Source: a virus (lineage: Duplodnaviria > Caudoviricetes). From it: a stretch of 64,000 bases of DNA. The position numbers were made by a program, and so were the translations under genes. Under the pieces are notes generated by a model that searched no databases, had not been told where the DNA came from, and saw only the letters and a program-made list of their open reading frames with translations. Position 1 is the stretch's first letter. Every line of letters begins with the position of its first letter. Positions 1-64,000 of this stretch are shown here, piece by piece. The DNA lies in IMG/VR virus record IMGVR_UViG_3300011616_000006, positions 32,001 to 96,000 of that record; one strand, given 5' to 3'.

Positions 1-1187
1 CCGTTGATAAGGTACAAATCCCCACCCTCCTCCTCTGAAATACGGTTCATATTTTCAAGCTCCCGGATATCGTTTGCTGACAGCCAGCCGTTCTGCCGGC
101 CGGTTGCATATCCAGTCATACGACTTTGATAATCACCTCTAAGCAGACCATCTAAATTGAACTTTACGAACACTGACGATTTCTCCGATGGAAGAATCAA
201 CGATTGCTGTAAACTCTGCTCCCAGCGCACCACCCAAGGGTCAAGTGTGTATTTCACGAACTCCAACGACTGCTGCTCAATGTTGCTGAAACTGGATTTA
301 TCAAGGTCGGCAAGCATATGAGGCGGCACTCTGAAAATACGGGCAATCTCATTAATTTGAAATTTCCGTGTTTCAAGGAATTGTGCCTGCTCCGGAGGGA
401 TACCAATGCTTTGATACTTCATTCCCTCTTCCAACACAGCCACACGATGCTGTTTTCCGTTACCTTGATAGGCAGCATTCCATGATTCCTTAACCTTCTG
501 CGGGTCCTTAATGACACCGGGATGCTCCAATACACCGCCGGGATTTGCACCATTGGCAAAGAAGGTCGCACCGTATTCCTCTGTAGCAAGAGCCATACCA
601 ATAGCATTTTTCGCCATGGCAATCGGACTGTATCCAACAAGACCGTCAAAGCCAAGACCGGGGATATGCAGAACTTCATCTCTCCGCAGCATGACGACTC
701 CATAATCGGGACTTAATTTACTCTCACCACTGTCACGATAGTAGGTGTAGATGAGTTCTCCGTTTTTTGCTCTGGAAACATCCATCTTGCTGGGGAGCAG
801 CGGATACAGTGAAAGCACCCGCCCTCTGCCATCACGGATAATCTGTGCGTAGGCATTTCCCCATAATAAAAGATGACTCATCAGTGTTTCTCTGAACACA
901 AATGAAGTCATCTCTGGGTTTGGCTCATCATGGAGCAGATAATACAGCGGGTGGTTTGTGATCCTCTCTTTTCCGCCATCACTGCGATACTGGTAAACAT
1001 GAAGTGGCAGTCCAGCGACCGCCTCACCGAGTATACGCACACAGGCATACACTGCTGTGGTCTGCATAGCAGTCCGTTCATTAACTGACTTGCCGGAAGT
1101 CGTGCCGCCAAAAAGGAAGTTGAACGAACTCCCGGCTCTGTTCTGTGGCTTATCCCGTGAACGAAATAAGCCTGAAAATATGCTCAT
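1..1187 (-). CDS. HK97-family phage portal protein (3' end outside window)
   Basis: Not in the ORF track. Manual translation gives MSIFSGLFRSRDKP...TAMQTTAVYACVRILGEAVAGLPLHVY; GGAGG SD 9 nt upstream; follows TerL. Confidence 0.93.
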   Translation of the reverse strand, partial: MSIFSGLFRSRDKPQNRAGSSFNFLFGGTTSGKSVNERTAMQTTAVYACVRILGEAVAGLPLHVYQYRSDGGKERITNHPLYYLLHDEPNPEMTSFVFRETLMSHLLLWGNAYAQIIRDGRGRVLSLYPLLPSKMDVSRAKNGELIYTYYRDSGESKLSPDYGVVMLRRDEVLHIPGLGFDGLVGYSPIAMAKNAIGMALATEEYGATFFANGANPGGVLEHPGVIKDPQKVKESWNAAYQGNGKQHRVAVLEEGMKYQSIGIPPEQAQFLETRKFQINEIARIFRVPPHMLADLDKSSFSNIEQQSLEFVKYTLDPWVVRWEQSLQQSLILPSEKSSVFVKFNLDGLLRGDYQSRMTGYATGRQNGWLSANDIRELENMNRISEEEGGDLYLIN

Positions 1188-1192
1188 AAGCA

Positions 1193-1221
1193 TTTACCTC
1201 CATAGAAAAATATTGTATAAT
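1193..1221 (+). promoter_or_regulatory. sigma70-type promoter, antisense to the packaging operon
   Basis: TTTACC-17 nt-TATAAT. Confidence 0.55.
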
Positions 1222-1238
1222 ATAAGGGCATAATTTGT

Positions 1239-1505
1239 ATGTGTCTCTGGGTGGGTGCAATTCCCGCGACTCCCAACATTTTCATCAACTCCATCGTTTC
1301 TAGTGTTACTGCCTTTTGGGTAGGTATCATCAGAGCGATAGCAACTAATGTATTTCCAAAATTAAAGGAGAAGATGCCTATGTTAGTTATTTTTATCGTT
1401 GCTCTGCTTGGCACCGCGGGAGTTACCGTAGTTTGGCAGGGTTGTATAGCAACCAGCAGAGTAACAACCAAAATCCTAAGCCTCTTGGAGGCTTTTTTAT
1501 TATAA
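1239..1505 (+). CDS. Possible small hydrophobic/membrane protein (alternative start 1380)
   Basis: Two hydrophobic stretches; AAGGAG SD before ATG 1380; lies between promoter and terminator, but the stop codon falls just past the U-tract. Confidence 0.35.
   Translation: MCLWVGAIPATPNIFINSIVSSVTAFWVGIIRAIATNVFPKLKEKMPMLVIFIVALLGTAGVTVVWQGCIATSRVTTKILSLLEAFLL
1478..1498 (+). terminator. Intrinsic terminator
   Basis: AAGCCTC-TTG-GAGGCTT followed by a T run. Confidence 0.65.
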
Positions 1506-3101
1506 AATCAATAATCCCCTTTCCGCATAAACACTACCTCCCGTGTCGTTACCACAGCGAATGGAACGGTCAAGCGCCATTATGGTTGCTACGGCACCGT
1601 CAATTTTCTCTGTAGATTTTTCTTTGTCTGGCTTGATGTTGCCGGCCGGGTCACTCTTGATAAAAATGTTATCCATCATCCATCGCAGAACCGGATGACC
1701 GCCGTGTGCCAGTTTTTCTTCCAGTGTCAGCTTCATTAGTTCCTTAGTCGGTGGAGACATATCCTTAAATCCCTGCCCAAAGGGAACAACAGTGAATCCC
1801 AATCCCTCAAGATTTTGTACCATCTGCACTGCACCCCATCGGTCAAAGGCAATTTCACGAATATTGAACCTTGTGCCAAGTTCCTCTATATATTTTTCGA
1901 TGTAGCCGTAGTGAACGACATTGCCCTCGGTAGTCAGCAGAAATTCTTGCTTTTCCCAAAGGTCATACTGTACATGGTCACGGCGGACACGAAGATCGAT
2001 GTTGTCCTCCGGCATCCAAAAGAAAGGAAGAATCTGATATTTATCCGTTTCATCTTCAGGCGGAAATACCAACACAAAGGCTGTGATATCCGTAGTCGAA
2101 GATAAATCCAAGCCACCATAACAGACACGACCTTCCAACGATTCTGGAGAAACGGGGAAGGCACAGGCATCCCACTTTGCCATCTGCATCCAGCGGACAG
2201 CTTGCTTTACCCATTGATTCAAACGAAGCTGACGAAAGCTGTTCTCTTCAGCAGGATTCTGCTTTGCTGATTCACAGGCCGCCTCTACCTTATCAATACC
2301 CACTGTGATGTTCAGTGAGGGGTTTGCTTTCTGCCAGACCTTTGGGTCCGTCCAGTCGTCCTCTTCTTTTGCACCATAAATCACAGGATAGAAAGTCGGG
2401 TCATGCTTTCGCCCCTCTAAAATATCCAACGCCTTCTGATGAGTTTCATAGCAGATGCTGTTGGTATCGCTGCCGGCCGTAGTGATAAGAAAATACAGCG
2501 GCTGCATTCTCGCATCACCGGAACCCTTGGTCATAACATCAAATAGTTTTCGGTTTGGCTGGGTATGGAGTTCATCAAAGACCACACCGTGTATATTAAA
2601 CCCGTGCTTTGAGTAAGCCTCGGCACTTAGCACCTGATAAAAACTGTTGGTCGGAAGATATATAATTCGCTTGGTGGAGGCAAGGATTTTCACCCTACGG
2701 GATAATGCCGGACACATCCGCACCATATCAGCAGCAACCTCAAAAACAATACTGGCTTGCTGACGGTCAGCGGCACAGCCATACACCTCGGCACGTTCTT
2801 CACCATCTCCGCAGGTGAGAAGTAAGGCCACTGCAGCAGCTAACTCCGACTTGCCTTGTTTTTTGGGGATTTCAATGTAGGCAGTGTTAAATTGGCGGTA
2901 TCCGTTTGGCTTTAACACTCCAAACAAATCCCGGATAATCTGCTCTTGCCAGTCAATAAGAGTGAATGGCTTTCCTGCCCATTTACCCTTGGTATGTGAC
3001 AGAGCCTCAATAAATGCCACGGCATAATCAGCGGCATTACTGTCGTATGCAGAGTCAGCCGACATGAACCTAGTAGGTTTGTATTTATTCAGTTTTCGCA
3101 T
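1500..3101 (-). CDS. Terminase large subunit
   Basis: Walker A IPKKQGKS, Walker B VVFDELH, nuclease GGLDLS and KIDG motifs; start reset to ATG after GGAGG. Confidence 0.97.
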   Translation of the reverse strand: MRKLNKYKPTRFMSADSAYDSNAADYAVAFIEALSHTKGKWAGKPFTLIDWQEQIIRDLFGVLKPNGYRQFNTAYIEIPKKQGKSELAAAVALLLTCGDGEERAEVYGCAADRQQASIVFEVAADMVRMCPALSRRVKILASTKRIIYLPTNSFYQVLSAEAYSKHGFNIHGVVFDELHTQPNRKLFDVMTKGSGDARMQPLYFLITTAGSDTNSICYETHQKALDILEGRKHDPTFYPVIYGAKEEDDWTDPKVWQKANPSLNITVGIDKVEAACESAKQNPAEENSFRQLRLNQWVKQAVRWMQMAKWDACAFPVSPESLEGRVCYGGLDLSSTTDITAFVLVFPPEDETDKYQILPFFWMPEDNIDLRVRRDHVQYDLWEKQEFLLTTEGNVVHYGYIEKYIEELGTRFNIREIAFDRWGAVQMVQNLEGLGFTVVPFGQGFKDMSPPTKELMKLTLEEKLAHGGHPVLRWMMDNIFIKSDPAGNIKPDKEKSTEKIDGAVATIMALDRSIRCGNDTGGSVYAERGLLIL

Positions 3102-3132
3102 ATCAGCCAATCCCTCCTTCTTGATTAATGGC

Positions 3133-3161
3133 AAAAGAAAAGAGCCTCAACAGAAGCTCTT
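3133..3161 (-). terminator. Intrinsic terminator closing the amidoligase/GGCT unit
   Basis: - strand AAGAGCTTC-TGTT-GAGGCTCTT-TTCTTTT. Confidence 0.7.
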
Positions 3162-3181
3162 AAAAGTTATGTGTTTCGTGA

Positions 3182-3385
3182 TTATTCCTGTCCGCAGCGG
3201 TGTATGGTTTCAAGAATTGAATCCTGCTCCGCAGTTCCCACGCCAATACTCTCCAGAGCCTCACGTGTGCCGCAGTCGGGGCAGATAAGCGTTTCATTGT
3301 CCTGTCGGGAAAGGGCAGGCGCACCGCCGTAAATCGCCCCACAACGGGGACAGGTTTTAAGCCTGATTTCATTTGTATTCTTCAT
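3182..3385 (-). CDS. Small zinc-ribbon protein
   Basis: CPRC...CPDC; GGAGG SD before MKNTNE. Confidence 0.75.
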   Translation of the reverse strand: MKNTNEIRLKTCPRCGAIYGGAPALSRQDNETLICPDCGTREALESIGVGTAEQDSILETIHRCGQE

Positions 3386-3845
3386 CGCAATGCCTCCTGC
3401 TGTTTTCCACAGCCGTATATAAAATCTCCTTATCAAATCCGAATGACCGGTAACCCTCAAGGCAGGTTCGCATATAAAAATCGCTCGGTATTCCAAGCGG
3501 TCGCTCCTCGTGCATGATATACACGAAGATACCCCTCACTCTAATTTTTCCGGTTCTGATTCCAGTGATGGGGAGTTTCATTTCTGCCTTGTAATAAAAG
3601 CTGGGGTACCCCTCGTAGCGGTCCAGAGCAAGTTCATCTGATTCTGTTACTTCCCATACTGCAACAGGAACTTGGCATCCGTCTTTTGGCTCAATGGTAA
3701 GATAAGAGCCTGTTTTACTGCCTTTAAAAAGCAGTTCGTAATCGTCAATTATTGATGTTCCGATAATCCTAGCCTGTGGGCATCGCATCCGCATCTGCCG
3801 AATGTTTAGGTTGCTTCCGTAAGCAATGTAATATCTTTTTTTCAT
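3369..3845 (-). CDS. Gamma-glutamylcyclotransferase (AIG2/GGCT-like)
   Basis: YIAYGSNL and LDRYEGYP motifs. Confidence 0.9.
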   Translation of the reverse strand: MKKRYYIAYGSNLNIRQMRMRCPQARIIGTSIIDDYELLFKGSKTGSYLTIEPKDGCQVPVAVWEVTESDELALDRYEGYPSFYYKAEMKLPITGIRTGKIRVRGIFVYIMHEERPLGIPSDFYMRTCLEGYRSFGFDKEILYTAVENSRRHCDEEYK

Positions 3846-3950
3846 AATGGTATCCGTCCTTTCCGAAGGGATCACCCTTCTACCACCTTAAGACCGCCGC
3901 AGCGGTCAAACTGTTTTTAAGGTGGCAGAAGGCTAACTCCTGCGTGTCCT

Positions 3951-4898
3951 TCAAGCGGCTCTGCCGTTTCTAAAGGCTGTGTCGCCTGCTAGTCTTTTTG
4001 TAAGAATTTCTCTTGCTGTCTTGAACTCGTCTCCGATAAATCCAAGCCTTAAAAGCCAAGTCCTCATTGCGTATTTAGGATTTTCATTCTGCTGTGGCTT
4101 TGGGCTGGCTGTGCGTACCGTCTTTGCCATTTGGCTGAGTGCAAGGCAAAGTTGGATGTAGCTTTTTAGCTGTCCGGCATGAAGTCCATTAAGTTTTCCG
4201 TCTGTAGGTGCATCAAACTGGAAAAGTCTAAATTCAATTGTTCCCTTTGTGAAGGTCGCATGGTAGTTGAGCATATGGTATCGGCTATCGTTGTAATGGT
4301 GGTCTCTGCCGTAGTTTGCTCCGTTTGAGGAGTACCAAATGTCTGCCATGGCTGATATGGTTTTCGGTTTTCTTTTGTTGACCTGCTCTAAAAATCTTGG
4401 GTCAACCGTTCTGCAGTAGCGGTTCATCCTGCCTCGGTCAAGGTCAAGAGCATCGGCAATCAAATCCTCGTGGCTTGCCATGATATTTGCAAGGTTTCTC
4501 ATGGTTTGCGGTGTGTGTCCGTTTGCTCCGATGTGGATGTGAACCCCGCACCCTCTGGAGGCATCGCTTTTTGCTCCTGCGTGGCGAAGTTTGCGGATAA
4601 GCTCCTGTAAGGTTTCAATGTCGCTGTAGTTAAGAATCGGTGTAACTAGTTCGCATTTTTCGTTGTCGGGTCCCGCAATGCTGACATCCTTTTGGAATTT
4701 CCACTCCCTGCCGTCTGCGTCCCAAGCCGACCAAGTGCTGTAGCCGTTCCTGCCTGCCGTGTTTTCGTAGCGGTGTGTCCCAAAGAAAGCGGCTGCATGC
4801 CTCGCTGCTTTTTCTCTGCCTATATTATTCATCTCGACCTCAACGCCGATGGTCTGCTTTTTCATTTCTTCAATCTGGTTTGCAATCTTTTCATTCAT
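3951..4898 (-). CDS. Phage amidoligase (Amidoligase_2, COOH-NH2 ligase)
   Basis: GVEVE, ELVTP, CGVHIHIG, RY..LN and TIEFR motifs. Confidence 0.9.
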   Translation of the reverse strand: MNEKIANQIEEMKKQTIGVEVEMNNIGREKAARHAAAFFGTHRYENTAGRNGYSTWSAWDADGREWKFQKDVSIAGPDNEKCELVTPILNYSDIETLQELIRKLRHAGAKSDASRGCGVHIHIGANGHTPQTMRNLANIMASHEDLIADALDLDRGRMNRYCRTVDPRFLEQVNKRKPKTISAMADIWYSSNGANYGRDHHYNDSRYHMLNYHATFTKGTIEFRLFQFDAPTDGKLNGLHAGQLKSYIQLCLALSQMAKTVRTASPKPQQNENPKYAMRTWLLRLGFIGDEFKTAREILTKRLAGDTAFRNGRAA

Positions 4899-4943
4899 CG
4901 TATTTTCCTCCGCTTTCGCTGTGTTTTTCCCTTTCGGTGTGTA

Positions 4944-4973
4944 CATATTCGCTCTTTTCACAGATAATAGCAA
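4944..4973 (-). promoter_or_regulatory. Repeated promoter-like motif, copy 1
   Basis: TTGCTA-17 nt-GAATAT; AGAGCGAATATG identical to copy 2. Confidence 0.65.
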
Positions 4974-5023
4974 TACGATTATTACACAATCATTCGAGTG
5001 GTAAATTGTGTATATTATGGTGG

Positions 5024-5248
5024 TTATTCAGCCACCTTTTTAACAATATCCTCACCATAAACAACATGAAGTCCACTCCCATTATCCCAGTGCACCATAA
5101 TGGATGCAGTATCATCAATGCCCGTTACTGTACCAAACGTTCCAATGGGTGGAGCCTGCGGGTCATTCATTTTCACAAGCTCCACTCTTGTACCCATTGG
5201 ATAGGATTTACGAATACTCTCTACAATTTCTCTACTCGGAAATCTCAT
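5024..5248 (-). CDS. DUF4314-like protein
   Basis: YPMGTRVELVKMNDPQAPPIGTFGTV...VHWDNGSGL. Confidence 0.85.
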   Translation of the reverse strand: MRFPSREIVESIRKSYPMGTRVELVKMNDPQAPPIGTFGTVTGIDDTASIMVHWDNGSGLHVVYGEDIVKKVAE

Positions 5249-5951
5249 TGTCAGCACCTCCCTTAAAAGCCGAAGAACCTTCAAGATTGCGAAGTAATAT
5301 CTTCCGTTCGGCTTTGTACTCATCACCAATGAATCCTAATCGGAGCAGAAAGCAACGGAATGCATATTTTTCATTGCTCACAGGCTTTTCCTTGGCAGTG
5401 ACACGTTTTTGCTCCTTTGCCATATCGCAAAGAGCAGTGATGAATTTGGTGTAGGCTCTTACTAAGGCTGCATCACCCTGCGGGTTAAACCAAGGGAATG
5501 AAACTTTATCCTCCGTTATCTCAATCGGCAAATCAGCCACCCCAAGTGCCTTTTTAATCAATGCCGATTTACTGGTAACCAGCTTGTTAAGATTTTCAAT
5601 AGCTGTGTCAGTAAACCCATCCCTTGGCATTTGAATAACCAAACCATCAATCCCAGTAGTTTCAGTATCTTCCTGCGATTCTTGTTCTCTTGCTGCAAGC
5701 CACTGCTTTCTGATTTTCTCCGAACCTGCGACAATGCCTCGGTCTGCAAGCTGCTCCAGCAGACTTTCAACCTTATCTTCATCTACTCCATCATCAAAGG
5801 AAACTGTGCCGTTTTTGTCAATCGTAAAATCGCCAACTTCATAAGCCGCACTCGGCATTCCGAGGTATTTCGGTTTCAATCCCAAAATCTCGCCCATAGC
5901 TGTAACCAGTGCCTTTCTTTCGCTTCCGGTAACATTGAAATTAATCTTCAT
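5232..5951 (-). CDS. Conserved phage protein (often labelled virulence-related protein)
   Basis: KYLGMPSAAYEVG N-terminus; C-terminal NEKYAFRCFLLRLGFIG; strong SD. Confidence 0.8.
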   Translation of the reverse strand: MKINFNVTGSERKALVTAMGEILGLKPKYLGMPSAAYEVGDFTIDKNGTVSFDDGVDEDKVESLLEQLADRGIVAGSEKIRKQWLAAREQESQEDTETTGIDGLVIQMPRDGFTDTAIENLNKLVTSKSALIKKALGVADLPIEITEDKVSFPWFNPQGDAALVRAYTKFITALCDMAKEQKRVTAKEKPVSNEKYAFRCFLLRLGFIGDEYKAERKILLRNLEGSSAFKGGADNEISE

Positions 5952-5980
5952 AGTGAAATCCTCCTTGTTTTTGGTAGTCA

Positions 5981-6010
5981 CATATTCGCTCTAAAGCTGT
6001 GAAATAGCAA
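5981..6010 (-). promoter_or_regulatory. Repeated promoter-like motif, copy 2
   Basis: TTGCTA-17 nt-GAATAT. Confidence 0.65.
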
Positions 6011-6041
6011 GGAATTTCGCTATAAAACATCTACCTAATTA

Positions 6042-7976
6042 TCAATGGCTGTCTTGTGTACAATACACAATCCCTGCCATAACAAAGCAGACACACGGAA
6101 GTGCGACTCCGTTGCCCCACATCTTGTATTCCGCCGAATCGGTATGAGGGTTTTTCAGCCATTTAATGATCTGATTCCTGCTTCTTGACTTTTTGCCGTT
6201 AATCTTGGCATAGGTATCAAACACCTCTGTCCAGAAAACAATATCCTTTTCGGTCGGCTCTGGTGTTCCTATGTCAGCACACCAATCAGGAGGAAATCCT
6301 TGAAGCAAGGCACACTCAGTCGGTGTCAGCCTGCGGACAAGATATTCCATATCACCCTTATCATTAATCAAGGGAGGGTCTTTATAGTCTGTGGCAACAA
6401 GTGTATTCGCAAGTTCCTCCTCAGCAGAGGTAAAAAAAGATGCTTTGCTTGCACAGTAGGTCGGTTTCGCAACTGCTCCGGGACCTTTGGCAACCACGGT
6501 TGGCTCTAATTCTTCCTCAACCGCAAAATCATATAGAGCATTTTCACCTTGGTTGAAAGCTGCACGGTCAATGCCATAAGCCACTGCATGGCGGTCGGCA
6601 GTATTTAAAGTAAACGCTGTATTTTCATTGATGCCACTGCCTTGGGGGCCGTTCTTTTCCTCTCTACCAATCATAGAACCCTGCACACAAACAGCAATCC
6701 CGCCTTGATTACAAGTAGGATTTCCTCCACCAGCATCCAATGTTCGTGCGGTGTCGGCTTCATAAATTCCGCTATGGGGATTATCCGACTTCATCGCATT
6801 ACTGGCCTGAGAGCAGATGCCATAGGCTTTGACTGCTAATTCATTGCATCGATTCTCGCCAGCATCAAAATTGTTCAGTGTATTGGCGATTTCAGCCTGT
6901 TCCCACTTCTGTCCCTCATTCGTATTGTGGGGACGAGTACCTTTGCGAAATGGCACAAATACCGATTGGTCATTGACGGTGGATAGCGTAGCTGACTGAT
7001 CTTCTTGAATCAACGCACCTTTGCCGCCGCCTTCACAGCCAGAGCGGATTTTCATAGTTAGCGGAACATTTCCACCGCCGGTCCCCATGCTGCTTGATAG
7101 GGTTTGGACAACACCATCATCGCTTATTTTTACTCTACTATCGGCGGCATGATTTTCAATTGCCACTGCGGTTTGATTATCGCCCGGTGCGGCTCTCAAA
7201 GCCCCCGTGTATTCTTCCCAAACATGACCACCTAGCCTTGAGATTGCTCCGGGTTCAAATGCGACTGCCGTTCCAGTGCAATCCGCAGCACCTCCGGCAG
7301 CTCCTTGCCCCGTGCTGAAGCCCTGCGGAGTATACCCTGACAGGCGTTCGAACTCAAATAATACTTTTCCGGCACATTCGCCTGCAAAATCTGCGACAAG
7401 GTAACAGCGACGCCTTCGTTGGGCGACTCCCCAAAATTGCGCGTCAACAGTACGCCATGCGATGGAGTAATTATCTCCCACGATTTCACCTGCAAGAGAC
7501 CATCGGTCTTTTTCTGGCATAGGAATAACATCGGTTTCATTTTTGATTTTTGTAATCTCTGTGAGGACTTGGAGGAAGTCCCTGCCTTTGTTGCTGGAGT
7601 AGGCGCCGGGGACATTCTCCCAGCAGATCCATCTCGGATATTTGCCATTGGTTGCACACCTCATTTCTTTTATAATTCTGACGGCTTCAAAAAATAGCGA
7701 AGACTGTTCACCCTCTAAGCCTTCACGTTTGCCCGCCACTGAAAGGTTGGTACATGGGCTGCCAAAGGTAATGATGTCCACAGGCGGGATTTCTGCCCCA
7801 TTCACGGTGGAAATATCACCTAAGTGCTTTACCTCCGGCAGGCGTTTGGTAGTTACTCGGATAGGGAACGGTTCAATTTCTGATGCCCACAGCGGTTTAA
7901 TGCCATTTAAAATGGCTCCAAGCGGAAAGCCGCCGGAGCCGTCAAATAGTGAACCGAGAGTAAGCTGTTTATTCAT
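6042..7976 (-). CDS. C5-cytosine DNA methyltransferase with greatly expanded variable region
   Basis: Motifs I LFDGSGG, IV GSPC, VI ENVPG, VIII QRRRR, IX RRLTPTECALLQGFP, X YKMWGNGV. Confidence 0.95.
   Translation of the reverse strand: MNKQLTLGSLFDGSGGFPLGAILNGIKPLWASEIEPFPIRVTTKRLPEVKHLGDISTVNGAEIPPVDIITFGSPCTNLSVAGKREGLEGEQSSLFFEAVRIIKEMRCATNGKYPRWICWENVPGAYSSNKGRDFLQVLTEITKIKNETDVIPMPEKDRWSLAGEIVGDNYSIAWRTVDAQFWGVAQRRRRCYLVADFAGECAGKVLFEFERLSGYTPQGFSTGQGAAGGAADCTGTAVAFEPGAISRLGGHVWEEYTGALRAAPGDNQTAVAIENHAADSRVKISDDGVVQTLSSSMGTGGGNVPLTMKIRSGCEGGGKGALIQEDQSATLSTVNDQSVFVPFRKGTRPHNTNEGQKWEQAEIANTLNNFDAGENRCNELAVKAYGICSQASNAMKSDNPHSGIYEADTARTLDAGGGNPTCNQGGIAVCVQGSMIGREEKNGPQGSGINENTAFTLNTADRHAVAYGIDRAAFNQGENALYDFAVEEELEPTVVAKGPGAVAKPTYCASKASFFTSAEEELANTLVATDYKDPPLINDKGDMEYLVRRLTPTECALLQGFPPDWCADIGTPEPTEKDIVFWTEVFDTYAKINGKKSRSRNQIIKWLKNPHTDSAEYKMWGNGVALPCVCFVMAGIVYCTQDSH
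7232..7657 (-). CDS. Alternative-frame ORF nested in the C5 MTase, putative accessory (beta-type) subunit
   Basis: Encodes TLSQILQANVPEKYYLS..ACQGILRRA..RGKELP, resembling the LxxILE..V.EKYYLS segment of C5 MTases; start codon uncertain. Confidence 0.6.
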   Translation of the reverse strand: MQPMANIRDGSAGRMSPAPTPATKAGTSSKSSQRLQKSKMKPMLFLCQKKTDGLLQVKSWEIITPSHGVLLTRNFGESPNEGVAVTLSQILQANVPEKYYLSSNACQGILRRASARGKELPEVLRIALERQSHLNPEQSQG

Positions 7977-9210
7977 CACTGCTCACCCCCGGTACGTTTG
8001 CATATTCAGTTTTCTTACCGTCACGAATGAGATACACCTTATCTGAACTCGACTGCTCAATATATCTCTTCACAATAACATCGCAGTATTTTTCATCCAG
8101 CTCCACCGTGTAACATACACGGTCAGTTTGCTCACAGGCAATCAATGTACTGCCTGAACCGCCAAATGGGTCAAGTACAATGCAACCTGTCATACTGGAA
8201 TTGGTAATCGGATAAGCAACAAGGGGAACAGGCTTCATGGTTGGATGGTCACCATTCTTCTTTGGCTTATCAAACTCCCAAATGGTGGATTGCTTGCGGT
8301 CAGAGTACCACGAATGCTTACCAGATTTCTTCCAACCAAACAAAACAGGCTCATGCTGCCAGTGATATGGTGAACGACCTAACACCAACGATTGCTTTTT
8401 CCAGATGCAAGTGCCGGAAAGATAAAATCCAGCATCTGAAAATGCCCTGCGGAAATTTAAACCTTCCGTGTCAGCATGAAATACATAAATACTCGCATCC
8501 TTTGCCATCGCCTTTTCTGTGTTAGTAAAGGCATCAAGCAGAAATTGATAAAACTTCTCGTCTGCCATGTTGTCGTTCTTGATTTTGCCCGCCGAACCCT
8601 CGTAATTTACGTTATATGGCGGGTCCGTCACCACAAGGTTCGCAGAATTTCCGTTCATCAGAACTGTAAATGTTTCAGCCTTGGTGCTGTCACCACAGAC
8701 CAGACGGTGCTTACCCAAGAGCCAAATATCACCGCTCTTTGTAACGGCAGGCTTTTCAAGTTCACCATCAACATCAAAATCATCATCTTTTACATCTTCA
8801 TCTGAGGTCATCAGCTTATTAAGCTCTGCATCATCAAAGCCAAGAAGTCCGATATCAAAATCGGCACCCTGCAAATCCGCAATTTCCACCGACAGCATTT
8901 CTTCATCCCAACCAGCGTTCATCGCAAGACGGTTATCTGCAAGAATATATGCTCGTTTCTGTGCATCTGTCATATGCTCGACAAACACACATGGCACTTC
9001 GGAGATTCCTTCTTCCTTGGCAGCAAGAATGCGACCATGTCCAGCAATGATGTTATAATCCTTATCCACGATAACGGGATTTACAAATCCGAACTCCCGC
9101 AGGCTGGCGCGAAGCTGAAGAACCTGTTCTTTGCTGTGGGTACGGGCATTTCTTGCGTAGGGTATCAGCTTTTCGATACCCACTTTTTCAAATCGTTCTG
9201 TAGATTTCAT
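7969..9210 (-). CDS. ParB-N domain fused to amino (N6A/N4C) DNA methyltransferase
   Basis: IIAGHGR ParB/Srx motif; TDPPY, HPTMKP, LDPFGGSGST. Confidence 0.93.
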   Translation of the reverse strand: MKSTERFEKVGIEKLIPYARNARTHSKEQVLQLRASLREFGFVNPVIVDKDYNIIAGHGRILAAKEEGISEVPCVFVEHMTDAQKRAYILADNRLAMNAGWDEEMLSVEIADLQGADFDIGLLGFDDAELNKLMTSDEDVKDDDFDVDGELEKPAVTKSGDIWLLGKHRLVCGDSTKAETFTVLMNGNSANLVVTDPPYNVNYEGSAGKIKNDNMADEKFYQFLLDAFTNTEKAMAKDASIYVFHADTEGLNFRRAFSDAGFYLSGTCIWKKQSLVLGRSPYHWQHEPVLFGWKKSGKHSWYSDRKQSTIWEFDKPKKNGDHPTMKPVPLVAYPITNSSMTGCIVLDPFGGSGSTLIACEQTDRVCYTVELDEKYCDVIVKRYIEQSSSDKVYLIRDGKKTEYANVPGVSSDE

Positions 9211-9213
9211 AAT

Positions 9214-9789
9214 CTATCGCCCCTTTCTTCCGGAGAGCAGTGCCTCCATAATGTCATCCTGCGGGTTTCCTGTGAAAGCCGTGGTGCAGTTTTGTTTTAC
9301 GATATCAAATATTTCATACCAGATAAGATTTGCCTGTTTCTGAAACGACTGGCTCATCTGTACAAAAGGACTTGCAATCGCACCGCCTGTCGTTGGGTGC
9401 TTGCCAAGCAGACCGTAAATGCTGATAGCCTCCTCGCACTGAATGTAACGAGTGAAAGCCTGTGCGTAGGATTCTATCAATCGGGGATTGACAAACTTCT
9501 CACAGCCACGCTCCTTCAGCCATTTCCATGTTTCGATGTACAGTGCATCCGCTCCCAGCGGTTTGCCGTCCTTTTGTCTGGAACTGAGATAATCACTCGG
9601 TGATGGCATATCCTCACCTGGCATATCCGATTCCACTTCCAAGTCCGGAGCCTCCAGCACCGTTTCCTGTGGCATGGTGACTTCCAGCACTTTTGCCGCC
9701 TTTCCGTTTGCAATCTTATCCGCTAGAGGTAGCGGTTTATCCCCGGCTCGCACACGGCGACCGCCTCTGTTCGTTCCGTCTTTCGCCAT
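9214..9789 (-). CDS. P27-family terminase small subunit
   Basis: MAKDGTNRGGRR N-terminus; downstream of HNH. Confidence 0.85.
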   Translation of the reverse strand: MAKDGTNRGGRRVRAGDKPLPLADKIANGKAAKVLEVTMPQETVLEAPDLEVESDMPGEDMPSPSDYLSSRQKDGKPLGADALYIETWKWLKERGCEKFVNPRLIESYAQAFTRYIQCEEAISIYGLLGKHPTTGGAIASPFVQMSQSFQKQANLIWYEIFDIVKQNCTTAFTGNPQDDIMEALLSGRKGR

Positions 9790-9799
9790 ATGCCTCACC

Positions 9800-9920
9800 T
9801 CCGTTTATATGGCAGGGGGTTAATACCCCGTTTGAACTGGAATTTTTTCGCGCGTGACCCCATGCCCGTTCCACGGCCGAAAGGCTGTAGAGATTCAGAC
9901 CGCCCCTCCCGGTCAGAGAG
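9800..9920. other. Probable cos/packaging region
   Basis: GC-rich intergenic region between HNH and TerS, the usual cos position in HNH-TerS phages; cut site not identified. Confidence 0.45.
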
Positions 9921-9924
9921 AAAA

Positions 9925-10284
9925 TCATTTCCTGCTCCAGCGACCACCTTCACGAGCGGTGATCTCGGAATGGCAGGAGGTACAAAGGCTCATGAGATTA
10001 TGAAAATCATGAGTGCCGCCTTGGGATAACGGCTTGATGTGGTGTACTTCTTCGGTGGGTGTCATCTTCCCGTTCTTCTCGCACTGCTCACACAGCGGAT
10101 GCAGAGCAACGTAGCGGTCACGGATTCTTTTCCACGACCTGCCGTACCGTTTCTTGGTGGCAGGGTCACGTTGATACTTTTCGTATCGTTTGGCTTCTTG
10201 TTTCTCATGCTCCTCACAGAATCTGCCGTGGGACAGCTTGGGACAGCCGGGATGAGAGCATGGTGTCTTTGGTTTGTATGGCAT
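9925..10284 (-). CDS. Packaging-associated HNH endonuclease
   Basis: CEQC...EVHHIKPLSQGGTH...NLMSLCTSCH. Confidence 0.93.
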   Translation of the reverse strand: MPYKPKTPCSHPGCPKLSHGRFCEEHEKQEAKRYEKYQRDPATKKRYGRSWKRIRDRYVALHPLCEQCEKNGKMTPTEEVHHIKPLSQGGTHDFHNLMSLCTSCHSEITAREGGRWSRK

Positions 10285-10416
10285 CTGAATCACCTCCGTG
10301 GCAAACCAAAAGCCCTCAGAGCGTGTTGCTCCAAAGGCTTCCGTTGTTTTTATAGTTTTTGATATTACTATCATACCACGTCCAATTGCAAAAATCGTCC
10401 GTGATTTTGGACATCA

Positions 10417-10875
10417 TCACTTACCATACAACAGGGTGGTCAAATGCTCCAATGCACGATTTTTCTTTTTGTAGGCGGAAGTCCGTTCAATGTGATAGCG
10501 GTCACAGATATTACCAACGGCATCAATCTGCTTGCCATCATCGTTTAAATAAAACTCCGACAACACAAACTGTTCATCATCTGTCAACGCATCCCAAGCA
10601 GGGCGAAACCACTCCATGTACTCCAAGGCACGGCGGTAACGTTCTTTGAGTACGTCAATCTCATCAAGAGATGATGCCAGCCTCGTTTCTGTAGCATGAG
10701 GGTCTTTCTGTCTTGGTAATCCTGTGGGAACACCAGATGGTAATGCCATCATACTGTCACGCATATCTGCAACATCCTCTTTGTAGTTCTGTATGATATA
10801 CTCCATGCTGGAGTAATCTTTCAGCGCATCAATCGCGGCTGTCTTTTTGTCTAAATATATCCAAGCTATCGTCAT
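10417..10875 (-). CDS. Probable late-gene activator (RinA/ArpU-like)
   Basis: C-terminal sigma-4-like HTH; position just before the packaging operon. Confidence 0.65.
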   Translation of the reverse strand: MTIAWIYLDKKTAAIDALKDYSSMEYIIQNYKEDVADMRDSMMALPSGVPTGLPRQKDPHATETRLASSLDEIDVLKERYRRALEYMEWFRPAWDALTDDEQFVLSEFYLNDDGKQIDAVGNICDRYHIERTSAYKKKNRALEHLTTLLYGK

Positions 10876-11164
10876 AAGCTTTTACCTCCAAGGAATCAAG
10901 AATAGACTTCACTTCCTCGACACTGGTAACCTTGCAGGCTTCGCCCTTCGCAGCTTTAATTTTCGTAATCGTTATTTCTTGCAGCTTCGTCAGCCTCCCA
11001 GATGGCGTCTTTACTTCAAACGCTACGAACCTGCCGTGGTAACAGCAGATAATATCCGGGATGCCGGCTGTACCGTACATACCGCCATGCTCTTTCCAAG
11101 CAAAGCACATGGGTACAGTCTTTAAGTACCGCATAATTGCGGTGACAATGTCTTTTTCAATCAT
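10829..11164 (-). CDS. VRR-NUC nuclease
   Basis: GIPDII...FEVK...TKLQ PD-(D/E)xK motif. Confidence 0.9.
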   Translation of the reverse strand: MIEKDIVTAIMRYLKTVPMCFAWKEHGGMYGTAGIPDIICCYHGRFVAFEVKTPSGRLTKLQEITITKIKAAKGEACKVTSVEEVKSILDSLEVKAYDDSLDIFRQKDSRD

Positions 11165-11180
11165 GGTACACCTCACGTTC

Positions 11181-11322
11181 CTTACGGAATTACGGATTTG
11201 ACGAGTACATATATTTCTTTTTTAATATAGCGGATTTTCTCATAAATCCCTCTTTATCCTCACACTCTGGACTATGCGTGTAAAGAAAATGAGAAACCCG
11301 TCAATTCCGTCATTGCGTCAAA
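11181..11322. repeat. Putative replication origin: inverted iteron triplets around an AT-rich core
   Basis: TTACGGAATTACGGATTTGACG versus inverted TTGACGCAATGACGGAATTGACG, directly after the primase-helicase. Confidence 0.55.
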
Positions 11323-11327
11323 CTGAA

Positions 11328-13817
11328 TCATTGTTCCAACCGGATTCCTTTCCAAGTCCGGCGCTTGCCGAGCCGATCCACACCACGCTTAATATCGGGG
11401 TATGCCAACTCGAGGTCTTTGTTAAAATTCTTCTGTGATACCGGCGATAATCCAGCATTGTTGCAATATTCCTTGTACTTCATGAATAACTCGGTTCGCT
11501 CTGTTTCACCATCGGGGGTCATTTCACAGCTTTCCTCCACAAAAGATAAAACACTGTTGCTGTCAATGCGGTAACGCTGAAGTTCCGCTCTGGTACTTTC
11601 TGTTTCACTGAAATGAAAGCGATTTTGAATAAGCCTCTTCAATCCTTCCACAGCGAACATAAAAATACCGTCTGCTTCGGCAGCGAACTTGTCAAGAAGT
11701 GCCGCATCCTGTTTTTCTGTTGGCACAGGCTTAGAGAATCGGATAATAATGAGCCTGCGGTAAAATCCTTCAGATTTATCGCCATAGTTCCGAGGGATTG
11801 AGTTGCACGAAAATAACAGCCTTGCATACGGCTGAAAAGTGAATGGGTCTTTGTTCTTCCTCTCTGCCGTCAGAAAATCCTCGCCGACCAATGCCTTAAA
11901 TATGCCGTTGTCATCAATGTTCTTGGTCGGAAGGTCAGCGAAAATATTCGCCAATTTCCCAAACAACTCCGCCGTCTTAAATCGCTCATTTAGGTTCTGC
12001 CACGGAATATTGCTCACGTTCTGCTGCCCCAATAAAATCTCATTCAAAGTCAATAGCAGCTTAGATTTACCCGCTCCGGGTTCTCCCACAATCACAAAGG
12101 ATTTCTGTGCCTTATTCACGGGAATGAGAAAATAGCCAAGCATTTCCTGCACCAGAGGAATTTCTGCTTCGTTCAGCGATTCGGTCAGAAACTGCCTAAA
12201 GCGAGGACAATCAGCATTCGGCGTGTAATTGACATTTAGCTGTACGGTTGATAAATATTCCGGGGTATGCGGTGCAAAGCTGTCATTCAGGACATTGTAC
12301 AATCCATTCTTGACGTTGAGGATATACGGATTGCTGTTGAGTTCTCTCAAAGGCTTAATAATTAGCATCCTCCACTGACCGTCTGCATCCACAATATTTC
12401 CAAGCGTTGTGTACCTCGAAAGCAAACGAGAGCGTACAAGAGATTTTGCCTCCAAGTCAGAGACCTCCCTGTACACACCATCCCTGTAAACGTAATACTG
12501 CTCGGCGCTGTAAAATGCCTGCACCTCTTTTCCCATATGCTCCGCCAACACGCCCGGCAGGAACTTGACACCTCCTCGATCCGTTAATTCGTACCAATCA
12601 GGAAGTTCATATCCACTAGCCTCACGCTTAGTTTCCTTGCTCTCTGAAAATTTCTTGTAGGCATCCTTGTGAAAAGAAATCAGCGGTTTCACGTCACCCG
12701 TCTTAAAATTAAAACGTGCCTTGATTTCATAATTGATAAATGGCTCGGCAATAACAGGCTCAATGTTGTAAAGATAAGCCGATATGAAGTCCTTTGCGGT
12801 CTGTATATTTTCAAGCGGCATCTCCTGCACGTCTTTCTCCTGTAGAAAAACACGAAGGTCAGCAATATCCAATGCCTTGTAACAAAGAGCGGCAGGTGAC
12901 TTACAATTGCACGAACCGTCCTCCATCTTTGGGCATTTAAAGCCAAACTCGGCAATCTTACTGCAAGTCATCGGCTTCGTACCGGACGATAGAAAATGAT
13001 TAATCTTATCCTGCGTTTCTGCTCTGCTGTATTTTGGGTATGGCTTGGAGAGTGCATGAATCGCACTCTCTCCACTATCAAATACTGCAAGGTTTGTAAT
13101 CATCGCATACCACTGATTTTCAGGGAGCGTCTTTCCATTGTCCTTACAATGCTGAATAAAGGAACAACGCCTGCCGACCAATGATAAGCCTTTTCTTGCA
13201 CCTTTAGGCACAGGTGCTTTTATCTGCTGTTCATCGGGAATCTGAGGCAGATGGACCTCCAACTCCGCTTGAGTGTATCTCAGTTCCGGATTAAACTTGA
13301 TGCATTCCACCATAACAGGCTCGGCTTTGCAGTGATTAAATCCGGGTAATCGGAACACACGGCTCTCATTGATGCAAGCCGAATCACCGTTAAACTGTGA
13401 CACAAGACGCTTCTGTACTCGGCGGAAATCCTCTAGCTTTGCATCTTTCACCAGCCAGTAGCAATGCAACGATTTCTTGGTACGGACAATCATAGACGGC
13501 GGCAGCGGAAATGCCTCAATCTGTGCCATCTGCTCTTCAAGAGATAAACTGTCGCACTCCACAAATTGGGCATTAATTCTTGTAATATCTGCATCTTCAT
13601 GACCACCGAAATTGATAACAAAATAAATCCCTCGGTTCTGCTGATTGTGTTTCTTCAGCGTATCTACCATGCCTGCAATCTTCCCAGCGGCACACTCTAA
13701 TTTCGCACCCTTAAAAGCACCTGTCTTACGGTCATCAAATACCCTTAAGCAAACAGTTTCACTTGGGTCAAAGAACGGGCGCAGAAACTCTTCTAGCGGT
13801 ATGGATAAAGGCTTCAT
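11328..13817 (-). CDS. Primase-helicase (RepB-like primase plus P4/D5 SF3 helicase)
   Basis: FVECD, SLHCYW and RVFRLPG primase motifs; Walker A GEPGAGKS; FSCN; FYRRL. Confidence 0.92.
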   Translation of the reverse strand: MKPLSIPLEEFLRPFFDPSETVCLRVFDDRKTGAFKGAKLECAAGKIAGMVDTLKKHNQQNRGIYFVINFGGHEDADITRINAQFVECDSLSLEEQMAQIEAFPLPPSMIVRTKKSLHCYWLVKDAKLEDFRRVQKRLVSQFNGDSACINESRVFRLPGFNHCKAEPVMVECIKFNPELRYTQAELEVHLPQIPDEQQIKAPVPKGARKGLSLVGRRCSFIQHCKDNGKTLPENQWYAMITNLAVFDSGESAIHALSKPYPKYSRAETQDKINHFLSSGTKPMTCSKIAEFGFKCPKMEDGSCNCKSPAALCYKALDIADLRVFLQEKDVQEMPLENIQTAKDFISAYLYNIEPVIAEPFINYEIKARFNFKTGDVKPLISFHKDAYKKFSESKETKREASGYELPDWYELTDRGGVKFLPGVLAEHMGKEVQAFYSAEQYYVYRDGVYREVSDLEAKSLVRSRLLSRYTTLGNIVDADGQWRMLIIKPLRELNSNPYILNVKNGLYNVLNDSFAPHTPEYLSTVQLNVNYTPNADCPRFRQFLTESLNEAEIPLVQEMLGYFLIPVNKAQKSFVIVGEPGAGKSKLLLTLNEILLGQQNVSNIPWQNLNERFKTAELFGKLANIFADLPTKNIDDNGIFKALVGEDFLTAERKNKDPFTFQPYARLLFSCNSIPRNYGDKSEGFYRRLIIIRFSKPVPTEKQDAALLDKFAAEADGIFMFAVEGLKRLIQNRFHFSETESTRAELQRYRIDSNSVLSFVEESCEMTPDGETERTELFMKYKEYCNNAGLSPVSQKNFNKDLELAYPDIKRGVDRLGKRRTWKGIRLEQ

Positions 13818-14236
13818 GGCATCAACTCCTCACATTTATCACTAAAATATCGAATTGGTATTCCTCGCTTTTTTGCTTTTGCAATCTCGGTCTGCATACC
13901 GCTAGAAATCTCCGAACCAAACACCCATAACTGGTCACACTTGCCCATAATCACTAATCCAAAGAAAATGCCGATGCTACGCTGTGCCTTGTCACTGTCA
14001 TCCAAAATCTGCGGATACAAAAGATGTGGGGCAAAGGGGATCGCTCCTTGCTTCACAGCAAACCTTGAATAGTGTCGGGCATTTTCAAGATTCTGCTCTA
14101 CATCACCGGCAAACGGTGAGCAGATGAATACCAGTGGTCGATATTCCTTTTGCTTTTCTTCACGGGTTACTTTTGATAATGCTTCATAGGTGGTCGGGTC
14201 ATAATAACCCTCGCTGTTGTATTTATTTACACCCAT
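13814..14236 (-). CDS. DUF4406/nucleoside deoxyribosyltransferase-like protein
   Basis: VFICSPFAG...APHL...CDQLWVFG..SSGM..EI. Confidence 0.75.
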   Translation of the reverse strand: MGVNKYNSEGYYDPTTYEALSKVTREEKQKEYRPLVFICSPFAGDVEQNLENARHYSRFAVKQGAIPFAPHLLYPQILDDSDKAQRSIGIFFGLVIMGKCDQLWVFGSEISSGMQTEIAKAKKRGIPIRYFSDKCEELMP

Positions 14237-14238
14237 AA

Positions 14239-16164
14239 TCACTCCTCCATCTCTTTCATATTTCCAAATCTTGTGCCAACTGCTGCCTCTGCGATAACCG
14301 GAACATCAAACTCGGCAAAGGGCTGTGATTCCATACAAGATTTTACAAAGTCTATTGTTTCTGACACCTTACTCTCTGGTAGCTCAAACACCAATTCATC
14401 ATGAATCTGCAGGAGCGGCCTAAGCCATGGTCGGTCAGGCAATCCGATAAGAATTCTGCCAAGTGCTAGTTTCAAAATGTCCGCTGCCGTTCCCTGAATT
14501 GGTGTATTTAATGCACATCTCTCGGCAAAGGACTTCTTTCCCCAATCAGTCGATGCAATATTGGGTAAATAACGTCTCCTGCCAAGCCAAGTTTCAGTGT
14601 ATCTGCGAAAGCCTGCTTGCTGCTTGGTTTCCTCCTGCCAACGGGTCAGTTCGGAATATCCAGCCTTGAGATTATTGATGATTCGTTCGCACTCAGCCAG
14701 TGATGTCGGCAGCCCTGCCTTGAACTTCAGCGTTCTCTGCAGTCCTTTGGGGAACAGACCGAAGAATGTGCCGAAGTTGCAGTTCTTGGCGATGGTACGG
14801 CGCTCTTTGTAATCGGGAGCATCCTTATCCACCGCCTGTTCAAAAGGAATATGATAAATAACCGCTGTGGTTCGGGCATGAATATCACCACCGGAGCGGT
14901 AAGTCTCCAGCATTTTTTCATCCCTGCAGTAAAATGCACCCACTCGCAGTTCAATCTGCGAAAAGTCCAGTGACAATAAAACCTTGCCCTCCGGTGCAAT
15001 AAAGAAGTTACGGATACCAACCTCATCCGCTCCGGCACGGGGCATATTTTGCAGATTAGGATTCCTCGCTGCGAATCTTCCCGTTTCTGTTGTCAATGGC
15101 ATAAGGTCTGGGTGTATGCGGCCGGTAGCAGAATTTAGATATCCTAAATATCCGTCAATATATGTGGACTTGATTTTACCCCATCGGCGATATTCCTGAA
15201 CTAGCTTGAACAGCGGCATATACTCCGGCTTGTTTTCTTCGCACCATTCAGAGAGCAGAACCATCACTTCATCGTCCATTGCTTCTTGGAACTTTGCTGT
15301 GGTCTTAAAAACAGGCAGCTTTAAATCGTTGTATAAATATTTCTTAAAAGCAGCGGTGCTGGCATTCGCCCCGATATTTACATCACCTATGATAAATGCA
15401 ATATCTTCACGCAACTTCGCCAGATGTTCTTCAGCCTCGGTCTGTTTCTCTCGCATTAAGATTTCATCAGCAAGTAAGCCATTGTATTTCATGATGCCGA
15501 CATACACCGCCGTGGGTGATTCGATTTGCTCTACAATAAAACGATGCTTTGGCAGAAAACGGTCAAACCAGTTATTAAACAAATGATACAATTGCAAAGC
15601 ATAATCAGAGTCGGCACAGGCATAGCGAATTGTTTCTGTGTCCTGCGGATCGAGTTCATCAAAGGAACTGCCACCTGTAACCTCGCCAAAAGACGGCAGT
15701 TCCACACCAAGCAGTTCTGGCACTAAAGTTTTCAGACCGCTGTCACCCAGAGTACGGAAAGCAGTATTGCTTTTCAGTGTTAGCTGTGATGCGGCAATCG
15801 TATCGTAAACAGGTGACTGCACCACAATCCCTCTTGCATAGAGGAACATGGACTCAAAACTGAGATTGTGCGCTATCTTGATGATGTTGATACTCTGGAA
15901 AATCTCATTCATAAGCCATTGCCAGATTTCTTCCTGATTGATGGCATTCTGTCCAATTCGGTGTGTCAGCGGGACATATACTCCCGTACCTTCAGCAACC
16001 GAAAAGCTAATGCCGACAATATGAGATTTATGTGCATCAAGTGCCGCCTTTGGTTCTTCACGATATGCTTCATCTGGTGCAGTTTCAAAGTCGAAAGCAA
16101 CTGGGGAAGCCCCAGACAAATATGTCTGAAGCCCCGCCAGTGCTGTTACACAGCGATATCCCAT
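14239..16164 (-). CDS. Family A DNA polymerase with 3'-5' exonuclease
   Basis: FDFET exonuclease I, DFSQIELR motif A, R..AK..NFG motif B, QIHDEL motif C. Confidence 0.96.
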   Translation of the reverse strand: MGYRCVTALAGLQTYLSGASPVAFDFETAPDEAYREEPKAALDAHKSHIVGISFSVAEGTGVYVPLTHRIGQNAINQEEIWQWLMNEIFQSINIIKIAHNLSFESMFLYARGIVVQSPVYDTIAASQLTLKSNTAFRTLGDSGLKTLVPELLGVELPSFGEVTGGSSFDELDPQDTETIRYACADSDYALQLYHLFNNWFDRFLPKHRFIVEQIESPTAVYVGIMKYNGLLADEILMREKQTEAEEHLAKLREDIAFIIGDVNIGANASTAAFKKYLYNDLKLPVFKTTAKFQEAMDDEVMVLLSEWCEENKPEYMPLFKLVQEYRRWGKIKSTYIDGYLGYLNSATGRIHPDLMPLTTETGRFAARNPNLQNMPRAGADEVGIRNFFIAPEGKVLLSLDFSQIELRVGAFYCRDEKMLETYRSGGDIHARTTAVIYHIPFEQAVDKDAPDYKERRTIAKNCNFGTFFGLFPKGLQRTLKFKAGLPTSLAECERIINNLKAGYSELTRWQEETKQQAGFRRYTETWLGRRRYLPNIASTDWGKKSFAERCALNTPIQGTAADILKLALGRILIGLPDRPWLRPLLQIHDELVFELPESKVSETIDFVKSCMESQPFAEFDVPVIAEAAVGTRFGNMKEMEE

Positions 16165-16952
16165 TAGTGACCTCCTTGTAACGGCTCAATAATCTCGCCA
16201 GTTTCGGGGTCAATATTTTCCATTGGCATTTCATCCATTTCCTCTACACTGTCATAATCGAACGCCACATTTTTGCTGAATTCCTTGACCTGCTCACTCA
16301 TTTTATTGATAAGGGCAAACTCATCTGCTGTAAGCGGACGGTCGACAGCGAACTGTGCCTGTGAATAGGCAAGACCGCCACTGTTGGTGGCTTTCTTCAG
16401 AGAAAAGCGAGTGACCACACTGTTGGACTTTCTACCTTTGCCGAGCAAGCGTTTAATATATTTGGTGAACTCCTTTAACGAACCAGTCGGCAGGGAAAGC
16501 AATAACGGGAAAATCTCACCTTCACGGAGCAGATAAATCCTGCGGCGGTTCTTACACGCTTTGGAATTGTTCTCGCCAGAGCCGAACTGATTGTATGGAC
16601 ACTTCTTGCAGTTCCCGCCGGGATCACCCTCACCGACAACACCGTCAAAACTGCCGCAGTCAGGTGGATTATTGCCGCCAGTGTATTTCTCTTTGTAATA
16701 AGCCATCAGCGGATGATGGAACAATATCACTGCACTAAATTCCTTAACGCTTTCTGCCTCAGCTGGGTCTTCGCCGGGAACCTCATATACCGTACTGCCT
16801 GCTGACGGAATCTTAATACGCTCGAAACTCATATCTAATCCGTCAAGCTCCTCGGCCATCATTGCCGCCATATCCACGTTCGCTAACCCTGTATATCCGC
16901 TCTCCTGCGGTACCAATGCCTGTTCATTTTTTGATTCATTCTTCTTAGCCAT
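16164..16952 (-). CDS. Phage replication protein, likely ssDNA-binding
   Basis: Position before PolA; Cys cluster; acidic tail DPETGEII. Confidence 0.55.
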   Translation of the reverse strand: MAKKNESKNEQALVPQESGYTGLANVDMAAMMAEELDGLDMSFERIKIPSAGSTVYEVPGEDPAEAESVKEFSAVILFHHPLMAYYKEKYTGGNNPPDCGSFDGVVGEGDPGGNCKKCPYNQFGSGENNSKACKNRRRIYLLREGEIFPLLLSLPTGSLKEFTKYIKRLLGKGRKSNSVVTRFSLKKATNSGGLAYSQAQFAVDRPLTADEFALINKMSEQVKEFSKNVAFDYDSVEEMDEMPMENIDPETGEIIEPLQGGH

Positions 16953-16977
16953 AATCTAAAACCTCCATAAATTTGAT

Positions 16978-17391
16978 TTATTTTGCTTTACGCACTCCAA
17001 CCGTTGTCTTCTCAAATACATTTACTAAGCCGTTCAGCCAATCTGGTAATACATCCTCGTTCTCACCAATTTGCTCCTTGACAAACGAAGATAGAGAATT
17101 GGCATTGACGGTTTCATACACCAAATCGCCATAACCTTGCTCACGAAGAGCTGCATACAGTTCCTCCTTGGAACCGGCGACTGCCGAAGCACGGGTCTTG
17201 GTAGTCAGACAGAACATCGTGCCGGAGCGAGTGAAATTCTGTGTTTCCGTTTCTGCCATAAGCTCTGAAAGACGATAATCCGTCTCATCAATCTGAGCAT
17301 TAATTTCCTTAAGCTGTGCCTCTGCCTCTGATTTGTCATCACGCAGGCTCTTCAGCTTTTCAGCCAGTACAAACATTTTTTCGTTATCCAT
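16978..17391 (-). CDS. Hypothetical phage protein (coiled-coil N-terminus)
   Basis: SD present; in operon. Confidence 0.75.
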   Translation of the reverse strand: MDNEKMFVLAEKLKSLRDDKSEAEAQLKEINAQIDETDYRLSELMAETETQNFTRSGTMFCLTTKTRASAVAGSKEELYAALREQGYGDLVYETVNANSLSSFVKEQIGENEDVLPDWLNGLVNVFEKTTVGVRKAK

Positions 17392-17400
17392 AAATATCAA

Positions 17401-18870
17401 TCATCCTTTCAATGAAAATGGGTTTTGTCCTCGCCGATAGTCATCTACCAGCGTTCTTGCTAAATCTGCCTTAGAGCGGAGTGCCTCTAGCACCTTTTCA
17501 TCCACTGTGCCTTTTGCCACAAGATAAATGTAGGTGCAGTTTTCTTTCTGTCCAACACGATGAATTCGTGCCTTTGCCTGTTCAAAGTTGCTCATGCTGT
17601 AATCCTCAGAATAAAATACCATGGTGCTTGCAGCAGTCAGAGTAATACCAAGTCCTGCCGTGGCAATCTGCCCGATAAAAACTTGTGTGTTCGGGTCATT
17701 CTGAAATGCTGTAACCTGCTCTTCACGGTCTTTGACACCGCCCATGATGCAGGAATAACCGATGCCGCATTTTTCAAGCAACTTGCTGATAGCGTTGATT
17801 TCCGCTACAAACCGAGCAATAATTACCAGCTTTTTTTCTTCCTGCAGAACTTGCTCTACAATATCCTCCAGTGCCGACAACTTTGCTGTGCTGATTCGCT
17901 GCGGAGCATTACCCTCATCATCGCCGATAAAACCGCCTGTAAGCTGCGATAGGCGAAGTAGGCGAGTAAGAACATTTGTGACAGTAACTTCACTCTTACC
18001 AAGCTCTGCATAGGATTCCTTTACCAAGTCGTTATACACTCTTGCGGCGGCAGGCTCTAAATCCACATAGCGAATGATATCTGTCATCTCTGGCAGGTCA
18101 AGGCATTCCGCCTTTGTTGCCCTGAAAGCGATGCAGTGCAGACGTTTCATCAATTCCTGCTCCATGTTTTTCTTCATTACTGGTGTGTGATTGCCATAAC
18201 CAGTCATGTCAAAGTAACGGTTTCGGAAGGAATAAAAGCTGTTACCGAAGATAGCCGGGTTCACGAATTTGTACTGCGAAAACACATCGATTGCTTTGTT
18301 CGTGATAACCGTTCCAGTAAGCAGCAATCGGTAGCCTGCCTTTGCACCAATTCGGTGCATTGCTTTGGATGCTGAGATATTATGAGTCTTGATTTTGTGT
18401 CCTTCATCAGCAATGATGAGATTGGGATTCCAAGCAGTAATCTCTTTTTCTAATCGCCATGCCGATTCATAATTGACCACTGCCACCTGCAGTGGTGGGT
18501 AATCCATACACTTAAGTTCTTCAGCCTTCTTTGCTCCGCTGCCACTTAATACCGATAGGGAATACTTGAAATCTGCAAACTTCTGAAATTCCTCATCCCA
18601 AACACCAACAATTGAAAGCGGAGCAACTACCAGTACCCGGCGGATTTTGCCGGACTGATACAATGCACCAGTAATCGCAATGCTGGTAATGGTCTTGCCG
18701 GTACCCATTTCCATGAGCAGTGCTACTCCTTGACTTCGTGCCTCGTGTTCGCCCAAACCAAACTGCCTGCAGGCAAAAGCAAACGCCTCCCTCTGATGCC
18801 GATACGGCGATGCCTTAATCGGCATGGGCGGATACGAGTTGTTTTCCTGCATCTTCTTTTGCACCTCCAC
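17401..18870 (-). CDS. SNF2-family helicase
   Basis: MEMGTGKT, DEGH, LLTGT, QAKARIHRVGQ. Confidence 0.95.
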   Translation of the reverse strand: MEVQKKMQENNSYPPMPIKASPYRHQREAFAFACRQFGLGEHEARSQGVALLMEMGTGKTITSIAITGALYQSGKIRRVLVVAPLSIVGVWDEEFQKFADFKYSLSVLSGSGAKKAEELKCMDYPPLQVAVVNYESAWRLEKEITAWNPNLIIADEGHKIKTHNISASKAMHRIGAKAGYRLLLTGTVITNKAIDVFSQYKFVNPAIFGNSFYSFRNRYFDMTGYGNHTPVMKKNMEQELMKRLHCIAFRATKAECLDLPEMTDIIRYVDLEPAAARVYNDLVKESYAELGKSEVTVTNVLTRLLRLSQLTGGFIGDDEGNAPQRISTAKLSALEDIVEQVLQEEKKLVIIARFVAEINAISKLLEKCGIGYSCIMGGVKDREEQVTAFQNDPNTQVFIGQIATAGLGITLTAASTMVFYSEDYSMSNFEQAKARIHRVGQKENCTYIYLVAKGTVDEKVLEALRSKADLARTLVDDYRRGQNPFSLKG

Positions 18871-19009
18871 TTTCTGCTGACCTCTGCTCTAACAGAATCA
18901 GCTTTTTTGCCAGCCGCTTTGACACCAGACTGATTGCCGTAAGTACACCGACAAGTTCTTCGGTAGTGTCAGCTTCATGAGTCAAAGCAGCAGTTGATTT
19001 TTTCTCCAT
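18815..19009 (-). CDS. Hypothetical protein
   Basis: GAGGTG SD; first gene after the sigma-like factor. Confidence 0.6.
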   Translation of the reverse strand: MEKKSTAALTHEADTTEELVGVLTAISLVSKRLAKKLILLEQRSAESGGAKEDAGKQLVSAHAD

Positions 19010-19098
19010 TGATTTCACCTCTTTCTGAGGGATAAAAATACCCCCTCACTCTATAAGGAAAGTAAGGGGGCAGGCGGCAACCCTAATTCAAAAACTTT

Positions 19099-19500
19099 TT
19101 ATGAATTGAGTAGCTTTTTAAGTTTTTCTAATATTCGAACTTTCTTTTTATGTACCGCTTGGTGAGATATGCCCTTTTGATTAGCCACTTCACGCTCTGA
19201 CTTTTCTTGATAAAACAAGGCATCTATCAGACTGCGCTCATCCGCTGTTAATTCATCTAAAGCAGTTAAAAGAATATCCAACAACAGCTTGTCCTCTACA
19301 ATTTCATCAACCAGTTTCTGATTTGTGTCAGCTTGTCCATCAAAATCGTTCTCAAGCATGAAATCGTAAGAACATTCCCTTGTAGCTCTCACAACATCTT
19401 GTTTCTCTTCTCGCCACTCGGCACGTTTATATGTACGATACACTTCTTCAGTCACTGGTATCTCTTTGCCGTCAAGCCAGATATACCACTTTTTACTCAT
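19099..19500 (-). CDS. Sigma-70 region-4 type factor (Tn916 Orf7-like)
   Basis: ALDELTADER...SEREVA...ISHQAVHKKK HTH. Confidence 0.85.
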   Translation of the reverse strand: MSKKWYIWLDGKEIPVTEEVYRTYKRAEWREEKQDVVRATRECSYDFMLENDFDGQADTNQKLVDEIVEDKLLLDILLTALDELTADERSLIDALFYQEKSEREVANQKGISHQAVHKKKVRILEKLKKLLNS

Positions 19501-19598
19501 TGCACTTCCTCCTTTCCTTGAAATTCAAAGAAAGGGGAAGAGGAGGTGCTCTCGCCCTAAAGAACGGGCGTTCGTCAGAAAATGATAAATTTCGCAAC

Positions 19599-19642
19599 AA
19601 AAAAAGCGTGGAGATAAACCTTTCGGCTAAGCTCCACGCTTT
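19599..19642 (-). terminator. Intrinsic terminator upstream of the sigma-like gene
   Basis: AAAGCGTGGAG...CTCCACGCTTTTTTT. Confidence 0.75.
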
Positions 19643-19860
19643 AAGTATTATTATGTAGTTGTTTGGTTCCTTTTGTTGCTTGAATAAACAACGCACGGCG
19701 GCCACCTCCTTGGTGCCGCCGTGCAAATGAGCGCAACAAATCATTTAAAATGACCTTATACGCACATCGCTATCTTATCTTTTTTATAGATAGACGGCGT
19801 CTCTTATTTTGATGAATACTAGTAATTTGATATTAGTAGTTAACAGGCTGTCACAAAGAC

Positions 19861-19906
19861 AAAAAGAGCCGATGTACCGTGATTTCTCACAAGTTCATCG
19901 GCTCTG
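19861..19906 (-). terminator. Intrinsic terminator after the KTR gene
   Basis: AGAGCCGATG...CATCGGCTCTTTTT. Confidence 0.7.
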
Positions 19907-20083
19907 CGTCTTAGCGTCTGGCTCTTTGATGACATTTATTTGTAAATCTTTAGCTTGTATTAAGCTCTCTTGTTTGCATTTCGGACAGTAAAGCGGAAAG
20001 TTCATCAGAACGGTATCCGCTCTAATCCTGTCACGGGTTTTACTGTTGCAAACAGGACACATTATCCATTTTACTTTTTCCAT
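19895..20083 (-). CDS. Cysteine-rich KTR domain protein
   Basis: CPVCNSKTR...NFPLYCPKCKQE. Confidence 0.9.
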   Translation of the reverse strand: MEKVKWIMCPVCNSKTRDRIRADTVLMNFPLYCPKCKQESLIQAKDLQINVIKEPDAKTQSR

Positions 20084-20174
20084 AGGCTTCACCTCTTTGT
20101 ACCATAACCACTCCATTCACCCAATCAATGGGGAGTAATTGCGACTTCAGATTATTATGGTCTTATATAATTAC

Positions 20175-20987
20175 TTAAAATAAACTATTTACTTCGTCTA
20201 TCAGATTTCTCAAATGATGACATGCTTCTAACAAATCAGTACCAATCAACGAAAAGATAATATTTATTTTTTCGTTGTAATTATCAGGATGAATTAGAAA
20301 CCTATCTATCATTTGTACAGCTTTTTTCTCATTGAGGCAGTATTGTTCATTTAGTGCAAAAAGCACTTGATTGAGTGCAGAAATAGAACGTACAAGGTGA
20401 GCTACCACATAATAAACATCGTTTCTTGAAACATTGTTTTCAGCAAACATTAGAGAAAAACCAGCTTCGAAAGAAAAGAAATGTATTATTGGTTCCTTCA
20501 AATTTTGTGGATACTCCTCTGCAATCTTTTTTAGTTCTTTTATTTCATCACTTTTACTCCACAGCAGTTTACAAATAGCAAGTTCACCCATATACATTAC
20601 ATTGAGATAGGCATGTGGATGCCCTGTTTGATAATGTGAAGTGACAATTCCTTCTCGGCAATCTTGAATAGATTTTTTCACTCGGCTTATATCCCGCAAA
20701 ATAAGGTCAATATGCACACTGTCAGTACTAAGCCAACATCCGCCATTCACCCATGCTCCCCACTCTCCGGGTCTTGCAAGTAGGTTTGGTCTATGCTCTT
20801 GGTCTAAAAATTGCATTCGTTCTTCTAACAAAGACAAGTCAAGCGTTCGTTTGTCGTAATACAATCCAATATCAATATCAGAGTCAGGATTGTGAGTACC
20901 CCTTGCACGTGATCCGCCAAGTACAATTGCCTCAAGTCCTTTTATGTCCTTTAATGAATTAACAATATTTTCAATAATACTTTTCAT
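20175..20987 (-). CDS. Pol-beta superfamily nucleotidyltransferase (DUF4037-like C-terminus)
   Basis: LGGSRARG...DSDIDIG signature. Confidence 0.88.
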   Translation of the reverse strand: MKSIIENIVNSLKDIKGLEAIVLGGSRARGTHNPDSDIDIGLYYDKRTLDLSLLEERMQFLDQEHRPNLLARPGEWGAWVNGGCWLSTDSVHIDLILRDISRVKKSIQDCREGIVTSHYQTGHPHAYLNVMYMGELAICKLLWSKSDEIKELKKIAEEYPQNLKEPIIHFFSFEAGFSLMFAENNVSRNDVYYVVAHLVRSISALNQVLFALNEQYCLNEKKAVQMIDRFLIHPDNYNEKINIIFSLIGTDLLEACHHLRNLIDEVNSLF

Positions 20988-21066
20988 TTTTCTCCTCTTC
21001 TAATAAAAATGTTAAATTGATTTATAGATTTGTCACTTCGGGAGGATTTGTCCCAAAGTGTCCCCT

Positions 21067-22530
21067 CTACTTCAATTTGTGTATTTTGCAATCCCGTATC
21101 TCATATACAATATCCGCCACATTATCAATTAACTTTTTATCATGCGAAACAAATAAAATTGTTCCTGCATAATTCTTAATCATACTTTCCAATGCTTCCA
21201 TACTAAAGATATCAAGATAATTAGCTGGTTCATCCATAAGCAAGATATTATACCGTCCTAACAACATTTTAGAAAGCAGTAGTTTAATTATTTCACCGCC
21301 AGATAATACAGATAGGTCTTTATTGATATCATTTTGTCTAAATCCCATTGATGCTAAGACCCCACGTATTTCTGATACTTGATAATCACAATCCTCTTGC
21401 ATAAAAGAAATAACAGATTGATTTGCTATAAACTGATATCCTGTTTGAGCAAAGTAGCCAATTACCGCCTTTGGTGAAATGGTAAGCATTTCGTTGTTGG
21501 ATAAAACCATCTTTAATAATGTGGTTTTACCCGTTCCATTACCTCCAGTCAAAGCGACTTTTGCACCAAGAGGAATATTAAAGCTGGCACTTTCAAATAT
21601 CACACGCTCTCCAAATTTCAAATTGATATTATCACCCACAACTGGAAATTTATTGTGTAATTCTAAGGCTTTACTTTGTCTGAAACGAATATTGACAATA
21701 CGTTCGGAGGCACTAAGATCCCCCATTTTCTCGATTTTGCGTTCCATGTTTAAGGCGGCATTATATATTTTTTTCTGTTTGCTACCAGTACTTTTCTGAT
21801 GTCCTAATCTGCCGGTACTTTCATTAGAATTTTTCTTCACAGTTCCTTTTTGTTTATTATCAATCTGTCGTGCTTGATTCCGTTTCTCTTCTGCTGCACG
21901 TTCTAATCGCTCACGTTCCTGTTTAATCTGTTCATATTGCTTAGCTTTCTGTTCACGTTCTACCTCTTTTTGATTAAGATAATCACTATACCCACCCCAA
22001 TATTCAGTAATTTTTCCGTCTTTTAGTTCCCATATTTTATCCACAACCTTATCCAAAAAATAACGGTCATGACTAATAATCAACAATGCCCCATCAAACG
22101 ATTTTAGATGTCCAATTAATAACTCTATTCCCGCACGGTCAAGATGGCAAGTTGGCTCATCTGCAAACAAAGCATGAACTTGCTTGGATAAAGCTATTGC
22201 AATTTTAGAGCGTGTTTCTTCACCTCCGCTCATAGTATCTTTCTGTAAGCCGGACACACCTAAGCGTGATAGCATAGCGGGGTCATAAGCTTCTTCTAAC
22301 ATAATACTTTCAAGTTGTTGTATATAAGCTATTTCTCCAAAACGCTGTATTTTACATTCCGACGGGGCAATTCCCCCAGCTAGAATATTTAAGAGAGTGC
22401 TTTTTCCTTCACCATTATTGCCGATTAAACCAATTCGGTCATATGAGTACAATTCTAGTTCATCAATATCTAAAACATCACGTCCTGTATATTCAACGCG
22501 GATGTCATTTGCTTTTATAATTAATTCCAT
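21067..22530 (-). CDS. msr: Msr-family ABC-F ribosomal protection protein (divergent; allele not assignable by eye)
   Basis: Two ABC domains ([26 protein letters not shown]), Msr-type linker, 487 aa, downstream of mef. Confidence 0.93.
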
Positions 22531-22650
22531 ATTTTCCTCCTATCACATTGCCATGCAGAATCAAACCCTTTTCTGTTTTGAAACAGGCCGTTCTGCAACT
22601 GCTGATTTTCCTACTACTGTAACGCTAATGATTAAAGATAATTTTTCTTA

Positions 22651-23856
22651 TTAATCCAATTTTCTGATTTCAGCAATCAAGGGACAAATTGCAGCAATGA
22701 TGATAACTAAAATACCTGATATGAGAAACCAAATATTCACACCGATTCTATCAGCAAAAAAACCGGAAAGGATTAAACCAATAGGCATAGCCAGTGACAC
22801 AACACTCCCTGTAAGAGAAAACACACGTCCTAAATATTCAGGTTTGATTTTTTCTTGAAAAAGGGCTGTTTGAACACCACTGTAAAACGGAACTGATAAA
22901 CCCATCATTGCACAACAAATTACGAAAATAATAAAGCCATTTTGGGGAAGCAATCCTGAAATAGTTAAACTTATTCCCATCATGAAAATAGATGCTGTTA
23001 TTAGCAAAACTCGTTTTTTTAATCTACCCAAAAGTCCTAATATCAGACCTCCTGCCAACATGCCAGAGGCGTATGCTATTTCGGTAATTGATATATGCAA
23101 CGGTGTACCCCCAAAATATTCCATGCTGATTAAAGGGTATAGTGCGTTAATTGGCATATAAACAAACATATATATAGTGCCAATAAGCAACAATGCAAAT
23201 AGTCCTTTATTTCCTTTCAGAGCAAGAAAGCCTTCTTTCATCTCTTTCATAAAGTTAAATTTCGCACTTTTTTGTTCTTTGTTAAGTTTGGGAATACGCA
23301 CAAATGCCACTGTGATACACGCAATAATCGCGCCTAAAATGTCCACGCCAATGATTGCATTTAATTCCCAAACAGAATATAAAAATGCCGCTACGGCAGG
23401 ACTGAGTATATAGCTTATTGACTGCAAGGATTGACTGTAACCTGCGCATTTCGTCAGCTGTTCTTCCGGCACTATAAGAGGTGTAGCCGCACTCAGTGCA
23501 GGAGAATGAAAAGCCGTTCCAAGGCTTCGGATAAACAACACTACCATAACCATCCAAACTGAAAGTTCCATATGCAAAGCAATAACAGATAGTACAGCGC
23601 CTGCTGTTGCAATAATCAAATCAGCACCAATCATTATCTTTTTTCTATCATAACGGTCAACTAATACCCCTATCATAGGTCCGAAAACAGCATATGGGAG
23701 AAATCCAACTAATGAAGCAATCGAAAGCACCATCGCCGAACCTGTTTTTTCTGTAAGGTAAAATATTAACGCCATTTGCAGAACAGCACTAGTAATCAGA
23801 GATACTGCCTGACCTGACCATATTGTAAAAAAAGTAAGTTTCCAATTCCTTTTCAT
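22651..23856 (-). CDS. mef: Mef-family macrolide efflux MFS transporter
   Basis: WSGQAVSLITSAVLQMALIFYLTEKTGSAMVLS; QTALFQEKIKPEYLGRVFSL, closely resembling Mef(A)/(E). Confidence 0.95.
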   Translation of the reverse strand: MKRNWKLTFFTIWSGQAVSLITSAVLQMALIFYLTEKTGSAMVLSIASLVGFLPYAVFGPMIGVLVDRYDRKKIMIGADLIIATAGAVLSVIALHMELSVWMVMVVLFIRSLGTAFHSPALSAATPLIVPEEQLTKCAGYSQSLQSISYILSPAVAAFLYSVWELNAIIGVDILGAIIACITVAFVRIPKLNKEQKSAKFNFMKEMKEGFLALKGNKGLFALLLIGTIYMFVYMPINALYPLISMEYFGGTPLHISITEIAYASGMLAGGLILGLLGRLKKRVLLITASIFMMGISLTISGLLPQNGFIIFVICCAMMGLSVPFYSGVQTALFQEKIKPEYLGRVFSLTGSVVSLAMPIGLILSGFFADRIGVNIWFLISGILVIIIAAICPLIAEIRKLD

Positions 23857-23922
23857 TTTCTATCGTCTCCTGTATTCATTATCTTGTTTTAAATTTATGT
23901 TATCAATGATAATGGAAGCAAT

Positions 23923-23962
23923 AAAAAAGCAGACCCAAGTCCACAATGTGACTCTGATCTGC
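23923..23962 (-). terminator. Attenuator terminator in the mef leader (distal to promoter)
   Basis: GCAGATCAGAGTC...GACTTGGGTCTGC-TTTTTT. Confidence 0.7.
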
Positions 23963-24056
23963 ATACATACAATATAGAAGCAGGCTAAAGAAAGGTATAG
24001 TCAAAATGACCATTCCTTACCGTAACTAATGCTCAATACTGCGAAAATACGCACAA

Positions 24057-24085
24057 CAAAAAAGCCTATCATCATGGATAGATTT
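24057..24085 (-). terminator. Attenuator terminator just after the leader peptide
   Basis: CTATC-CATGAT-GATAG-GCTTTTTT. Confidence 0.55.
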
Positions 24086-24103
24086 TACTTTTTTATTGCC
24101 CGA

Positions 24104-24130
24104 TTATCTCAAACGCATTGATGCTGTCAC
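24104..24130 (-). CDS. mefL: Macrolide-sensing leader peptide MTASMRLR
   Basis: GTG ACA GCA TCA ATG CGT TTG AGA TAA with GGAGG SD; same peptide as the known mef(E) leader, with the RLR arrest motif. Confidence 0.92.
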   Translation of the reverse strand: MTASMRLR

Positions 24131-24171
24131 GGTATTGTTTCCTCCTGAATCTTATTTTTTAATTATCGGTT

Positions 24172-24200
24172 ATTATATCATAAAAAGTTTGACCCGTCAA
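24172..24200 (-). promoter_or_regulatory. mef-msr operon promoter
   Basis: TTGACG-17 nt-TATAAT with extended TG. Confidence 0.85.
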
Positions 24201-24406
24201 CCTAAAACCGAACAAACAAGGATTTTTTGTCTGGATATCTAAATCGTCAAAGTAGAAAACATCATAAATTGTAAATATTGTCAAGAGTGACCTCGTTACA
24301 CTCGGCGACAAGCGCCCTTGATCATTGTTTTCTTTTTTAAATTTACGAAGCCTTTTTATTCCGCTCTCCTGTTTCCGAGAAAGAAATAAAGCAGGCACAA
24401 CAATAT

Positions 24407-24522
24407 CAGTGGATATGTTCCCTCACACAGGCAACCCCCAATTTCAACAGTGGATATATTCCCACACACTTCCAAGCCTTGAGTTGACTATATTTTTTAT
24501 CAGTAGATATGTTTCCGCACAA
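24407..24522 (+). repeat. Three 22-bp rlmD-att-like repeats, inverted relative to rlmD
   Basis: CAGTGGATATGTTCCCTCACAC (24407), CAGTGGATATATTCCCACACAC (24448), CAGTAGATATGTTTCCGCACAA (24501). Confidence 0.85.
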
Positions 24523-24523
24523 C

Positions 24524-24567
24524 AAAAAAAACGGCAAAACCAGTTTCATAACTAGTTTTGCCGTTTT
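24524..24567. terminator. Bidirectional intrinsic terminator downstream of rlmD
   Basis: AAAACGGCAAAAC...GTTTTGCCGTTTT with A and T runs on both sides. Confidence 0.8.
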
Positions 24568-24602
24568 CTCAATTTTCTCTAAACCCCCAGTAAATCAGCC
24601 TT

Positions 24603-25760
24603 TCAGCCGTTTTTCCTTGTCATCAAGACAACACTCTCAACATGCCCAGTATGCGGAAACATATCAACTCCCCAAGCCCCCTTAGCTCCATACCCCAACC
24701 TCTCAAACACCTTCAAATCCCGCGCCAACGCCTCCGGCCCACAAGAAATATAAACCACCTTCCGTGCCTTCACCGCTGCCACAGCCCTCATAAACTCCTC
24801 CGTACTACCACTCCGCGGCGGATCCATAAACACCACATCCAACGTCTCCCCCTGCTGCGCCATCTGATTCATAAACTTCCCGGCATCATTACAGAAGAAC
24901 TTAATATTCTTAACCCCATTAATCTTAGCATTACTATTAGCATCCTTGACCGCATCCTTATTCAGTTCAACGCTAATCACCTGCCCGGCCTTCTTACTGG
25001 CAATAATCCCAATTGTCCCGATCCCGCTATAAGCATCCAGCACAGTCTCTTTCCCGGTCAGCCCGGCCAACTCAATTGCCTTCTGATACAGTACCTCCGT
25101 CTGAACCGGATTCACCTGATAAAACGACTTCGACGATATCCGGAACCGGCAGCCGCACAACACATCCTCAATATATCCTTTCCCATACAGCACCTGCTCC
25201 CGATCCCCCAGCACCATACTCGTCACACGCCCGTTAACATTCTGAATCACGGTAGTAATCTCCGGATGTTTCTGCCGCAGCGCCTTCACAAAATTATTCT
25301 TCGACGGGAAAATCGGCGATGCCGTAACCAGCACCACCATGATCTCATTCGTAGCAAACCCACGCTTGACCAACACATGGCGCAAAAGCCCATATCCACT
25401 GTCCTCATCATAAGTACGAATCTTAAACGATTTCAGCATCCCGCGAATTGTACCGATAATCTCATCCGCCTTTTTATCCTCAATCTTACACTGCTCCACC
25501 GGCACCAGCTTATGCGTCCCGGCCTGATATACACCCGAGATCGCCTCGCCCTTACGGAAGCCAAACACTGCATGAACCTTATTCCGGTAATGATAAGGAT
25601 TGTCCATTCCGACAATCGGATATACCTTACAAAAACTCCCCAGCAGCTTCTGCATATTTGCCTGTTTCACTTTCAACTGTTCCTGATATGGCACATCCAG
25701 ATACTGACAGCTACCACACTGCTTAAATACCGGACATCCCCCATTCTTCTTTCCCGCCAT
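24603..25760 (-). CDS. rlmD: 23S rRNA (uracil-C5)-methyltransferase RlmD/RumA family, no TRAM domain; 3' tip probably phage-supplied
   Basis: C-x5-CGSC Fe-S motif, SFYQVN, DAYSGIG, DPPR, YISC, DMFPHT.HVE. Confidence 0.95.
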   Translation of the reverse strand: MAGKKNGGCPVFKQCGSCQYLDVPYQEQLKVKQANMQKLLGSFCKVYPIVGMDNPYHYRNKVHAVFGFRKGEAISGVYQAGTHKLVPVEQCKIEDKKADEIIGTIRGMLKSFKIRTYDEDSGYGLLRHVLVKRGFATNEIMVVLVTASPIFPSKNNFVKALRQKHPEITTVIQNVNGRVTSMVLGDREQVLYGKGYIEDVLCGCRFRISSKSFYQVNPVQTEVLYQKAIELAGLTGKETVLDAYSGIGTIGIIASKKAGQVISVELNKDAVKDANSNAKINGVKNIKFFCNDAGKFMNQMAQQGETLDVVFMDPPRSGSTEEFMRAVAAVKARKVVYISCGPEALARDLKVFERLGYGAKGAWGVDMFPHTGHVESVVLMTRKNG

Positions 25761-25830
25761 TTTTTCTCCTTAGACTCCTGCACAAAATATACTTGCAAAT
25801 TATTTTTATTTTTTGTAAACTGAACGTAAA

Positions 25831-25958
25831 CATTCAGGACGGCGGGAAATGGCAAGGAGAAACAGTCGTCAAGCTCGCTTGTAAGACTGTTTTTCCTTGT
25901 CATTTCCCATCGGATGAACATCCGATGCTTCTTGAATGGCTTTTCACATTCAAGAAGA
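25831..25958 (+). repeat. Multi-stem palindromic element in the divergent intergenic region
   Basis: 24-bp stem 25844-67/25885-908, 9-bp stem CATCGGATG/CATCCGATG, and a closing stem. Confidence 0.7.
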
Positions 25959-26017
25959 GCTCTCCGGCCCCCTCACGACTATAACTCAACACAACCCCAA
26001 AGGAGGTACCAAACCCC

Positions 26018-26611
26018 ATGACCCAATTCTCCACAACAAACACCACACCAACACCAACCGACCCGCCACTATTCCAGGGCCGTCCCACCGATACCACAGG
26101 CCGCATCCCCCAGGAAACCCGCACCTACGACCTCCTGGACCAACTACAGATCCCATACGACCGTCTCGACCACGAACCAACCGCAACCATCGAAGCCTGT
26201 CACGACGTCGACCGGATTCTCGACATAGAGATCTGCAAAAACCTGTTCCTGTGCAATGCCCAGAAAACGAAATTCTACCTGCTAATGATGCCCGGCACAA
26301 AAAAATTCAAAACCGCAGTCCTCTGCAAACAGATCGAAAGTCCCAGACTCTCCTTCGCCGCACCAGAATTCATGCAGAAATTCCTCGACATCACACCCGG
26401 ATCAGTCAGCGTCCTCGGCCTGATGAACGATACCGACAGCCAGGTGGAACTCCTGATCGATCGCGACGTCATCGAGTCTCACGAATACATCGGCTGTCAC
26501 CCATGCATCAACACCACCAGTCTAAAAATCCGCACCACCGACCTTCTGAACAAATTCCTTCCATTCATCAAGCATCCCTATAAATTAGTAGACCTGCCAG
26601 GCGAAGCGTAA
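26018..26611 (+). CDS. Prolyl-tRNA editing protein (YbaK/ProX family)
   Basis: CKNLFL, PGSVS.LGL, CHPCINT. Confidence 0.9.
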   Translation: MTQFSTTNTTPTPTDPPLFQGRPTDTTGRIPQETRTYDLLDQLQIPYDRLDHEPTATIEACHDVDRILDIEICKNLFLCNAQKTKFYLLMMPGTKKFKTAVLCKQIESPRLSFAAPEFMQKFLDITPGSVSVLGLMNDTDSQVELLIDRDVIESHEYIGCHPCINTTSLKIRTTDLLNKFLPFIKHPYKLVDLPGEA

Positions 26612-26651
26612 CCGCTCCGCCATGACAGGCCCCCACCCTTTTTATATTCAA

Positions 26652-28454
26652 TTATTCCAATCCAACCGGTCTGGTCGCTTCTTTCAGCCACTTTGCCTCC
26701 TCAGCAGTCAGATGCGGAGCGATTTTCTCATATACCTGAGCGTGATACTCATTCAAATATCTGATATCCTTTTCCTCCATCATCGATACATCAAGCGGAT
26801 CCAGATCCAGCGGTACATAAGTCAAGAACTCAAACGTCAAAAACTGACCATATTCGTTCTTTTCATCTTCTTTACAGTATATCAGATTTTCCGTCCGAAT
26901 TCCATGACTTCCTTCAATATAAATACCCGGTTCATCGGAACACACCATTCCCGCCTCAAACGGATGACTGTCCTGACGTTCCGGCACTACACGGAAACGG
27001 ATCCCGGCCGGTCTCTCATGCACATTCAGCAGATATCCCACACCATGTCCGGTCCCATGATTATAATCAATTCCCCGCTGCCACATCAGTTCCCGCGCCA
27101 CGTAGTCCAGACTCAAACCACTGCACCCGCGCATAAATTTCACATGCCCCAACCGCAGCATACTCATCACCGTCAGCGTATAATGCTCACGCTCCTGATC
27201 GGTCACCGGCCCCAGCGACATCGTTCTGGTCACATCGGTAGTTCCCTCCAGATACTGTCCGCCGGAATCAACCAGATACAGCCCCTTTGGTTCCAGATCT
27301 GAACAACGATCACGATTCGCATGATAATGAACCACCGCCGCATTCGGCCCATACGCCGAAATAGTCGTAAAACTCAGCTCAATCGCGCCCTGCTCCATTC
27401 TCAGCTCTTCCAGATGATCCGAAACACTGACCTCAGTCATCGGAATCCTGCCGATATTTTTCTTAATCCAGTACATATACTTCGTCATGGCCACACCATC
27501 TTTGATATGTGCCAGCTTCATATTTTCAATCTCCACCGGATTTTTCATCGCCTTAGCCATAACGGTAGGATTCATCTTATCAATAATCTGATTACTGTCA
27601 TCCAGATACTGCACCACTGCATAATTAACTTTGCCGGTTTCCAGCAGCACCCGCTCATTTTTCAGCTGTTTCACATCGGAATAAATCTGCTGATACGGTT
27701 TAATCGTCACCCCCAGCGCATCCATATAAGCTTTCACATCACCGGACACAACTTCCGGATTGATATAAAGCGTCAGCGCATCAGCCGTTATCATAAGATA
27801 AGACAATGCAACCGGATTACACGGAATATCATTTCCCCGAATGTTCAAAAGCCAGGCAATATCATCCAGTGTCGTCAGAATATGAACCGTAGCGTGTTCC
27901 TCTGCCATATCATCCCGAAGCTTCTTAATCTTATCAGCTGAAGATTTTCCCGCATACTGCTCCTGCAGTATCCAGATCGGTTCTGCTCCAAGCGGCGGCC
28001 GGTTCTCCCAGATTTCACCAATCAAACTTTCAGTATATGCAATCGCTACATTCCTGTCCTTTAAACCATCTTCCATTTCCTTACCGGTCCGGGCATTCAC
28101 CACCCGTCCGTCAAATCCCAGAATACCGCCATCAGGCAGATTCTGCTGCAGGAATTTAAGAATCGACGGCACATCCGGCTGCCCCATCCGCATCAGCTCA
28201 ACACCGCTGCCATCCAGCTCTCTGGATGCCTGAACAAAGTACCGGCCATCCGTCCACAGACCGGCCCAGTCTTTCATTATCAAAGCCGTACCGGCAGACC
28301 CGGCAAATCCGGTAATATATTCACGGCAGGCAAAATGTTCCCCCACATATTCCGATTCATGATAATCAGAGGTCGGTACCAGATACGCATCCATGTTCCG
28401 TTCCTTCATGAGATCTCTTAAATCTTTCAAACGCTCACTTACACTCTTATTCAT
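26652..28454 (-). CDS. Xaa-Pro aminopeptidase (aminopeptidase P)
   Basis: WTDGRY, DSGGQY..GTTDVTRT, HGTGHGVG..L.VHE, EPG.Y, GIRTEN. Confidence 0.95.
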   Translation of the reverse strand: MNKSVSERLKDLRDLMKERNMDAYLVPTSDYHESEYVGEHFACREYITGFAGSAGTALIMKDWAGLWTDGRYFVQASRELDGSGVELMRMGQPDVPSILKFLQQNLPDGGILGFDGRVVNARTGKEMEDGLKDRNVAIAYTESLIGEIWENRPPLGAEPIWILQEQYAGKSSADKIKKLRDDMAEEHATVHILTTLDDIAWLLNIRGNDIPCNPVALSYLMITADALTLYINPEVVSGDVKAYMDALGVTIKPYQQIYSDVKQLKNERVLLETGKVNYAVVQYLDDSNQIIDKMNPTVMAKAMKNPVEIENMKLAHIKDGVAMTKYMYWIKKNIGRIPMTEVSVSDHLEELRMEQGAIELSFTTISAYGPNAAVVHYHANRDRCSDLEPKGLYLVDSGGQYLEGTTDVTRTMSLGPVTDQEREHYTLTVMSMLRLGHVKFMRGCSGLSLDYVARELMWQRGIDYNHGTGHGVGYLLNVHERPAGIRFRVVPERQDSHPFEAGMVCSDEPGIYIEGSHGIRTENLIYCKEDEKNEYGQFLTFEFLTYVPLDLDPLDVSMMEEKDIRYLNEYHAQVYEKIAPHLTAEEAKWLKEATRPVGLE

Positions 28455-29871
28455 CAGCTGCATCTCCTTCATTGATTGCATTATGAATTGCCTGGGCAAT
28501 TCCCTCGCTATAAGTCGGATGGGCCCGCATCGCCTTGTCAAGCTGGCTGGCTGTCAATCCGTTGGCAATAGCCGTAGCCATCTCACCAATCATGTCCGTA
28601 GCCCGGGGACAAACCATCTGCGCCCCGACAATGGTATTGGAATAAGCCTCAAAGATCAGACGGATAAAACCGCCCTCCTCCTTGGTAATAATCGATTTCC
28701 CGTTACCATCCATAAAACACACACCGCACCGTACTTTCATGCCCAACTTAACCGCTGCTGCTTCAGTGATTCCAACCGTAGCAATCTCCGGCTTGGTATA
28801 AATACAGTTTGGGACAATCGGCAGCGGTACATACATACCATTTGGAACTACTTCCAGCATAATACTGTGTTCCTTACCGGCAAGCTTTTCAACCACATAT
28901 GTACCCTGAGCAGCCGCCACGTGAGCCAGCTGTGTCTTAGCAATCACATCACCAATCGCATACACGCCCGGTTCGCTGGTCATAAAATCCTTGTCCACCA
29001 CCAGCTTGCCATATTCATACGCCAGCGTAACATCCCCACCGGTCAGATTATCCGTATAAGGAGTTCTTCCGATCGCAATGACAACCTGGCTGGCTTTCAT
29101 TTTATGTGTTTCTTTCGTTTTATGATTATATAAGGTACAATTCAAGTCCTCGATCTGCTCAATAGTAGTATTACAATGTATCGCTATCCCTTTGGCCCGA
29201 AGCGTCGTCTCCAGTGCCTCGGCTACCTGAATATCCATCGGCCCAAGCAAATGCGGCCCCTTTTCCACAATCGTAACCTTGGAACAAAGCGCCTGGAAGA
29301 TCGTAGCGAATTCCACCCCGATCACACCACCACCGACAATCACAATCCGGTCAAAGTTCCACTCCTTTGCCGCCAGCAGCCGGTCACTGTTTACCACCCC
29401 CGGCCCGTCGATTCCCGGAATATCCGGCATCATCGGCTGGGCACCGGTCGCAATAATAACCGATTTCCCTTGCAGATACTCACGGCCCTCTTCATTTACA
29501 ATCTCCACCGTCTTATCACGACGGATCTTTGCTTCTGCTCTGATAAAGGAAACCTTGTTCTTCTCAAACAGCTTTTCAATCTCACTGCGGTACTTAAGCA
29601 CGGACCGTCTCTTATAGCCCTGCATTTTCCCAAAATCAAAAGAAATAAAATCCGTAGAAACACCAAAATCATCACATTGCTGCATCATCGAAAAAATATT
29701 GGATGCGTACAGGAGAGCCTTGGTCGGTATACATCCGCGGTTGAGACAAACACCACCAAGCTTATCCTTATCAATTACGGCAACACTCATGCCCAATTCA
29801 GCTGCCTTCAGTGCCGCGGTATATCCACCCGGCCCGGCTCCGATCACAATCAAATCAAACTGTCTAGTCAC
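28447..29871 (-). CDS. lpdA: Dihydrolipoyl dehydrogenase
   Basis: GAGPGG, GGVCLNRGCIPTK, GGGVIG, HPTYSE. Confidence 0.93.
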   Translation of the reverse strand: MTRQFDLIVIGAGPGGYTAALKAAELGMSVAVIDKDKLGGVCLNRGCIPTKALLYASNIFSMMQQCDDFGVSTDFISFDFGKMQGYKRRSVLKYRSEIEKLFEKNKVSFIRAEAKIRRDKTVEIVNEEGREYLQGKSVIIATGAQPMMPDIPGIDGPGVVNSDRLLAAKEWNFDRIVIVGGGVIGVEFATIFQALCSKVTIVEKGPHLLGPMDIQVAEALETTLRAKGIAIHCNTTIEQIEDLNCTLYNHKTKETHKMKASQVVIAIGRTPYTDNLTGGDVTLAYEYGKLVVDKDFMTSEPGVYAIGDVIAKTQLAHVAAAQGTYVVEKLAGKEHSIMLEVVPNGMYVPLPIVPNCIYTKPEIATVGITEAAAVKLGMKVRCGVCFMDGNGKSIITKEEGGFIRLIFEAYSNTIVGAQMVCPRATDMIGEMATAIANGLTASQLDKAMRAHPTYSEGIAQAIHNAINEGDAADE

Positions 29872-29877
29872 TAAACG

Positions 29878-30675
29878 TTACTTCCTTTCCATCCTCTCAA
29901 ATAACCCTAAGGCCTGACAAGCATTCCAGACTCCATCTTCCCCGATATCTGTGGTCACATAGTCAGCCACCTGTTTCAGCGGTTCAATGCTGTTCCCCAT
30001 CGCAATCCCGACTCCCGCTGCCTGAATAATCTCATAGTCATTCATACTGTCGCCAAATGCCACCGTATCCTGTATCGCCACACCATAATGTTCACACAGC
30101 CGTTTCAGCCCTTCCGCTTTGGAAGCCTCTTTCTCGATCACATCGGCTCCATTCCCGCTTGAAAACATCGGCAGTTTTACCTCCGGAAATGCTTCCGCAA
30201 CCATCTCAACCCACTTAGCCTCACCAATATACGTCAGCGATCGGATCGGCATGTCAAGCAGCAGATATGGATCCAGATAAGTCCGGTTCGATTCAGCAAA
30301 TCGCATTTTGTCATGCCGTGTCACATATTCCGGATTCACATAATAATCCTCAGTCCCGGTGGTAAGCCCCAGCGCAAACTTCTTGCCCTCCGTAAATCGC
30401 AGCAGCCGCGCTACCAATCCCCTCTCCATACAATGCTCATAAATAGTCTCCTCACCAATCGTAATTTTATTGCCGTTCAGATGAATGATCGCATCCGGAG
30501 TAATCAGATCTTTCAGCCCCGCACTGAACTTGCTGTCCATATCACGCCCCGTCGCTATGACAATGTAATACTGTTCCCGCAGCCGCTCAACTGCGCGGTA
30601 TGCACTGTCAGGAATCTTCCATGTATGATGATCCAATAAAGTCATATCCATGTCAAAACTGGCTATTGCTTTCAT
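29878..30675 (-). CDS. Cof-type HAD-IIB hydrolase
   Basis: FDMDMTL, ATGR, SKAEG, FGDSMND. Confidence 0.92.
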   Translation of the reverse strand: MKAIASFDMDMTLLDHHTWKIPDSAYRAVERLREQYYIVIATGRDMDSKFSAGLKDLITPDAIIHLNGNKITIGEETIYEHCMERGLVARLLRFTEGKKFALGLTTGTEDYYVNPEYVTRHDKMRFAESNRTYLDPYLLLDMPIRSLTYIGEAKWVEMVAEAFPEVKLPMFSSGNGADVIEKEASKAEGLKRLCEHYGVAIQDTVAFGDSMNDYEIIQAAGVGIAMGNSIEPLKQVADYVTTDIGEDGVWNACQALGLFERMERK

Positions 30676-30761
30676 ATTGTCTCCTTACTGCATTTCTAAA
30701 CGATTCTATACATTAACCTCTACCCCCAATCTTAACAAAATAAAAACCTGCTGTAAACCTC

Positions 30762-30790
30762 TTTTCAAATTGGAATTTTTCTGTTATAAT
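30762..30790 (+). promoter_or_regulatory. tRNA promoter
   Basis: TTTTCA-17 nt-TATAAT with extended TG. Confidence 0.7.
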
Positions 30791-30803
30791 AGCAAAGCAG
30801 TTA

Positions 30804-30877
30804 CGGAGTATGGCGTAGTTTGGTAGCGCGCTCGGCTGGGGGCCGAGAGGTCGCAGGTTCAAATCCTGTTACTCCGA
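30804..30877 (+). tRNA. tRNA-Pro(GGG), CCA not encoded; integration site of prophage 2
   Basis: Acceptor CGGAGTA/TACTCCG, anticodon arm CTCGG-CTGGGGG-CCGAG, T arm GCAGG-TTCAAAT-CCTGT. Confidence 0.97.
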
Positions 30878-30939
30878 TTTTCCCTTTAATATCAAGGGTT
30901 TGCGAGAAATTTGTGGATAAAATGTTTGATTACCTTTGA

Positions 30940-32199
30940 TTACTTTTCTGTCAGGATAGAGCTTTCTATCGTATTGTTTGCGCCTACAAACTGGGACATA
31001 GTAATCTCTTTAGTAACCATGCCTACCATAAGTTTCTTTTCTTCTATATTAGTAATGTCATAGGTGTAGTATTGCTCATTAACCTCCTCGGTATGACCTA
31101 AGAGGGCACTAACAACAGTTGATGATACACCATTACATTTTAATTTAGATGAAAACGTCCTGCGGTAAGCATGAATGCTCTTCACCGGAATTCCAAGCTG
31201 TAAACACTTATTCTTCGCACACGAAGATATCACTGATGCTCTCACACGGCCTTCCTCATTCTGAAATATGAATTCCCCCAGATATCCATATTCCTTTTCA
31301 ATTTCCCTTACTTTTATGAGTAGGGCTTTTGTTTCGTCCGTTAGAGGCATAAACCTTTTCTTCTCATTCTTTGTCTCCCCAATAAAGCATTCTTTGGTTT
31401 CCCGGATATACTTTTCAGAGTGACTTATTTCAATTATTCCATTTTGTATATCTGCCCACCGCAATGCCGCTATCTCACTCACTCTCAGTCCTGTGAGACT
31501 TGCAAAATGTACTGCGTAAGTTGGAATATAATCGGGATGATCTTGATAGTCTTTGGCGAATCGTTGAAATAGAAGTCGGTATTGATCTTGAGAAACGGTT
31601 CTTTCCTCAGCTGTCTTGACTATTTTCTTGCAGAATGGATAAAAAGATTTTGTTTCAATGTTTTCGAATGGATTTTCCTTTATTAACTTGTTTATCTTCG
31701 CGCTCTTCAATGTGTTTCGAATATATCCACACAATGTTTTACACGCTTTAGGGGATAGCTTCAACTCTTTAATAAGCTTGATAATGAAGGCACTAATGTT
31801 TTCTTCGTTCATTTCTGAAAGTGGCATTATCTCAAAATCTCGCCCTTTGAAAAAACGTTTGTAATCACTTCGATACTTATCATGAGTATTAGTTGTGGAG
31901 AAACGAATTGAGTATACATCAAACCATCGCTTATAAGCTTCCTTAAAGCTAATTCGATCACTATGATTACTTTTTTGCTTATAGTAATCAATAATCACTT
32001 TATTTATCTTTGCTTCGGTTTTAAGTTTTTTTAATTTCCTCCCCTTTTCTTCGTCTGGTAAATACGTTCTCCAATAGCCATCATTTCCCTCCCACACTTC
32101 GTATGGATGATTCTCTAAATATTCTTTGTCTTTCATAGCTTCAATATCATTCTGTACATCGTCAAGGTTAATTTTACCATTAGCGATCAAGAAACTCAA
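30940..32199 (-). CDS. Tyrosine integrase (possible ATA start at 32232)
   Basis: TGLRVSE, K, HAYRR, LLGH and Y catalytic set. Confidence 0.95.
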   Translation of the reverse strand: MSFLIANGKINLDDVQNDIEAMKDKEYLENHPYEVWEGNDGYWRTYLPDEEKGRKLKKLKTEAKINKVIIDYYKQKSNHSDRISFKEAYKRWFDVYSIRFSTTNTHDKYRSDYKRFFKGRDFEIMPLSEMNEENISAFIIKLIKELKLSPKACKTLCGYIRNTLKSAKINKLIKENPFENIETKSFYPFCKKIVKTAEERTVSQDQYRLLFQRFAKDYQDHPDYIPTYAVHFASLTGLRVSEIAALRWADIQNGIIEISHSEKYIRETKECFIGETKNEKKRFMPLTDETKALLIKVREIEKEYGYLGEFIFQNEEGRVRASVISSCAKNKCLQLGIPVKSIHAYRRTFSSKLKCNGVSSTVVSALLGHTEEVNEQYYTYDITNIEEKKLMVGMVTKEITMSQFVGANNTIESSILTEK

Positions 32200-32299
32200 T
32201 ATCTGGCTTGTATCTATTTGTTGTGCGCTTATACTTAATCACCTCTTTAACTATGTAAGAATAGTGCAGCCAAAGAAATCTCTGGCTACACAAATCCAC

Positions 32300-32959
32300 T
32301 TAGTAATAACAATAATAATGTTTACTCGTCTTCAGATGTACACCGCTTCCCTGTCTGCCACCAGACTGATAAACGACATCACCTGGAAAAACACTCCCGT
32401 TCTCCAGTATATACCTAGCATTTGCCCAGTTCCGGTCAGTCGGCGTGCGATAATAATTCCCGTCCCATGTACAGGCATATTGCCCCTTCTGAAACGCAAC
32501 ACCTTTAATCGTATTAGGATAGCTCGGATGATTAACACGATTCATTACGACCGATGCAACATATCGCTGCTCCTCATCTGAATAGGTATGTGCTTCACCC
32601 GTCAACAGATGTGTAAGTATGTACAAATCTTCATCTGTATAAGAATTCACTGTCACTGGCTCATCACTGAACCAATCAGTCTTCATATACGCATAGCCAT
32701 CTTCGGTAACGATCATCGCCCAGCCATCAATAACCACGGCAATCTCAAATGAACTTCCCCTCTGGCCCACATCAAGAATTTCAGACTCTACATTTGGTTC
32801 TCTCCGTATATTAACCGCATCAGTCGTATATTTGGTTTCTGTGTCCGTTACGTTCACTAATGCCTGTTCAAATTTATTGATCAAAGCGATCTCATCTTGC
32901 GCAAATACCTGTGCTGTCATAAGTAATGAAACCGCCATTGTCATTAATAATTTTCTCAA
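32300..32959 (-). CDS. Secreted SH3b plus SleB-like (Hydrolase_2) cell wall hydrolase
   Basis: Signal peptide, VNIRREP SH3, GEA...VASVVMNRV..P.YPNTI.GV.FQ.GQY. Confidence 0.9.
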   Translation of the reverse strand: MRKLLMTMAVSLLMTAQVFAQDEIALINKFEQALVNVTDTETKYTTDAVNIRREPNVESEILDVGQRGSSFEIAVVIDGWAMIVTEDGYAYMKTDWFSDEPVTVNSYTDEDLYILTHLLTGEAHTYSDEEQRYVASVVMNRVNHPSYPNTIKGVAFQKGQYACTWDGNYYRTPTDRNWANARYILENGSVFPGDVVYQSGGRQGSGVHLKTSKHYYCYY

Positions 32960-33060
32960 ATCAAATCCTCCATTTTTATCAGAGGACTACCGGTAATCCA
33001 TTTTTTTCTTTCGTATTTTATACTCTCACCACTGTTTGCAACCAGAAATGAGGGTATTAT

Positions 33061-33327
33061 TTATTCGCCTTTTAAGGCATTTTCGAATACTTTTGAAGCG
33101 CTGTTTATTTCTCTTTTATGAAATTCATCTTCCGGAACGAAATGTTTACACTGCTGTTTATGATCCATCCGTTTCGTCTTCATAGTGTGATCACATACAA
33201 AATATTCACAACACATTTTACGGTAATAATTCAGATCTGATTCTCCAAGTGACAACAAATACTTTGTGGATGGAATGGCGAAACATGTTGACTGATTGCA
33301 TTCCCTACACTTAACCGTTTTACTCAT
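33061..33327 (-). CDS. Cys-rich hypothetical protein
   Basis: ORF with SD. Confidence 0.65.
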   Translation of the reverse strand: MSKTVKCRECNQSTCFAIPSTKYLLSLGESDLNYYRKMCCEYFVCDHTMKTKRMDHKQQCKHFVPEDEFHKREINSASKVFENALKGE

Positions 33328-34003
33328 TTTTTATGTTACCTTCATTATTTATTAGTTTTAGACTAATAACCCCATTCACATATTTTAGCTCATACTGTTC
33401 CGATTCAAAAGAGTATAATAATTTGAAAACACCCTCTCCTTTATGTAATACTGATTTGTCTCCAAACAATTCTATTTCCTTACTAAATCTTGTTTTTACA
33501 GCCACATTAAAATCAGAATATCTTCCCAGATTATAAAATTTACCATTTAGATATATATGTGCCATCCATTTATTATCTCTTTTATCAAAACTTACACCTT
33601 TCACACCGCTGGTATTTCTCTTAGAAATTTTCGAGTTCATCATATTTTCACTTTTGTTGACTTCCCTCAAATTTTCTTTCCTACAATCATAAATGTCATG
33701 ATTTATATGATCCACAGTAGCCTCAGTGCCTAAAATAAAGTTTTGTAAATAAACTTTCCTATCATTTATTTTAGCAAACGGATAGTCGTTACCACACATT
33801 CTCCATTTGTACATTTGGCATCGAGCCACATCTTCTAAGTCGATCTTTAAATCAAACCTGTTTGTTTTTATAACAACATAAATGTCATTTTTATCATAAC
33901 GAGTAGGTATAGTTTTTCCGTATTTTAATAATTGCCGATAATGCCTAGAACACAGGATTGATTCAAATTTTCTTCTGACTTTTCCAAGCTCGCTGCAATA
34001 CAT
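33320..34003 (-). CDS. HNH endonuclease with AP2 DNA-binding domain (possible ATA start at 34045)
   Basis: VDHINH...C.KENLR...N; NTSGVKGV...KWMAHI...LG.Y. Confidence 0.88.
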   Translation of the reverse strand: MYCSELGKVRRKFESILCSRHYRQLLKYGKTIPTRYDKNDIYVVIKTNRFDLKIDLEDVARCQMYKWRMCGNDYPFAKINDRKVYLQNFILGTEATVDHINHDIYDCRKENLREVNKSENMMNSKISKRNTSGVKGVSFDKRDNKWMAHIYLNGKFYNLGRYSDFNVAVKTRFSKEIELFGDKSVLHKGEGVFKLLYSFESEQYELKYVNGVISLKLINNEGNIKNE

Positions 34004-34041
34004 GCATTTCTTATCATTGTCATCTTTCTTATATTCTTTAT

Positions 34042-34254
34042 CTATGAATACATTCTCCTTTTACAAAAAATTGTACCAATTAACTCTTCAAATTCGCTGT
34101 CTGACATGCATTTAACCACACTCAACGCAATCTCGTATAACACATATTTCTTATTTAGGTAATCTAAGTATCGTTCACTCTGAATACCGCCAAACATAAC
34201 TTCCATCTGATTGATCTCGTTCTCAAAGTATTCAATAGCTACTTGCTTAACCAT
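34042..34254 (-). CDS. Hypothetical protein
   Basis: ORF in operon. Confidence 0.6.
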   Translation of the reverse strand: MVKQVAIEYFENEINQMEVMFGGIQSERYLDYLNKKYVLYEIALSVVKCMSDSEFEELIGTIFCKRRMYS

Positions 34255-34778
34255 TTAACCACACGCCCCTCTTCCAACGTTTTCTTTACATCGATCAATC
34301 GCTGGTTACTACTCCCACGGTATGGCAAGATTATGTCTCTCAGTTCATGCACATACCTGCCATCAACCACAACATTACAGTATCTTACAATTTCTTTGCG
34401 CAACATCTTTTCGATTACAAAATCACAGGTATCAACAACGGGAAATATTTCTTCCCACATATATCCGGTATACAACCAGATCGTTTTTGACTCCCCAAAT
34501 GAAAGTCTGATATCATGAACCAATTTCAGTACTTCCGAAAGGTTGTTTTGGTGGAGAGGATCACCTCCGCTAAGGCACAAACCAGCGATATATGGGATTT
34601 CAAGTGCCTTCATTATCTTACTTTTAATATCATCAGTGAATAAAACACCATATTGAGGGTCATGGGTTTGAGGATTGTGACACATCGGACACTCGTGGGA
34701 GCATGAAGTAAGGTACAATACTACCCTTACTCCCTCTCCGTCTTTCACTGATTCATAATCGATCCCGGCAATATTCAT
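34239..34778 (-). CDS. nrdG: Anaerobic ribonucleotide reductase activase
   Basis: DGEGVR...CSHECPMCHN radical-SAM motif, SGGDP, RGSSNQR. Confidence 0.95.
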   Translation of the reverse strand: MNIAGIDYESVKDGEGVRVVLYLTSCSHECPMCHNPQTHDPQYGVLFTDDIKSKIMKALEIPYIAGLCLSGGDPLHQNNLSEVLKLVHDIRLSFGESKTIWLYTGYMWEEIFPVVDTCDFVIEKMLRKEIVRYCNVVVDGRYVHELRDIILPYRGSSNQRLIDVKKTLEEGRVVKWLSK

Positions 34779-37009
34779 GGCATCACTCCGAAATCTGTAT
34801 AGCTACTATGCTTTTGTCTATCAGCCACTTCTGCTTGTTTTCCATTGTTGAAGTGCGAAACATCAGTGCTTAAATAACCTGTAACTCTTGCTAAATGTTC
34901 TATATGATTACCATTACACATTGGACATTTGCTGTTTATCTCTCCTTGATATCCACACTCCAGGCAAGTGTCTATTGGAAAATTGATTGCCAGATAAGGG
35001 ATGTCTAGCGACATTGCATAATTAACTATAGATTCCACCGCTTTGATGTTTTCCATAAATGTTGAATCGGTCTCACAATATGTAATACATCCACCTGTAC
35101 CAAATTTGCAGAATGGAGCTTCAACGTTCAGTTTCTCAAAAATAGACATCTTCATCCACACCGGAACATGAACGCTATTTGTAAGATATTCTCTGTCTGT
35201 CACATTCTTTATTTCACCAAACTGTTCTCGAAGTGCCTTAGCCGCCGTGTGGCAAAGCCCCTCAGCTGGGGTGAAATATGTACTGAAATTCAAATCATTC
35301 CTCTCACTGGCTTCTTTGACAAATGTGTTTATGTATTCAACTACCTCGTATGCAAAATTCCACACCACCTTATTTTCAGCGTGATTTTGACCAAATAATG
35401 CGGTACACATTTCCGCAACTCCAATAATCCCAATAGCAAGAGTCCCATGTTTTATGGCATTATACACCTCTGTATCTTCATCCGTTAACCCATGCATAGT
35501 CCCATTGTTATACATAAATGGTGCCGAACTTGGTCGCTGCCGCTTAATAATTTCAAACCTCTCCAGCAACATATTTTCACACACTTGAAGACTACTTTTT
35601 AACGATTTCCAAAACGAGCCGAGATCCGGCTCCATCCGTTCACCCAGACAAATCCCATTTTCTATGCCCAGCTTGGGAAGTATTATTGTACACGGACTAA
35701 TATTCCCACGCCCTTGCCTTCTATATCCAAATCCATGCCTATCATACCCCAGCATTGTTCTGCAACCCATAGTGGCAAATATTGTATCGATATCCCCTTT
35801 ATCTTCATGTGCTTCTGAGAAGTCACAATTGACAAAATTCGGATATATTCTTTTACTTAATGACTTTAGAGCTAATAATTTCAGATCATAGTTAGGATCT
35901 CCCTTGTCTGCATTAACACCTTTTTTATGTTGAAATATAGAAATAGGGAAAATCGGAGTTCTGTGATATCTTCCAATTCCGTCAATCGAAGCTTCTAAAA
36001 GAGATTGAGTAACCAACCTCCCTTCCGGAGAAGTATCTCTACCAAAATTAATACTTGTGAACGGAACCTGAGAACCGGCACGACTCTCCAACGTGTTCAG
36101 GTTGTGATAAAGCCCCTGTGCTGATTGCTTACATTCTCTCAGCAAAAACTTCATCGCATAATCATAAGCCGCTTTGTCCATTTTGAAGTAGCTATCATCA
36201 ATGTGGATATTAAACTCTTCTGCGACGCTGATTGTCACCTTTGCAATATCTTTTGGTTTATTGCATTTTTCAATCAGACCGTCAAGATAATACTTCAAAA
36301 AGCTTTTCTTCACATAAGGGGCTAAATCATAGTCAATGTGCATAGATCCAACACCACCATACATGACCTGAGACTGACATTGAAAAATCACTGCCACTAG
36401 CTGACATGCTGTAGCAAAAGAATTAGCCCCACGCACATCACCATTTCGAGTTGTAAAGCCGTCCTTCAATAATTTAGGGATATCCGCAAATAGGCAGTTA
36501 TGCACTCCCCAAATGATCTTCTCTGCATCATGCTCATATATCAACATGTTCTTATGTGCATCTGCTGATTCCTTATTTATGCCATCCAATTCGAATGCGA
36601 TGGTTTTGCTCATTGCACTTGCTGCCTCTTTTTCCCGGCCAGAGAAAGAGCCTTCATCTACATTGGCATTAGACCGCTCATCAATCGTTGAATATACACG
36701 CTTGTATGTATCCAAAACAATTTTACTCTTTTGATCTCTTGTCTTTGTTCTTTCATTTCTGTAAATAATATAAGCCTTGGCGACATCCTTTCGTCTGCTT
36801 GCCATCAGCTTATCTTCAATAATATCCTGTATTTCCTCGACCAACAATTTTGTCTGTAATGAGGAAATATACTGGGCAATCTCTGCTGCTTTTTTTCGAG
36901 CATCTGGTGTTAGCCTACCATCAACTTCTTCATATGCCTTCAAAATCGCCTTGACAATTTTACTTGAATCAAACTCTACCCTCCGGCCATCCCGTTTTAC
37001 TACTATCAA
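34775..37009 (-). CDS. nrdD: Class III anaerobic ribonucleotide reductase
   Basis: ATP cone VVKRDG, HNC, MGCR, TPAE, C..C/C..C, RVTGYL. Confidence 0.96.
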   Translation of the reverse strand: MIVVKRDGRRVEFDSSKIVKAILKAYEEVDGRLTPDARKKAAEIAQYISSLQTKLLVEEIQDIIEDKLMASRRKDVAKAYIIYRNERTKTRDQKSKIVLDTYKRVYSTIDERSNANVDEGSFSGREKEAASAMSKTIAFELDGINKESADAHKNMLIYEHDAEKIIWGVHNCLFADIPKLLKDGFTTRNGDVRGANSFATACQLVAVIFQCQSQVMYGGVGSMHIDYDLAPYVKKSFLKYYLDGLIEKCNKPKDIAKVTISVAEEFNIHIDDSYFKMDKAAYDYAMKFLLRECKQSAQGLYHNLNTLESRAGSQVPFTSINFGRDTSPEGRLVTQSLLEASIDGIGRYHRTPIFPISIFQHKKGVNADKGDPNYDLKLLALKSLSKRIYPNFVNCDFSEAHEDKGDIDTIFATMGCRTMLGYDRHGFGYRRQGRGNISPCTIILPKLGIENGICLGERMEPDLGSFWKSLKSSLQVCENMLLERFEIIKRQRPSSAPFMYNNGTMHGLTDEDTEVYNAIKHGTLAIGIIGVAEMCTALFGQNHAENKVVWNFAYEVVEYINTFVKEASERNDLNFSTYFTPAEGLCHTAAKALREQFGEIKNVTDREYLTNSVHVPVWMKMSIFEKLNVEAPFCKFGTGGCITYCETDSTFMENIKAVESIVNYAMSLDIPYLAINFPIDTCLECGYQGEINSKCPMCNGNHIEHLARVTGYLSTDVSHFNNGKQAEVADRQKHSSYTDFGVMP

Positions 37010-37024
37010 TCAAAATCCTCCCTA

Positions 37025-37327
37025 TCAGTGTTCATATTTTTCTTTGGGAAACAAACTTTCAAGATCCACATAATCATCAACAGCCGCTTTCAAATCAAAG
37101 CAAATACCATCCTCTCGCATATGAGCAATAAATCCACCTTCGTCGAATAACCCATATCCAAATATTTTTCTCATCTGTGCCATAAACTCAGTTACCCACA
37201 GATATGATACCCATACATAGAACTCATTATCATTTACCCACCCCAGTTCATCCACAAGGCAGGTATTATATTCATTATCTTCTGTACAGCACAGAATATA
37301 TAAATCTAAATCGTAGCTGTTGTCCAT
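37025..37327 (-). CDS. Hypothetical protein
   Basis: GAGGTG SD. Confidence 0.7.
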   Translation of the reverse strand: MDNSYDLDLYILCCTEDNEYNTCLVDELGWVNDNEFYVWVSYLWVTEFMAQMRKIFGYGLFDEGGFIAHMREDGICFDLKAAVDDYVDLESLFPKEKYEH

Positions 37328-37385
37328 CTAAACCACCTCTTAAAATAGTTATTTTATCACACCTGTGGTTTGTGTAAAAATTGCA

Positions 37386-37535
37386 CTAACCACTATTTCT
37401 ACACTCCCATTTATTACAACTCCCTTCTGCATCCACAAAATCAGCACAATACTCACTGTCGCCGTTCACGCACACCCAAGCAAGACCATACTCATCAAAT
37501 TGAATCCACTTGCAGGTACTACAAGAATCAAACAT
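37386..37535 (-). CDS. Small Cys-rich protein MFDSCSTCKW (not in ORF track)
   Basis: Manual translation; GGAG SD. Confidence 0.65.
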   Translation of the reverse strand: MFDSCSTCKWIQFDEYGLAWVCVNGDSEYCADFVDAEGSCNKWECRNSG

Positions 37536-37557
37536 ATTATTAGTTCTCCATCAAAAA

Positions 37558-37734
37558 TTAATTTACCTGATTGCCACGCTCATACACAAACAATCTCAAT
37601 ATCTGTTTTGCCTCATTCTCTGTCAGTGAATCCACTGTATCAGAAATATAAGACATGTTGTCTGACTGCAATAATTCTTCCTTGATTTTACGCATCTTCA
37701 TGTTATTTTCTATCAATGCATCTATATCAACCAT
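37558..37734 (-). CDS. Small hypothetical protein MVDIDALIEN (not in ORF track)
   Basis: Manual translation; GAGGT SD. Confidence 0.6.
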   Translation of the reverse strand: MVDIDALIENNMKMRKIKEELLQSDNMSYISDTVDSLTENEAKQILRLFVYERGNQVN

Positions 37735-38093
37735 GCTCTTACCTCACTTTCTCCTACCCATATTGCTCCGGCAGCACCATCCAAGCAACCACCCCCCTGG
37801 CTGCAGCACCATTTCGGCTGCATAAACCCGTCTGCTAATTCATCGAACGCACAAACTACAATATCACCCAGATCTGTCTGCACCAGAAACTCACTGTCAT
37901 TAGCCAGGCGTTCTGCGGCATTTGGTAGCCGCTCGGCCACCGGTATCCACGTATGATAATTTCCGAGCGCTTCTATCGCATACTTTAATGCCGCATCCTC
38001 GTCTGGTGTTTCTATCTCAACATCGCCCTGATAGGTAACGCCCTCTAAGATATCTGTTAAAATATCAATCGCTTTTTCTTTTTCCATAGTCAC
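37722..38093 (-). pseudogene. DUF551-like protein with apparent frameshift in a G6 run
   Basis: WIPVAERLP in frame; the expected tail VVAWMVLPEQY lies in another frame. Confidence 0.6.
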
Positions 38094-38102
38094 TCCTTAA
38101 AA

Positions 38103-38468
38103 TCATTTGTACTTGTCGTACTTATCAATTAACCAATTCATATGCCCTTCTAATCGTTCAGGAAAAATAGTTCCGTTTGCTTTCAGCTTACTTATCTTCT
38201 CAATAGTAAGAACCATCTGTGTCTCTTGGACTGTGAGCATTTCTAAAAACAAATTTGATTCCTTATTTCCCATTTTTTCAAGCAACATATCATATGTTTG
38301 TTGATATGCATTAGCTAGAAGAATTGTCATATTCTCCAACCACTCAGTATAACTATCTAAAGACTCTGGTTGGTGAAGAGCGACAATTGCCGCCTTTAAT
38401 GCTGAACACCTGTAAGGGTCATGTGTCTCAGTATACATTTGCTTTAATTGCTGAATATGCTCTTGCAT
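38103..38468 (-). CDS. Hypothetical protein
   Basis: GGAGGGG SD before MQEHIQ. Confidence 0.7.
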   Translation of the reverse strand: MQEHIQQLKQMYTETHDPYRCSALKAAIVALHQPESLDSYTEWLENMTILLANAYQQTYDMLLEKMGNKESNLFLEMLTVQETQMVLTIEKISKLKANGTIFPERLEGHMNWLIDKYDKYK

Positions 38469-38469
38469 C

Positions 38470-38799
38470 TTACCCCTCCCAACTTTGAGTCGCCACTTCA
38501 TTAAATATTTCCAACATTTCTTCGTATCCGTGAATTGTCTCTTCAATATGATCAATAATCATTTCTTCAAACTGTTCTTTTGCTTCATCAAGATCACCTG
38601 CAAAAACGCAGCCATCCTCCACACTGAGCATATCTGACCTGTAATTAAACTGCTCCGGATCTTCACGGTCTTGAGCAAATGCTAGGATTACTTTATCATC
38701 ATAAAACTCGGTAAAATGCAATTCATAAAACGGAGTTCCAAACTTAATTGACTCATTCCGTTCCCAATGTCGGTTTGTATATTCAACCATTTTCACCAC
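38470..38799 (-). CDS. Hypothetical protein
   Basis: GGAGG SD; start probably 38790. Confidence 0.7.
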   Translation of the reverse strand: MVKMVEYTNRHWERNESIKFGTPFYELHFTEFYDDKVILAFAQDREDPEQFNYRSDMLSVEDGCVFAGDLDEAKEQFEEMIIDHIEETIHGYEEMLEIFNEVATQSWEG

Positions 38800-38836
38800 C
38801 TCCAGTCTTAGCTACTCATCTTTCGAAATAATCTTA

Positions 38837-39235
38837 CTATTCCCACTCCATAACCTCGCTGCGCTTTTTACGCCACGCACACATATCGGAAGATTTAAGC
38901 CGTCGTTTCCACTCTTCCCAGTTTGTTGGCCGAAATTCTTGCCATTGTAAATCTGCCAACACAATTGTTAATTCATCGCCAGCCTTGTCATCAACATTTA
39001 AAGGGGGCTTCCATAAATTGATTAAATATATTTCATAGAGATTCATATCCGCCTCGGTGGTCAGTTTGGTATACTCAATCAGAGAAACATTATGTATATC
39101 TATGGCTCGATGCATTGGTTTAGCAAACATGTGACCTCTAATTCGCGATTGCAATGGTTGCTTGGTTCTTCCCAGGTAAGCAATCCAGTCACCGTAATAA
39201 ATCCTATATAAGATAAATCCTTTTGGACTTGCCAT
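38837..39235 (-). CDS. GIY-YIG-like nuclease
   Basis: ILYRIY...YLGRT...R...H...E..LI....P.LN. Confidence 0.75.
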   Translation of the reverse strand: MASPKGFILYRIYYGDWIAYLGRTKQPLQSRIRGHMFAKPMHRAIDIHNVSLIEYTKLTTEADMNLYEIYLINLWKPPLNVDDKAGDELTIVLADLQWQEFRPTNWEEWKRRLKSSDMCAWRKKRSEVMEWE

Positions 39236-40683
39236 CAGTCACAGTCCTCCTCTAAAGCGTTGATCTTTCTTAAATACTCTTCTGTACTCATATTTTCTTC
39301 CTCTGGAACATCAAAGTCGAAATAGTACATTCGATTTAGTACTTGTTTCATTTCAGAATTGTATCCCTTCATCAATTCTGCTATTTCAATTAATGAATAT
39401 TCCTTATCAAAGAAATTATTTGACAGCCATTCATATGCTATTTTTAGTCTGTTACCAGCCCACTTTTCCATCTGTCACCTTGCTCTATCTCATATTTAAT
39501 GTAATTTGAATACATGTAACAACCATAAATTTCACACACATATTCACATCTTTCATCATCCCAGCAGCAAAACCTACAGCCATGACATTTATCTCCTATT
39601 AACGCTCTTCCACTCTTATTTTTATAGGGCATTTGGTTCTTCCAGGCTTTTTATCTTAGAGAGTTTATCATTACTCTTTTTAATCTGCTCGAATATTTCA
39701 TTTTGTTCAGCAACATAACGGCGTGTCACATCAGCACTATTTTCCGTCAAATCATCAATACGTTTCTTCAGTTGCCTAGTAGCCTTCTTCAGCAGCCCCT
39801 GTGTGATGGGAACAAATAGGCATCTGTCCTCAGTATGATGTTTTTCCATCTCAATCTTATCAGTTTCCGTATATATACCGGCATCTGGGAGGAAACATGT
39901 ATAACCATTGCGTTCAGGCCCCCACCAAGTATCAATTTTGTAATGTTTTGACCAATATTCGCTTTTTATAAAATAAAGAATCATCTCCACTCCCTTCATC
40001 ACTAAAATTCTATAACCCATACCGGAAATGCACCGCGCTCATCTTTGCCGCAATATGTATAGCAACCACTACTGCTATCGCCGTCATAACCACACCAGTC
40101 TGGTACGCGAATATAATATCTGCACCAACGTTCATATACATCATCAATAGTGACCGACTCTTCAATTCCTACTTCGGCAATCGCCAATGTGATAACTTCT
40201 TCCTTAGTAAATTTCTTGGCATGTGCTACAAATTCCCCAGAAGAACCACCAGTAAACTCCATATAATCAAACTTGCTCATCGTTCTATTCCTCTCTGCTG
40301 CCTCACATAATTAGCCGTACTCATAATAGCTTCATTGCAAGAACGTCCAGTACAACTATGCAGCCGACTCCATTCACAGAAGGAACACCGACAACACTCG
40401 CCGACAGATTTCAAATATTCTATATCAATAGTCAACTGGTCTTTTTCACTCAAATCAGCCACCTCTCCTATCATGAAATCTACCTTTTAACGCAGCCCTG
40501 TCCTCCGTCTCTTAAAACCAGGCAGATGTCGCTGATTGCTCCATCTCCGCCCCGTGGTTGCCGAGCCACGCAATCAACAACCAACGCAACTACATTTCCA
40601 TTTGTATCTATGTATTTGCAGATAATATTGTCATCCCCCATACCTTTTAACGCTCCTACTAACTCCCTGTTTGTAAAAATCAA
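39235..40683 (-). CDS. Run of six small hypothetical genes (39235-39471, 39444-39632, 39622-~39984, 40002-40280, 40277-~40453, 40480-40683)
   Basis: Tightly coupled ORFs with SDs; no family recognised. Confidence 0.65.
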
Positions 40684-41142
40684 CTATTTATTGCCCTCCC
40701 CATAAAAATCTCTGATATAGTCCATTGCCTTCCGCAATCCGTCTCTTCCTGTTTCTACCCGGTCACACTGTTCATACTTCCAAGGATGGATTTTGATGCT
40801 CAATTCTTTTTTATTTAATTCTTCATCAATAAATCCTATCACCGGCTTTCCATTTAAATATGCATACAATATTTCGTCATTTGTTCCAATTGACTGCCGG
40901 ACATTATTTAAGTTGACCAGAATAACATCTGCCGACTGAACTTTTCTCAGATCAAATCTCATTACTTCTTTTTCTGTTTTATGATAGTTCTTACCATACT
41001 CATAAAAATCTGTAGGAGAAATAACCACAAATCCATCATCAATGAAGTTAAAATATTCCTTCACTTTATTACGCCATCCCTCCGCAATAGTTGTTCCTTC
41101 ATGCATTTCCATAGCCCCAGCAGTATAAATAATTTTACTCAT
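40684..41142 (-). CDS. Nucleoside 2-deoxyribosyltransferase-like / nucleotide N-hydrolase
   Basis: IYTAG...WR...D...V..ADVILV...SIGT..EI..A...GKPV. Confidence 0.75.
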   Translation of the reverse strand: MSKIIYTAGAMEMHEGTTIAEGWRNKVKEYFNFIDDGFVVISPTDFYEYGKNYHKTEKEVMRFDLRKVQSADVILVNLNNVRQSIGTNDEILYAYLNGKPVIGFIDEELNKKELSIKIHPWKYEQCDRVETGRDGLRKAMDYIRDFYGEGNK

Positions 41143-41702
41143 TTTACATTCTCCTTTATAAGTGTAATAATCTTTTCAACCACCTGATCAATATCACTGC
41201 CAACATTGTTATAGACAATCTTATCAGCCACTAATTCAAACCCCTTAAAATCTATTTTGTCAGCATCAAATCTACGTTTGGCTTCTTTTTGATCATCGCA
41301 TCTCATCTTCTGGCGTTTTATAACAGTCTTATCATTTGAAAATAGATAAATGACAAAGATATTATCATCGCAATTCCTTTTAAGATTACTTACACCCTCT
41401 GGTGTAAGAATCGTAATTGTATTATTGCTGGCGTTTTTAATATCATCTGCTGCTGAACCATAAAACCAATCTTCACTCTGACCATTGACTTCAGTGTGGT
41501 AAACTCTATGTTCTGCAAAGAACCCCTCATTGATCTTATCTTTAAATTCTTCTGCAGATATAAAATGGTATTCAATATCCTGCGTCTCTCCCGACCGCAT
41601 TGGTCGGGATGTATAGGTTACTAATTTCTGAAATCCACGCTTCACCAATTCTCTTTGTACTGTATCCTTGCCTGTACACGAGCGTCCCGACAGAACAATC
41701 AT
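41139..41702 (-). CDS. Guanylate kinase-like NMP kinase
   Basis: GRSCTGKD, TYTSRPMRSGE...YHF. Confidence 0.88.
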   Translation of the reverse strand: MIVLSGRSCTGKDTVQRELVKRGFQKLVTYTSRPMRSGETQDIEYHFISAEEFKDKINEGFFAEHRVYHTEVNGQSEDWFYGSAADDIKNASNNTITILTPEGVSNLKRNCDDNIFVIYLFSNDKTVIKRQKMRCDDQKEAKRRFDADKIDFKGFELVADKIVYNNVGSDIDQVVEKIITLIKENVK

Positions 41703-42329
41703 CTATCTACCTCCCTCAGCAATGATCAGTTCATCGGCATATGGCAATGTATAAATCCAGTCACAGAATTCGTGCCATTCAGCCAATTTGTGGTTATTCC
41801 TGGCATAATAAATGTTGACCAGTGTTTCATAGTTGAAGGAACAAGTTCTCATCTGATTGTAGCTGGAGGGAAGAAGCTGAATCATGTCGTACCAGTCTTC
41901 TTTGCTCTTACATTCCATATAACGAAGCCGAATCTCTTCCAGTTTATCTACAACTGTCTGCATAAATGCTTCGGCCGCCGGTGTCATATGATCTGTACTG
42001 AAGTCTTGAATTTCAATCGGCTTGCTGTGAATCTTATGCATAGTACTGGTCGAATTGGCAACTGTAGCGATCTTATATGTTTCATATTCTTTCCACCAAT
42101 ACAGAGGGGCTGTAATATCCACTGACACAAAGATCTGTCGCATAAACTTCCTATGATCACTTCCGGCCTTTCTGAGACGTTTAGCCAGATCCAGATCATT
42201 CGCACCTAAAATGTAATTCCCATTAGTATCATAATAACTATCACTCTTGTTCCAACTATTCATGGGGTTCCTTGCCCCACGAATAGCATTTTCCAGATTC
42301 ATTACAGATGTTCTTTCAAGTTTAATCAA
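41703..42329 (-). CDS. ThyX-like protein (divergent)
   Basis: H.KF.R.I...DI.APL.WW...NS.S; LLP.SY...R....NY..L...Y..R..H; canonical RHR motif absent. Confidence 0.55.
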   Translation of the reverse strand: MIKLERTSVMNLENAIRGARNPMNSWNKSDSYYDTNGNYILGANDLDLAKRLRKAGSDHRKFMRQIFVSVDITAPLYWWKEYETYKIATVANSTSTMHKIHSKPIEIQDFSTDHMTPAAEAFMQTVVDKLEEIRLRYMECKSKEDWYDMIQLLPSSYNQMRTCSFNYETLVNIYYARNNHKLAEWHEFCDWIYTLPYADELIIAEGGR

Positions 42330-42340
42330 TTATTTTTCTC

Positions 42341-42577
42341 CTATTCTACAATCCAATATTTACAATTCATGACGAACTGATCTCTCACCCTGTCATCGTC
42401 GGTATGTAAAACCACTTCGACCAGATTTGATAAATCAAGGCTCATCATCCCTAGTATGGATGACCCATCTACACAAAATTTCCGGTCAATCGAGTGCACT
42501 TCAACAGTCTCATCTAATTTAGATGCGATTCTACAAAAGTCCTGAACATCAGACACACTATTAAATTTTAGTTTCAT
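42341..42577 (-). CDS. HPr-like protein lacking His15
   Basis: VDGSSILGMMSL Ser46 motif. Confidence 0.8.
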   Translation of the reverse strand: MKLKFNSVSDVQDFCRIASKLDETVEVHSIDRKFCVDGSSILGMMSLDLSNLVEVVLHTDDDRVRDQFVMNCKYWIVE

Positions 42578-42595
42578 GGATTCTCCTTGCAAGAA

Positions 42596-43907
42596 TTATT
42601 TATTTTCGAGATCTTTCAGATTTAATCTTTCAACCAATTCACTATACTTTTTCATTTCTTCCATATTCAAACTTTTTTCGCAAAAGTCATGAATTTCTTT
42701 TACCGACTTCCCTTCTTTGCACATGTCTAATACAAAACCCAAGATTCCAACTGCTCCTTGCGTAAAATGTGCGAACTTGCCATCTTCAATAGCTCTCTTT
42801 GCCGTACCAACAACGATATCATTCAATTGTTTCTGTCTTGTCTTTTTATTTTTTAAATATCCCAAATTCATTCCTCCTCTTTCTTAAAATCATTCTTTCA
42901 TTTGGTTTGATACTATATCAGCTGAGAGCAGTTCTTGCTTACAATATTCAAGAAACTCATCTGCCCACATTTTTTTCTTCAATGTATCGAAAATGTACAT
43001 CGTTTCGTACCCTTTTACTATGTGTTGAAAATCGGGATTCTTCTCGTCCAACCACTCACAACTGTCCCAATTCCAAAATGAGTCAATTACATAATCGAAC
43101 TCTGTCCGATATCTCCGTTTATAAATTTCCACTGCCTCATTCAATGAAGTTGCCAATATAAGGCGCTCATACCTTTTGTTATCTACAACGACACGACGCT
43201 GCCTTTTGCGGGAGCGTTCGTACCATTTTTCTTTTGGAGCATTCCCGATTGCATTAAAACTTTGCTCTACATAGACTAAATATATCTTCTTTTTCATAGT
43301 CATCCTCTCGAATATTTCAATTAGCCTAACCATATTGTACATTTCTAAACTGTTAACCCAAATGCACTAATACTCATGGAATCGACCTTGCCGTCAGTTG
43401 ATTTAGTCTCCTCCTCTGTTCCTCCATAATATAGGAGACCATGCATTGTGGCATAAAGGAATTCATCATCTTCAGCCATTAATGCATTACCTATAACAGC
43501 TCCAACCACTTCAGACTTTCCATTCTTATAAATTACAATAGGCTTTCCTGCGACATCCTTATAGGCTTCAATAACCGCTTGCTTTTCATATGTAATCCCA
43601 TTGTGGTCTGGTTTGCCAATAGGTATTGGTATTTTCATCGTAATTTCAATATTTTTGCTCCTCATAAATCTCCTTTGAATGATTTATTTTATACGCTCAC
43701 CACCGAATGTAAAGTTTGCTTTACATTTTATTTAAACTCCCAGTTTTTTAGTTCTTCGCAAAACCTGCGAAATGCCTGACTAGAACCAAGCTGCTCTCTT
43801 AGAGATTCAGTAACCCCAAAACCAGCACAAGTGAACTCAAACATTTGTCTATAAAACTCGTCTTCCTTATCTGAAACATCTTCAACCACTTTACTCGATG
43901 GCTCCAT
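42596..43907 (-). CDS. Four hypothetical genes (42596-42871, 42890-~43300, 43345-43665, 43728-43907)
   Basis: ORFs with SDs; the last was translated manually. Confidence 0.65.
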
Positions 43908-43943
43908 CTTATTAATGGCCCCTTTCTGATTGAAATTCGTCTT

Positions 43944-44633
43944 TCAAGCCCACTGATTCGCAATAGCCTTTGCGACTCCTATATATGTTTTGCTACGAAT
44001 CTTTGCCGTTTCTGGGGAGTTCCACGCCAGAACTTTCCCTTTATCATTTTTTGTATTAAACCCTTTGTATTTTCCATCTTTTATGTATTGATTTTTCCAC
44101 CCATCTTTCGGCTTTTCAACAACTTTTGTAGGTGTCAGCAGCGGTAGATTCTTCAACCACAAACATGTTGACTTTGTCTCTTCATGCCCAAACATCCACG
44201 GCTGAATTATTTGGTCTGGCTTACGATAAACTGTTGACATCACCCCTACGGGATTTTCAATCGCTATTCTCTCACAATCCGCATTGACGAATGAATTGAA
44301 GAATTCAATTGCCTCTTCTCTGTCTTTATGTCGCTGAATAGCTGCATCTCCATATCGATCAATATTGAACCAACGATTACCTGCGACTGTAAGATATGTA
44401 CAAGGTGGAAATGCAATAAGAATATCCCATTTTCCGTTTATTGTATGATTTTTACCATCAACTGTAGTGAACTGACAATTGCCATTCAGCAGAGGTAAAA
44501 CATTGGTTTGAATGTGCCACTCTGGGTAGCCACCAGAACATTGCTCCAAATCGCAAGAATATGCTTCATGCCCCAGACTTCTTAGCTCTTTTGTTACAGC
44601 TTGACTCTCTTCACATGCAACTAAAATCTTCAA
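43944..44633 (-). CDS. Short C5 DNA methyltransferase-like protein
   Basis: ILVACEES, AFPPCTYL, IENPVG, QPWMFGH, RSKTY.GVA.A.A.QW. Confidence 0.75.
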   Translation of the reverse strand: MKILVACEESQAVTKELRSLGHEAYSCDLEQCSGGYPEWHIQTNVLPLLNGNCQFTTVDGKNHTINGKWDILIAFPPCTYLTVAGNRWFNIDRYGDAAIQRHKDREEAIEFFNSFVNADCERIAIENPVGVMSTVYRKPDQIIQPWMFGHEETKSTCLWLKNLPLLTPTKVVEKPKDGWKNQYIKDGKYKGFNTKNDKGKVLAWNSPETAKIRSKTYIGVAKAIANQWA

Positions 44634-44642
44634 TTTATTACC

Positions 44643-44691
44643 AGGAGTAAAGAACGTTCTTTTGTTGTCCGGACAAAACCTCTTTATCCCT
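44643..44691 (-). promoter_or_regulatory. Leader hairpin with palindromic apex, copy A
   Basis: AGGGATAAAGA...TTGTCCGGACAA...TCTTTACTCCT. Confidence 0.65.
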
Positions 44692-44727
44692 TCTTTTAAT
44701 CAGAATCCATTATTTATAAAATCAACT

Positions 44728-45952
44728 TCACTTCGTATATACTCTCTGCATCAATTCTTCCCGTCGCGAAATGGGTTTCCCGCATACTTGACAGATTCGT
44801 TTGCTTTTACGACATGTGCCGCACAAATCAGCCCCATTTACGTAATTAAATACTTCTATTCCGCAGTATTTACATTTGATTAGTTTTATACCCTTTGCAA
44901 TAGGACAACACACATGGACTGCTACAACTATCACCTCCGTCTTTTCAATCAAACAAAAGTCGCATTTTATTTAACCTTTACTTCCGCATTCCCAAATAAC
45001 AAGTTGCTCCACACGCAGGGCATTTAATGTGTTTTGAGCCATTACCTTTTGCTTTCAAATTTTGTTTTATGTCACAATTAGAATACTGCAAAAGCGATTT
45101 ACATTCCTGACATTCAATCTTGCGATTAATCATACTACCCAATTCTAATACTGTAACCATTATTCCCTCCAAATCAAATCTCTATTTCATATATGTCCAA
45201 CAATCTTGTGTCCGTTAAACTTAGTGTTACATCGAGGGCATTTCTTATAAATCGTAACGTTAAAACAATCTTCTTCTGGTAAAAAGCTTTTCAACTCAAG
45301 AATGAGCCCACAATATTCACACATTGAGCTTATTGCCGAGCAATCATCATTTTTGGGATATGTCCACACCAATTATCTGTACTACACTTTCTATAGTTGG
45401 TTGAGAATCAATTAGTTCTAAACTAACCCCAAATGGTTTATCCCAATTTGTAATATCTGCTTCTCTCTTTAATGCATCCGCGTCAATCAGTCTTCCCATT
45501 ACAAATCCCTTCTCATATTGTTTTTCAATTATCATAACCATCTTCTTTGAGTGTCATAACAATCTTCTCGATCTCATTCATCACCTCAAGAAGCTGTGAT
45601 TTATTCATACAACACAAACTGACCGTGTCCGGAATCGCCATGGTGTATGCTCCAACTTCTTTAGCAATCACATCAATCTTTTTATAGTGGTCGATCAATT
45701 CCCGGCAGCTGACATTTTCACTATAAGATAAAACGACAATATCATTTGGCTTTGGCTGTAAAATACTCAAATCAACATCATTCATCTTTGCTCCTTCTTT
45801 AACTCATCATATTGTACTTCCAATTCCTGAACCTTTTTACTATGTAGAGCTTTCACTTTTATTGCTACTTCATTACCACAGTATTCAGCTATTATTTTCA
45901 CCATATCATCGAAGGTTCGCACCGGCCACCACTGACCATTTATGTAGATAAT
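44728..45952 (-). CDS. Six small genes, several zinc-ribbon (44728-44952, 44978-45160, 45187-45372, 45347-~45500, 45525-45785, 45782-45952)
   Basis: CxxC pairs; RLIDADAL motif in one; starts uncertain. Confidence 0.6.
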
Positions 45953-45985
45953 ACATAATCACCCCCTTTGAAAGTGCTGTTTCAT

Positions 45986-47929
45986 TTACATCATTTCCAG
46001 TAATTGTGCTTCTGAAATAATTGGTACTCCTAACTCTTTTGCTTTTTTATTCTTGCCAGTAGTTGATGTAATGTCGTTGTTTACTAAATAAGATGTTTTG
46101 GCCGACACGGAACCACTCACTTTACCACCAAGAACCTCAATCTTCGATTTGGCTTCATCCCGATTTTCAAAGCTATCCAACTTACCCGTAATAACGAAAG
46201 TCATCCCATCCAACGTTGTTCCCTTTGCCATCTGCACATTTTCAAATTCGAATATATCCATCAAATTAGGAAGCCAGGTGTGATTGCGCTGGAGATAAGT
46301 CCACATTGAATTCTGCATTGACGTTCCAAAATCTGATAAAGTTGAGAAATCAAAACCGCTACACCATGAATCATAAAATTTCACTTCATTCTCAAAGGAA
46401 CTGGCAATCGCTTTGCTGGCGGATCGCCCAATAAGAGGAATTGATAACGAATAAATAAATCTGTCCAAAGTAGTGTTCTTACTCATCATTAAACTCTCCA
46501 GCAATTTTTCAACTGAACGTTTTCCAAATCGATCACTTCTACTCCATTCATCTTTATATTGATCAAGGTTGTATAAATCGATAAATGATTTCACCCATCC
46601 CCGGTCAACCAGAAATTCTATCGTGGCCTCACTCATTCCATCAATATTCAGAGCATTCTTAGAACAGAAATGAGTTAGTTTGCCAACTAATTTTCCTTTG
46701 CAGAATTCATTTGTGCAGTGTAACACTTCTGTATCTATATCTTTTTCCACTTTAGTTGCCTCACTGCACACTGGACATACGCCAGGGATGCGAACCGCAT
46801 TACTTCTGGTGTTATTTTCCTTCACCTGCGGTATGATCTGATTTGCCTTATAGACCGATATCTCATCTCCAATGCCTAATTCCAACTCTTTGAGAATGCT
46901 CACATTATGAAGGGATGCTCGGCTTACATCTGTTCCATCGATATTCACTGTGTCAAAAATTGCAACTGGTGTAAGAGATCCGGTCTTCCCCATTGACCAT
47001 TCAATGTCTCGCAACGTAGTTAGATGTTCTTCATCGTAAAATTTGAACGCCAATGAATGTCTTGGATGATGTCCTGTAGACCCAAGCGATTGACCATAAA
47101 TCATATCGTCATACGAAATAACCAAACCATCAATTGGATAACCTCTGTCTTTGGCCTCATCTTTCAGTGATTCAATCAGTCTTGTTATTTGCTGAACATC
47201 ATCGAATGGACATGAAATAAAGGGAACAACATCAAATCCCAATTTTTCTAAAGCATCGAGATTGGTACTCATCTGTCTTCCAAAATTCTTAGCCGGAACC
47301 TTCCAAGCAATACACCGAATCTTTCTTTCAGCAGCTACACGGTTATCAAGCTGCCTGACAGAACCGCTGACAAGATTTCTCGGATTCTTATATTTTTCTT
47401 CATCGGTTAAAGCCTCATTAATCACTGCAAAATCCTCATATGTAATGATTGCTTCTGCTTCAATCTCCAGCCGTTCATTATATCCGATCACAAGGGGTAT
47501 ATTAATAAATTCTCTGGCGTTGTGAGTAACCAGTTCTCCAACTTCTCCGTTTCCTCTAGTCTCAGCTTGAATTAATCTACCGCCATCATATGTCAAGAGA
47601 ATAGTTAACCCATCAAGTTTATGCATTAGCAAGCATGGTTCAGATGCTGCAAGCTTAAGCAAGTCATCAACCGACTTCGTTTTACTCAGGCTGAGAAGTG
47701 GGTGACTATGCTTCACTTTCTCCAATTTTGATACAACTTCATATCCTACAGTTTGAGTAGGGGAACCTGAAATAATAATCCCTGTCTCCCTCTCAAGTTC
47801 CTCTAACTGGTTAAATAGTATATCATACGTTTCGTCTGAAATAACTGAATTTGAGTTATTGTAATACTCATTGCGATAATAATTCAGTTTTCTTACTAGC
47901 CCCTTCATCTCGTTAATATCTTTTACCAT
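45986..47929 (-). CDS. ligA: NAD-dependent DNA ligase
   Basis: HPLLSL.K, KLDG, TRGNG, NPRN, zinc finger, BRCT. Confidence 0.96.
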   Translation of the reverse strand: MVKDINEMKGLVRKLNYYRNEYYNNSNSVISDETYDILFNQLEELERETGIIISGSPTQTVGYEVVSKLEKVKHSHPLLSLSKTKSVDDLLKLAASEPCLLMHKLDGLTILLTYDGGRLIQAETRGNGEVGELVTHNAREFINIPLVIGYNERLEIEAEAIITYEDFAVINEALTDEEKYKNPRNLVSGSVRQLDNRVAAERKIRCIAWKVPAKNFGRQMSTNLDALEKLGFDVVPFISCPFDDVQQITRLIESLKDEAKDRGYPIDGLVISYDDMIYGQSLGSTGHHPRHSLAFKFYDEEHLTTLRDIEWSMGKTGSLTPVAIFDTVNIDGTDVSRASLHNVSILKELELGIGDEISVYKANQIIPQVKENNTRSNAVRIPGVCPVCSEATKVEKDIDTEVLHCTNEFCKGKLVGKLTHFCSKNALNIDGMSEATIEFLVDRGWVKSFIDLYNLDQYKDEWSRSDRFGKRSVEKLLESLMMSKNTTLDRFIYSLSIPLIGRSASKAIASSFENEVKFYDSWCSGFDFSTLSDFGTSMQNSMWTYLQRNHTWLPNLMDIFEFENVQMAKGTTLDGMTFVITGKLDSFENRDEAKSKIEVLGGKVSGSVSAKTSYLVNNDITSTTGKNKKAKELGVPIISEAQLLEMM

Positions 47930-47930
47930 T

Positions 47931-48479
47931 CTACACACATCCCTTCATTAATTTGGACATCAATACGCCATGACATACCTCATATATCATCTGGCCCATA
48001 TTTTCTTTTTTCACAAAATTCATATGAAAATTTGAAATTCTTTGCACCCCCAGAATCCTTCTTAAAAAAGCCACTTCATTATACTCAGATTGATAATTGT
48101 GTGTGATAATATCATCAATCTGACAATCTTCAATAAAGAGATAACAGTTTTGTATATTAATCATTCTGTTCAATTCCTTAAAAAATCGTTCATCGTGGGC
48201 CTTGATATTTCCAGCTATTTCATCCAATCCGTTTTTTCGTTCTATGCACAATTCATCTGTAAAATATGTATCCACCAAAAAGCCCAGTTCTGGACATCTC
48301 TCTATCATGAAACAATAATCACCCGTTTTCAGTTTTCGTTTCTTACAACGAATACTTTTCTTATCAAAATACTCAAGTATATGCTGATTGGATTTTTCTG
48401 CGCTATCATGAATAATGACCATATGTTTAAGTAATTCCTTTAGTTGTTTTTCAGTATAATAATTCTTGATCTTCTTCAT
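47931..48479 (-). CDS. ERCC4-domain nuclease
   Basis: HDSAE...LKTGDY...IERK. Confidence 0.88.
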   Translation of the reverse strand: MKKIKNYYTEKQLKELLKHMVIIHDSAEKSNQHILEYFDKKSIRCKKRKLKTGDYCFMIERCPELGFLVDTYFTDELCIERKNGLDEIAGNIKAHDERFFKELNRMINIQNCYLFIEDCQIDDIITHNYQSEYNEVAFLRRILGVQRISNFHMNFVKKENMGQMIYEVCHGVLMSKLMKGCV

Positions 48480-51400
48480 TCTCCGTTCTTTTTACTTTAT
48501 ATTTCTGCAACCAAAACTCAAACTTATCTGGAACATCTGCATAAATCTTCTTCCCAGTCTGTGGATTTATCTCCCCCGTAGGCTCTTTTTTATGTTTCTT
48601 TTCACATGATGAAATGATTAATATATCCATTTCTTCAAACGGATGTCGGTTGAATGCATTTGTCCACATTTTGAGATCCCTTGTTTTACCTGAATATATC
48701 TCATATAGTTTGATATTAGTTATGGATTTTAAAACCTCCAGCCCCGACACATAGTAAAGTAATTTACTTGCATTTGGCTCTGTAGTTGACAATATTCCGA
48801 GAATACGATGTTCATTATCCAGTTTATCTTTAAGAGACAGTGGCTTGTACTCAACCCCCTTGATCAGCTCCTCTAAAAGTCCAGTATTGTTTAATTGGTT
48901 GTAAAGAGTTTTTGTTTCATTTCCGTATTTTTTCACAATATCCTCTGCTATTCCGTTCTCTGTAATCTTCTTTTTCGACAGTTGTTTTGCCGCGATCAAC
49001 AGATCATAGTACTTTTTAGTGGCTAAAAGAGTATTGACATCACCAAAATTTTTAAAGTACTCAATCCTAATCAGGTCTTCAACTCTTGATGAATTTACTG
49101 AAGTACTTTCAATGGCGCTCAAAATTTCAACAAATGACGAATATTCGTATTTCCCAATCTCATATAATTCGCTTACAACTTTAATACCAAAATTTTTCAC
49201 ACTAGACAGACTTGGATAGATCACTTTAGCAGCCCTGTCAATAGTAACGCGCCTGTTGTCCTTTCCGAACTCATATCCGCCAAGCCTCACACTATAATGT
49301 TTAATGCATTCTTTAACAAGAGAATCGATCTTATCTTTTTTTCCTTTGTCTTGATAGTGATTGATTGCAACCTCATAAAATGTAAACGGATAATGCCCTT
49401 TCACCCAAGCTTGATAAGCACTGTCCCCGCCCATTGAATAAGCATGTGGTGAGTTAAACGCATAGAATGCAGAGTCTTCAATGATCTTCCAGACCGTCTC
49501 AAAGTTATTTACATTTCCGATTTCTTTTCTCCAGGATTTAATAAGCTCTTTCTTTAGCTCTGCCAGTTTCTCCGGATTATCCTTATATTCTTTCTTTGAT
49601 ATCGACTTGATCACACTATAAGTATTGTCCATCGCCATGCCAAGGAATGATAAAACTTTCATTATTGATTCTTGATATAACATAAAATGTGCTGTATCTT
49701 TTAACAGCTCGTTGATACGATCTTCTCCTGTCGAATAAGGTTGTCTGTCCAGGAATATCTTTAAAGAAGATGCAAACCCTGGCCTAATCGCAGCAATAAA
49801 GGCAGATAGTTCGGCAAGTGACTTCGGCTTATATTTCATTACTTTGGGAATTGTTTTAATTTGTTCACACTGGTTTATACAGCAGGTTATTCCTTTCTCA
49901 TAAATATCCCAAGTCTTGTTATCTTCTTTAATCATTTCTTTCAGTTCCTCAAATGATGGAACCTCCATTCCTAAACTTTTAAAAAGTTTGTATGTAAGAT
50001 GAACACTGTCTACAATAAGGAAATCGTCTTTCAAATAACCAAATTTATCGAGATATTTGCCTTCTATACAGGCCACCAACGTACGTTCCTTTGTGGTTTC
50101 TGATATTGCAGTAATTAGGCCTATTTCTCTTCTAATATCTCCATCAAAAAGAATATAACCACACGGATGTTTTATAAGATTTATCACTATGCTTTGATAT
50201 TCTTTGCTTTCTTTGTATAAAGAAAGATATTCTTGAGGTATGAAATCATCTGCTACAATTAAATCTCTGGCATCCTCATCAGCATATTTTTTCGCTTTTT
50301 CAAATTCATCAAGATATTTTGAGATCTGCAGCGAATCATGTGCAGAAACATCATTTGCTCCGGCATAAAGCTGCCATGCCGACTTTTCTTTCAGTTTTCC
50401 AACCGCCATCAATGGATAACATCCATGTTCACCAAGCAATTTCTTGCCAGACTTTTCAAATGGTTCTTGCTCGGCAATATTGAGATCAATATCAGGCATT
50501 TGTCCAGCTAATACACGTTCTTTGGTTAAAAATCTTTCAGGATATATTGGTATATCAGAATTGAACCTGTCTACAGTTGTAAAACCAAGCAGCCTATTTG
50601 TGATAAATGAAGCAGAACTCCCTCTTGATGTTGTAGTTAATATTCCTCCTTCTTCAGTTATTGCATTATGTACTAATCTTTGATTTGTTAGGAAATAGTC
50701 AACCACACCTGATTCAGTTACTTGTTTCGCCTCATAACGGACACCATTGATTTTATCCTTGGATTTTAAAGGCTCTTTTCTGTATGCCTGGTTTAAAATG
50801 TTATGATAGAGCTTTACCCTTTCCCCATATGATTTATCCTTGTAAATATTGGGGATTTTAAATGATTTATCAAGCTTTATATCTTCACACTCATCAACAA
50901 AGACATTGGTATTCATGATCGCTGTTAAAATTTGTCTGTCAGATAACACGCCCTGTTCTTGGAACCGTCTTATCAAAGTTGTGGTGTCAGGATAATCCAT
51001 ATACCACCCAGCCTCTTCCGGATAAGATACTTTTTTGTATTTTAATATCTGGTCTCTCTTCACACGGCCTGATTCTCCAATATAATGACTATCTAATCCA
51101 GCAATTATTTGAATTCCATATTTTTCAGACATCTTGATAATTCTTTTATTTAGTTCTTTTTGTTTGCTGGTATTATTGGCTTGTAATTCAAGAAAAAAAT
51201 TGTCGCCAAAATATTTCCATACTTTCAACCAAATCTCTTCCGCATCATCATAATTCCATCCGGCTATACATGCGCTCGTAACAATTATATTGTCTCTAGG
51301 AATGTTTAGGAGAAGCTCTAAATCTATACGTGGACGATAATAATATCCATCAATATTTGCCATAGACAATATATAGTTGATATCCGCTCTCCCCGTTTTG

Positions 51401-51756
51401 TTCTTAGCAACAATAACCATATGACAATTGGTTTTGTCTTTTTCATGTCTGTCTTTCACCCAATAGGCTTCTGTTGAGTGCCTATACTTAAGATTTTCTT
51501 TTTCTGCAACATCATAAACAAAGAAATGATTGCCTTGCGATCCGTGTTCTCCAGAATACAAACATTTCGCATTCAACTCTTTGACCCTCTTTACATATTC
51601 ACTTAACAATTCTCCGCTGTCAGCGATATACGTATTTGAAAAGTCCTTATGACAGTGGTAGTCTTCTAAATAGAGATTTTGGGCATAGTCAGCTATTTCA
51701 TATGGAAACTTAAACTTTAATTTTGGAATAATTTCCTCTATTAACTCTTGATACAA
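48451..51756 (-). CDS. Family C DNA polymerase (DnaE-like, PHP domain)
   Basis: YHCH PHP motif, RGSSAS, PDID, HPCG, YAFNSPHA. Confidence 0.95.
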   Translation of the reverse strand: MYQELIEEIIPKLKFKFPYEIADYAQNLYLEDYHCHKDFSNTYIADSGELLSEYVKRVKELNAKCLYSGEHGSQGNHFFVYDVAEKENLKYRHSTEAYWVKDRHEKDKTNCHMVIVAKNKTGRADINYILSMANIDGYYYRPRIDLELLLNIPRDNIIVTSACIAGWNYDDAEEIWLKVWKYFGDNFFLELQANNTSKQKELNKRIIKMSEKYGIQIIAGLDSHYIGESGRVKRDQILKYKKVSYPEEAGWYMDYPDTTTLIRRFQEQGVLSDRQILTAIMNTNVFVDECEDIKLDKSFKIPNIYKDKSYGERVKLYHNILNQAYRKEPLKSKDKINGVRYEAKQVTESGVVDYFLTNQRLVHNAITEEGGILTTTSRGSSASFITNRLLGFTTVDRFNSDIPIYPERFLTKERVLAGQMPDIDLNIAEQEPFEKSGKKLLGEHGCYPLMAVGKLKEKSAWQLYAGANDVSAHDSLQISKYLDEFEKAKKYADEDARDLIVADDFIPQEYLSLYKESKEYQSIVINLIKHPCGYILFDGDIRREIGLITAISETTKERTLVACIEGKYLDKFGYLKDDFLIVDSVHLTYKLFKSLGMEVPSFEELKEMIKEDNKTWDIYEKGITCCINQCEQIKTIPKVMKYKPKSLAELSAFIAAIRPGFASSLKIFLDRQPYSTGEDRINELLKDTAHFMLYQESIMKVLSFLGMAMDNTYSVIKSISKKEYKDNPEKLAELKKELIKSWRKEIGNVNNFETVWKIIEDSAFYAFNSPHAYSMGGDSAYQAWVKGHYPFTFYEVAINHYQDKGKKDKIDSLVKECIKHYSVRLGGYEFGKDNRRVTIDRAAKVIYPSLSSVKNFGIKVVSELYEIGKYEYSSFVEILSAIESTSVNSSRVEDLIRIEYFKNFGDVNTLLATKKYYDLLIAAKQLSKKKITENGIAEDIVKKYGNETKTLYNQLNNTGLLEELIKGVEYKPLSLKDKLDNEHRILGILSTTEPNASKLLYYVSGLEVLKSITNIKLYEIYSGKTRDLKMWTNAFNRHPFEEMDILIISSCEKKHKKEPTGEINPQTGKKIYADVPDKFEFWLQKYKVKRTENEEDQELLY

Positions 51757-53361
51757 TTAATCACCACCTATCCATATTTTGTTACAAACGGCCTTTAATA
51801 CAAATTTTTTTCCTAAAAATCCACTATCTAAGGTGCAAACACAGGAAACAATATCTCCCATAATCGCCGCATCTTCATACACCTCAAACGAGCCGCTGTA
51901 ATTCCATTTGATGACAAGTAGATAGTTATTTGGTTGTACAACCAAATGCTTAAAATTACTCATGTTGCTTATTCCATAATCTTCAATATTGGTAATATAT
52001 ACCTGTACTGGCTTGAACTTTTCACCCGCTACTTTATCAATTAGTTTTATTTGTTCTATTAATCCTCTTGTGATATCGGATACATCCAATTGAATATCTG
52101 CAGCAAGTTCTGTAATATCAGGTTCTTGCATTGCAAGACTTTCTTCTATATACAATGAGAAATCATCAAATAGATTCTTATCAATCTCTATACCACTTGC
52201 TAATTCATGTCCGTTGGCCTCTGCAAAACTGCTGTCGTTGCATATCTTTCTAAAATCGCTTACGCCAATCGCTCTCATAGAACCACATAATTTATCACCA
52301 CAATCTTTTAAAACAAGTATTGGTCGCTGATATTGCTCAAGTAATTTGCCAGCAATCAGTCCAGACACACCATATTCACTTTCTATGATGACGGGAATCA
52401 TCTTTTTTTCTTTTTGCTTCTCACATTGCATCAATACTGAGGGAAACAATCTTTCAACCTCATAGTTTTGACGTTCTCGACAGGCTACAAGGGCCTTTTT
52501 ATATTTTAAAATCTCTTTATTATCATCCGACAAAAATAAATTCATTGCGGCCTCATTTTCATTCATACGGCAAGAAGCGTTAATCAGCGGCGCGATACTG
52601 AATGATATGGCTGTTGAGTTAAAATCAAAACTTCCAATAATCTTCTTCACAGCTGGATTATAAATAGTTTTCAGACCTTCATTTACAATATAGCGATTTT
52701 CCATGACAGTCATATCCATCATATCTGCTATAATTCCACATGCTGCCAGATCAATTAATTCATCTGCGTAGTCTGTCAGTTCTTGTTCATCTATATATTT
52801 GCAGAATTTCCATACCACACCAGAACCAGATAATTGGGGATTTTCATATCCCAGCTGGGATGATACCAGTGTTATATATTCCGAATAAGGAACTTTATCA
52901 TCAACAGCATGATGATCCAATACAATTACTTCTATCCCCATTTCTTTCAGTTTTTCATATTGTGAAGTATTTTTATCAAGGCTATCAACAATTATAAGAA
53001 GATCAACATCTGCAAACCGACTGATATCTTGATTAATCAATCCATGAGCTTTACCATTATTAATAAATGTATGAACCTTCTTTTTATCTGTTATGTTCCA
53101 CAAATATCTTGCCGCAATAGTCCCGGCAGAGATGCCATCAACATCAACATCATAGAGAACACCTATTTCTTTATTCAAATGGCTAAACAAGATTTTATAG
53201 GCCTTGTCAATATCTTTCAAAGAATCCAAAGGCAGTAAATCCGCTTCGATTGGATTCAGAAATCGGTCTATATCTTCTACACCCCTTTGTTTTAAAATGA
53301 CTTCAAATATTTCACTTTCACACATTCCGCGACAATCATTTAACACATTACATTTATTCAT
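51757..53361 (-). CDS. RecJ-like DHH exonuclease
   Basis: YDVDVDG, LDHH, IADMM, GSMR, GHELASG. Confidence 0.92.
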   Translation of the reverse strand: MNKCNVLNDCRGMCESEIFEVILKQRGVEDIDRFLNPIEADLLPLDSLKDIDKAYKILFSHLNKEIGVLYDVDVDGISAGTIAARYLWNITDKKKVHTFINNGKAHGLINQDISRFADVDLLIIVDSLDKNTSQYEKLKEMGIEVIVLDHHAVDDKVPYSEYITLVSSQLGYENPQLSGSGVVWKFCKYIDEQELTDYADELIDLAACGIIADMMDMTVMENRYIVNEGLKTIYNPAVKKIIGSFDFNSTAISFSIAPLINASCRMNENEAAMNLFLSDDNKEILKYKKALVACRERQNYEVERLFPSVLMQCEKQKEKKMIPVIIESEYGVSGLIAGKLLEQYQRPILVLKDCGDKLCGSMRAIGVSDFRKICNDSSFAEANGHELASGIEIDKNLFDDFSLYIEESLAMQEPDITELAADIQLDVSDITRGLIEQIKLIDKVAGEKFKPVQVYITNIEDYGISNMSNFKHLVVQPNNYLLVIKWNYSGSFEVYEDAAIMGDIVSCVCTLDSGFLGKKFVLKAVCNKIWIGGD

Positions 53362-53369
53362 TAATCGTT

Positions 53370-53413
53370 AGAGTAAAGATATCTTTTCGCTGCGCAGCAA
53401 ACCCCCTTACTCC
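53370..53413 (-). promoter_or_regulatory. Leader hairpin with palindromic apex, copy B
   Basis: GGAGTAAGGG...GCTGCGCAGC...TCTTTACTCT. Confidence 0.65.
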
Positions 53414-53417
53414 TCTC

Positions 53418-54422
53418 TTAAATATACTTTATTTCTTCTTGTAAAATCCGTTTCAACTCTTCGCCCCCCAGGTCTGATGCAGAAATTTTGTTGCCATAAT
53501 TCTTGTCAAAATTGTCCCAATAACCAACATCCATTTCACTAAATCTGGAATAGCTCTTTAAGACCATGATGTTTCTTTCAATATTGTCATACTTATAACC
53601 AACATCATGCATGAATATTACTCGTCTAGGATTCAACTCCATTATCATCTGCGCCTGTTTAGAACTCAACGAACCACTTCCTAACCCTATTGCATATCTT
53701 ATTCCATAGGAAAAACATTGCATGGGCGATTTTTCCGCTTCAAATATCAAAACTGTATCACCCTGCATATACTTATAGTTCTGCGAATATCCATACAGTT
53801 GTTGGGACATCTGACACGGGAGAAGATAATAATACTTTTGATCTCCATCTAAAACATCGTAATTACATCGTGCCTTTATCCCAACGAGCTGTCCGAGCTG
53901 ATCCCTAATTGGAATTACAATAGTCTGAGATCTTCGGTCGTAGCAAATACCGAAATATTTTTGAGCTGAAAGTGAAATGTTGTCTCTAAGAAATCTTAAG
54001 TTCCCACAGTTTTCATAGTCCTCTAATAGTGAATCATCGTATGTATTAATTGTTGATTTCTTGTATTTTCTTACTTTGTCATAGATGCCACCAAAAATCC
54101 CTCTGTTGGTTTCAAAAAAATCATAATAATCTTCAATTCCAAGTATTGATCTTATGGTTCTCATCACATCAGAAAACTCTACGCTTCTCTGGGTGCAAAT
54201 AAAGCTTATCAATTCCTTATATTCATTTCTTGCCCAGTCTTTAACATACAGAAACTCGTTGTCATCAAGATGGATCGTAATCGATTTAGGGCTTGATGAT
54301 TCACTACGGCCAAACTGAATATATTTATTCCGAATGATTATGTTCGCATATCCAAAGTTAGCTAAAACCTGTCTTATTCTTTCAGGTTCTTTTAGTAACT
54401 CCTTTTTTATTTCTTTTAGCAC
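53418..54422 (-). CDS. DnaG-like TOPRIM primase
   Basis: IPIRD..G.LVGIK.R, LYG, IFEAEKS, FMHD. Confidence 0.85.
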   Translation of the reverse strand: MLKEIKKELLKEPERIRQVLANFGYANIIIRNKYIQFGRSESSSPKSITIHLDDNEFLYVKDWARNEYKELISFICTQRSVEFSDVMRTIRSILGIEDYYDFFETNRGIFGGIYDKVRKYKKSTINTYDDSLLEDYENCGNLRFLRDNISLSAQKYFGICYDRRSQTIVIPIRDQLGQLVGIKARCNYDVLDGDQKYYYLLPCQMSQQLYGYSQNYKYMQGDTVLIFEAEKSPMQCFSYGIRYAIGLGSGSLSSKQAQMIMELNPRRVIFMHDVGYKYDNIERNIMVLKSYSRFSEMDVGYWDNFDKNYGNKISASDLGGEELKRILQEEIKYI

Positions 54423-54444
54423 ATCTCACTTTCACCTCCTCTAA

Positions 54445-55998
54445 CTATTTTATTTCGCCATGTTTGATTCTACATTGGGCGGTCTCACGAAAAATCGCAT
54501 AATCGCCTGAAAATTTACTGAGGTAACAAATCCCGTTATCACTAGAATTTGCTCCACTTCTACATTTTTCTGTAAATATAACACGCCACACAGCAGTTGG
54601 ATCGGGCTTATATTCCTCTTCTATCCATTTGTCATTGACCTTTTTTAGTCTAAAAGGATGACAATAATACTTACTCTTAGGATCTAGTTCTTCATCAAAA
54701 ACATTTCGCATAAAAAACAGATTTTCTAAAACTTCTTTTATCTGTTTTGAATTAGTTAAGACAGATGAATCCAAGAACAATTTTCCTTTCATACTTTCCA
54801 GCAGCTGAACAGATCCAAGCATTATTATGTTGTATTTCTTTGCTAATCTGTCTAATTCTCTACTATCTCGCACAAGAGCCAAATCCTGTCTTTGTCCTTT
54901 AAAATCGTTTTCAGACAATTTAAATGTGTCTACAAGCACAGTGTCATATGCATAACGTAACACATTTTCACGAATCTTCTTTTTGTATATTGATATATTG
55001 GATGTGTTTACTTCAATAAATTTCAATCTGCCTTTATAATTATCTCTCCAATATTCTTGGGCGATCTTTATGTACTCTCTGTCCTCGTCCGTGATGTTTC
55101 CGCTCATCAACTTTTTCTTCGTCAGCTTGAAATATCTACAGTATTTACCCAATATCCAAACAAGAAACTTCAATTTGAACTTTTTCGAATTTTCCTCGTT
55201 GGAAATAATAAGTATTTTTTTATCTTGATATAGCAATGCCATGATAATCGTTACCCACCAGGTACTTTTTCCTGTGCTACTAAAGCCTCCCATCATGGTA
55301 AAGGTTCCTGGTAAAAGCCCATTAATTTGCTTTGATAGAAATGGAAAGCAGTTTATCTCATCCAGATTTATATCATCACCAGCTGTACCAAAATCAACTC
55401 CATTTTCTTCTCCGCTTGAACACGATTCAATGAATGAATCCGGGAAATCGATTTCTTCTTCTTCCAACACACTACTTGACTGACCACAATCGTAACTCTC
55501 TATTCTTGCAGAATACCAATCACACACTTCTTCCGCAGTCATTTTTCGCAACAGTTTAAGCGGAATCACAAATTTCTCATTGAGGCTTATCTTCCCCAAC
55601 AGATTAAAACCATCTCTGTGCATACTAAGCAGTATGTTTTCGCGATATAGGATATCTAAATATATATCAAAGTTTTTTGCATTTATTATTTCAATTTGAT
55701 GTTGAATTGTTTCCCACCCACCGCAAGCGTTATATCTTTCGATAACCTCTTCATTCATATTGCTAAGAATTGTAACTTCATCCAGGGAATAGAACCCCTT
55801 CTTCCTTAACTGCTTCAGCAGCGAAAAATAGAAGTAACCATCTTGCGTAATGAAATTTTCAGATTCTAGCGTTGTTTCATCTAATAAAAGCATATCATTG
55901 AAAAAACAGCTAACAACATTTCCTTCTATTTCAAGACGGCCTTTTAACAATTGTTCAGGATATTTATCTTTAACGCCTGTCAGGAAATCCTTTTCCAA
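54445..55998 (-). CDS. DnaB-like replicative helicase
   Basis: GGFSSTGKS, ISNE, LVDT, VQL, KCR.G. Confidence 0.88.
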   Translation of the reverse strand: MEKDFLTGVKDKYPEQLLKGRLEIEGNVVSCFFNDMLLLDETTLESENFITQDGYFYFSLLKQLRKKGFYSLDEVTILSNMNEEVIERYNACGGWETIQHQIEIINAKNFDIYLDILYRENILLSMHRDGFNLLGKISLNEKFVIPLKLLRKMTAEEVCDWYSARIESYDCGQSSSVLEEEEIDFPDSFIESCSSGEENGVDFGTAGDDINLDEINCFPFLSKQINGLLPGTFTMMGGFSSTGKSTWWVTIIMALLYQDKKILIISNEENSKKFKLKFLVWILGKYCRYFKLTKKKLMSGNITDEDREYIKIAQEYWRDNYKGRLKFIEVNTSNISIYKKKIRENVLRYAYDTVLVDTFKLSENDFKGQRQDLALVRDSRELDRLAKKYNIIMLGSVQLLESMKGKLFLDSSVLTNSKQIKEVLENLFFMRNVFDEELDPKSKYYCHPFRLKKVNDKWIEEEYKPDPTAVWRVIFTEKCRSGANSSDNGICYLSKFSGDYAIFRETAQCRIKHGEIK

Positions 55999-56004
55999 TA
56001 TGTT

Positions 56005-56505
56005 TTATCCCTCCAATTCTATTTCAGCCAAACTCCTTCGGCATTTTTGTGGCTTATATTTCATTTCAATCACATCAACTGAAACTTGTTTTTTTATATT
56101 CAGAATTTCTTTTCGAGTAAAATCAGCCAAAGAATTCTTGAGTATTGCTGTGAAGTAACGAATTTGAGCAAATTCACTCTTGAAGTCCTTTCCGACGATA
56201 GAGGACAATTGATTCTCGTTCTCTTTTAAATAGGCGAATATTTGTGAGTATGTATATATATTTGCCAGATCTTGTATTTCCTTAAATAAAATGGTATTTG
56301 TAATTCTTCGGCCAAATATTTCATAAATCAGAATGAATGTATTATCCTTTTCATCCTTTCTCTTGTTCCATTCATCGCATTCCTCTTTGCTACAGTAATA
56401 GACATTCTTTTCTTTTATGATCTTTTTATAGGCCAAGCTTCTCTCGATCTTATTGCCACAAATCTTACATTTTACGAGTATAATTTCACCCCCCTTTAAA
56501 ATCAA
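56005..56505 (-). CDS. Zinc-binding replication protein (possible ATA start at 56481)
   Basis: CKICG...YYCSKEEC; immediately upstream of the helicase. Confidence 0.7.
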   Translation of the reverse strand: MILKGGEIILVKCKICGNKIERSLAYKKIIKEKNVYYCSKEECDEWNKRKDEKDNTFILIYEIFGRRITNTILFKEIQDLANIYTYSQIFAYLKENENQLSSIVGKDFKSEFAQIRYFTAILKNSLADFTRKEILNIKKQVSVDVIEMKYKPQKCRRSLAEIELEG

Positions 56506-56543
56506 AGCAGGGAATCGAACCCTACTTCGACAATTTTTAAGTA

Positions 56544-57692
56544 TTAATTATTTAGTTTGTCATACAATTTTTTCAGTTCATCATCTGGAACATCTGTAAA
56601 TTTACCAAATGTCTTAACTGTTTCTCTCACTTCTGTCTTGAGATCATCAACCTTACAATTTTTGAACAGATCCCTTGTTGCCCCAATCAGATCATCAGGA
56701 TAATTATCATCATCAAAAGGAAGTTCATTCACTGTGTCTTCATTCGTGGTATCATCCTGCAACTCGTCTTTATCAATGTCGTCTTTTCCTGAATCTTCAG
56801 TAACTTCCCTTTGTGTAGTCTTGCTGTTGACAAATTTGGAAACGCTAGATGCTTCAATAGCATCTTCTAGTGCCTTAATAAAAGCATCTGAATTCATTGG
56901 AACACTGTCAACAATTCCACTAAATCTCGACTTACTATCAACAGAATAATTATCATCTCTAAATACAATTTTTCTGTATTCCTCTTTCACTTTGTTAACT
57001 GTTATTTCTTTTTTGGTAGCAATATTTTTTCTACCGGTTCCCTCCACCTCAATGGTTCTGTCAATACAGCCCATTCCAACAACATGCATCTTTGATTTAA
57101 ATCCATTGAAGTATTTTTGCATCATATTTGTTGTTAGCGTTGTATATGTTGAATTTGAGATTGGATCAATGATATCACGAACTTTGACATGACCTGTATA
57201 CCAAACCCGAACACCAACCTGTTTCAATGCCCACACCTTATTTAAAATAATTTCAACAACTTTATCTTCACCTCGCCCAAATCCACCACAAGCAGCATTT
57301 AATGTTTTAGCGGGAACAAAATCCTTTTTTCCAAGATTCTCTGAGTTCCATGCACGAACAACTTCTGGCTCAGTGATTTCAATGATCTGATCCAGAGTAT
57401 CAAAAATAACCACCTTTAAGTCTGGATAATCTGTCTTCTTATTTTTCACGATATCAGACACTACAGCATCGAATTTCTTCCAATTTTCAATATCCTCATA
57501 AGACGCATAAGGTAAGCAGTCAACTCCCTGTTCTTTACCAGCATTAAATATCATGTAGCCATCTGACCCAAAAAGTTTTTCGCAGGTCTCATACATGGTT
57601 GTTGTTTTACCAATTCCACTTTCTCCCAATAAGCATACCGAATAATTTTCTAATCCTTTTTTAACAACATTCTTTTTTCCAAACTTAGCCAT
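56544..57692 (-). CDS. AAA_24/Sak4-like P-loop ATPase
   Basis: GESGIGKT, VIFDTLD, GH, KSR. Confidence 0.82.
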   Translation of the reverse strand: MAKFGKKNVVKKGLENYSVCLLGESGIGKTTTMYETCEKLFGSDGYMIFNAGKEQGVDCLPYASYEDIENWKKFDAVVSDIVKNKKTDYPDLKVVIFDTLDQIIEITEPEVVRAWNSENLGKKDFVPAKTLNAACGGFGRGEDKVVEIILNKVWALKQVGVRVWYTGHVKVRDIIDPISNSTYTTLTTNMMQKYFNGFKSKMHVVGMGCIDRTIEVEGTGRKNIATKKEITVNKVKEEYRKIVFRDDNYSVDSKSRFSGIVDSVPMNSDAFIKALEDAIEASSVSKFVNSKTTQREVTEDSGKDDIDKDELQDDTTNEDTVNELPFDDDNYPDDLIGATRDLFKNCKVDDLKTEVRETVKTFGKFTDVPDDELKKLYDKLNN

Positions 57693-57753
57693 TACAATCT
57701 CCTTTAATTAATGTTTTGGAAGGGGCGAAAACAATCGCCCCATATTATATTGA

Positions 57754-58959
57754 TTACAGGTCGTCGTCATCATCCTCAAAGAGACCCGGAACATCTTCAG
57801 GAAGATCTTCGTTGAGAGGTTTGATTATCATATCATCAACTGAATAGACTGTTTCCTGTTTTCCTTTAGTGAATCCGCGCGCCGGTTTAACAAATTGTAA
57901 TTCCTGAATCCTATCCCCATATACACTCCCGCCAAGTTCTGCTCTAATGTCATCCAAGGTGATAAGTCCGCAGTCAATGTCCTCTCTCTGGTCATCTGTC
58001 AACATATCGTTAGTAATTTCAACCTTCTGTGCGCCATTAATCATACTTACGACAACTCCATATTCATAAACCTTATCGTCATCAATTGTAAACTTACGCA
58101 AGATTGCTTTGACGCGCTTTGCTTCCTTTTCATCTTCAGATCCTAAAATTGCAATAGTGATGGGAACCGGAATATTGACCTTGCGATTTGATTCATATTC
58201 CATATGAAATCCATTTACATAATATTTTCCTGTTTCCTCAAAAGACAGATCATCAAGTGAGTTAGAATCAAACAAAACGTTTACTGTCGCAGTAGAATAT
58301 TCTTCTGCATCTTCTGCTGCTAAATAAATGCGATTGGGAATATAATTTTCGTATACTCTTTGCTTATCATCTGAATATGAATAGTCTGCATTGCCTCGAA
58401 TAAGAAACTTATTATTATCGTATTTACCGCTGTCAATAACCTTTTTGATAAAATCAACAAAGTCCCATTCTGAAATATATTCATGTCTTCTCTTTTTGCT
58501 TTTTTCTAACTCTTCAGCAACATCTGCTTCTGATGTCACTTCAATTTCTTTTAGTTCTTCATCTGTAAGGCTGGTTCCCTCTTTAACCTTTTCGGCAGCT
58601 TTCTCAAGTTTGTATCGTCTTCCTGGCTTCTCAAGATCGAATACAAACTTCTTAAATTCTGCGATTTCAGGAATATATTTTGAAGTAAGTCTTTCTTTAA
58701 ATGGTATTTGAATTGGTTCGCCTTTCACTTTCTTACCAGATGCATCAGTTGATCCCTTCGTAAAAGAATAAACATCCCCATGTCCATCAGCAAAGGCCCC
58801 AGCTTTTACTTGTAATAAATGTCTGCTATCACCACAGGTTGCAGTAAACCTAATTGTTTTGTTCATCCAACCAGATGACTCATAATTTTTTTCTTCATAT
58901 GGATGAAATTTCTCACTATCTTTGCCCAAACTCAACTTTCCAATCATTTCAAAATTCAT
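57754..58959 (-). CDS. Probable ssDNA-binding protein
   Basis: First gene of the replication operon; acidic tail FEDDDDDL. Confidence 0.55.
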   Translation of the reverse strand: MNFEMIGKLSLGKDSEKFHPYEEKNYESSGWMNKTIRFTATCGDSRHLLQVKAGAFADGHGDVYSFTKGSTDASGKKVKGEPIQIPFKERLTSKYIPEIAEFKKFVFDLEKPGRRYKLEKAAEKVKEGTSLTDEELKEIEVTSEADVAEELEKSKKRRHEYISEWDFVDFIKKVIDSGKYDNNKFLIRGNADYSYSDDKQRVYENYIPNRIYLAAEDAEEYSTATVNVLFDSNSLDDLSFEETGKYYVNGFHMEYESNRKVNIPVPITIAILGSEDEKEAKRVKAILRKFTIDDDKVYEYGVVVSMINGAQKVEITNDMLTDDQREDIDCGLITLDDIRAELGGSVYGDRIQELQFVKPARGFTKGKQETVYSVDDMIIKPLNEDLPEDVPGLFEDDDDDL

Positions 58960-59099
58960 ATATATTCAATTACCTCCGTATAATTATTTGTATATAAACT
59001 TTGCTACTGGGACGAATCTTTGAAATATGAATTTCGTCTTATTTAATTTTTTTATTTCTATAGCCAAATGGTTGAACTATTAATATCGTGCACATATTT

Positions 59100-59153
59100 T
59101 GGACACTAAGGGAGTCGAACCCTTCCACCATAAGAACCCACATTCTAGCGCCC
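59100..59153 (-). ncRNA. tRNA-like mini-structure (acceptor stem plus T arm, no anticodon arm)
   Basis: GGGCGCT/AGTGTCC-A; AAGGG-TTCGACT-CCCTT. Confidence 0.6.
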
Positions 59154-59272
59154 GTCACACTTGCGATATCATAGTTTAAGCTTAAAAAAAATATAAAAAT
59201 CAAACCATCTATATAAAGTCACAGCAGCAAAGGATATTTTAGTTCATTGAAAACCTTCTTTTATTCGTTTGG

Positions 59273-60261
59273 CTATCCCAGTGGATTTATCCCGAAGCAA
59301 CCAATTGCCTCAACAACTACAGGATTATCACTGACTAATGTAATCTCACTCTCTTCAATAATCCCGTACACCTCACTGTGTTTTCCCTCACACTCTCCCA
59401 AAAATAACTCTTGACCAATCAGGCCCCTAACTTCTTCATCAGTGGCTGTAAACAAACCACCGATAAAGGCATAGTCAGAATCCCATTCAAATTTCCATAG
59501 TTTTTTCACTTAAAATCACCTCACTTTCTCCAAAAAAAGGTGCAAAAAATATAGAGCTGCTTAAATCAGCACTATATCGTCTCCGATATTTAGTTTTTCC
59601 ACCATATTTGATTCGTCACAAATAACTTTGTTCATATCCATATGCGTAATGACCAACGATCAATTTGCATTTCTCACATTGAATATCGGCTTCGCACAAA
59701 ATAGATCCAATACCGTCTAAATAGTCTTTATTCGTATAGACAAGAGCCTTACAGCCACACTTACACATTATTGGTTCATGATACTTATTTTCATAACCTA
59801 GTGCACGCATCTTCAGATGGTGAATCTCCTCGCTTAAAATGAACATTAGCAACTCAATACGTCGTTTAATCTGGGCATCCCTTTTTTTCTTATTTTGTCT
59901 CAATATATACCTTTTCTTCGCTTACTATTTTCCAGAACACATAATTTGATTTTGGGATTCCGCATACACGCCCAGACTTAAAATCATCAACTGTGTAACT
60001 ACAATATACTGGGCGACACTTTATATCATCAAACCATATAGGAACAAAATCCACCCCATCTGCGCCATATTCAAGCATCATATCAAAAATAGTCTTCATT
60101 AATACCTCATCTCTATCAATAAAATATTGGTTTCTTTTATCTCATGAGTAATCATCACACGAGTCATTATAATCAACATAATCTCCATGACGTTGACAGT
60201 AACCATCTTCGCAACTCATTGTGAGATAATAAGCACAATCTTCACATCTATCATAATCCAT
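59273..60261 (-). CDS. Four small hypothetical genes (59273-59509, 59616-59903, 59890-60099, ~60142-60261)
   Basis: ORFs with SDs. Confidence 0.6.
59544..59577 (-). terminator. Intrinsic terminator
   Basis: ATATAGTGCTG...CAGCTCTATAT-TTTTT. Confidence 0.6.
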
Positions 60262-60292
60262 TTAAATTCCCTTTCTTTAATACAAATTTTAA

Positions 60293-60925
60293 TCAGTCTT
60301 CGTCATTCGTCTCCATCAGTTCATCACAATTGCCACATTTAATTTTTGCATCGCGCCCGGCCTTAGCAGTCTGATCACATCCTGAACAGATATATTTGAA
60401 CGACTTCTTTTCTCTCGGTTTTTTTACTTTCACTGGTACAACAGATCCAAGCCGGAAATATTTAAATGCTTTTGGATCAGGTTTCATTTCTTCAACGATA
60501 AAAGTTTTCAATGATTCCGACAGTGATGTATAGCCCCATCCATATTGTTTTGACTTTTCACAGATCAGACCAACTCGTTCCGCTGCAGTCTTAAACTTCT
60601 TATTATGTACTTGACCGTTACAGTCTTTGATCTCATTTTGTCTATTAACGTAGTGAACCATTTCATGATGAAGGGTCTCAATAATTTCTTCTGCCGGACG
60701 ATTCATATTTACCGGATTAATATTAATCTCGTACCTAGCGGATTCTTCATTCTCAGTTTCGTTTTGATTCTTCCATACTTTTCCCAGCGTAAAATGTCCC
60801 AGATTATTTGGTCTTGATTTCTGAATTGATATAACCGGTTCTGGTAATTTTCCTTCATAATACTTTGCGTTTAAGATATCAAAACATCTATGTAGCTCAT
60901 CGAGAGCTGCGCCTATAATATTCAA
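60293..60925 (-). CDS. SprT-like zinc metalloprotease
   Basis: TLHHEMVH...HNKKF; C-terminal CxxC pairs. Confidence 0.88.
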   Translation of the reverse strand: MNIIGAALDELHRCFDILNAKYYEGKLPEPVISIQKSRPNNLGHFTLGKVWKNQNETENEESARYEININPVNMNRPAEEIIETLHHEMVHYVNRQNEIKDCNGQVHNKKFKTAAERVGLICEKSKQYGWGYTSLSESLKTFIVEEMKPDPKAFKYFRLGSVVPVKVKKPREKKSFKYICSGCDQTAKAGRDAKIKCGNCDELMETNDED

Positions 60926-60955
60926 TAATAACTCCTCTCATATAATGCAGGTCAA

Positions 60956-61199
60956 TCAGTCACCCGTTACCCAAATATATGCCGCCATTATACATCCCAG
61001 CCAGGCAATTAATCCTCCAACACAAGAAGCAAATACACATTTAACAAATGTAATTCCCACCACCGAGGCTGTCAATGTTCCTGTATCAAATGCGCGACAA
61101 GCTGCTAAAATCGGCTGTACAAACAATACCCAACCACCAAGGTAAAGACCACTAAAGATTCCCATCGCGCCTATCAAAAAAAGCTATTATATTTCGCAT
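60956..61199 (-). pseudogene. Two-TM membrane protein, frameshifted in a T7 run
   Basis: GGAGG-ATG at 61199 is one base out of frame with the hydrophobic body. Confidence 0.55.
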
Positions 61200-61259
61200 C
61201 TAAAATCCTCCACTTTGTTTCTGTCTATCAATCTTTGAATATTTGTTGAATGTGTCGTT

Positions 61260-62941
61260 TCATTCGTTAATCTGCTCGAACTCTGCACAGTACATTGCCC
61301 TATCGAGCTGATTGAAGGTCAAGCAATCAGAGACGCCGGTTCTTCTGTTAACACAGTATATCCCTGTTGCATACGTGCGCCATCTGCTCGTACCAGCAGC
61401 CGTTAACTCTGTTGAAAAATCATAAATATCTCCAACCTTTAAATCGCGAAACAATTGACATTTTGATTTCCTGTATATCTCAGTGCATTTTGCGGTACAT
61501 TTTAAATCCATAACCCCTCCTAACTATAGTTTGCTTCTGGTTCGGCCTCGGGTGTAATCCCCTCCTCTGCCGAATTATCATCAATCTGCAACTTGCAAAA
61601 TGATCTCTTTAAGCTACAAAGAAATACTTCGAATGAGTTCATATATCTTAGTGAAGAAATATCCGGATTGCATCGATAATCTATATCCCATTTTTCTCCA
61701 TCATATTTTTGCCATCTTGTGATCGGAATTGAGAAATTCATATCCTCATCATGTTCACACTCAAAAACTATATTGGCCTTCTCAAAATCAGACCAGGAAC
61801 AACCAGCTTCATATTCCACTTCCATTGTACATTCCACTGATTCATACGTTGGCTCATCATCAGTATTGACTTCCAGCCCATTCGTCTCAACATTGGCAGC
61901 TACATAATTACACCATTGCTCAAACAACTCTGAGGTCTTAATGACCTTTCGCCCATCTTCAATCATAAGTTCCTTAAAATTCTCAAGGATTTTCTTATTT
62001 TCAACCAAAGATGTAGAATTAACAATTTCTGTTAATACCGTATCTAACTTAACTATGTATTCCGAGAAATCAGTTTTTTCAATAGCTGGAGCCATTACAG
62101 ATTCCACCTTTTCTCTAATTGCTTTTCCTACTATCCCGTAACTTCGGAATATTTCTGCCATAGCCTCATTGATACCTTTTTCAAACTTTTCAGACATGAT
62201 TTTTTCTATCGAACCGTCTGAGAGCTTCTCTTCAATAATTCCCTTAATGTTTTCTTCTAAAGTCATATATCCTCCTATTTGACATGTAATAATCAATCAC
62301 AATTTAACAACTTCCACCGTCATATGGAATAAAGTTCTCTTCGCAGTCCTCCGGCAAGCACACGCCACAGTCCCAACAATTATAATCATCATCATAAATT
62401 CCATGGCAACAACTACTGCAATCATTCACGGGTTCACTTTTATTAAAATCGCTCATCACTCTAAATCACCTTCCTGAAATAAAGATTTCAACTGTTCAAC
62501 CAACTGTTTTCTAAATAGTAAAAGCCATACACAATAGCTCCTGTGAGAACTAGCCAGAGGAGCCAAAAAACAACCACCGCTAAGATAACCATTAATATAA
62601 ATGCTGGACTAATCTATAGCACCTCCTGCTTAGATCAAATTGAAGATTGCCCACCTCAGTGTTTCTGCCGCATAGCTATCCTGCTCTACCTCAGCTCTAG
62701 TCAATAAATCCTTTAATTTGGTAAGCTTTGGTTCTTTGTTTTCCTTCAAGTATTGTAACTCTTCTTTATTTAAATGTTTCGCTGCCGACGCACGACTTTC
62801 GATCTGCCGTTCGACAATCCTAAATTCATCTTTATTAAGCCATTTAATCCATTTCCCACACTTTGAACAGTAAAGCCCTTTGTTATTACCAGACGTTTTA
62901 ATAAAGACATCGCTTGAAAGACATTTATTACATGAAAACAT
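61260..62941 (-). CDS. Five hypothetical genes (61260-61511, 61520-62266, ~62305-62457, 62488-62613 single TM, 62630-62941 zinc ribbon)
   Basis: ORFs with SDs; two translated manually. Confidence 0.65.
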
Positions 62942-62980
62942 TATTACACTTCCTTTCCCTTTAAAAGAGTGGATTCAAGC

Positions 62981-63451
62981 CTATAAGCATTTCCCTAATA
63001 TCTGAGGAAAATTATATGAGCTTGGTAACTGTCCGATCAGATTAACCTCAACTTCTGTTACTCCGTTTTTTGTTTTTACCATAACAAAATCCCCCTTTTT
63101 AATAAGCTCTGGTTTCATTGATTTTGGAAGCTTCCACCCGGATTTTTTACCACTATTTAAATAGGTTCCAATCACGTAAGTAGAAAGAGACTTATTATTT
63201 CCTCTAAATAAACGTTGCCAAGCGGATGGTTCGTCAAATTTCACTTTAACACGCTTTACCCCGGCTTCCTTCAAAACTAAATATAATATGTATCCATCAA
63301 TCAGTTCATGTTGCTTGTTTATAACGATGTACCGATCTTGAATCTTCTTATGGATATAATTATCCCTACAGAGTTTTAGTTTCACTGGACTGGGTGATGA
63401 CCTGGCAAAGTCATCTGTAATAGTTATATCTGTTAATTTTATAGTCTTCAT
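62981..63451 (-). CDS. ParB/Srx-like N-terminal domain protein
   Basis: IVIN...ELIDGY..YL. Confidence 0.55.
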   Translation of the reverse strand: MKTIKLTDITITDDFARSSPSPVKLKLCRDNYIHKKIQDRYIVINKQHELIDGYILYLVLKEAGVKRVKVKFDEPSAWQRLFRGNNKSLSTYVIGTYLNSGKKSGWKLPKSMKPELIKKGDFVMVKTKNGVTEVEVNLIGQLPSSYNFPQILGKCL

Positions 63452-63507
63452 GCTTCCCCCCCCTATGAAAGAGCAGTTTCACTGTATACTTCGGAACTGG
63501 TTAAGGC

Positions 63508-63693
63508 CTATTTTTTTCTCCGAAAACATTTCCCAGAATACCAAGCTCGGTATCCCTGATCATTTTTAACCATAATACAGTCACCATCTGAACAATAAAC
63601 TAAATACTACTTATTTTCTATAAATCCATATTCTTCTGCTGCCGAAGTCGCAACAGCCATTTCTCCAATTTTAAACGAATTACAGATCATCAT
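63508..63693 (-). pseudogene. Small gene interrupted by an in-frame TAG
   Basis: MMICNSFKIGEMAV...IENK*YLVYCSDGDCIMVKND... Confidence 0.5.
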
Positions 63694-63997
63694 AAGTTCT
63701 GTCTGGCTCCTTTATTAACTTAAGCAATTCTTTATAATATAAATCATCAAAATCTTTTTTGTTTCTAATTGTAAAGCTTAAATCGCATTCATCACACTCC
63801 CAAGATACCTCTCCATATTCCCAGTCCTCATCAGTCCAGTTTGTTTCCCCCTTTTCGTGTGCGATCTTCATTTTTTCATATTCTTCTGAAGATAAAAAAT
63901 GTCGTCCTCTATCGCATAAACACCCTATCTCACATTCTCTTTTTTGTGATTTTATGATCACATAAGAAATCATATAGTTTTTCACACAACAAATCAT
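63680..63997 (-). CDS. Hypothetical protein (start uncertain)
   Basis: WECDEC; protein-like C-terminal two thirds. Confidence 0.55.
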   Translation of the reverse strand: MICCVKNYMISYVIIKSQKRECEIGCLCDRGRHFLSSEEYEKMKIAHEKGETNWTDEDWEYGEVSWECDECDLSFTIRNKKDFDDLYYKELLKLIKEPDRTYDDL

Positions 63998-64000
63998 CTC

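Follow-up and report, generated by a model that had tools for sequence, protein, structure and literature searches.

An array of half-sites inside an rlmD-integrated prophage

A prophage integrated at the 3′ end of rlmD carries, just inside its own end, an array of three inverted mimics of the host half-site at which serine-recombinase elements of this kind integrate. This is as the earlier note had proposed, and we describe here the anatomy of the array, its location on element DNA, its conservation among related elements and its recurrence in mirrored form in other phages. The array lies in the window, by which we mean the whole 64,000-nucleotide stretch of DNA that was analysed (64 kb; G000:C22:11324-75323, reversed). 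On the sequence comparisons presented below, we see about an even chance that the copies function as accessory recombinase-docking half-sites of an extended attP. While the system of recombination is a standard one, the extended site is not described: we found no published description of such an array, the literature on serine-integrase accessory sites yielded no precedent for large serine recombinases, and attachment sites are not treated in the Heliusvirales paper.

Anatomy of the array

A scan with the pattern GTDGATATDTTYCCNCAYA gave exactly four matches in the window, three on the + strand and one on the − strand, compared with the 0.10 matches expected by shuffling; four or more matches occurred in none of 100 shuffles. 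The − strand match is the real motif of rlmD, which lies in the host part of a gene at 24603-25760 (−) that passes the RlmD equivalog model TIGR00479 (360.9 bits; cut-off, 183.6). The three + strand matches (c1, c2, and c3; Table 1) form the array and are inverted relative to the real motif, from which they are separated by a strong terminator, as had been noticed earlier; this terminator, with its stem of 20–21 bp, is predicted from its sequence to stop rlmD transcription ahead of the array. The number, inverted orientation and conceptual readings of the copies agreed with the earlier note, as did their start-to-start spacings of 41 and 53 nt, which were returned by a repeat finder that recovered the same repeat family as the pattern scan. 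The copy length of 22 bp given there needed correction, since the likeness of each copy to rlmD extends over about 24 nt, that is, over the full B arm from the start of the motif to the crossover, with none past that point. The match of 14 out of 14 positions between c3 and the real motif was confirmed as a run within an 18-nt inverted repeat of 94% identity. The array is not a coding repeat, since each of the three copies falls in a reading frame of its own.

The copies stand in tandem at 116, 169, and 210 bp inside the P′ arm, and all of them point to the crossover. The outermost copy, c1, has orthologues in L056, L055, L057, L060/61, L062, and L069, and its 5′ edge was adjoined by unrelated cargo in all elements examined. 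The most constant copy is c3, which is intact in 10 of 10 arrays and decayed only in the remnant L040; it matches the host arm at hypervariable positions in the window only, no such match being seen in the other elements. The 27 nt separating c2 from c3 (spacer motif M2) approximate the reverse complement of the real P arm of the element (G000:C22:104580-104613), with TGAGTTGA and the ..TCAG end in common and about 17 of 25 bases matching by hand count. Taken as a unit, c2 and M2 consist of a B-type arm, two bases and a P-type arm, resembling a hybrid att site that has one more base, in its middle, than a real one; judged by its sequence, this c2-based site probably cannot recombine. In L057 and L029, the M2-like (P-like) piece lies in the opposite orientation.

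Table 1. Features of the rlmD-proximal prophage end, with the recombinase genes of the element
Feature	Position	Strand	Evidence or remark
rlmD, host part (RumA-type 23S rRNA U1939 methyltransferase)	24645..25760	-	Pfam and TIGR00479
Host B arm of attL, with the real rlmD motif	24645..24668	-	arm comparison
Real rlmD motif	24650-24668	-	within the host B arm
Crossover dinucleotide CA (attL), inferred	24643..24644	-	divergence point of L060/L061; same junction at attR
Surrogate RlmD C-terminus, element-encoded, ..VESVVLMTRKNG then stop; also P′ arm	24603..24642	-	homology with other elements begins here
Intrinsic terminator, strong, 20–21-bp stem	24526..24569	.	z = -4.97; U8 on the rlmD strand
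c3, 24-nt B-arm mimic, adjoins terminator	24503..24526	+	VDMFPHN
c3, motif match	24503-24521	+	VDMFPHN
M2, P-arm-like spacer motif, contains TGAGTTGAC	24476..24502	+	compared across seven arrays
c2, 24-nt B-arm mimic	24450..24473	+	VDIFPHT
c2, motif match	24450-24468	+	VDIFPHT
c1, 24-nt B-arm (host-side) mimic, outermost	24409..24432	+	reads VDMFPHTG
c1, motif match	24409-24427	+	VDMFPHT
mef(A)	22651-23856	-	760 bits; curated cut-off, 675
msr-family ABC-F	21067-22530	-	712 bits; cut-off, 680
Prophage, near 24.6 kb of ~53.9 kb	1..24642	-	gene content; recombinases and attR beyond window position 1, same contig
Recombinase, 540 aa	L008:15447-17069		PF00239, PF07508, PF13408
Recombinase, 521 aa	L008:17845-19410		PF00239, PF07508, PF13408

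Attachment sites and gene content of the prophage

Both junctions of the element were mapped. attL (B-CA-P′, at window 24643/24644) reads ..GGG-CA-TGTTGAGAG.., and attR (P-CA-B′, at G000:C22:104613/4) reads ..CTCACCG-CA-TGTTGAAACC.. and leads into the native tail: the native rlmD end, HVETVVLLERKGQ then stop, is found at C22:104614 on the same contig, preceded by a non-rlmD arm ending in ..TCAACTCACCG. The distance between the two sites gives a prophage of about 53.9 kb. Since both junctions could be mapped, the array is element DNA and not host DNA; the element contributes the last 13 codons of the present rlmD, the terminator and the three copies, and the B arm with the real motif is host DNA. 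L061 (attL form, with an rlmD-like gene) and L060 (attP form, with a P-type arm) represent the same element and diverge exactly at CATG. The P arm and core at the attR of L065 and L067, two related prophages with the same recombinase trio, are the same as here. The exchange was thus a conservative one at a short core that produced hybrid attL and attR sites without target duplication, and integration took place inside the 3′ end of rlmD, with a replacement C-terminus supplied by the element.

P′ and B′ are identical at 20 of 28 bases (71%; hand count on the printed arms), so that attL looks like attB. The inner motifs of the P and P′ arms form inverted repeats; in L058, L059, and the window's element, three to four direct repeats of the P-arm motif are found on the P side of attP. 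Same-genus orthologues of the gene read FPAT or FPMT, and we had considered that its FPHT codons were phage-supplied; the finding of attR ruled this out, placing the crossover 3′ of GGG and indicating that these codons are host-derived. attR was not found directly past the recombinase genes; a defence-like cargo block intervenes, and the site lies about 10 kb away from them. No contig with an attP or attB junction was found in this assembly. At least four RumA-type genes with the motif are present in the genome.

Everything left of rlmD in the window belongs to the phi-m46.1-like prophage. Its rlmD-proximal end carries the mef(A)-msr module, and a nucleotidyltransferase gene is also part of this resistance region. 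The mef promoter lies at 24200-24172. Upstream of mef, a stretch of 332 bp shows a match of 71–75% to the mef(A) leaders of phi-m46.1 and its relatives and also matches the Rfam entry sRNA_1300. The window also holds early or replication genes (sigma-like, SNF2 helicase, family-A polymerase [PolA], and D5-type primase) and late genes (TerS, two methylases, TerL, and portal), and the contig continues past it with tail, holin, and amidase genes and then two large serine recombinases. Both the 540-aa and the 521-aa protein have the resolvase catalytic, recombinase, and zinc-ribbon domains of this class. A 275-aa paralogue encoded between them has the recombinase and zinc-ribbon domains without the catalytic domain. 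This paralogue (P0001), which forms a conserved family, was considered as a binder of the array; it was not found in four of five array-bearing genomes, and the link was dropped.

Distribution of the array among related elements

When 400 genomes of the order were searched by BLAST with the 256-bp region, matches were obtained in G089 (82% identity, all three copies), G038, G192, and G051. A copy-blind pattern, in which the terminator and the 3′UTR alone served as the search anchor, led to six genome contigs and two metagenome contigs, and one more array was found in a Mobilisporobacter MAG. The total came to 10 distinct arrays, whose elements belong to several clostridial orders, and one decayed remnant (L040), on contigs labelled as Lachnospirales, Anaerovoracaceae, Oscillospiraceae, Eubacteriales, Mobilisporobacter, and Anaerosporobacter; three copies are present in six arrays, two in two, and one in two. 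Seven arrays are joined to rlmD-type genes, whose B arms have little in common past GAT.TGTT. Five are joined to the conserved P arm, which is the attP state of a circle or tandem copy (L058, L059, L060, and L069; L029 less clearly). Exact-pattern scans of IMG/VR, for two adjacent copies or for the terminator-3′UTR anchor, gave no matches.

The earlier note had named as arguments against its reading an absence of the array from related elements, combined with a lack of binding by the integrase, and a presence at the empty host locus. The array does occur in related elements, and a look at rlmD in relatives that lack the element revealed none: at 11 same-genus loci of this kind, no inverted copies occurred within 600 nt of rlmD. 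Synteny downstream of rlmD is not conserved in relatives and was therefore unusable for locating the empty site.

The conserved module consists of the array, the terminator and the surrogate rlmD tail and spans about 250 bp. In no case is the DNA to the left of the outermost copy related; this unrelated DNA begins at the copy edge (the exact edge of c1 in five elements). The cargo there differs by element: the window has mef/msr, L058 has a blaI-blaR1-PBP2a-like operon, and other elements have acetyltransferase, TetR, or radical-SAM genes. Apart from the module, the available flanks of the relatives showed no homology to the prophage of the window, suggesting that the ~250-bp module travels as a unit. 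The module is found at the ends of elements from gut and digester anaerobes whose resistance cargo is of the macrolide type, the beta-lactam type, or others, and it bears on how such cargo is kept in hosts or moved between them.

Sequence constraint on the copies

The per-position information of 21 array copies correlated with that of 21 real rlmD motifs (r = 0.80), with second codon positions conserved and third positions free (permutation p = 0.02). Across seven arrays of the same layout, the mean pairwise identity at core positions was 0.97 for c3, 0.88 for c2, and 0.60 for c1, with 0.93 for c2 and c3 taken together; it was 0.35–0.60 at the free positions of the copies and 0.43–0.46 in the plain spacers. 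Neighbouring non-coding blocks are about as conserved as the copies (M2 spacer, 0.78; terminator, 0.82; 3′UTR, 0.84), so part of the conservation of the copies could be hitch-hiking; two of these blocks, the terminator and the 3′UTR, had served as search anchors, and the sequences compared are mutually related. The spacing of the array is conserved as well, at 41 nt (51 nt in two arrays) and 53–54 nt between copies and 134–138 nt from c3 to the core.

The variation in copy number from one to three, the weak conservation of c1 and the decay of L040 indicate that at least c1 and c2 are dispensable. The CC of the FP codons is missing from the real B arms of some elements and is kept by nearly all array copies, which makes the copies more canonical than binding strictly needs. 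The library of half-sites from different hosts that the earlier note had offered is an assumption that is not needed, because a recombinase reading nothing but the invariant bases of rlmD would, by selection, also give rise to codon-like variation.

Mirrored layout in other phages

A profile search of IMG/VR with the 275-aa paralogue, a query to which ordinary serine integrases also respond through their recombinase domain, returned 73 loci. At seven of these, which have other serine recombinases, two to three copies of the motif are found on the P side in direct orientation, at 64/114, 65/105/134, or 55/94 nt upstream of the junction between the P arm, CA, and the HVE tail; the background density of the motif is 0.18 per kb. 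An eighth locus (L100), with a weaker score, has copies at 142/198 nt. In both layouts, on the P side as on the P′ side in the window, the motif points to the crossover like a real B arm, as the dyad symmetry of the recombinase complex would allow. With 10.5 bp per turn, the offsets from the core half-site come close to whole numbers of helical turns (p = 0.0007), a phasing that is suggestive only, since it vanishes at 10.3 or 10.7 bp per turn (p 0.2).

Possible roles of the copies

Among the functions listed in the earlier note, that of accessory sites fits the evidence best. A sequence in which no more than the invariant bases of the rlmD target are kept would most economically be read by the protein that has to find this target, the integrase, and we infer that the recombinase binds the copies and that this binding has an effect. 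Each copy would mimic the full 24-nt B arm that the large serine recombinase of the element must recognise in every host. Extra recombinase subunits could then dock on these half-sites, giving rise to a higher-order complex on attP, or on attL once the element is integrated. Such a complex might make binding more stable at a P′ arm whose sequence is constrained by its coding for the replacement C-terminus of RlmD; alternatively, the copies might supply B-type coiled-coil partners that tune synapsis and directionality. A broader proposal, which we make tentatively and rate somewhat short of an even chance, is that a widespread rlmD-targeting group possesses an extended attP in which two to three phased target half-sites, on either side of the core and pointing to it, recruit integrase subunits that set efficiency or direction. 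This would be the first arm-site system of large serine integrases.

We consider it unlikely, if deserving of serious weight, that the copies are fossil att sites, that is, functionless relics of old recombination (old hybrid sites) kept by linkage to the tail-terminator module. The hybrid-site anatomy of the c2 unit is what such relics would show, and copy number varies, with some copies decayed. L055 and L057 have the same 16-mers at swapped array positions, indicating that copies do get reshuffled; tandem accretion and small remnants are also seen at rlmD-type sites (C52 of this genome, the far end of phi-m46.1, and L125). However, serine recombination is conservative and oriented and neither duplicates nor inverts a B arm, and every copy is trimmed to exactly 24 nt without further rlmD sequence. 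The "scars of serial integration" of the earlier note fit poorly for the same reason, as conservative serine recombination leaves no inverted, exactly half-site-long copies. Moreover, core positions stay 0.93 identical while adjacent ones drift to 0.43–0.56, and the same kind of array arose or persists in mirrored form in other phage lineages, which speaks against chance relics.

That the copies are landing pads, secondary targets within the element for cargo modules or hitch-hikers with rlmD-specific recombinases, appears improbable. Such pads would account for the change of cargo from element to element and for its border, which coincides exactly with the outer edge of the outermost copy. 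The copies are, however, half-sites without a B′ partner, and the cargo lies on the outer side of the arm rather than at the crossover; in the window, the other border of the cargo showed neither a matching half-site nor a P-arm motif, and the units follow each other at 41–53 nt with no cassettes between them.

We regard as quite improbable a role as decoys or in immunity, in which the half-sites would titrate away the recombinase brought in by competing elements, or by other copies of the element itself, and so protect an attB-like attL. The surrogate tail does mimic the native one, giving attL its likeness to attB, tandem insertions at rlmD do occur, and the several RumA-type genes with the motif in the genome (at least four) accord with this role, but three half-sites make a small sink, and the P-side arrays come to lie at attR, away from the attB-like attL. 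Hardly credible is an element acting at the RNA level, where a read-through transcript or small RNA with the copies would pair with the rlmD motif: the copies are complementary to the motif on the rlmD strand and a weak promoter-like site lies at 24484-24513 (+ strand), but a strong terminator separates rlmD from the copies, a + strand transcript has the same sense as the motif, the P-side copies are oriented otherwise relative to rlmD, and the terminator is the sole supported structure, with no covariation beyond it (covariation term, -0.88) and no Rfam family, which leaves the target-matching small RNA of the earlier note unsupported and gives no indication of a guide (bridge-type) RNA.

Comparison with known recombination systems

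The recombinases of the window's element resemble those of A118/LI, phiC31, Bxb1, TP901-1, and SPbeta (SprA) in their Resolvase, Recombinase, and Zn-ribbon domains, their 2-bp core and their hybrid attL and attR. Phage large serine integrases are described as needing two sites of about 40–50 bp and no accessory DNA (PMC12286644). In contrast, elements like that of the window retain one to three additional half-sites that resemble the target, all within about 230 bp of the core. If the copies are docking half-sites, their conservation suggests that this family departs from the minimal-site (~40–50 bp) picture. Genome engineering prizes large serine integrases on the understanding that one protein and two short sites are enough; this picture would be challenged by a natural family in which target-like half-sites are retained next to attP, and the extra half-sites could give a new handle on efficiency, directionality, or target choice.

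In lambda-family tyrosine integrases, the arm-type sites differ from the core sites and are read by a separate N-terminal domain, and in the phiRv1 serine integrase system the Xis sites x1-x4 are repeats bound by the excisionase. The array is similar to both in that short repeated motifs flank the attP core at fixed spacing within an attP of a few hundred bp. It differs in that the repeats copy the bacterial core half-site itself.

For the ICE_rumA group and streptococcal rumA elements, the target and the exchange of the gene end have been described, with no such repeats (PMC4701971). The window's element resembles phi-m46.1 (FM864213), its closest named relative, and ICE_rumA in its serine recombinase, its use of the 3′ end of a U1939 methyltransferase gene and the exchange of the C-terminal coding end. 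Another feature in common with the phi-m46.1 group is the position of mef(A) and an msr gene directly within the end next to rlmD, the mef upstream leader being 73% identical. In contrast, neither end of phi-m46.1 carries another match to its rum motif, even with up to 3 mismatches in 14 allowed, and target-motif repeats were thus not found to be a trait of that family. In the streptococcal rumA ICEs there is only one integrase, and attR lies within its gene (PMC4701971), whereas here there are two full recombinases together with the paralogue lacking the catalytic domain, and attR lies well outside the recombinase genes.

SCCmec and other SCC elements at rlmH (CcrAB/CcrC) likewise combine a serine recombinase, the 3′ end of an rRNA methyltransferase gene and resistance cargo. 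Their repeats are direct and full-site, each bounding a cassette, whereas those of the array are inverted half-sites 41–53 nt apart with no genes between them, and the array is therefore not of the SCC type. As in SCC, L058 carries a mecI/mecR1/PBP2a-like operon beside its array. The best NCBIfam matches of the window's recombinases were Ccr models, with scores far under the cut-off.

Sequence match between copy 3 and the host B arm

Alignment of copy 3 of the inverted array (window 24503-24521) with the real rlmD motif (24650-24668) in the host half of the attachment site, the B arm, revealed an uninterrupted 14/14 match that included the otherwise hypervariable bases 3' of TTTCC. A match to the current host's B arm at these hypervariable bases was found only in the window's element, and all three array copies, like the host, carried a His codon. 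The agreement between copy 3 and the host may reflect conversion between inverted repeats.

Repeats around the element-side half-site and attR

On the element side, the inner motif of the P arm (TCAACTCACC-like) occurred upstream of the crossover as three to four direct repeats spaced 33-62 nt apart. At the position where the window's element and the attP-form contigs L058 and L059 have these repeats, the array-bearing contig L060 carried a different repeat, CCCGCGAACGG, in two copies. The host gene 3' of rlmD opens with a near-copy of the rlmD motif (ATATGTTTCCG.TTACC), which lies in direct orientation about 100 nt past attR. Two distinct hosts have this near-copy, and it is probably a coincidence of coding sequence.

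Coordinates of features in the window's genome (G000) and related contigs
Feature	Location	Remarks
P-arm inner-motif direct repeats	G000:C22:104466-104613; also P sides of L058 and L059	
Near-copy of rlmD motif past attR	G000:C22:104720-104745; L065 17619	
275-aa recombinase paralogue	L008:17033-17860 = G000:C22:92356-93183	Between two full recombinase genes
Defence-like cargo, ~10 kb	G000:C22:94734-104613 (L008 19411 onward, L009)	Recombinase genes to attR
mec-type genes	L024/L058 1022-5475	BlaI/MecI-type repressor, BlaR1/MecR1-type sensor, PBP with MecA_N domain
Tyrosine integrase	Window 30940-32199	In second prophage-like region

Recombinase genes and cargo

The 275-aa paralogue contains recombinase and zinc-ribbon domains, lacks the catalytic domain and belongs to a conserved family of more than 30 clusters (255-294 aa). 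In related prophages, the short paralogue always lay within a trio, flanked by large serine recombinases, 3' of holin and amidase genes; it was not found in four of the five other array-carrying genomes. The defence-like block encodes HATPase_c_3, Z1 and DUF4420 proteins, and the related prophages L065 and L067 carry OLD-TOPRIM and UvrD (Gabija-like) and AbiE genes in the equivalent position.

In L058 (JAVBKL010000149.1), a Eubacteriales MAG contig, the array-terminator-tail module is bordered by the three mec-type genes. This arrangement resembles SCCmec: a serine-recombinase element that targets an rRNA methyltransferase and has mec-like cargo.

Remnants and tandem insertions

A further RumA-type paralogue (G000:C52:19564-19800) was followed, about 190 nt past its own tail, by a second tail-like sequence (..CGTAGTGTGCGTGGTG..) that resembles a very short relic left by an integrated element; a similarly doubled tail is present at the far end of phi-m46.1 (L011 6904 and 7020). 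In the viral contig L125, we also detected one P-arm|CA|tail junction at 17184 and the next at 20081, a distance of 2.9 kb, which is consistent with two elements having accreted in tandem at a single rlmD site.

Other regions of the window

An intergenic 75-140-nt sequence upstream of rlmD (25820-25960) had many ~80% copies throughout the window's genome and same-genus genomes; none of the Rfam families matched it at the gathering score, and it may represent a repeat dispersed in these genomes. Besides the tyrosine integrase, the second prophage-like region (30940-64000), which has a higher AT content (37% GC), encodes a cell-wall hydrolase together with an anaerobic ribonucleotide reductase.

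Follow-up and report, generated by a model that had tools for sequence, protein, structure and literature searches.

Many small genes of this prophage are separated by a 16-base palindrome, T(G/A)AAA-N6-TTT(C/T)A (TRAAA-N6-TTTYA), which is real, occurs far above chance and is common to large SPbeta-like phages (SPbeta, phiCD211, c-st and Geobacillus E3). No earlier description of it was found in the literature searched. The motif looks like a place on the DNA where a phage protein docks rather than an integron-like recombination site.

Distribution of the junction motif

The window, the whole 64,000-nt stretch of DNA that was analysed, includes the edge of the element bearing the motif array, marked by a tyrosine integrase beside tRNA-Pro (Table 1). 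The eight exact copies and six one-mismatch copies listed by the first-pass annotation were verified at their positions, the latter each with a single mismatch, and the N6 spacers do all differ. A ninth exact copy of the stretch, at 20427, lies outside this prophage. Under a first-order Markov background (2-kb blocks), 1.03 exact copies are expected in window 30900-64000, its prophage part, and 8 are found (Poisson P 1e-5). Over the whole rightward early gene array (the rest of contig C22 plus contig C38) the count is 22 against 1.8, with 13 against 1.35 in C22 1-44400 and 9 against 0.47 in C38 46700-62043. The late/structural part of the prophage has 4 copies (1.2 expected), and 95 occur elsewhere in the host genome (74.5 expected). 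As a class, one-mismatch copies are only mildly enriched (27 versus 17.9 +/- 4.2). The spacing of the arms is strict: when spacings of 0-15 were scanned in the early array, only that of 6 bases was enriched, with 22 copies compared to 0-5 for each of the others, and this N6 peak is absent from the 6.4-Mb host genome. The consensus does not extend past 16 bp.

The array genes lie on the minus strand of the window, and on that strand the junctions read stop codon, motif, Shine-Dalgarno sequence (SD), start. The motif ends 11-23 nt upstream of the next start codon in this prophage and often abuts or contains the upstream stop, as the first-pass annotation had described; in four phages the start codon follows the motif end by 11-32 nt. 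Five of the six one-mismatch copies first noted share this context, the exception being the copy at 59021. Only ~20-45% of roomy junctions carry the motif. Some copies do not stand behind a gene but have a terminator on one side and a sigma-A promoter on the other (C22 1454, 3584; SPbeta 76171, 99498), while some others of this kind overlap a -10 element. The coding-strand position beside the SD would also suit a role at the RNA level.

The replisome block is syntenic with SPbeta yorF-yorL and with G301. It had been said to lack the junction motif, and it indeed contains 0 exact copies, its one-mismatch copies being all intragenic; three to four of its junctions are roomy enough for the motif.

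Table 1. Motif copies and neighbouring features, in window coordinates unless a contig is named.
Feature	Position	Strand	Sequence	Context
Tyrosine integrase (PF00589)	30940..32199	-		Prophage end; adjoins tRNA-Pro (30804-30877, +)
Exact motif	37341..37356	-	TAAAATAACTATTTTA	Then SD and ATG of ORF 37025-37327; left arm is the -10 of a sigma-A-like promoter, TTTACA-N16-TAAAAT
Exact motif	40474..40489	-	TAAAAGGTAGATTTCA	N6 holds stop TAG of ORF 40480-40683; next gene starts at motif or just past it
One-mismatch copy (not in first-pass list)	41163..41178	-	TGAAAAGATTATTACA	Then SD and ATG of ORF 40684-41142
Exact motif	42885..42900	-	TGAAAGAATGATTTTA	Stop TGA of ORF 42890-43342 within N6; then agaaagaggagga-ATG of ORF 42596-42871
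One-mismatch copy	43676..43691	-	TAAAATAAATCATTCA	Then aaggag and ATG of ORF 43345-43665; left arm overlapped by promoter-like match TTTACA-N16-TAAAAT
Exact motif	43931..43946	-	TGAAAGACGAATTTCA	TGA in motif is stop of ORF 43944-44633; ORF 43728-43907 next
One-mismatch copy	44954..44969	-	TAAAATGCGACTTTTG	8 nt past stop of ORF 44978-45172; SD (gacggaggtg) downstream
One-mismatch copy	45174..45189	-	TGAAATAGAGATTTGA	Then tttggaggg and ATG
Exact motif	45969..45984	-	TGAAACAGCACTTTCA	1 nt past stop of 650-aa ORF 45986-47938; then aagggggtgatt-ATG
Replisome block	45986..58959	-		DnaE/YorL-type polymerase (48451-51756), helicase, DHH exonuclease
One-mismatch copy	59021..59036	-	CGAAATTCATATTTCA	In ~310-nt non-coding region upstream of replisome block; no SD behind; orthologous place in G301 also has a one-mismatch copy
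Exact motif	59248..59263	-	TAAAAGAAGGTTTTCA	9 nt past stop of ORF 59273-59509; at 5' edge of the same ~310-nt region
One-mismatch copy	60120..60135	-	AGAAACCAATATTTTA	Then SD and ATG of ORF 59890-60099
Exact motif	62475..62490	-	TGAAATCTTTATTTCA	Then ggaaggtg and GTG of ORF 62304-62459
One-mismatch copy	62962..62977	-	TGAATCCACTCTTTTA	Then SD and ATG of ORF 62630-62941
Exact motif	63466..63481	-	TGAAACTGCTCTTTCA	Then tagggggggg and ATG of ORF 62981-63451
Xer-like tyrosine recombinase	C38 59774-60811			R, HxxR, H and Y all present; gene inside array
Degenerate tyrosine recombinase	C22 2633-3586

The motif is specific to this SPbeta-like lineage and conserved across it. Enrichment at the same spacing is seen in SPbeta, phiCD211, c-st, Geobacillus E3, Thrax2 and uncultured gut phages. 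SPbeta has 36 copies, 29 of them in the early arm, where other spacings give 0-6, and the N6-specific peak recurs in phiCD211 (23 copies), G302 (25) and G301, in which 14 exact copies and 25 composite sites are found. Exact copies outnumber a reversed-pattern control in c-st (37/11), E3 (42/10), MT835469 (50/13) and Thrax2 (22/7), whereas the control phages SPO1 (1), SPP1 (0), phage K (5, the reversed pattern also giving 5) and phiCD27 (3) show no enrichment. At SPbeta junctions of 25-150 nt (n=50), 13 exact and 9 one-mismatch copies occur, compared to 0.1 and 2.2 in shuffles. Between orthologous pairs (n=13), substitutions number 0/130 in the arms and 5/78 in N6, the most variable stretch.

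This conservation bears on the suggestion that the motif has no dedicated reader, being either structural DNA (A-tract/T-tract bends) or purely a set of linker homologies kept for gene shuffling. In its favour, each arm is an A- or T-tract with flexible TpR/YpA steps at its ends, and gene-exchange borders do cluster at motif junctions. However, strict N6 and invariant arms across distant phages of 26-37% G+C argue for sequence-specific selection, and second-order selection for evolvability alone rarely fixes a 10-base word, which makes this reading improbable.

Symmetry of the motif and its predicted reader

The degeneracy of the arms is symmetric, and the arms do not covary. Among the 22 copies of the early array, position 2 is G in 15 and position 15 is C in 14, and their combinations (GC 9, GT 6, AC 5, AT 2) are those expected under independence, A.C mismatches being as common as G.U pairs. 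The covariation test rests on the 22 copies of this one prophage because the A+T-rich relatives have only TAAAA/TTTTA arms. Predicted RNA hairpins have minimum free energies (MFE) of 0 to -3.8 kcal/mol, two of eight being unfolded, and their z-scores are not significant. Since positions 2 and 15 are independent and the hairpins marginal, a protein of two-fold symmetry reading double-stranded DNA is a better fit than an RNA stem-loop.

The same data weigh against an RNA intercistronic element. On that reading URAAA-N6-UUUYA, standing just 5' of the SD in the polycistronic early transcript, would be a binding site for some factor or a target of RNase cleavage, and would thereby control how well the next cistron is translated or how stable it is. 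Such an element would explain the stop-motif-SD-start order on the coding strand, the short distance to the start codon in the four phages, and the few junctions with a copy in the late operon of SPbeta, whose transcription depends on another RNA polymerase. On the other hand, mirror-symmetric R/Y degeneracy has no reason in single-stranded RNA, the copies between terminator and promoter do not suit it, host genes do not use the motif, and Rfam 15 at gathering score gave tRNA-Pro as the sole match in window 30000-64000, with none for the motif. An RNA element is thus unlikely. The first-pass annotation had offered a regulator or an RNA-processing factor as the binding partner; the regulator is the best fit to the strict spacing, the symmetric degeneracy, the lack of arm covariation and the conservation in the SPbeta supergroup, while the RNA half of that proposal is weakened.

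The preferred explanation, to which we give roughly an even chance, is that the motif is a cis-acting double-stranded DNA site read by a dimeric protein of the conserved SPbeta-like large-siphophage core. Bound where small genes of the early/accessory array follow one another on the same strand with short gaps between them, this predicted reader could modulate or block the passage or initiation of host RNA polymerase gene by gene, in the manner of stoperators or SPO1 TF1 sites, and the arms would serve in addition as homologies for shuffling.

Among conserved dimeric DNA-binding proteins, a YonN-like HU protein alone is recognisable as a candidate for this reader, and it is a doubtful one. Its gene (C38 32758-33048) lies beside that of a YonO-like RNA polymerase, and the protein (Pfam E 1e-28) is 41% identical to YonN. 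HU-like genes occur in this prophage, SPbeta, phiCD211, c-st, E3, G302 and MT835469, but this presence is linked to lineage and is therefore not independent evidence; in G301 the motif is kept and an HU-like gene is not detectable.

Gene exchange at motif junctions

Mosaic borders cluster at gene junctions in four phiCD211-type genomes with the motif, which were examined because the search gave no close relative of this prophage. The first-pass annotation had asked whether breakpoints of gene gain and loss fall in N6; they are related to the motif junctions, though not to N6. Borders lie 1-10 nt 5' of the left arm at five junctions, past the motif or past the SD at three, and at the edge between arm and N6 at four to six, and no single fixed point within N6 was seen in these four genomes. 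Motif bases are ~3-fold enriched for borders over other intergenic bases, and N6 is usually kept with the downstream gene. After one gene loss, two motifs stand intact in tandem; a deletion has joined two copies at the left arm; and a 24-bp direct repeat, made up of right arm and SD, lies on either side of one insertion. Being identical at dozens of junctions, the arms would provide short homologies for the gain, loss and swap of genes, as T4 PeSLs do.

Integron attC sites are imperfect palindromes of 57-141 bp with a GTTRRRY core that bound each cassette. An element of this type is rejected here, the motif being 16 bp long with 5-bp arms and no wider consensus, as is an IntI with adjacent attI and Pc heading the array, since none of the three tyrosine-recombinase-like proteins of the prophage is so placed. 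Cassette crossover at a fixed point is likewise rejected, in the four phiCD211-type relatives, by borders before, inside and after the motif and by the intact tandem copies. Because the border positions are scattered, the integron-like cassette array with recombination in N6 that had been proposed is unsupported.

A search for extra tyrosine recombinases, suggested with that proposal, found two besides the end integrase, namely the Xer-like and degenerate ones (Table 1). Since these are present, a recombinase may bind the motif. In such a scheme the arms would be gripped by the conserved Xer-like enzyme, or by a relative of it with changed catalysis, and strand exchange in N6 would move genes as cassettes; the 5-6-5 geometry with its unread spacer is that of a recombinase core site, the complete Xer-like protein has homologues in G301, G302 and phiCD211, and the border enrichment in motif bases is in keeping with this. 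Recombinase folds have also been re-used as DNA-binding regulators in SPbeta (PMC10516654). Nevertheless, such core sites are very improbable: N6 differs in every copy, which would block classic strand exchange between copies, and mostly stays with the downstream gene; 5-bp arms are short for a recombinase; the gene loss gave tandem copies and not one hybrid site; an attC-like length, an attI and a Pc are all lacking; and the ChAP-seq peaks of SPbeta MrpR lie at SPBRE, not at the motif.

Comparison with known repeated elements

The Cluster A stoperators (L5 gp71, Bxb1; PMC6550527) resemble the motif in that at least 20-30 copies of one short site occupy short intergenic gaps throughout a temperate phage, and in both cases transcription is proposed to be hindered by a bound protein acting as a roadblock. 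They differ in being asymmetric 13-mers, oriented with transcription and identical to the true Pleft operator, that diverge with the repressor, as immunity operators and their repressors diverge together (PMC6550527). The motif is palindromic with mirror-symmetric degeneracy, which rejects an asymmetric oriented site, and its sequence does not change even between very distant phages. It is most improbable that the copies are strict stoperators, extra operators through which the immunity repressor would keep the early array silent in a lysogen. The prophage does have Cro/CI-type HTH genes, and two copies overlap sigma-A -10 elements, but the switch region from one HTH gene to the other (C38 38.4-49.3 kb), where these genes, their promoters and separate repeats of a different kind lie, has no copy with up to one mismatch, so that an operator at an early lytic promoter is rejected. 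Furthermore, one motif serves phages of Bacillus, Geobacillus, Clostridium and Lachnospiraceae-like hosts, and the master repressor of SPbeta binds SPBRE.

SPBRE (…ACAAAAAATATGTATA…), bound by MrpR/YopR/SroF, is likewise repeated, early-arm intergenic and found in the SPbeta supergroup, but it is longer (15-24 bp), read by a monomer and associated with ~10 promoters (PMC10516654; bioRxiv 10.1101/2025.11.27.690993). SPbeta has both elements side by side, at aimR and yorE. Identity of the two is rejected, the SPBRE upstream of aimR, yonT, yonX, yopV, yopM, yorE and yonP being a different word.

Dispersed short repeats beside gene starts or junctions also include the 17-bp dyad repeats of Cluster O mycobacteriophages and the start-associated sequences of Cluster K, which have other sequences and belong to other lineages; those of Cluster K are asymmetric and include the SD. 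SPO1 encodes TF1, an HU-family dimer with preferred sites in early promoters and a proposed role in early transcription, its sites being ~37 bp long and hydroxymethyluracil-dependent. The YonN-like HU gene of most motif-bearing phages recalls this system, yet SPO1 itself, with its site-preferring HU homologue, has only 1 motif copy.

The T4-type PeSL (promoter-early stem-loop) carries a strong sigma-70 promoter and a terminator stem-loop and forms mini-circles (Arbiol et al., 2010; PMC2839356), whereas the motif has neither a consistent promoter nor a stable hairpin. A strong promoter per unit is rejected, since promoter-like matches touch few copies (C22 1454, 3584, 31633, 37968), and so is a terminator, given the marginal folding energies, the absence of a U-run rule and the lack of covariation. 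Like the motif in its proposed role, the PeSL is a repeated regulatory element between small non-essential genes, and it marks the borders of the insertions, deletions and replacements that distinguish related phages (PMC2839356). The comparison with PeSLs made in the first-pass annotation is apt for an evolutionary side effect in which copies would act as gene-shuffling joints, and the best fit is a regulator site with recombination between its copies as a by-product, as in PeSLs.

Extent and affiliation of the prophage

The window corresponds to C22:11324-75323 (reverse strand), C22 being a contig of a Firmicute-like genome of 6.55 Mb and 45% G+C. The motif-bearing prophage begins at a tyrosine integrase and continues beyond the window end, and its remainder lies on C22 1-11323 and on a second contig, C38 (62 kb, 37% G+C), which carries the structural genes and the beginning of the rightward array. 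Within the window, every phage gene is encoded on the minus strand, and the genes below ~30.9 kb are ordinary cellular ones. A low-G+C (35-37%) island there, outside the prophage, has a gene set typical of antibiotic-resistance islands.

Gene content places the phage in the SPbeta supergroup: its DnaE/YorL-type polymerase has 33-38% identity to those of phiCD211, c-st, and Geobacillus E3 and 75% identity to that of the IMG/VR relative G301, its replisome block shows synteny with yorF-yorL of SPbeta, and it also encodes ArdA, NrdD, a YonN-like HU protein, and a large protein of YonO type.

Features of the prophage and its surroundings (L042, L043, and L049 are parts of C38, L043 being C38 40001-60000; L045 is C22 1-11400)
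Feature	Location	Strand	Remarks
Tyrosine integrase	window 30940-32199	minus	prophage edge; adjoins tRNA-Pro
tRNA-Pro	window 30804-30877		next to integrase
Cellular genes	window, below ~30.9 kb		HAD hydrolase, pyridine-nucleotide disulphide oxidoreductase, M24 peptidase, TrmA-like methyltransferase, MFS, ABC-F
Low-G+C island	window 20175-23856		nucleotidyltransferase, ABC-F protein, MFS transporter
ACACACAAT(A/T)TTATC box	window 47900-48100 (C22 27217-27262); L033 15735-15780; G301 104235/113637		promoter-like
T-arm-like hairpin	window 56506-56543 (C22 ~18781-18818); G301 ~81490-81535		AGGGTTCGATTCCCT; in G301 GGGTTCAATCCCC
Non-coding stretch, ~310 nt	window 58960-59272		two motif copies; A+T-rich box TTTATATACAAATAATTATAC
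MazF/PemK-like toxin gene	L045 1888-2274		beside degenerate recombinase-like gene
Degenerate tyrosine-recombinase-like protein	L045 2633-3586		317 aa; RSLRKT instead of HxLR; partial Pfam match only
HU-family (YonN-like) gene	C38 32758-33048 (L042 12758-13048)		same strand as 888-aa protein gene
888-aa protein	C38 34538-37204 (L042 14538-17204)
Cro/CI-type gene 1	C38 44446-44739	minus
Cro/CI-type gene 2	C38 46730-46936	plus
TTGACAATACACATTTCAAAGCAAT family	L043 3005-3032, 3166-3193, 3873-3895, 4242-4268	both	4-5 copies
TTGAAAAGTTCATAAAAGTGTATTAGAAT-type repeats	L043 6267-6294, 7107-7134, also 4834-4862		switch region
Xer-like tyrosine recombinase	C38 59774-60811 (L049 1774-2811)		in early array; R/HxxR/H/Y set intact

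The junction palindrome and its distribution

The eight exact and six one-mismatch copies of T(G/A)AAA-N6-TTT(C/T)A listed in the first-pass annotation were all found again at the same positions. In the prophage part of the window, 1.03 exact copies are expected under a first-order Markov model in 2-kb blocks, against eight found. When the spacer was slid from 0 to 15 bases, N6 alone was enriched in the early array (22 copies versus 0-5 at other spacings); a scan of the host genome gave no N6 peak. One-mismatch copies as a class are in slight excess (27 versus 17.9 +/- 4.2), and five of the six listed have the same context as exact copies.

The stop-motif-SD order described at gene boundaries also holds. 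On the coding strand, the upstream stop codon is abutted or overlapped by the motif, which is followed after 0-15 nt by a GGAGG-type Shine-Dalgarno (SD) sequence and by the start codon, 11-23 nt beyond the motif end, and the gaps of 30-45 nt between genes are filled by motif and SD. The replisome block indeed has no junction copy, though a few gaps there would have room for one. When the motif was compared with sigma-A promoters for a constant spacing, just a weak cluster emerged, in which TAAAAT doubles as the -10 element.

Several other elements were observed in these regions. In three distant phages, the ACACACAAT(A/T)TTATC box precedes a motif copy by 15-20 nt. The non-coding stretch that precedes the replisome block includes a TTTATATACAAATAATTATAC box similar to the SPBRE-type one found 5′ of yorE/yorF in SPbeta, SPBRE being the known SPbeta repeat read by MrpR. 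The hairpin resembling a tRNA T-arm occupies the gap 5′ of a 166-aa replisome-block gene and is kept in two phages otherwise different there; ARAGORN predicted no tRNA at this hairpin.

The motif is a hallmark of the entire phage lineage. In SPbeta, same-strand junctions of 25-150 nt (n = 50) hold 13 exact and 9 one-mismatch copies (0.1 and 2.2 in shuffles), and counts in four unrelated Firmicute phages do not rise above background (SPO1 1, SPP1 0, phage K 5 with a control of 5, phiCD27 3). No motif copy is annotated in the SPbeta GenBank record, in which stem-loops and two other palindromes are annotated, and neither an SPbeta review nor a comparative preprint mentions the motif. Judging by the literature consulted, this lineage-wide junction palindrome is apparently new.

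Motif copies by genome or region (exact copies in the first five rows)
Sequence	Copies	Expected or control	Remarks
Window prophage part 30900-64000	8	1.03 expected	P 1e-5
C22 1-44400	13	1.35 expected
C38 46.7-62 kb	9	0.47 expected
Late/structural part	4	1.2 expected
Rest of host genome	95	74.5 expected
G301	14 at N6		early array
G302	25 at N6
phiCD211	23	5.8 expected	early array
C. botulinum phage c-st	37	reversed pattern 11
Geobacillus E3	42	reversed pattern 10
Gut phage MT835469	50	reversed pattern 13
B. anthracis phage Thrax2	22	reversed pattern 7
Lactococcus WRP3	12	reversed pattern 6	weak
SPbeta	36 exact TAAAA-N6-TTTTA	early arm: 0-6 at every other spacing	29 in early arm

Since the arms in the prophage are degenerate (G/A at position 2, C/T at position 15), a pairing test is possible. 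The position 2/15 combinations (GC 9, GT 6, AC 5, AT 2) equal the independence expectation, the non-pairing A.C class is as frequent as the wobble class, and the degeneracy is mirror-symmetric: of the 22 copies, 15 have G at position 2 and 14 have C at position 15. RNA hairpins predicted for the copies are of marginal stability (between 0 and -3.8 kcal/mol, with two of the eight unfolded) and like those of shuffles, and an Rfam search matched no family to the motif. Furthermore, certain copies lie outside any transcribed junction, for example C22 1454 and 3584, which are 7-8 nt 5′ of good -35 boxes (1454 directly after a terminator), and SPbeta 76171 and 99498, which lie after terminators and 5′ of promoters. 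At C22 31633 and 37968, TTTACA-N16 promoters take their -10 hexamer, TAAAAT, from the motif copy. The mechanism that we infer for the motif is binding by a symmetric dimer on duplex DNA, of which two identical half-sites, kept one helical turn apart and with no need for pairing, are the signature; on this dimer-on-DNA reading, adjacency to the SD is mostly a question of space. Of the two roles that had been offered as alternatives to recombination, the regulator site is thus favored by the mirror-symmetric half-sites, and the RNA-processing factor is disfavored by the missing covariation, marginal hairpins, and lack of an Rfam match.

Gene exchange at motif junctions

Relatives of the prophage were sought widely. 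Three hundred genomes of the host's family yielded nothing useful, IMG/VR relatives have DnaE identities of only 75% and 33%, and JGI metagenomes and GTDB representatives held nothing closer. The best match in a large protein collection (80% identity) is on a 3.6-kb contig, and megablast against phage records gave no match. Among the sequencing runs listed, there are only small DNA shares, in insect-gut runs, and no RNA run. What G301 has in common with the prophage is limited to the replisome block and the structural genes. Because a close relative was not found, breakpoints were compared in four phiCD211-type, motif-carrying genomes (phiCD211 itself, L040, L050, and L051).

Intergenic DNA contains 95 of the 184 alignment ends in these four genomes, and motif bases, ~5% of intergenic DNA, take 19% of the intergenic ends. 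Against the expectation of breakpoints within N6, no single crossover point is common to the borders. At five junctions the border precedes the left arm by 1-10 nt, and the motif with its N6 moves with the downstream gene; at three it is past the motif or past the SD; and at four to six it is at an arm/N6 edge, where alignment through the conserved arm is expected anyway. A deletion in L050 that fuses two copies, precisely at the left arm of each, is recombination between copies. One gene of L050 is absent from phiCD211 and L040, in which two intact copies 8 nt apart remain; in phiCD211 the tandem pair lies at 19650-19700, where the related phage ES-S-0107-01 has an extra small gene. Two intact tandem copies are not the expected result of site-specific exchange between them. 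One phiCD211 methyltransferase gene is flanked by a 24-bp direct repeat composed of right arm and SD. The proposal of an integron-like cassette array is therefore not borne out, since the borders are scattered; these alignments instead suggest that the junction words act as short homologies for gene exchange, in the manner of the promoter-early stem-loops (PeSLs) of T4-type phages.

The search for extra tyrosine recombinases that had been recommended did reveal a Xer-like and a degenerate one. The Xer-like protein, with its intact catalytic set, is common to the prophage, G301, G302, and phiCD211; on its account a recombinase reading of the motif retains a low probability. Possibly, it is a multimer-resolution enzyme of plasmid-like prophages. 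The pairing of the toxin with the degenerate recombinase recalls the SPbeta integrase-fold repressors YopR/SroF and YopP/SroD and their MazF link.

Candidate readers and known elements

Identity of the motif with SPBRE was rejected: SPBRE, found upstream of seven MrpR targets, is a different, longer word, and SPbeta carries the two side by side at aimR and yorE. To our knowledge, none of the CcpA cre, Rex, CodY, ComK, parS, LexA, and CRP/FNR boxes has the motif word and spacing.

The immunity repressor is an improbable reader, as the stretch bounded by the two Cro/CI-type genes lacks the motif and has its own repeats. The same word is found from Bacillus to Clostridium phages, which also argues against an immunity operator, since stoperator words diverge along with their repressors (PMC6550527). 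In SPbeta, ChAP-seq peaks of the master repressor are at SPBRE only (PMC10516654). With the immunity repressor improbable, the reader should belong to the conserved core proteins of this lineage.

The switch region contains near-identical promoter-plus-box repeats of the type TTGAAAAGTTCATAAAAGTGTATTAGAAT, including a 28-nt inverted pair that is 96% identical. Their layout is reminiscent of SPbeta, where SPBRE lies in promoters, and these repeats are possibly the prophage's true operators. A second family, TTGACAATACACATTTCAAAGCAAT, lies upstream of a Cro/CI-type gene.

A tblastn comparison of four phages for a conserved small DNA-binding protein found none beyond the Xer-like recombinase. We infer the HU-family protein as a candidate reader, the sole recognizable dimeric DNA-binding one. 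It is also present in SPbeta (YonN), phiCD211, c-st, E3, G302, and MT835469, and its gene is near a YonO-type polymerase gene; in G301 the motif is present and the HU gene was not detected. The 888-aa protein, which has no Pfam match, is encoded on the same strand as the HU protein, as in SPbeta yonN/yonO, and its G301 homologue is beside or within a stretch matching the SPbeta YonO RNA polymerase.

It is conceivable, if improbable, that TAAAA-N6-TTTTA is an overlooked supergroup-wide control word, read by the YonN-type HU protein, that shuts or insulates early host-polymerase transcription. The HU protein would be co-produced with the single-chain RNA polymerase YonO and would occupy some 20-50 early-arm junctions, where it would stop or insulate host-polymerase transcription one gene at a time, and YonO would meanwhile take over the late operon. 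If true, this would be a switch mechanism new for this phage group, to which the toxin-converting c-st and large phages of C. difficile belong.

The finding itself is real and exceeds what the first-pass annotation knew, as the motif is distinct from SPBRE and testable in SPbeta, whose 36 copies in a genetically tractable phage make its function directly accessible in B. subtilis. The same word spans a wide lineage (Bacillus, Geobacillus, Clostridium, and Clostridioides hosts as well as uncultured gut phages), marks exchange sites for accessory genes of large C. difficile phages, and offers a simple signature for SPbeta-like prophages and gene-module borders in metagenomes. Its kind is already known, in that dispersed junction sites are present in other phages as stoperators, Cluster O dyad repeats, start-associated sequences, and PeSLs, and dispersed junction palindromes are a recurrent feature of phage genomes. 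The likeness to PeSLs (PMC2839356) lies in the conserved junction words that, in phiCD211 relatives, would serve as short homologies.

Follow-up and report, generated by a model that had tools for sequence, protein, structure and literature searches.

We describe a leader of about 50 bases, without a match in Rfam, that on sequence evidence is widespread in front of DNA-methylase-type genes in gut Lachnospiraceae phages. Its members share three covarying helices with RNA-type wobbles, stand at a fixed distance from the start codon of a gene that lacks a local Shine-Dalgarno (SD) sequence, and are associated with one functional class of genes. We favour the view, at a probability of roughly 0.55, that the element is a leader for translational control or a split ribosome-binding site; its action on translation, the sign of its effect and its trigger are all three things that we infer. 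Phage methyltransferases and related DNA-modifying enzymes decide survival of host restriction and are often toxic if over-made. The leader appears to be a control module specific to one gene class, small, easy to test and with strong covariation; the phages that carry it make up an abundant group in human gut and rumen.

Two leader copies and their family

Each of the two sequences quoted in the initial annotation occurs once in the window (the 64,000-nucleotide stretch of phage DNA analysed here), and the 6.55-Mb genome holds no further copy of either outside the window, giving a total of two. That annotation had reported a common scaffold with differing perfect palindromes (12 nt around CCGG and 10 nt around GCGC) and an SD-like strand that is base-paired some 50 nt away from the start codon. 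Both observations are real; the annotation had overlooked a second perfect palindrome, P2, present in each copy. All features given below lie on the minus strand.

The first copy, E1 (44643..44694; covariance model 45 bits, E 5e-9), precedes a phrog_757 DNA methyltransferase gene (43944..44633; PHROG E 2e-65), and its 3' end lies 10 nt before the TTG start at 44633. Its outer helix, H1, joins the SD-like 5' strand GGGAU (44686..44690) to the anti-SD-like 3' strand ACUCC (44644..44648), 10 nt 5' of the start codon, through the pairs G:C, G:C, G:U, A.C and U:A, as read with the family pair counts. Enclosed by H1 are the junction J1/2, whose second SD-like core AAAGAGGUU (44677..44685) is a family-conserved, uncompensated single strand, the 12-nt palindrome P1 centred on CCGG (44665..44676), and the 14-nt P2 centred on ACGT (44649..44662), which abuts the 3' strand of H1. 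The second copy, E2 (53369..53418; 60 bits, E 3e-13), occupies the 56-nt gap between the primase stop codon (53418-53420) and the recJ ATG at 53361; the gene behind it encodes a RecJ-like exonuclease (51757..53361; phrog_2484 E 1e-107, Pfam DHH). Here the H1 strands are GGAGU (53409..53413) and ACUCU (53370..53374, 8 nt 5' of the ATG), with one G:U pair, and they enclose J1/2 AAGGGGGUUU (53399..53408), a 10-nt P1 centred on GCGC (53389..53398) and a 12-nt P2 centred on ATAT (53375..53386).

A covariance model, as the initial annotation had proposed, recovered a family in which E1 and E2 score 45-60 bits, and judged by sequence the shared scaffold is a real family, more than chance. We collected about 71 distinct instances from IMG/VR gut-phage contigs and Lachnospiraceae prophages. 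The exact scaffold pattern has about 74 true copies in IMG/VR, where nearly all matches to a looser pattern arise by chance; covariance-model searches yielded additional, more divergent copies. A short 3' pattern gave only chance-level matches in 400 related genomes, at the rate of the reversed-pattern control. Each phage (about 40 kb) carries one or two leaders, always 5' of a gene and on that gene's strand, frequently 2-6 nt past the upstream stop codon in a short intergenic operon gap. Leaders occur in differing phage types, ahead of unrelated genes and behind diverse upstream ORFs.

Searching the whole window against Rfam 15 returned only sRNA_1300 and a tRNA, both elsewhere, with no family at the gathering threshold for the leader, and permissive scans (E<=10) with E2 and with a copy of the consensus type yielded either no match or noise at E 5-9. 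Together with the covariation of every helix, this bears out the earlier suggestion of an unrecognised cis-acting structured element. A catalogue of viral candidate RNAs from 2023, with about 10,000 entries, mentions some upstream of adenine methyltransferases (PMC10690425), and may therefore include this motif.

The genes behind the leader are mostly PAPS-reductase-like (phrog_424), joined by C5, MT-A70, N6_N4 and phrog_757 methyltransferases, an SNF2-methyltransferase and RecJ. Their folds are unrelated and their shared theme is DNA modification or action on DNA, so that the tie to DNA-acting enzymes guessed at initially is in fact narrower: nearly all family members precede a DNA-modification gene. 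The leader can also serve as a sequence flag for unannotated anti-restriction genes; those of zinc-ribbon, SNF2 and RecJ type that follow it are examples. It is not, however, conserved along with the downstream gene. RecJ relatives of about 60% identity lack it, and since their primase and recJ genes overlap without a spacer, E2 was added at an otherwise conserved junction; likewise, only about 8 of 80 phrog_757 methyltransferase loci have a leader.

Architecture and position relative to the start codon

The order of parts is conserved: the 5' strand of H1, a single-stranded second SD (SD2, RAGAGGUU in J1/2), P1, P2 and the 3' strand of H1. In H1 the SD-like strand is GGAGU and its anti-SD-like partner is ACUCC. 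Compensatory changes are found in all three helices, and in H1 they include GGAGC:GCUCC, AGGGAAA:UUUCCCU and GGAGCC:GGCUCC. Across the family 96.7% of cells are paired, compared with 42-55% when the partners are slid, and 13 of 17 pairs vary on both sides, which none of 500 shuffles matched. G:U is freely used in H1 (9+5 cells) and at the closing pair of P1 (U:G 20 vs U:A 21), whereas A.C is nearly missing; the pairing strand is therefore the sense-strand RNA. The polarity of H1 never flips, its 3' strand being anti-SD-like in every instance. J1/2 remains RAGAGG even when the sequence of P2 differs, and so is conserved for itself.

P1 and P2 change fast, with hypervariable cores, and yet remain self-complementary to the very centre. 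Their internal positions are strictly Watson-Crick, in contrast to H1, and the distance between their centres varies from 12 to 15 nt. As lone hairpins they are predicted to be worth 0 to -0.7 kcal/mol, as self-duplexes -11 to -21 kcal/mol, and palindromy to the centre is predicted to be unnecessary for any monomer fold. In the main subfamily the predicted optimum is a long single hairpin of about 20 stacked pairs plus internal loops (-15.8 kcal/mol, vs -7.2 for the three-helix fold), which would sequester both SDs. We rejected this hairpin as the conserved structure: its pairs past 7 bp are uncompensated when P2 changes, while the pairs of P2 are compensated.

In 42 of 53 spacer types, the 3' strand of H1 ends 8-11 nt 5' of the ATG. 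The spacer is A-rich, and no spacer type among the 53 contains a local SD (GGAG/GAGG at -18..-4), which 23 of 31 background ORFs in this prophage do have. SD1 and SD2, the sole SD sequences, are found about 45-55 nt upstream of the start codon. The SD1 strand GGAGU belongs to a 9-nt match to the 3' tail of 16S rRNA, and pairing to this anti-SD tail is predicted at -11.9 kcal/mol for SD1 and -7.0 kcal/mol for SD2; the tail used is the general Firmicute one, the host's 16S 3' end being absent from the assembly. Of SD1, GGAG forms one strand of H1 and only AGAAA is free; SD2 is free, at the far end of H1.

The initial annotation had also pointed to a TTG-initiated mini-ORF ending just before each gene, and to a uORF-coupled switch. 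The stops do lie 4 and 6 nt before the genes behind E1 and E2, but across the family they range from -26 to +52 or are absent, and the frame is random. A TTG follows SD1 by 8-9 nt in 64 of 71 instances and is absent in the other seven; four P1 types have lost it, and in these its G covaries as part of the stem. We therefore dropped uORF coupling as a family trait, as neither length, frame nor stop position is conserved.

Candidate modes of action

We propose that each element would be transcribed as the 5' leader of the next gene within a polycistronic phage mRNA, and would govern translation initiation of the gene directly downstream. The anti-SD-like strand of H1 fills the usual place of an SD, 8-11 nt before the start codon, so that the gene lacks its own SD. 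SD1, partly within H1, and SD2, in the junction (RAGAGGU), would approach the start only when H1 is closed and the P1/P2 insert is looped out. The result would be a split ribosome-binding site with a built-in lock, in which the fold of the insert sets the output of the DNA-modifying enzyme. Candidate triggers are alternative pairing with the 3' half of P2, a factor, translation of the upstream gene, and pairing of P1 and P2 with a second copy of the RNA. Several observations count against the split-site model. SD1 is itself partly paired in the state that would bring it near the start, the long hairpin is predicted to be preferred in the main subfamily, P1 and P2 alone are predicted to be worth about 0 kcal/mol, and the TTG that follows SD1 by 8-9 nt in most instances could matter. 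Since central palindromy is unneeded for the monomer fold, the simple model leaves the most striking feature of the leader unexplained.

That feature is what self-pairing of the RNA would account for, a possibility raised in the initial annotation that gains indirect support and that we entertain tentatively: P1 and P2 would pair one copy of the leader with another, in the form of kissing loops or extended duplexes, and translation of the modification gene would follow transcript concentration, i.e. phage genome copy number or time after induction. Such pairing is compatible with the split-site model, as its trigger. Palindromy includes even the two bases at the centre, which are unable to pair inside a single hairpin: a self-complementary centre occurs in all P1 types and 15 of 16 P2 types; the sole exception, UG in two unrelated instances, would form tandem G:U wobbles in an RNA self-duplex. 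The predicted gap between hairpin and self-duplex energies points the same way, and replacing the centre of P1 with GAAA is predicted to keep the monomer fold (-17.0 kcal/mol) while cutting the dimer gain from -20.7 to -2.8 kcal/mol; nearest-neighbour models, however, grant every hairpin an energy gain as an extended dimer, and one P2 (L131) contains an A.C mismatch. Both boxes differ between copies in all five two-copy phages, a number smaller than a test of orthogonality needs. It is conceivable, and no more probable than self-pairing itself, that each copy in a genome carries its own orthogonal "address" in a dosage or timing switch based on mRNA dimerisation. We know of no precedent in bacteria or phages for dimerisation of an mRNA leader as a control device, which weighs against the idea; if the palindromes do self-pair as RNA, this would add a new principle to the regulation of bacterial mRNAs, and the switch would be of a kind undescribed for bacteria or phages.

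The strict Watson-Crick pairing inside P1 and P2, unlike that of H1, would also suit an operator at the DNA level, or a dual DNA/RNA one, in which the palindromes are dyad duplex-DNA sites for a dimeric protein and possibly sense methylation state. The binder might be a controller protein, a regulator resembling Aca, or a methyltransferase or restriction enzyme that recognises the palindromes as its site; the hypervariable palindromes resemble restriction-modification specificities, the genes behind them are DNA-modification genes, and there is a precedent in Aca1 and Aca2, which bind both promoter inverted repeats and leader RNA hairpins of anti-defence operons (PMC13551039). We nevertheless find this doubtful, and with it the restriction- or methylation-site sensor suggested in the initial annotation. 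Genes of a single methyltransferase family (phrog_757) follow no fewer than 7 distinct P1 cores and no fewer than 11 distinct P2 cores, while within one lineage an identical P1 precedes unrelated genes. The centre spacing is variable (12 to 15 bp), and the wobble U:G at the base of P1 and the UG centre are features of RNA. Core 6-mers of the palindromes are neither depleted nor enriched in five phage genomes, and neither a sigma-70 promoter nor an intrinsic terminator adjoins E1 or E2. We also rejected a dedicated neighbouring regulator, as Pfam detected no HTH/RHH gene among the neighbours in the window or among 10 downstream neighbours of 7 loci, and none is conserved up- or downstream of the leader.

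Less probable still is a processing or stability element, i.e. a site for RNase III or another nuclease, or a small ribozyme, that would sever the modification-gene message from the upstream genes and leave a short A-rich leader. The short intergenic operon gaps and the A-rich, SD-less spacer fit such a role, and the long-hairpin conformer recalls the RNase III sites of phage T7. However, its pairing is uncompensated past 7 bp, no Rfam ribozyme or processing family was matched, and one conserved junction strand is too little for a catalytic core of known type. A portable DNA cassette or a recombination joint, as a small mobile or recombinogenic module that would carry itself or modification genes from phage to phage and have no regulatory role, is in our view highly improbable. 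The addition of E2 at the primase/recJ junction and the occurrence of leaders in differing phages before unrelated genes would be expected of one; yet orientation is strict, the distance to start codons is fixed and covariation is of the RNA type. A phage has only 1-2 copies and the 6.55-Mb genome has 2, E1 and E2 show no target-site duplication, and nothing above chance was found elsewhere in the 400 related genomes.

Comparison with known leaders and repeats

Close parallels to the proposed translational leader are found in phage T4, where genes 38 and 25 have split (discontinuous) ribosome-binding sites, reportedly described by Nivinskas et al. in 1999. These too are phage genes whose SD is far away in the linear sequence and is joined to the start by an intervening covarying hairpin, as would hold for the leader, whose SD strands lie 45-55 nt upstream. 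In T4, an unpaired SD lies at the foot of one simple hairpin, with a folded spacing of about 5 nt. In the leader, the closing helix takes up GGAG of SD1 as one of its strands, SD2 is in the junction at the far end of H1, and 8-11 nt separate H1 from the ATG; since SD1 is partly paired in the start-proximal state, the geometry probably differs from that of T4. The leader further differs in its two perfect palindromes, both of them hypervariable, and in forming a repeated family that goes with a single functional class of genes.

Translation of mom in phage Mu is held back by a structure containing its own SD and start, and is activated by Com, a dedicated zinc-finger protein encoded directly upstream. 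As may hold for our leader too, a phage DNA-modification gene is restrained by a leader hairpin; unlike mom, the gene behind the leader does not have its own SD and start in the hairpin, and we saw no Com-type activator upstream. SAM-III (SMK box) and SAM-VI riboswitches are likewise small junction RNAs with an SD/anti-SD helix, often with SAM-using enzymes downstream. They place the SD strand beside the start codon, however, where the leader has an anti-SD-like strand in every instance; the leader also precedes non-SAM enzymes (PAPS-reductase-like, RecJ), its hairpin tips vary freely and its conserved bases are SD-like only. With no Rfam match in addition, we rejected assignment to SAM-III/SAM-VI.

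Retroviral dimerisation loops, such as the HIV-1 DIS and the GACG tetraloops of MoMuLV, act in packaging of RNA-virus genomes and resemble P1 and P2 in that their apical sequences are self-complementary and keep this palindromy while differing from lineage to lineage. For our leader dimerisation is a prediction only, and we know of nothing comparable described for bacterial or phage mRNA leaders. Three further candidates were rejected: a hammerhead or other small self-cleaving ribozyme, given no Rfam match and RAGAGGUU as the sole conserved junction strand; a restriction-modification C-box operator, with no controller-protein gene among the neighbours scanned and a variable dyad sequence; and an integron attC or MITE-like repeat, given 2 copies in the genome, 1-2 per phage, always 5' and on the gene's strand.

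The leaders of phage anti-defence operons controlled by Aca1 and Aca2, operons in which PAPS reductases occur, are similar in several respects (PMC13551039; Birkholz et al. 2024, as cited there). Both have short inverted-repeat RNA motifs in 5' leaders, with PAPS-reductase-like and modification genes in the operons, and in both the symmetry could serve duplex DNA and RNA hairpin alike. We rejected an Aca-controlled leader, as the neighbours scanned hold no aca-type HTH/RHH gene, E1 and E2 adjoin no promoter, and the palindrome sequence is unconserved, leaving no fixed operator. The three-helix architecture with SD/anti-SD pairing sets our leader apart as well.

It also bears some likeness to the start-associated sequences (SAS/ESAS) of cluster K mycobacteriophages, which Pope et al. 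are said to have described in 2011. Both are repeated phage motifs set a few bases upstream of start codons and accompanied by inverted repeats. SAS number about 10-20 per genome, precede many kinds of gene and include a local SD, whereas the leader occurs once or twice per genome, in front of modification genes only, and with the local SD removed.

Genomic setting and extent of the leader family

The two leader sequences quoted in the initial annotation each occur once in the window, on the minus strand. E1 (44643-44694) ends 10 nt upstream of the TTG start of a 229-aa methyltransferase gene (phrog_757 'DNA methyltransferase', E 2e-65), and E2 (53369-53418) fills the 56 nt that separate a primase-like gene from a RecJ-like exonuclease gene. 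The palindrome listed for each copy is present, but a second perfect palindrome in each had been overlooked (44649-44662 in E1 and 53375-53386 in E2, both minus strand). E1 and E2 are the only copies in the 6.55-Mb genome. All their neighbouring genes are on the same strand as the elements, in a prophage replication module encoding a Sak4-like protein, DnaB, primase, RecJ, Pol III alpha, an ERCC4 nuclease, NAD ligase, small ORFs and the methyltransferase. The prophage also includes a guanylate-kinase-like gene (41139-41702, minus strand; Pfam E 1e-14), and a tRNA-Pro(GGG) at 30804-30877 (plus strand), located where the block of phage-like minus-strand genes starts, is a possible prophage attachment site.

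Eighty-two IMG/VR stretches matched the exact scaffold pattern, ~74 of them with the full scaffold. A covariance model made from the exact-pattern copies, as the initial annotation had proposed, recovered further divergent copies, both at the loci already matched and at others retrieved via the methyltransferase; among 150 additional genera of the host's family, 4 were positive. The family thereby extends to 71 distinct instances, with one or two copies per whole phage record. The named genomes that contain it are Lachnospiraceae: the cultured lysogens Roseburia porci MUC/MUC-530-WT-4D, Velocimicrobium porci WCA-693-APC-MOT-I and Anaerotaenia torta DSM 100431, along with several MAGs. Rfam 15 gave no match to the leader, whether gathering thresholds or a permissive E<=10 were applied, placing it outside the known families there, and it is apparently uncatalogued so far. 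Elsewhere in the window, outside the prophage part, RF02862 ('Enterococcus sRNA 1300') matches 23920-24127 on the minus strand (127 bits against a gathering threshold of 48.8).

PAPS-reductase-like genes (Pfam PAPS_reduct or phrog_424) follow about two-thirds of instances. The remaining downstream genes encode methyltransferases (C5 cytosine, one MT-A70 enzyme, N6_N4 and phrog_757), SNF2 helicase-methyltransferase fusions, an SNF2 helicase, two double-zinc-ribbon proteins and, in the window, RecJ; DNA-modification or DNA-acting genes thus predominate, in line with the earlier proposal. An unbiased genome search gave four new matches, each of them upstream of a methyltransferase or SNF2-type gene. 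The leader is present at only ~8 of 80 phrog_757 loci, and is tied to gene function rather than to a single protein family. In the Roseburia porci prophage (contig L372, 5852-7480, plus strand), it heads a small modification operon of a PAPS-reductase-like gene, a 102-aa ORF and a C5 methyltransferase. RecJ relatives at ~60% identity, which reside in very large phage contigs (L001-L060, IMG/VR, 100-216 kb), lack the element. Since the primase stop and recJ start of these relatives overlap without a spacer, E2 is an extra element at a junction that is otherwise conserved.

Upstream genes are diverse, and we found no conserved HTH or RHH regulator among the upstream and downstream neighbours. 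In one phage lineage, a family of Cys-rich ORFs of 81-95 aa with the C-terminus ...GWNACLDKILK lies directly upstream, ending 2 nt before the element (contigs L185, L207, L218, L232, L240, L241 and L250). The closest published concept is that of Aca-regulated anti-defence leaders, in which Aca proteins bind leader hairpins and the regulated cargo includes PAPS reductases and Mom-like genes (PMC13551039); the defining Aca parts are, however, absent from the present leader. We conclude that the leader is a real cis-acting RNA family specific to phage DNA-modification genes.

Architecture and covariation

From 5' to 3', the leader consists of AGAAA, the 5' strand of the closing helix H1 (GGAGU, frequently with an AA extension), a conserved single strand (RAGAGGUU), the palindrome P1 (8-14 nt, with a GC-rich core), 0-3 nt, the palindrome P2 (10-14 nt, mostly AAA-core-UUU), the H1 3' strand ((UU)ACUCC), which abuts P2 directly, an A-rich spacer and the start codon. 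Divergent second copies in phages that already carry one (L198:691-732 and L203:5606-5653, both minus strand) show which scaffold parts are dispensable; that in L198 has no junction strand, and its P2 does not overlap H1.

We computed pairing statistics on 43 distinct sequences, using slid partners and 500 shuffles as controls. Paired cells amounted to 96.7%, as against 42-55% with partners slid, and both sides changed in 13 of 17 pairs; none of the 500 shuffles attained the observed values. Compensated H1 variants include GGAGC:GCUCC, AGGGAAA:UUUCCCU, GGAGCC:GGCUCC and UUGGAG:CUCCAA. P2 is invariant in the main subfamily and covaries in divergent copies, with cores CAGCUG, CUGCAG, AGCGCU, CCAUGG, CUAUAG, AUGCAU and UCAUGA. 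The energy optimum is an alternative long hairpin in which the junction strand pairs with the 3' half of P2 (-15.8 versus -7.2 kcal/mol for the three-helix fold). Beyond 7 bp this hairpin lacks support: changes in P2 are not followed by the junction strand (6, 4 and 15 unpaired sequences there), whereas the P2 partner follows them. The main subfamily can adopt either fold, which makes switching between the two conceivable.

G:U pairs are tolerated in H1 (14 cells), and U:G is as frequent as U:A at the P1 closing pair (20 versus 21), while A.C pairs are nearly absent; such an asymmetry would be expected of sense-strand RNA and not of duplex-DNA symmetry. The element always has the orientation of the downstream gene, at a fixed distance from its start codon, and frequently starts 2-6 nt downstream of the preceding stop codon; no promoter-like or terminator-like sites flank E1 or E2. 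Judged from these sequence features, the elements are internal parts of polycistronic mRNAs.

A putative split ribosome-binding site

In most instances 8-11 nt separate the end of the H1 3' strand from the ATG, so that this strand lies where a Shine-Dalgarno (SD) sequence is usually found. No GGAG or GAGG occurs between -18 and -4 in any of the 53 distinct spacers, whereas 23 of the 31 other ORFs of the window's prophage are positive by the same generous rule. The SD-like sequences lie instead in the 5' half of the leader: AGAAAGGAG is a 9-nt complement to the general Firmicute 16S 3' tail, with a predicted duplex of -11.9 kcal/mol, and the junction GAGGU would pair with the same tail at -7.0 kcal/mol. 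The purine-rich H1 strand is always 5', and the helix is never flipped. Given the lack of a local SD and the position of the SD-like sequences, the downstream genes would rely on a distant SD, brought near the start only by the leader fold. The T4 gene 38/25 split sites follow the same logic; unlike them, the leader's SD core doubles as a strand of the closing helix. The leader most likely controls translation of the modification genes via a split ribosome-binding site.

Of the 71 instances, 64 have a TTG 8-9 nt downstream of the SD-like stretch that lies partly in the H1 5' strand. The G of this triplet opens P1 and, in four P1 types, is swapped together with its partner base. The initial annotation described a TTG mini-ORF stopping just before the gene; this did not hold across the family, where the ORF runs from 3 to >30 codons in any frame, with stops from -26 to +52. 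The tidy stops in the window are therefore incidental.

Palindromes

The differing yet perfect palindromes noted in the window are a family-wide property and the leader's most unusual feature, with at least 13 P1 cores and at least 15 P2 cores in 33 combinations. P1 and P2 are Watson-Crick perfect through the two central bases, which are unable to pair within one hairpin. The centre is self-complementary in 15 of 16 P2 types; the exception, UG in two unrelated instances, represents the wobble step between UA and CG, and a self-duplex of such an RNA would contain tandem G:U pairs. With GAAA in place of the P1 centre, the predicted monomer fold stays at -17.0 kcal/mol, whereas the gain predicted for dimerisation falls from -20.7 to -2.8 kcal/mol; the selected palindromic centre would therefore do nothing for the monomer.

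These properties, together with predicted energies of 0 to -0.7 kcal/mol for the boxes as hairpins versus -11 to -21 kcal/mol as self-duplexes, and with the difference in both boxes between copies in all five two-copy phages, favour pairing between two leader RNA molecules through P1 and P2, or a dimer that recognises duplex DNA. DNA recognition is, however, at odds with the RNA-type wobbles and with a P1-P2 spacing that varies from 12 to 15 nt; one methyltransferase family is preceded by many different cores, and the cores are neither depleted nor enriched in phage genomes, which also argue against it. In one 38.8-kb phage contig (G404, L482 plus L483), GGCC occurs 4 times against 37 expected and GATC 25 times against 128 expected. 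The leader of this GGCC-avoiding phage has a CCGG-centred P1 in place of the common GGCC-centred one, suggesting that host restriction may drive palindrome turnover.
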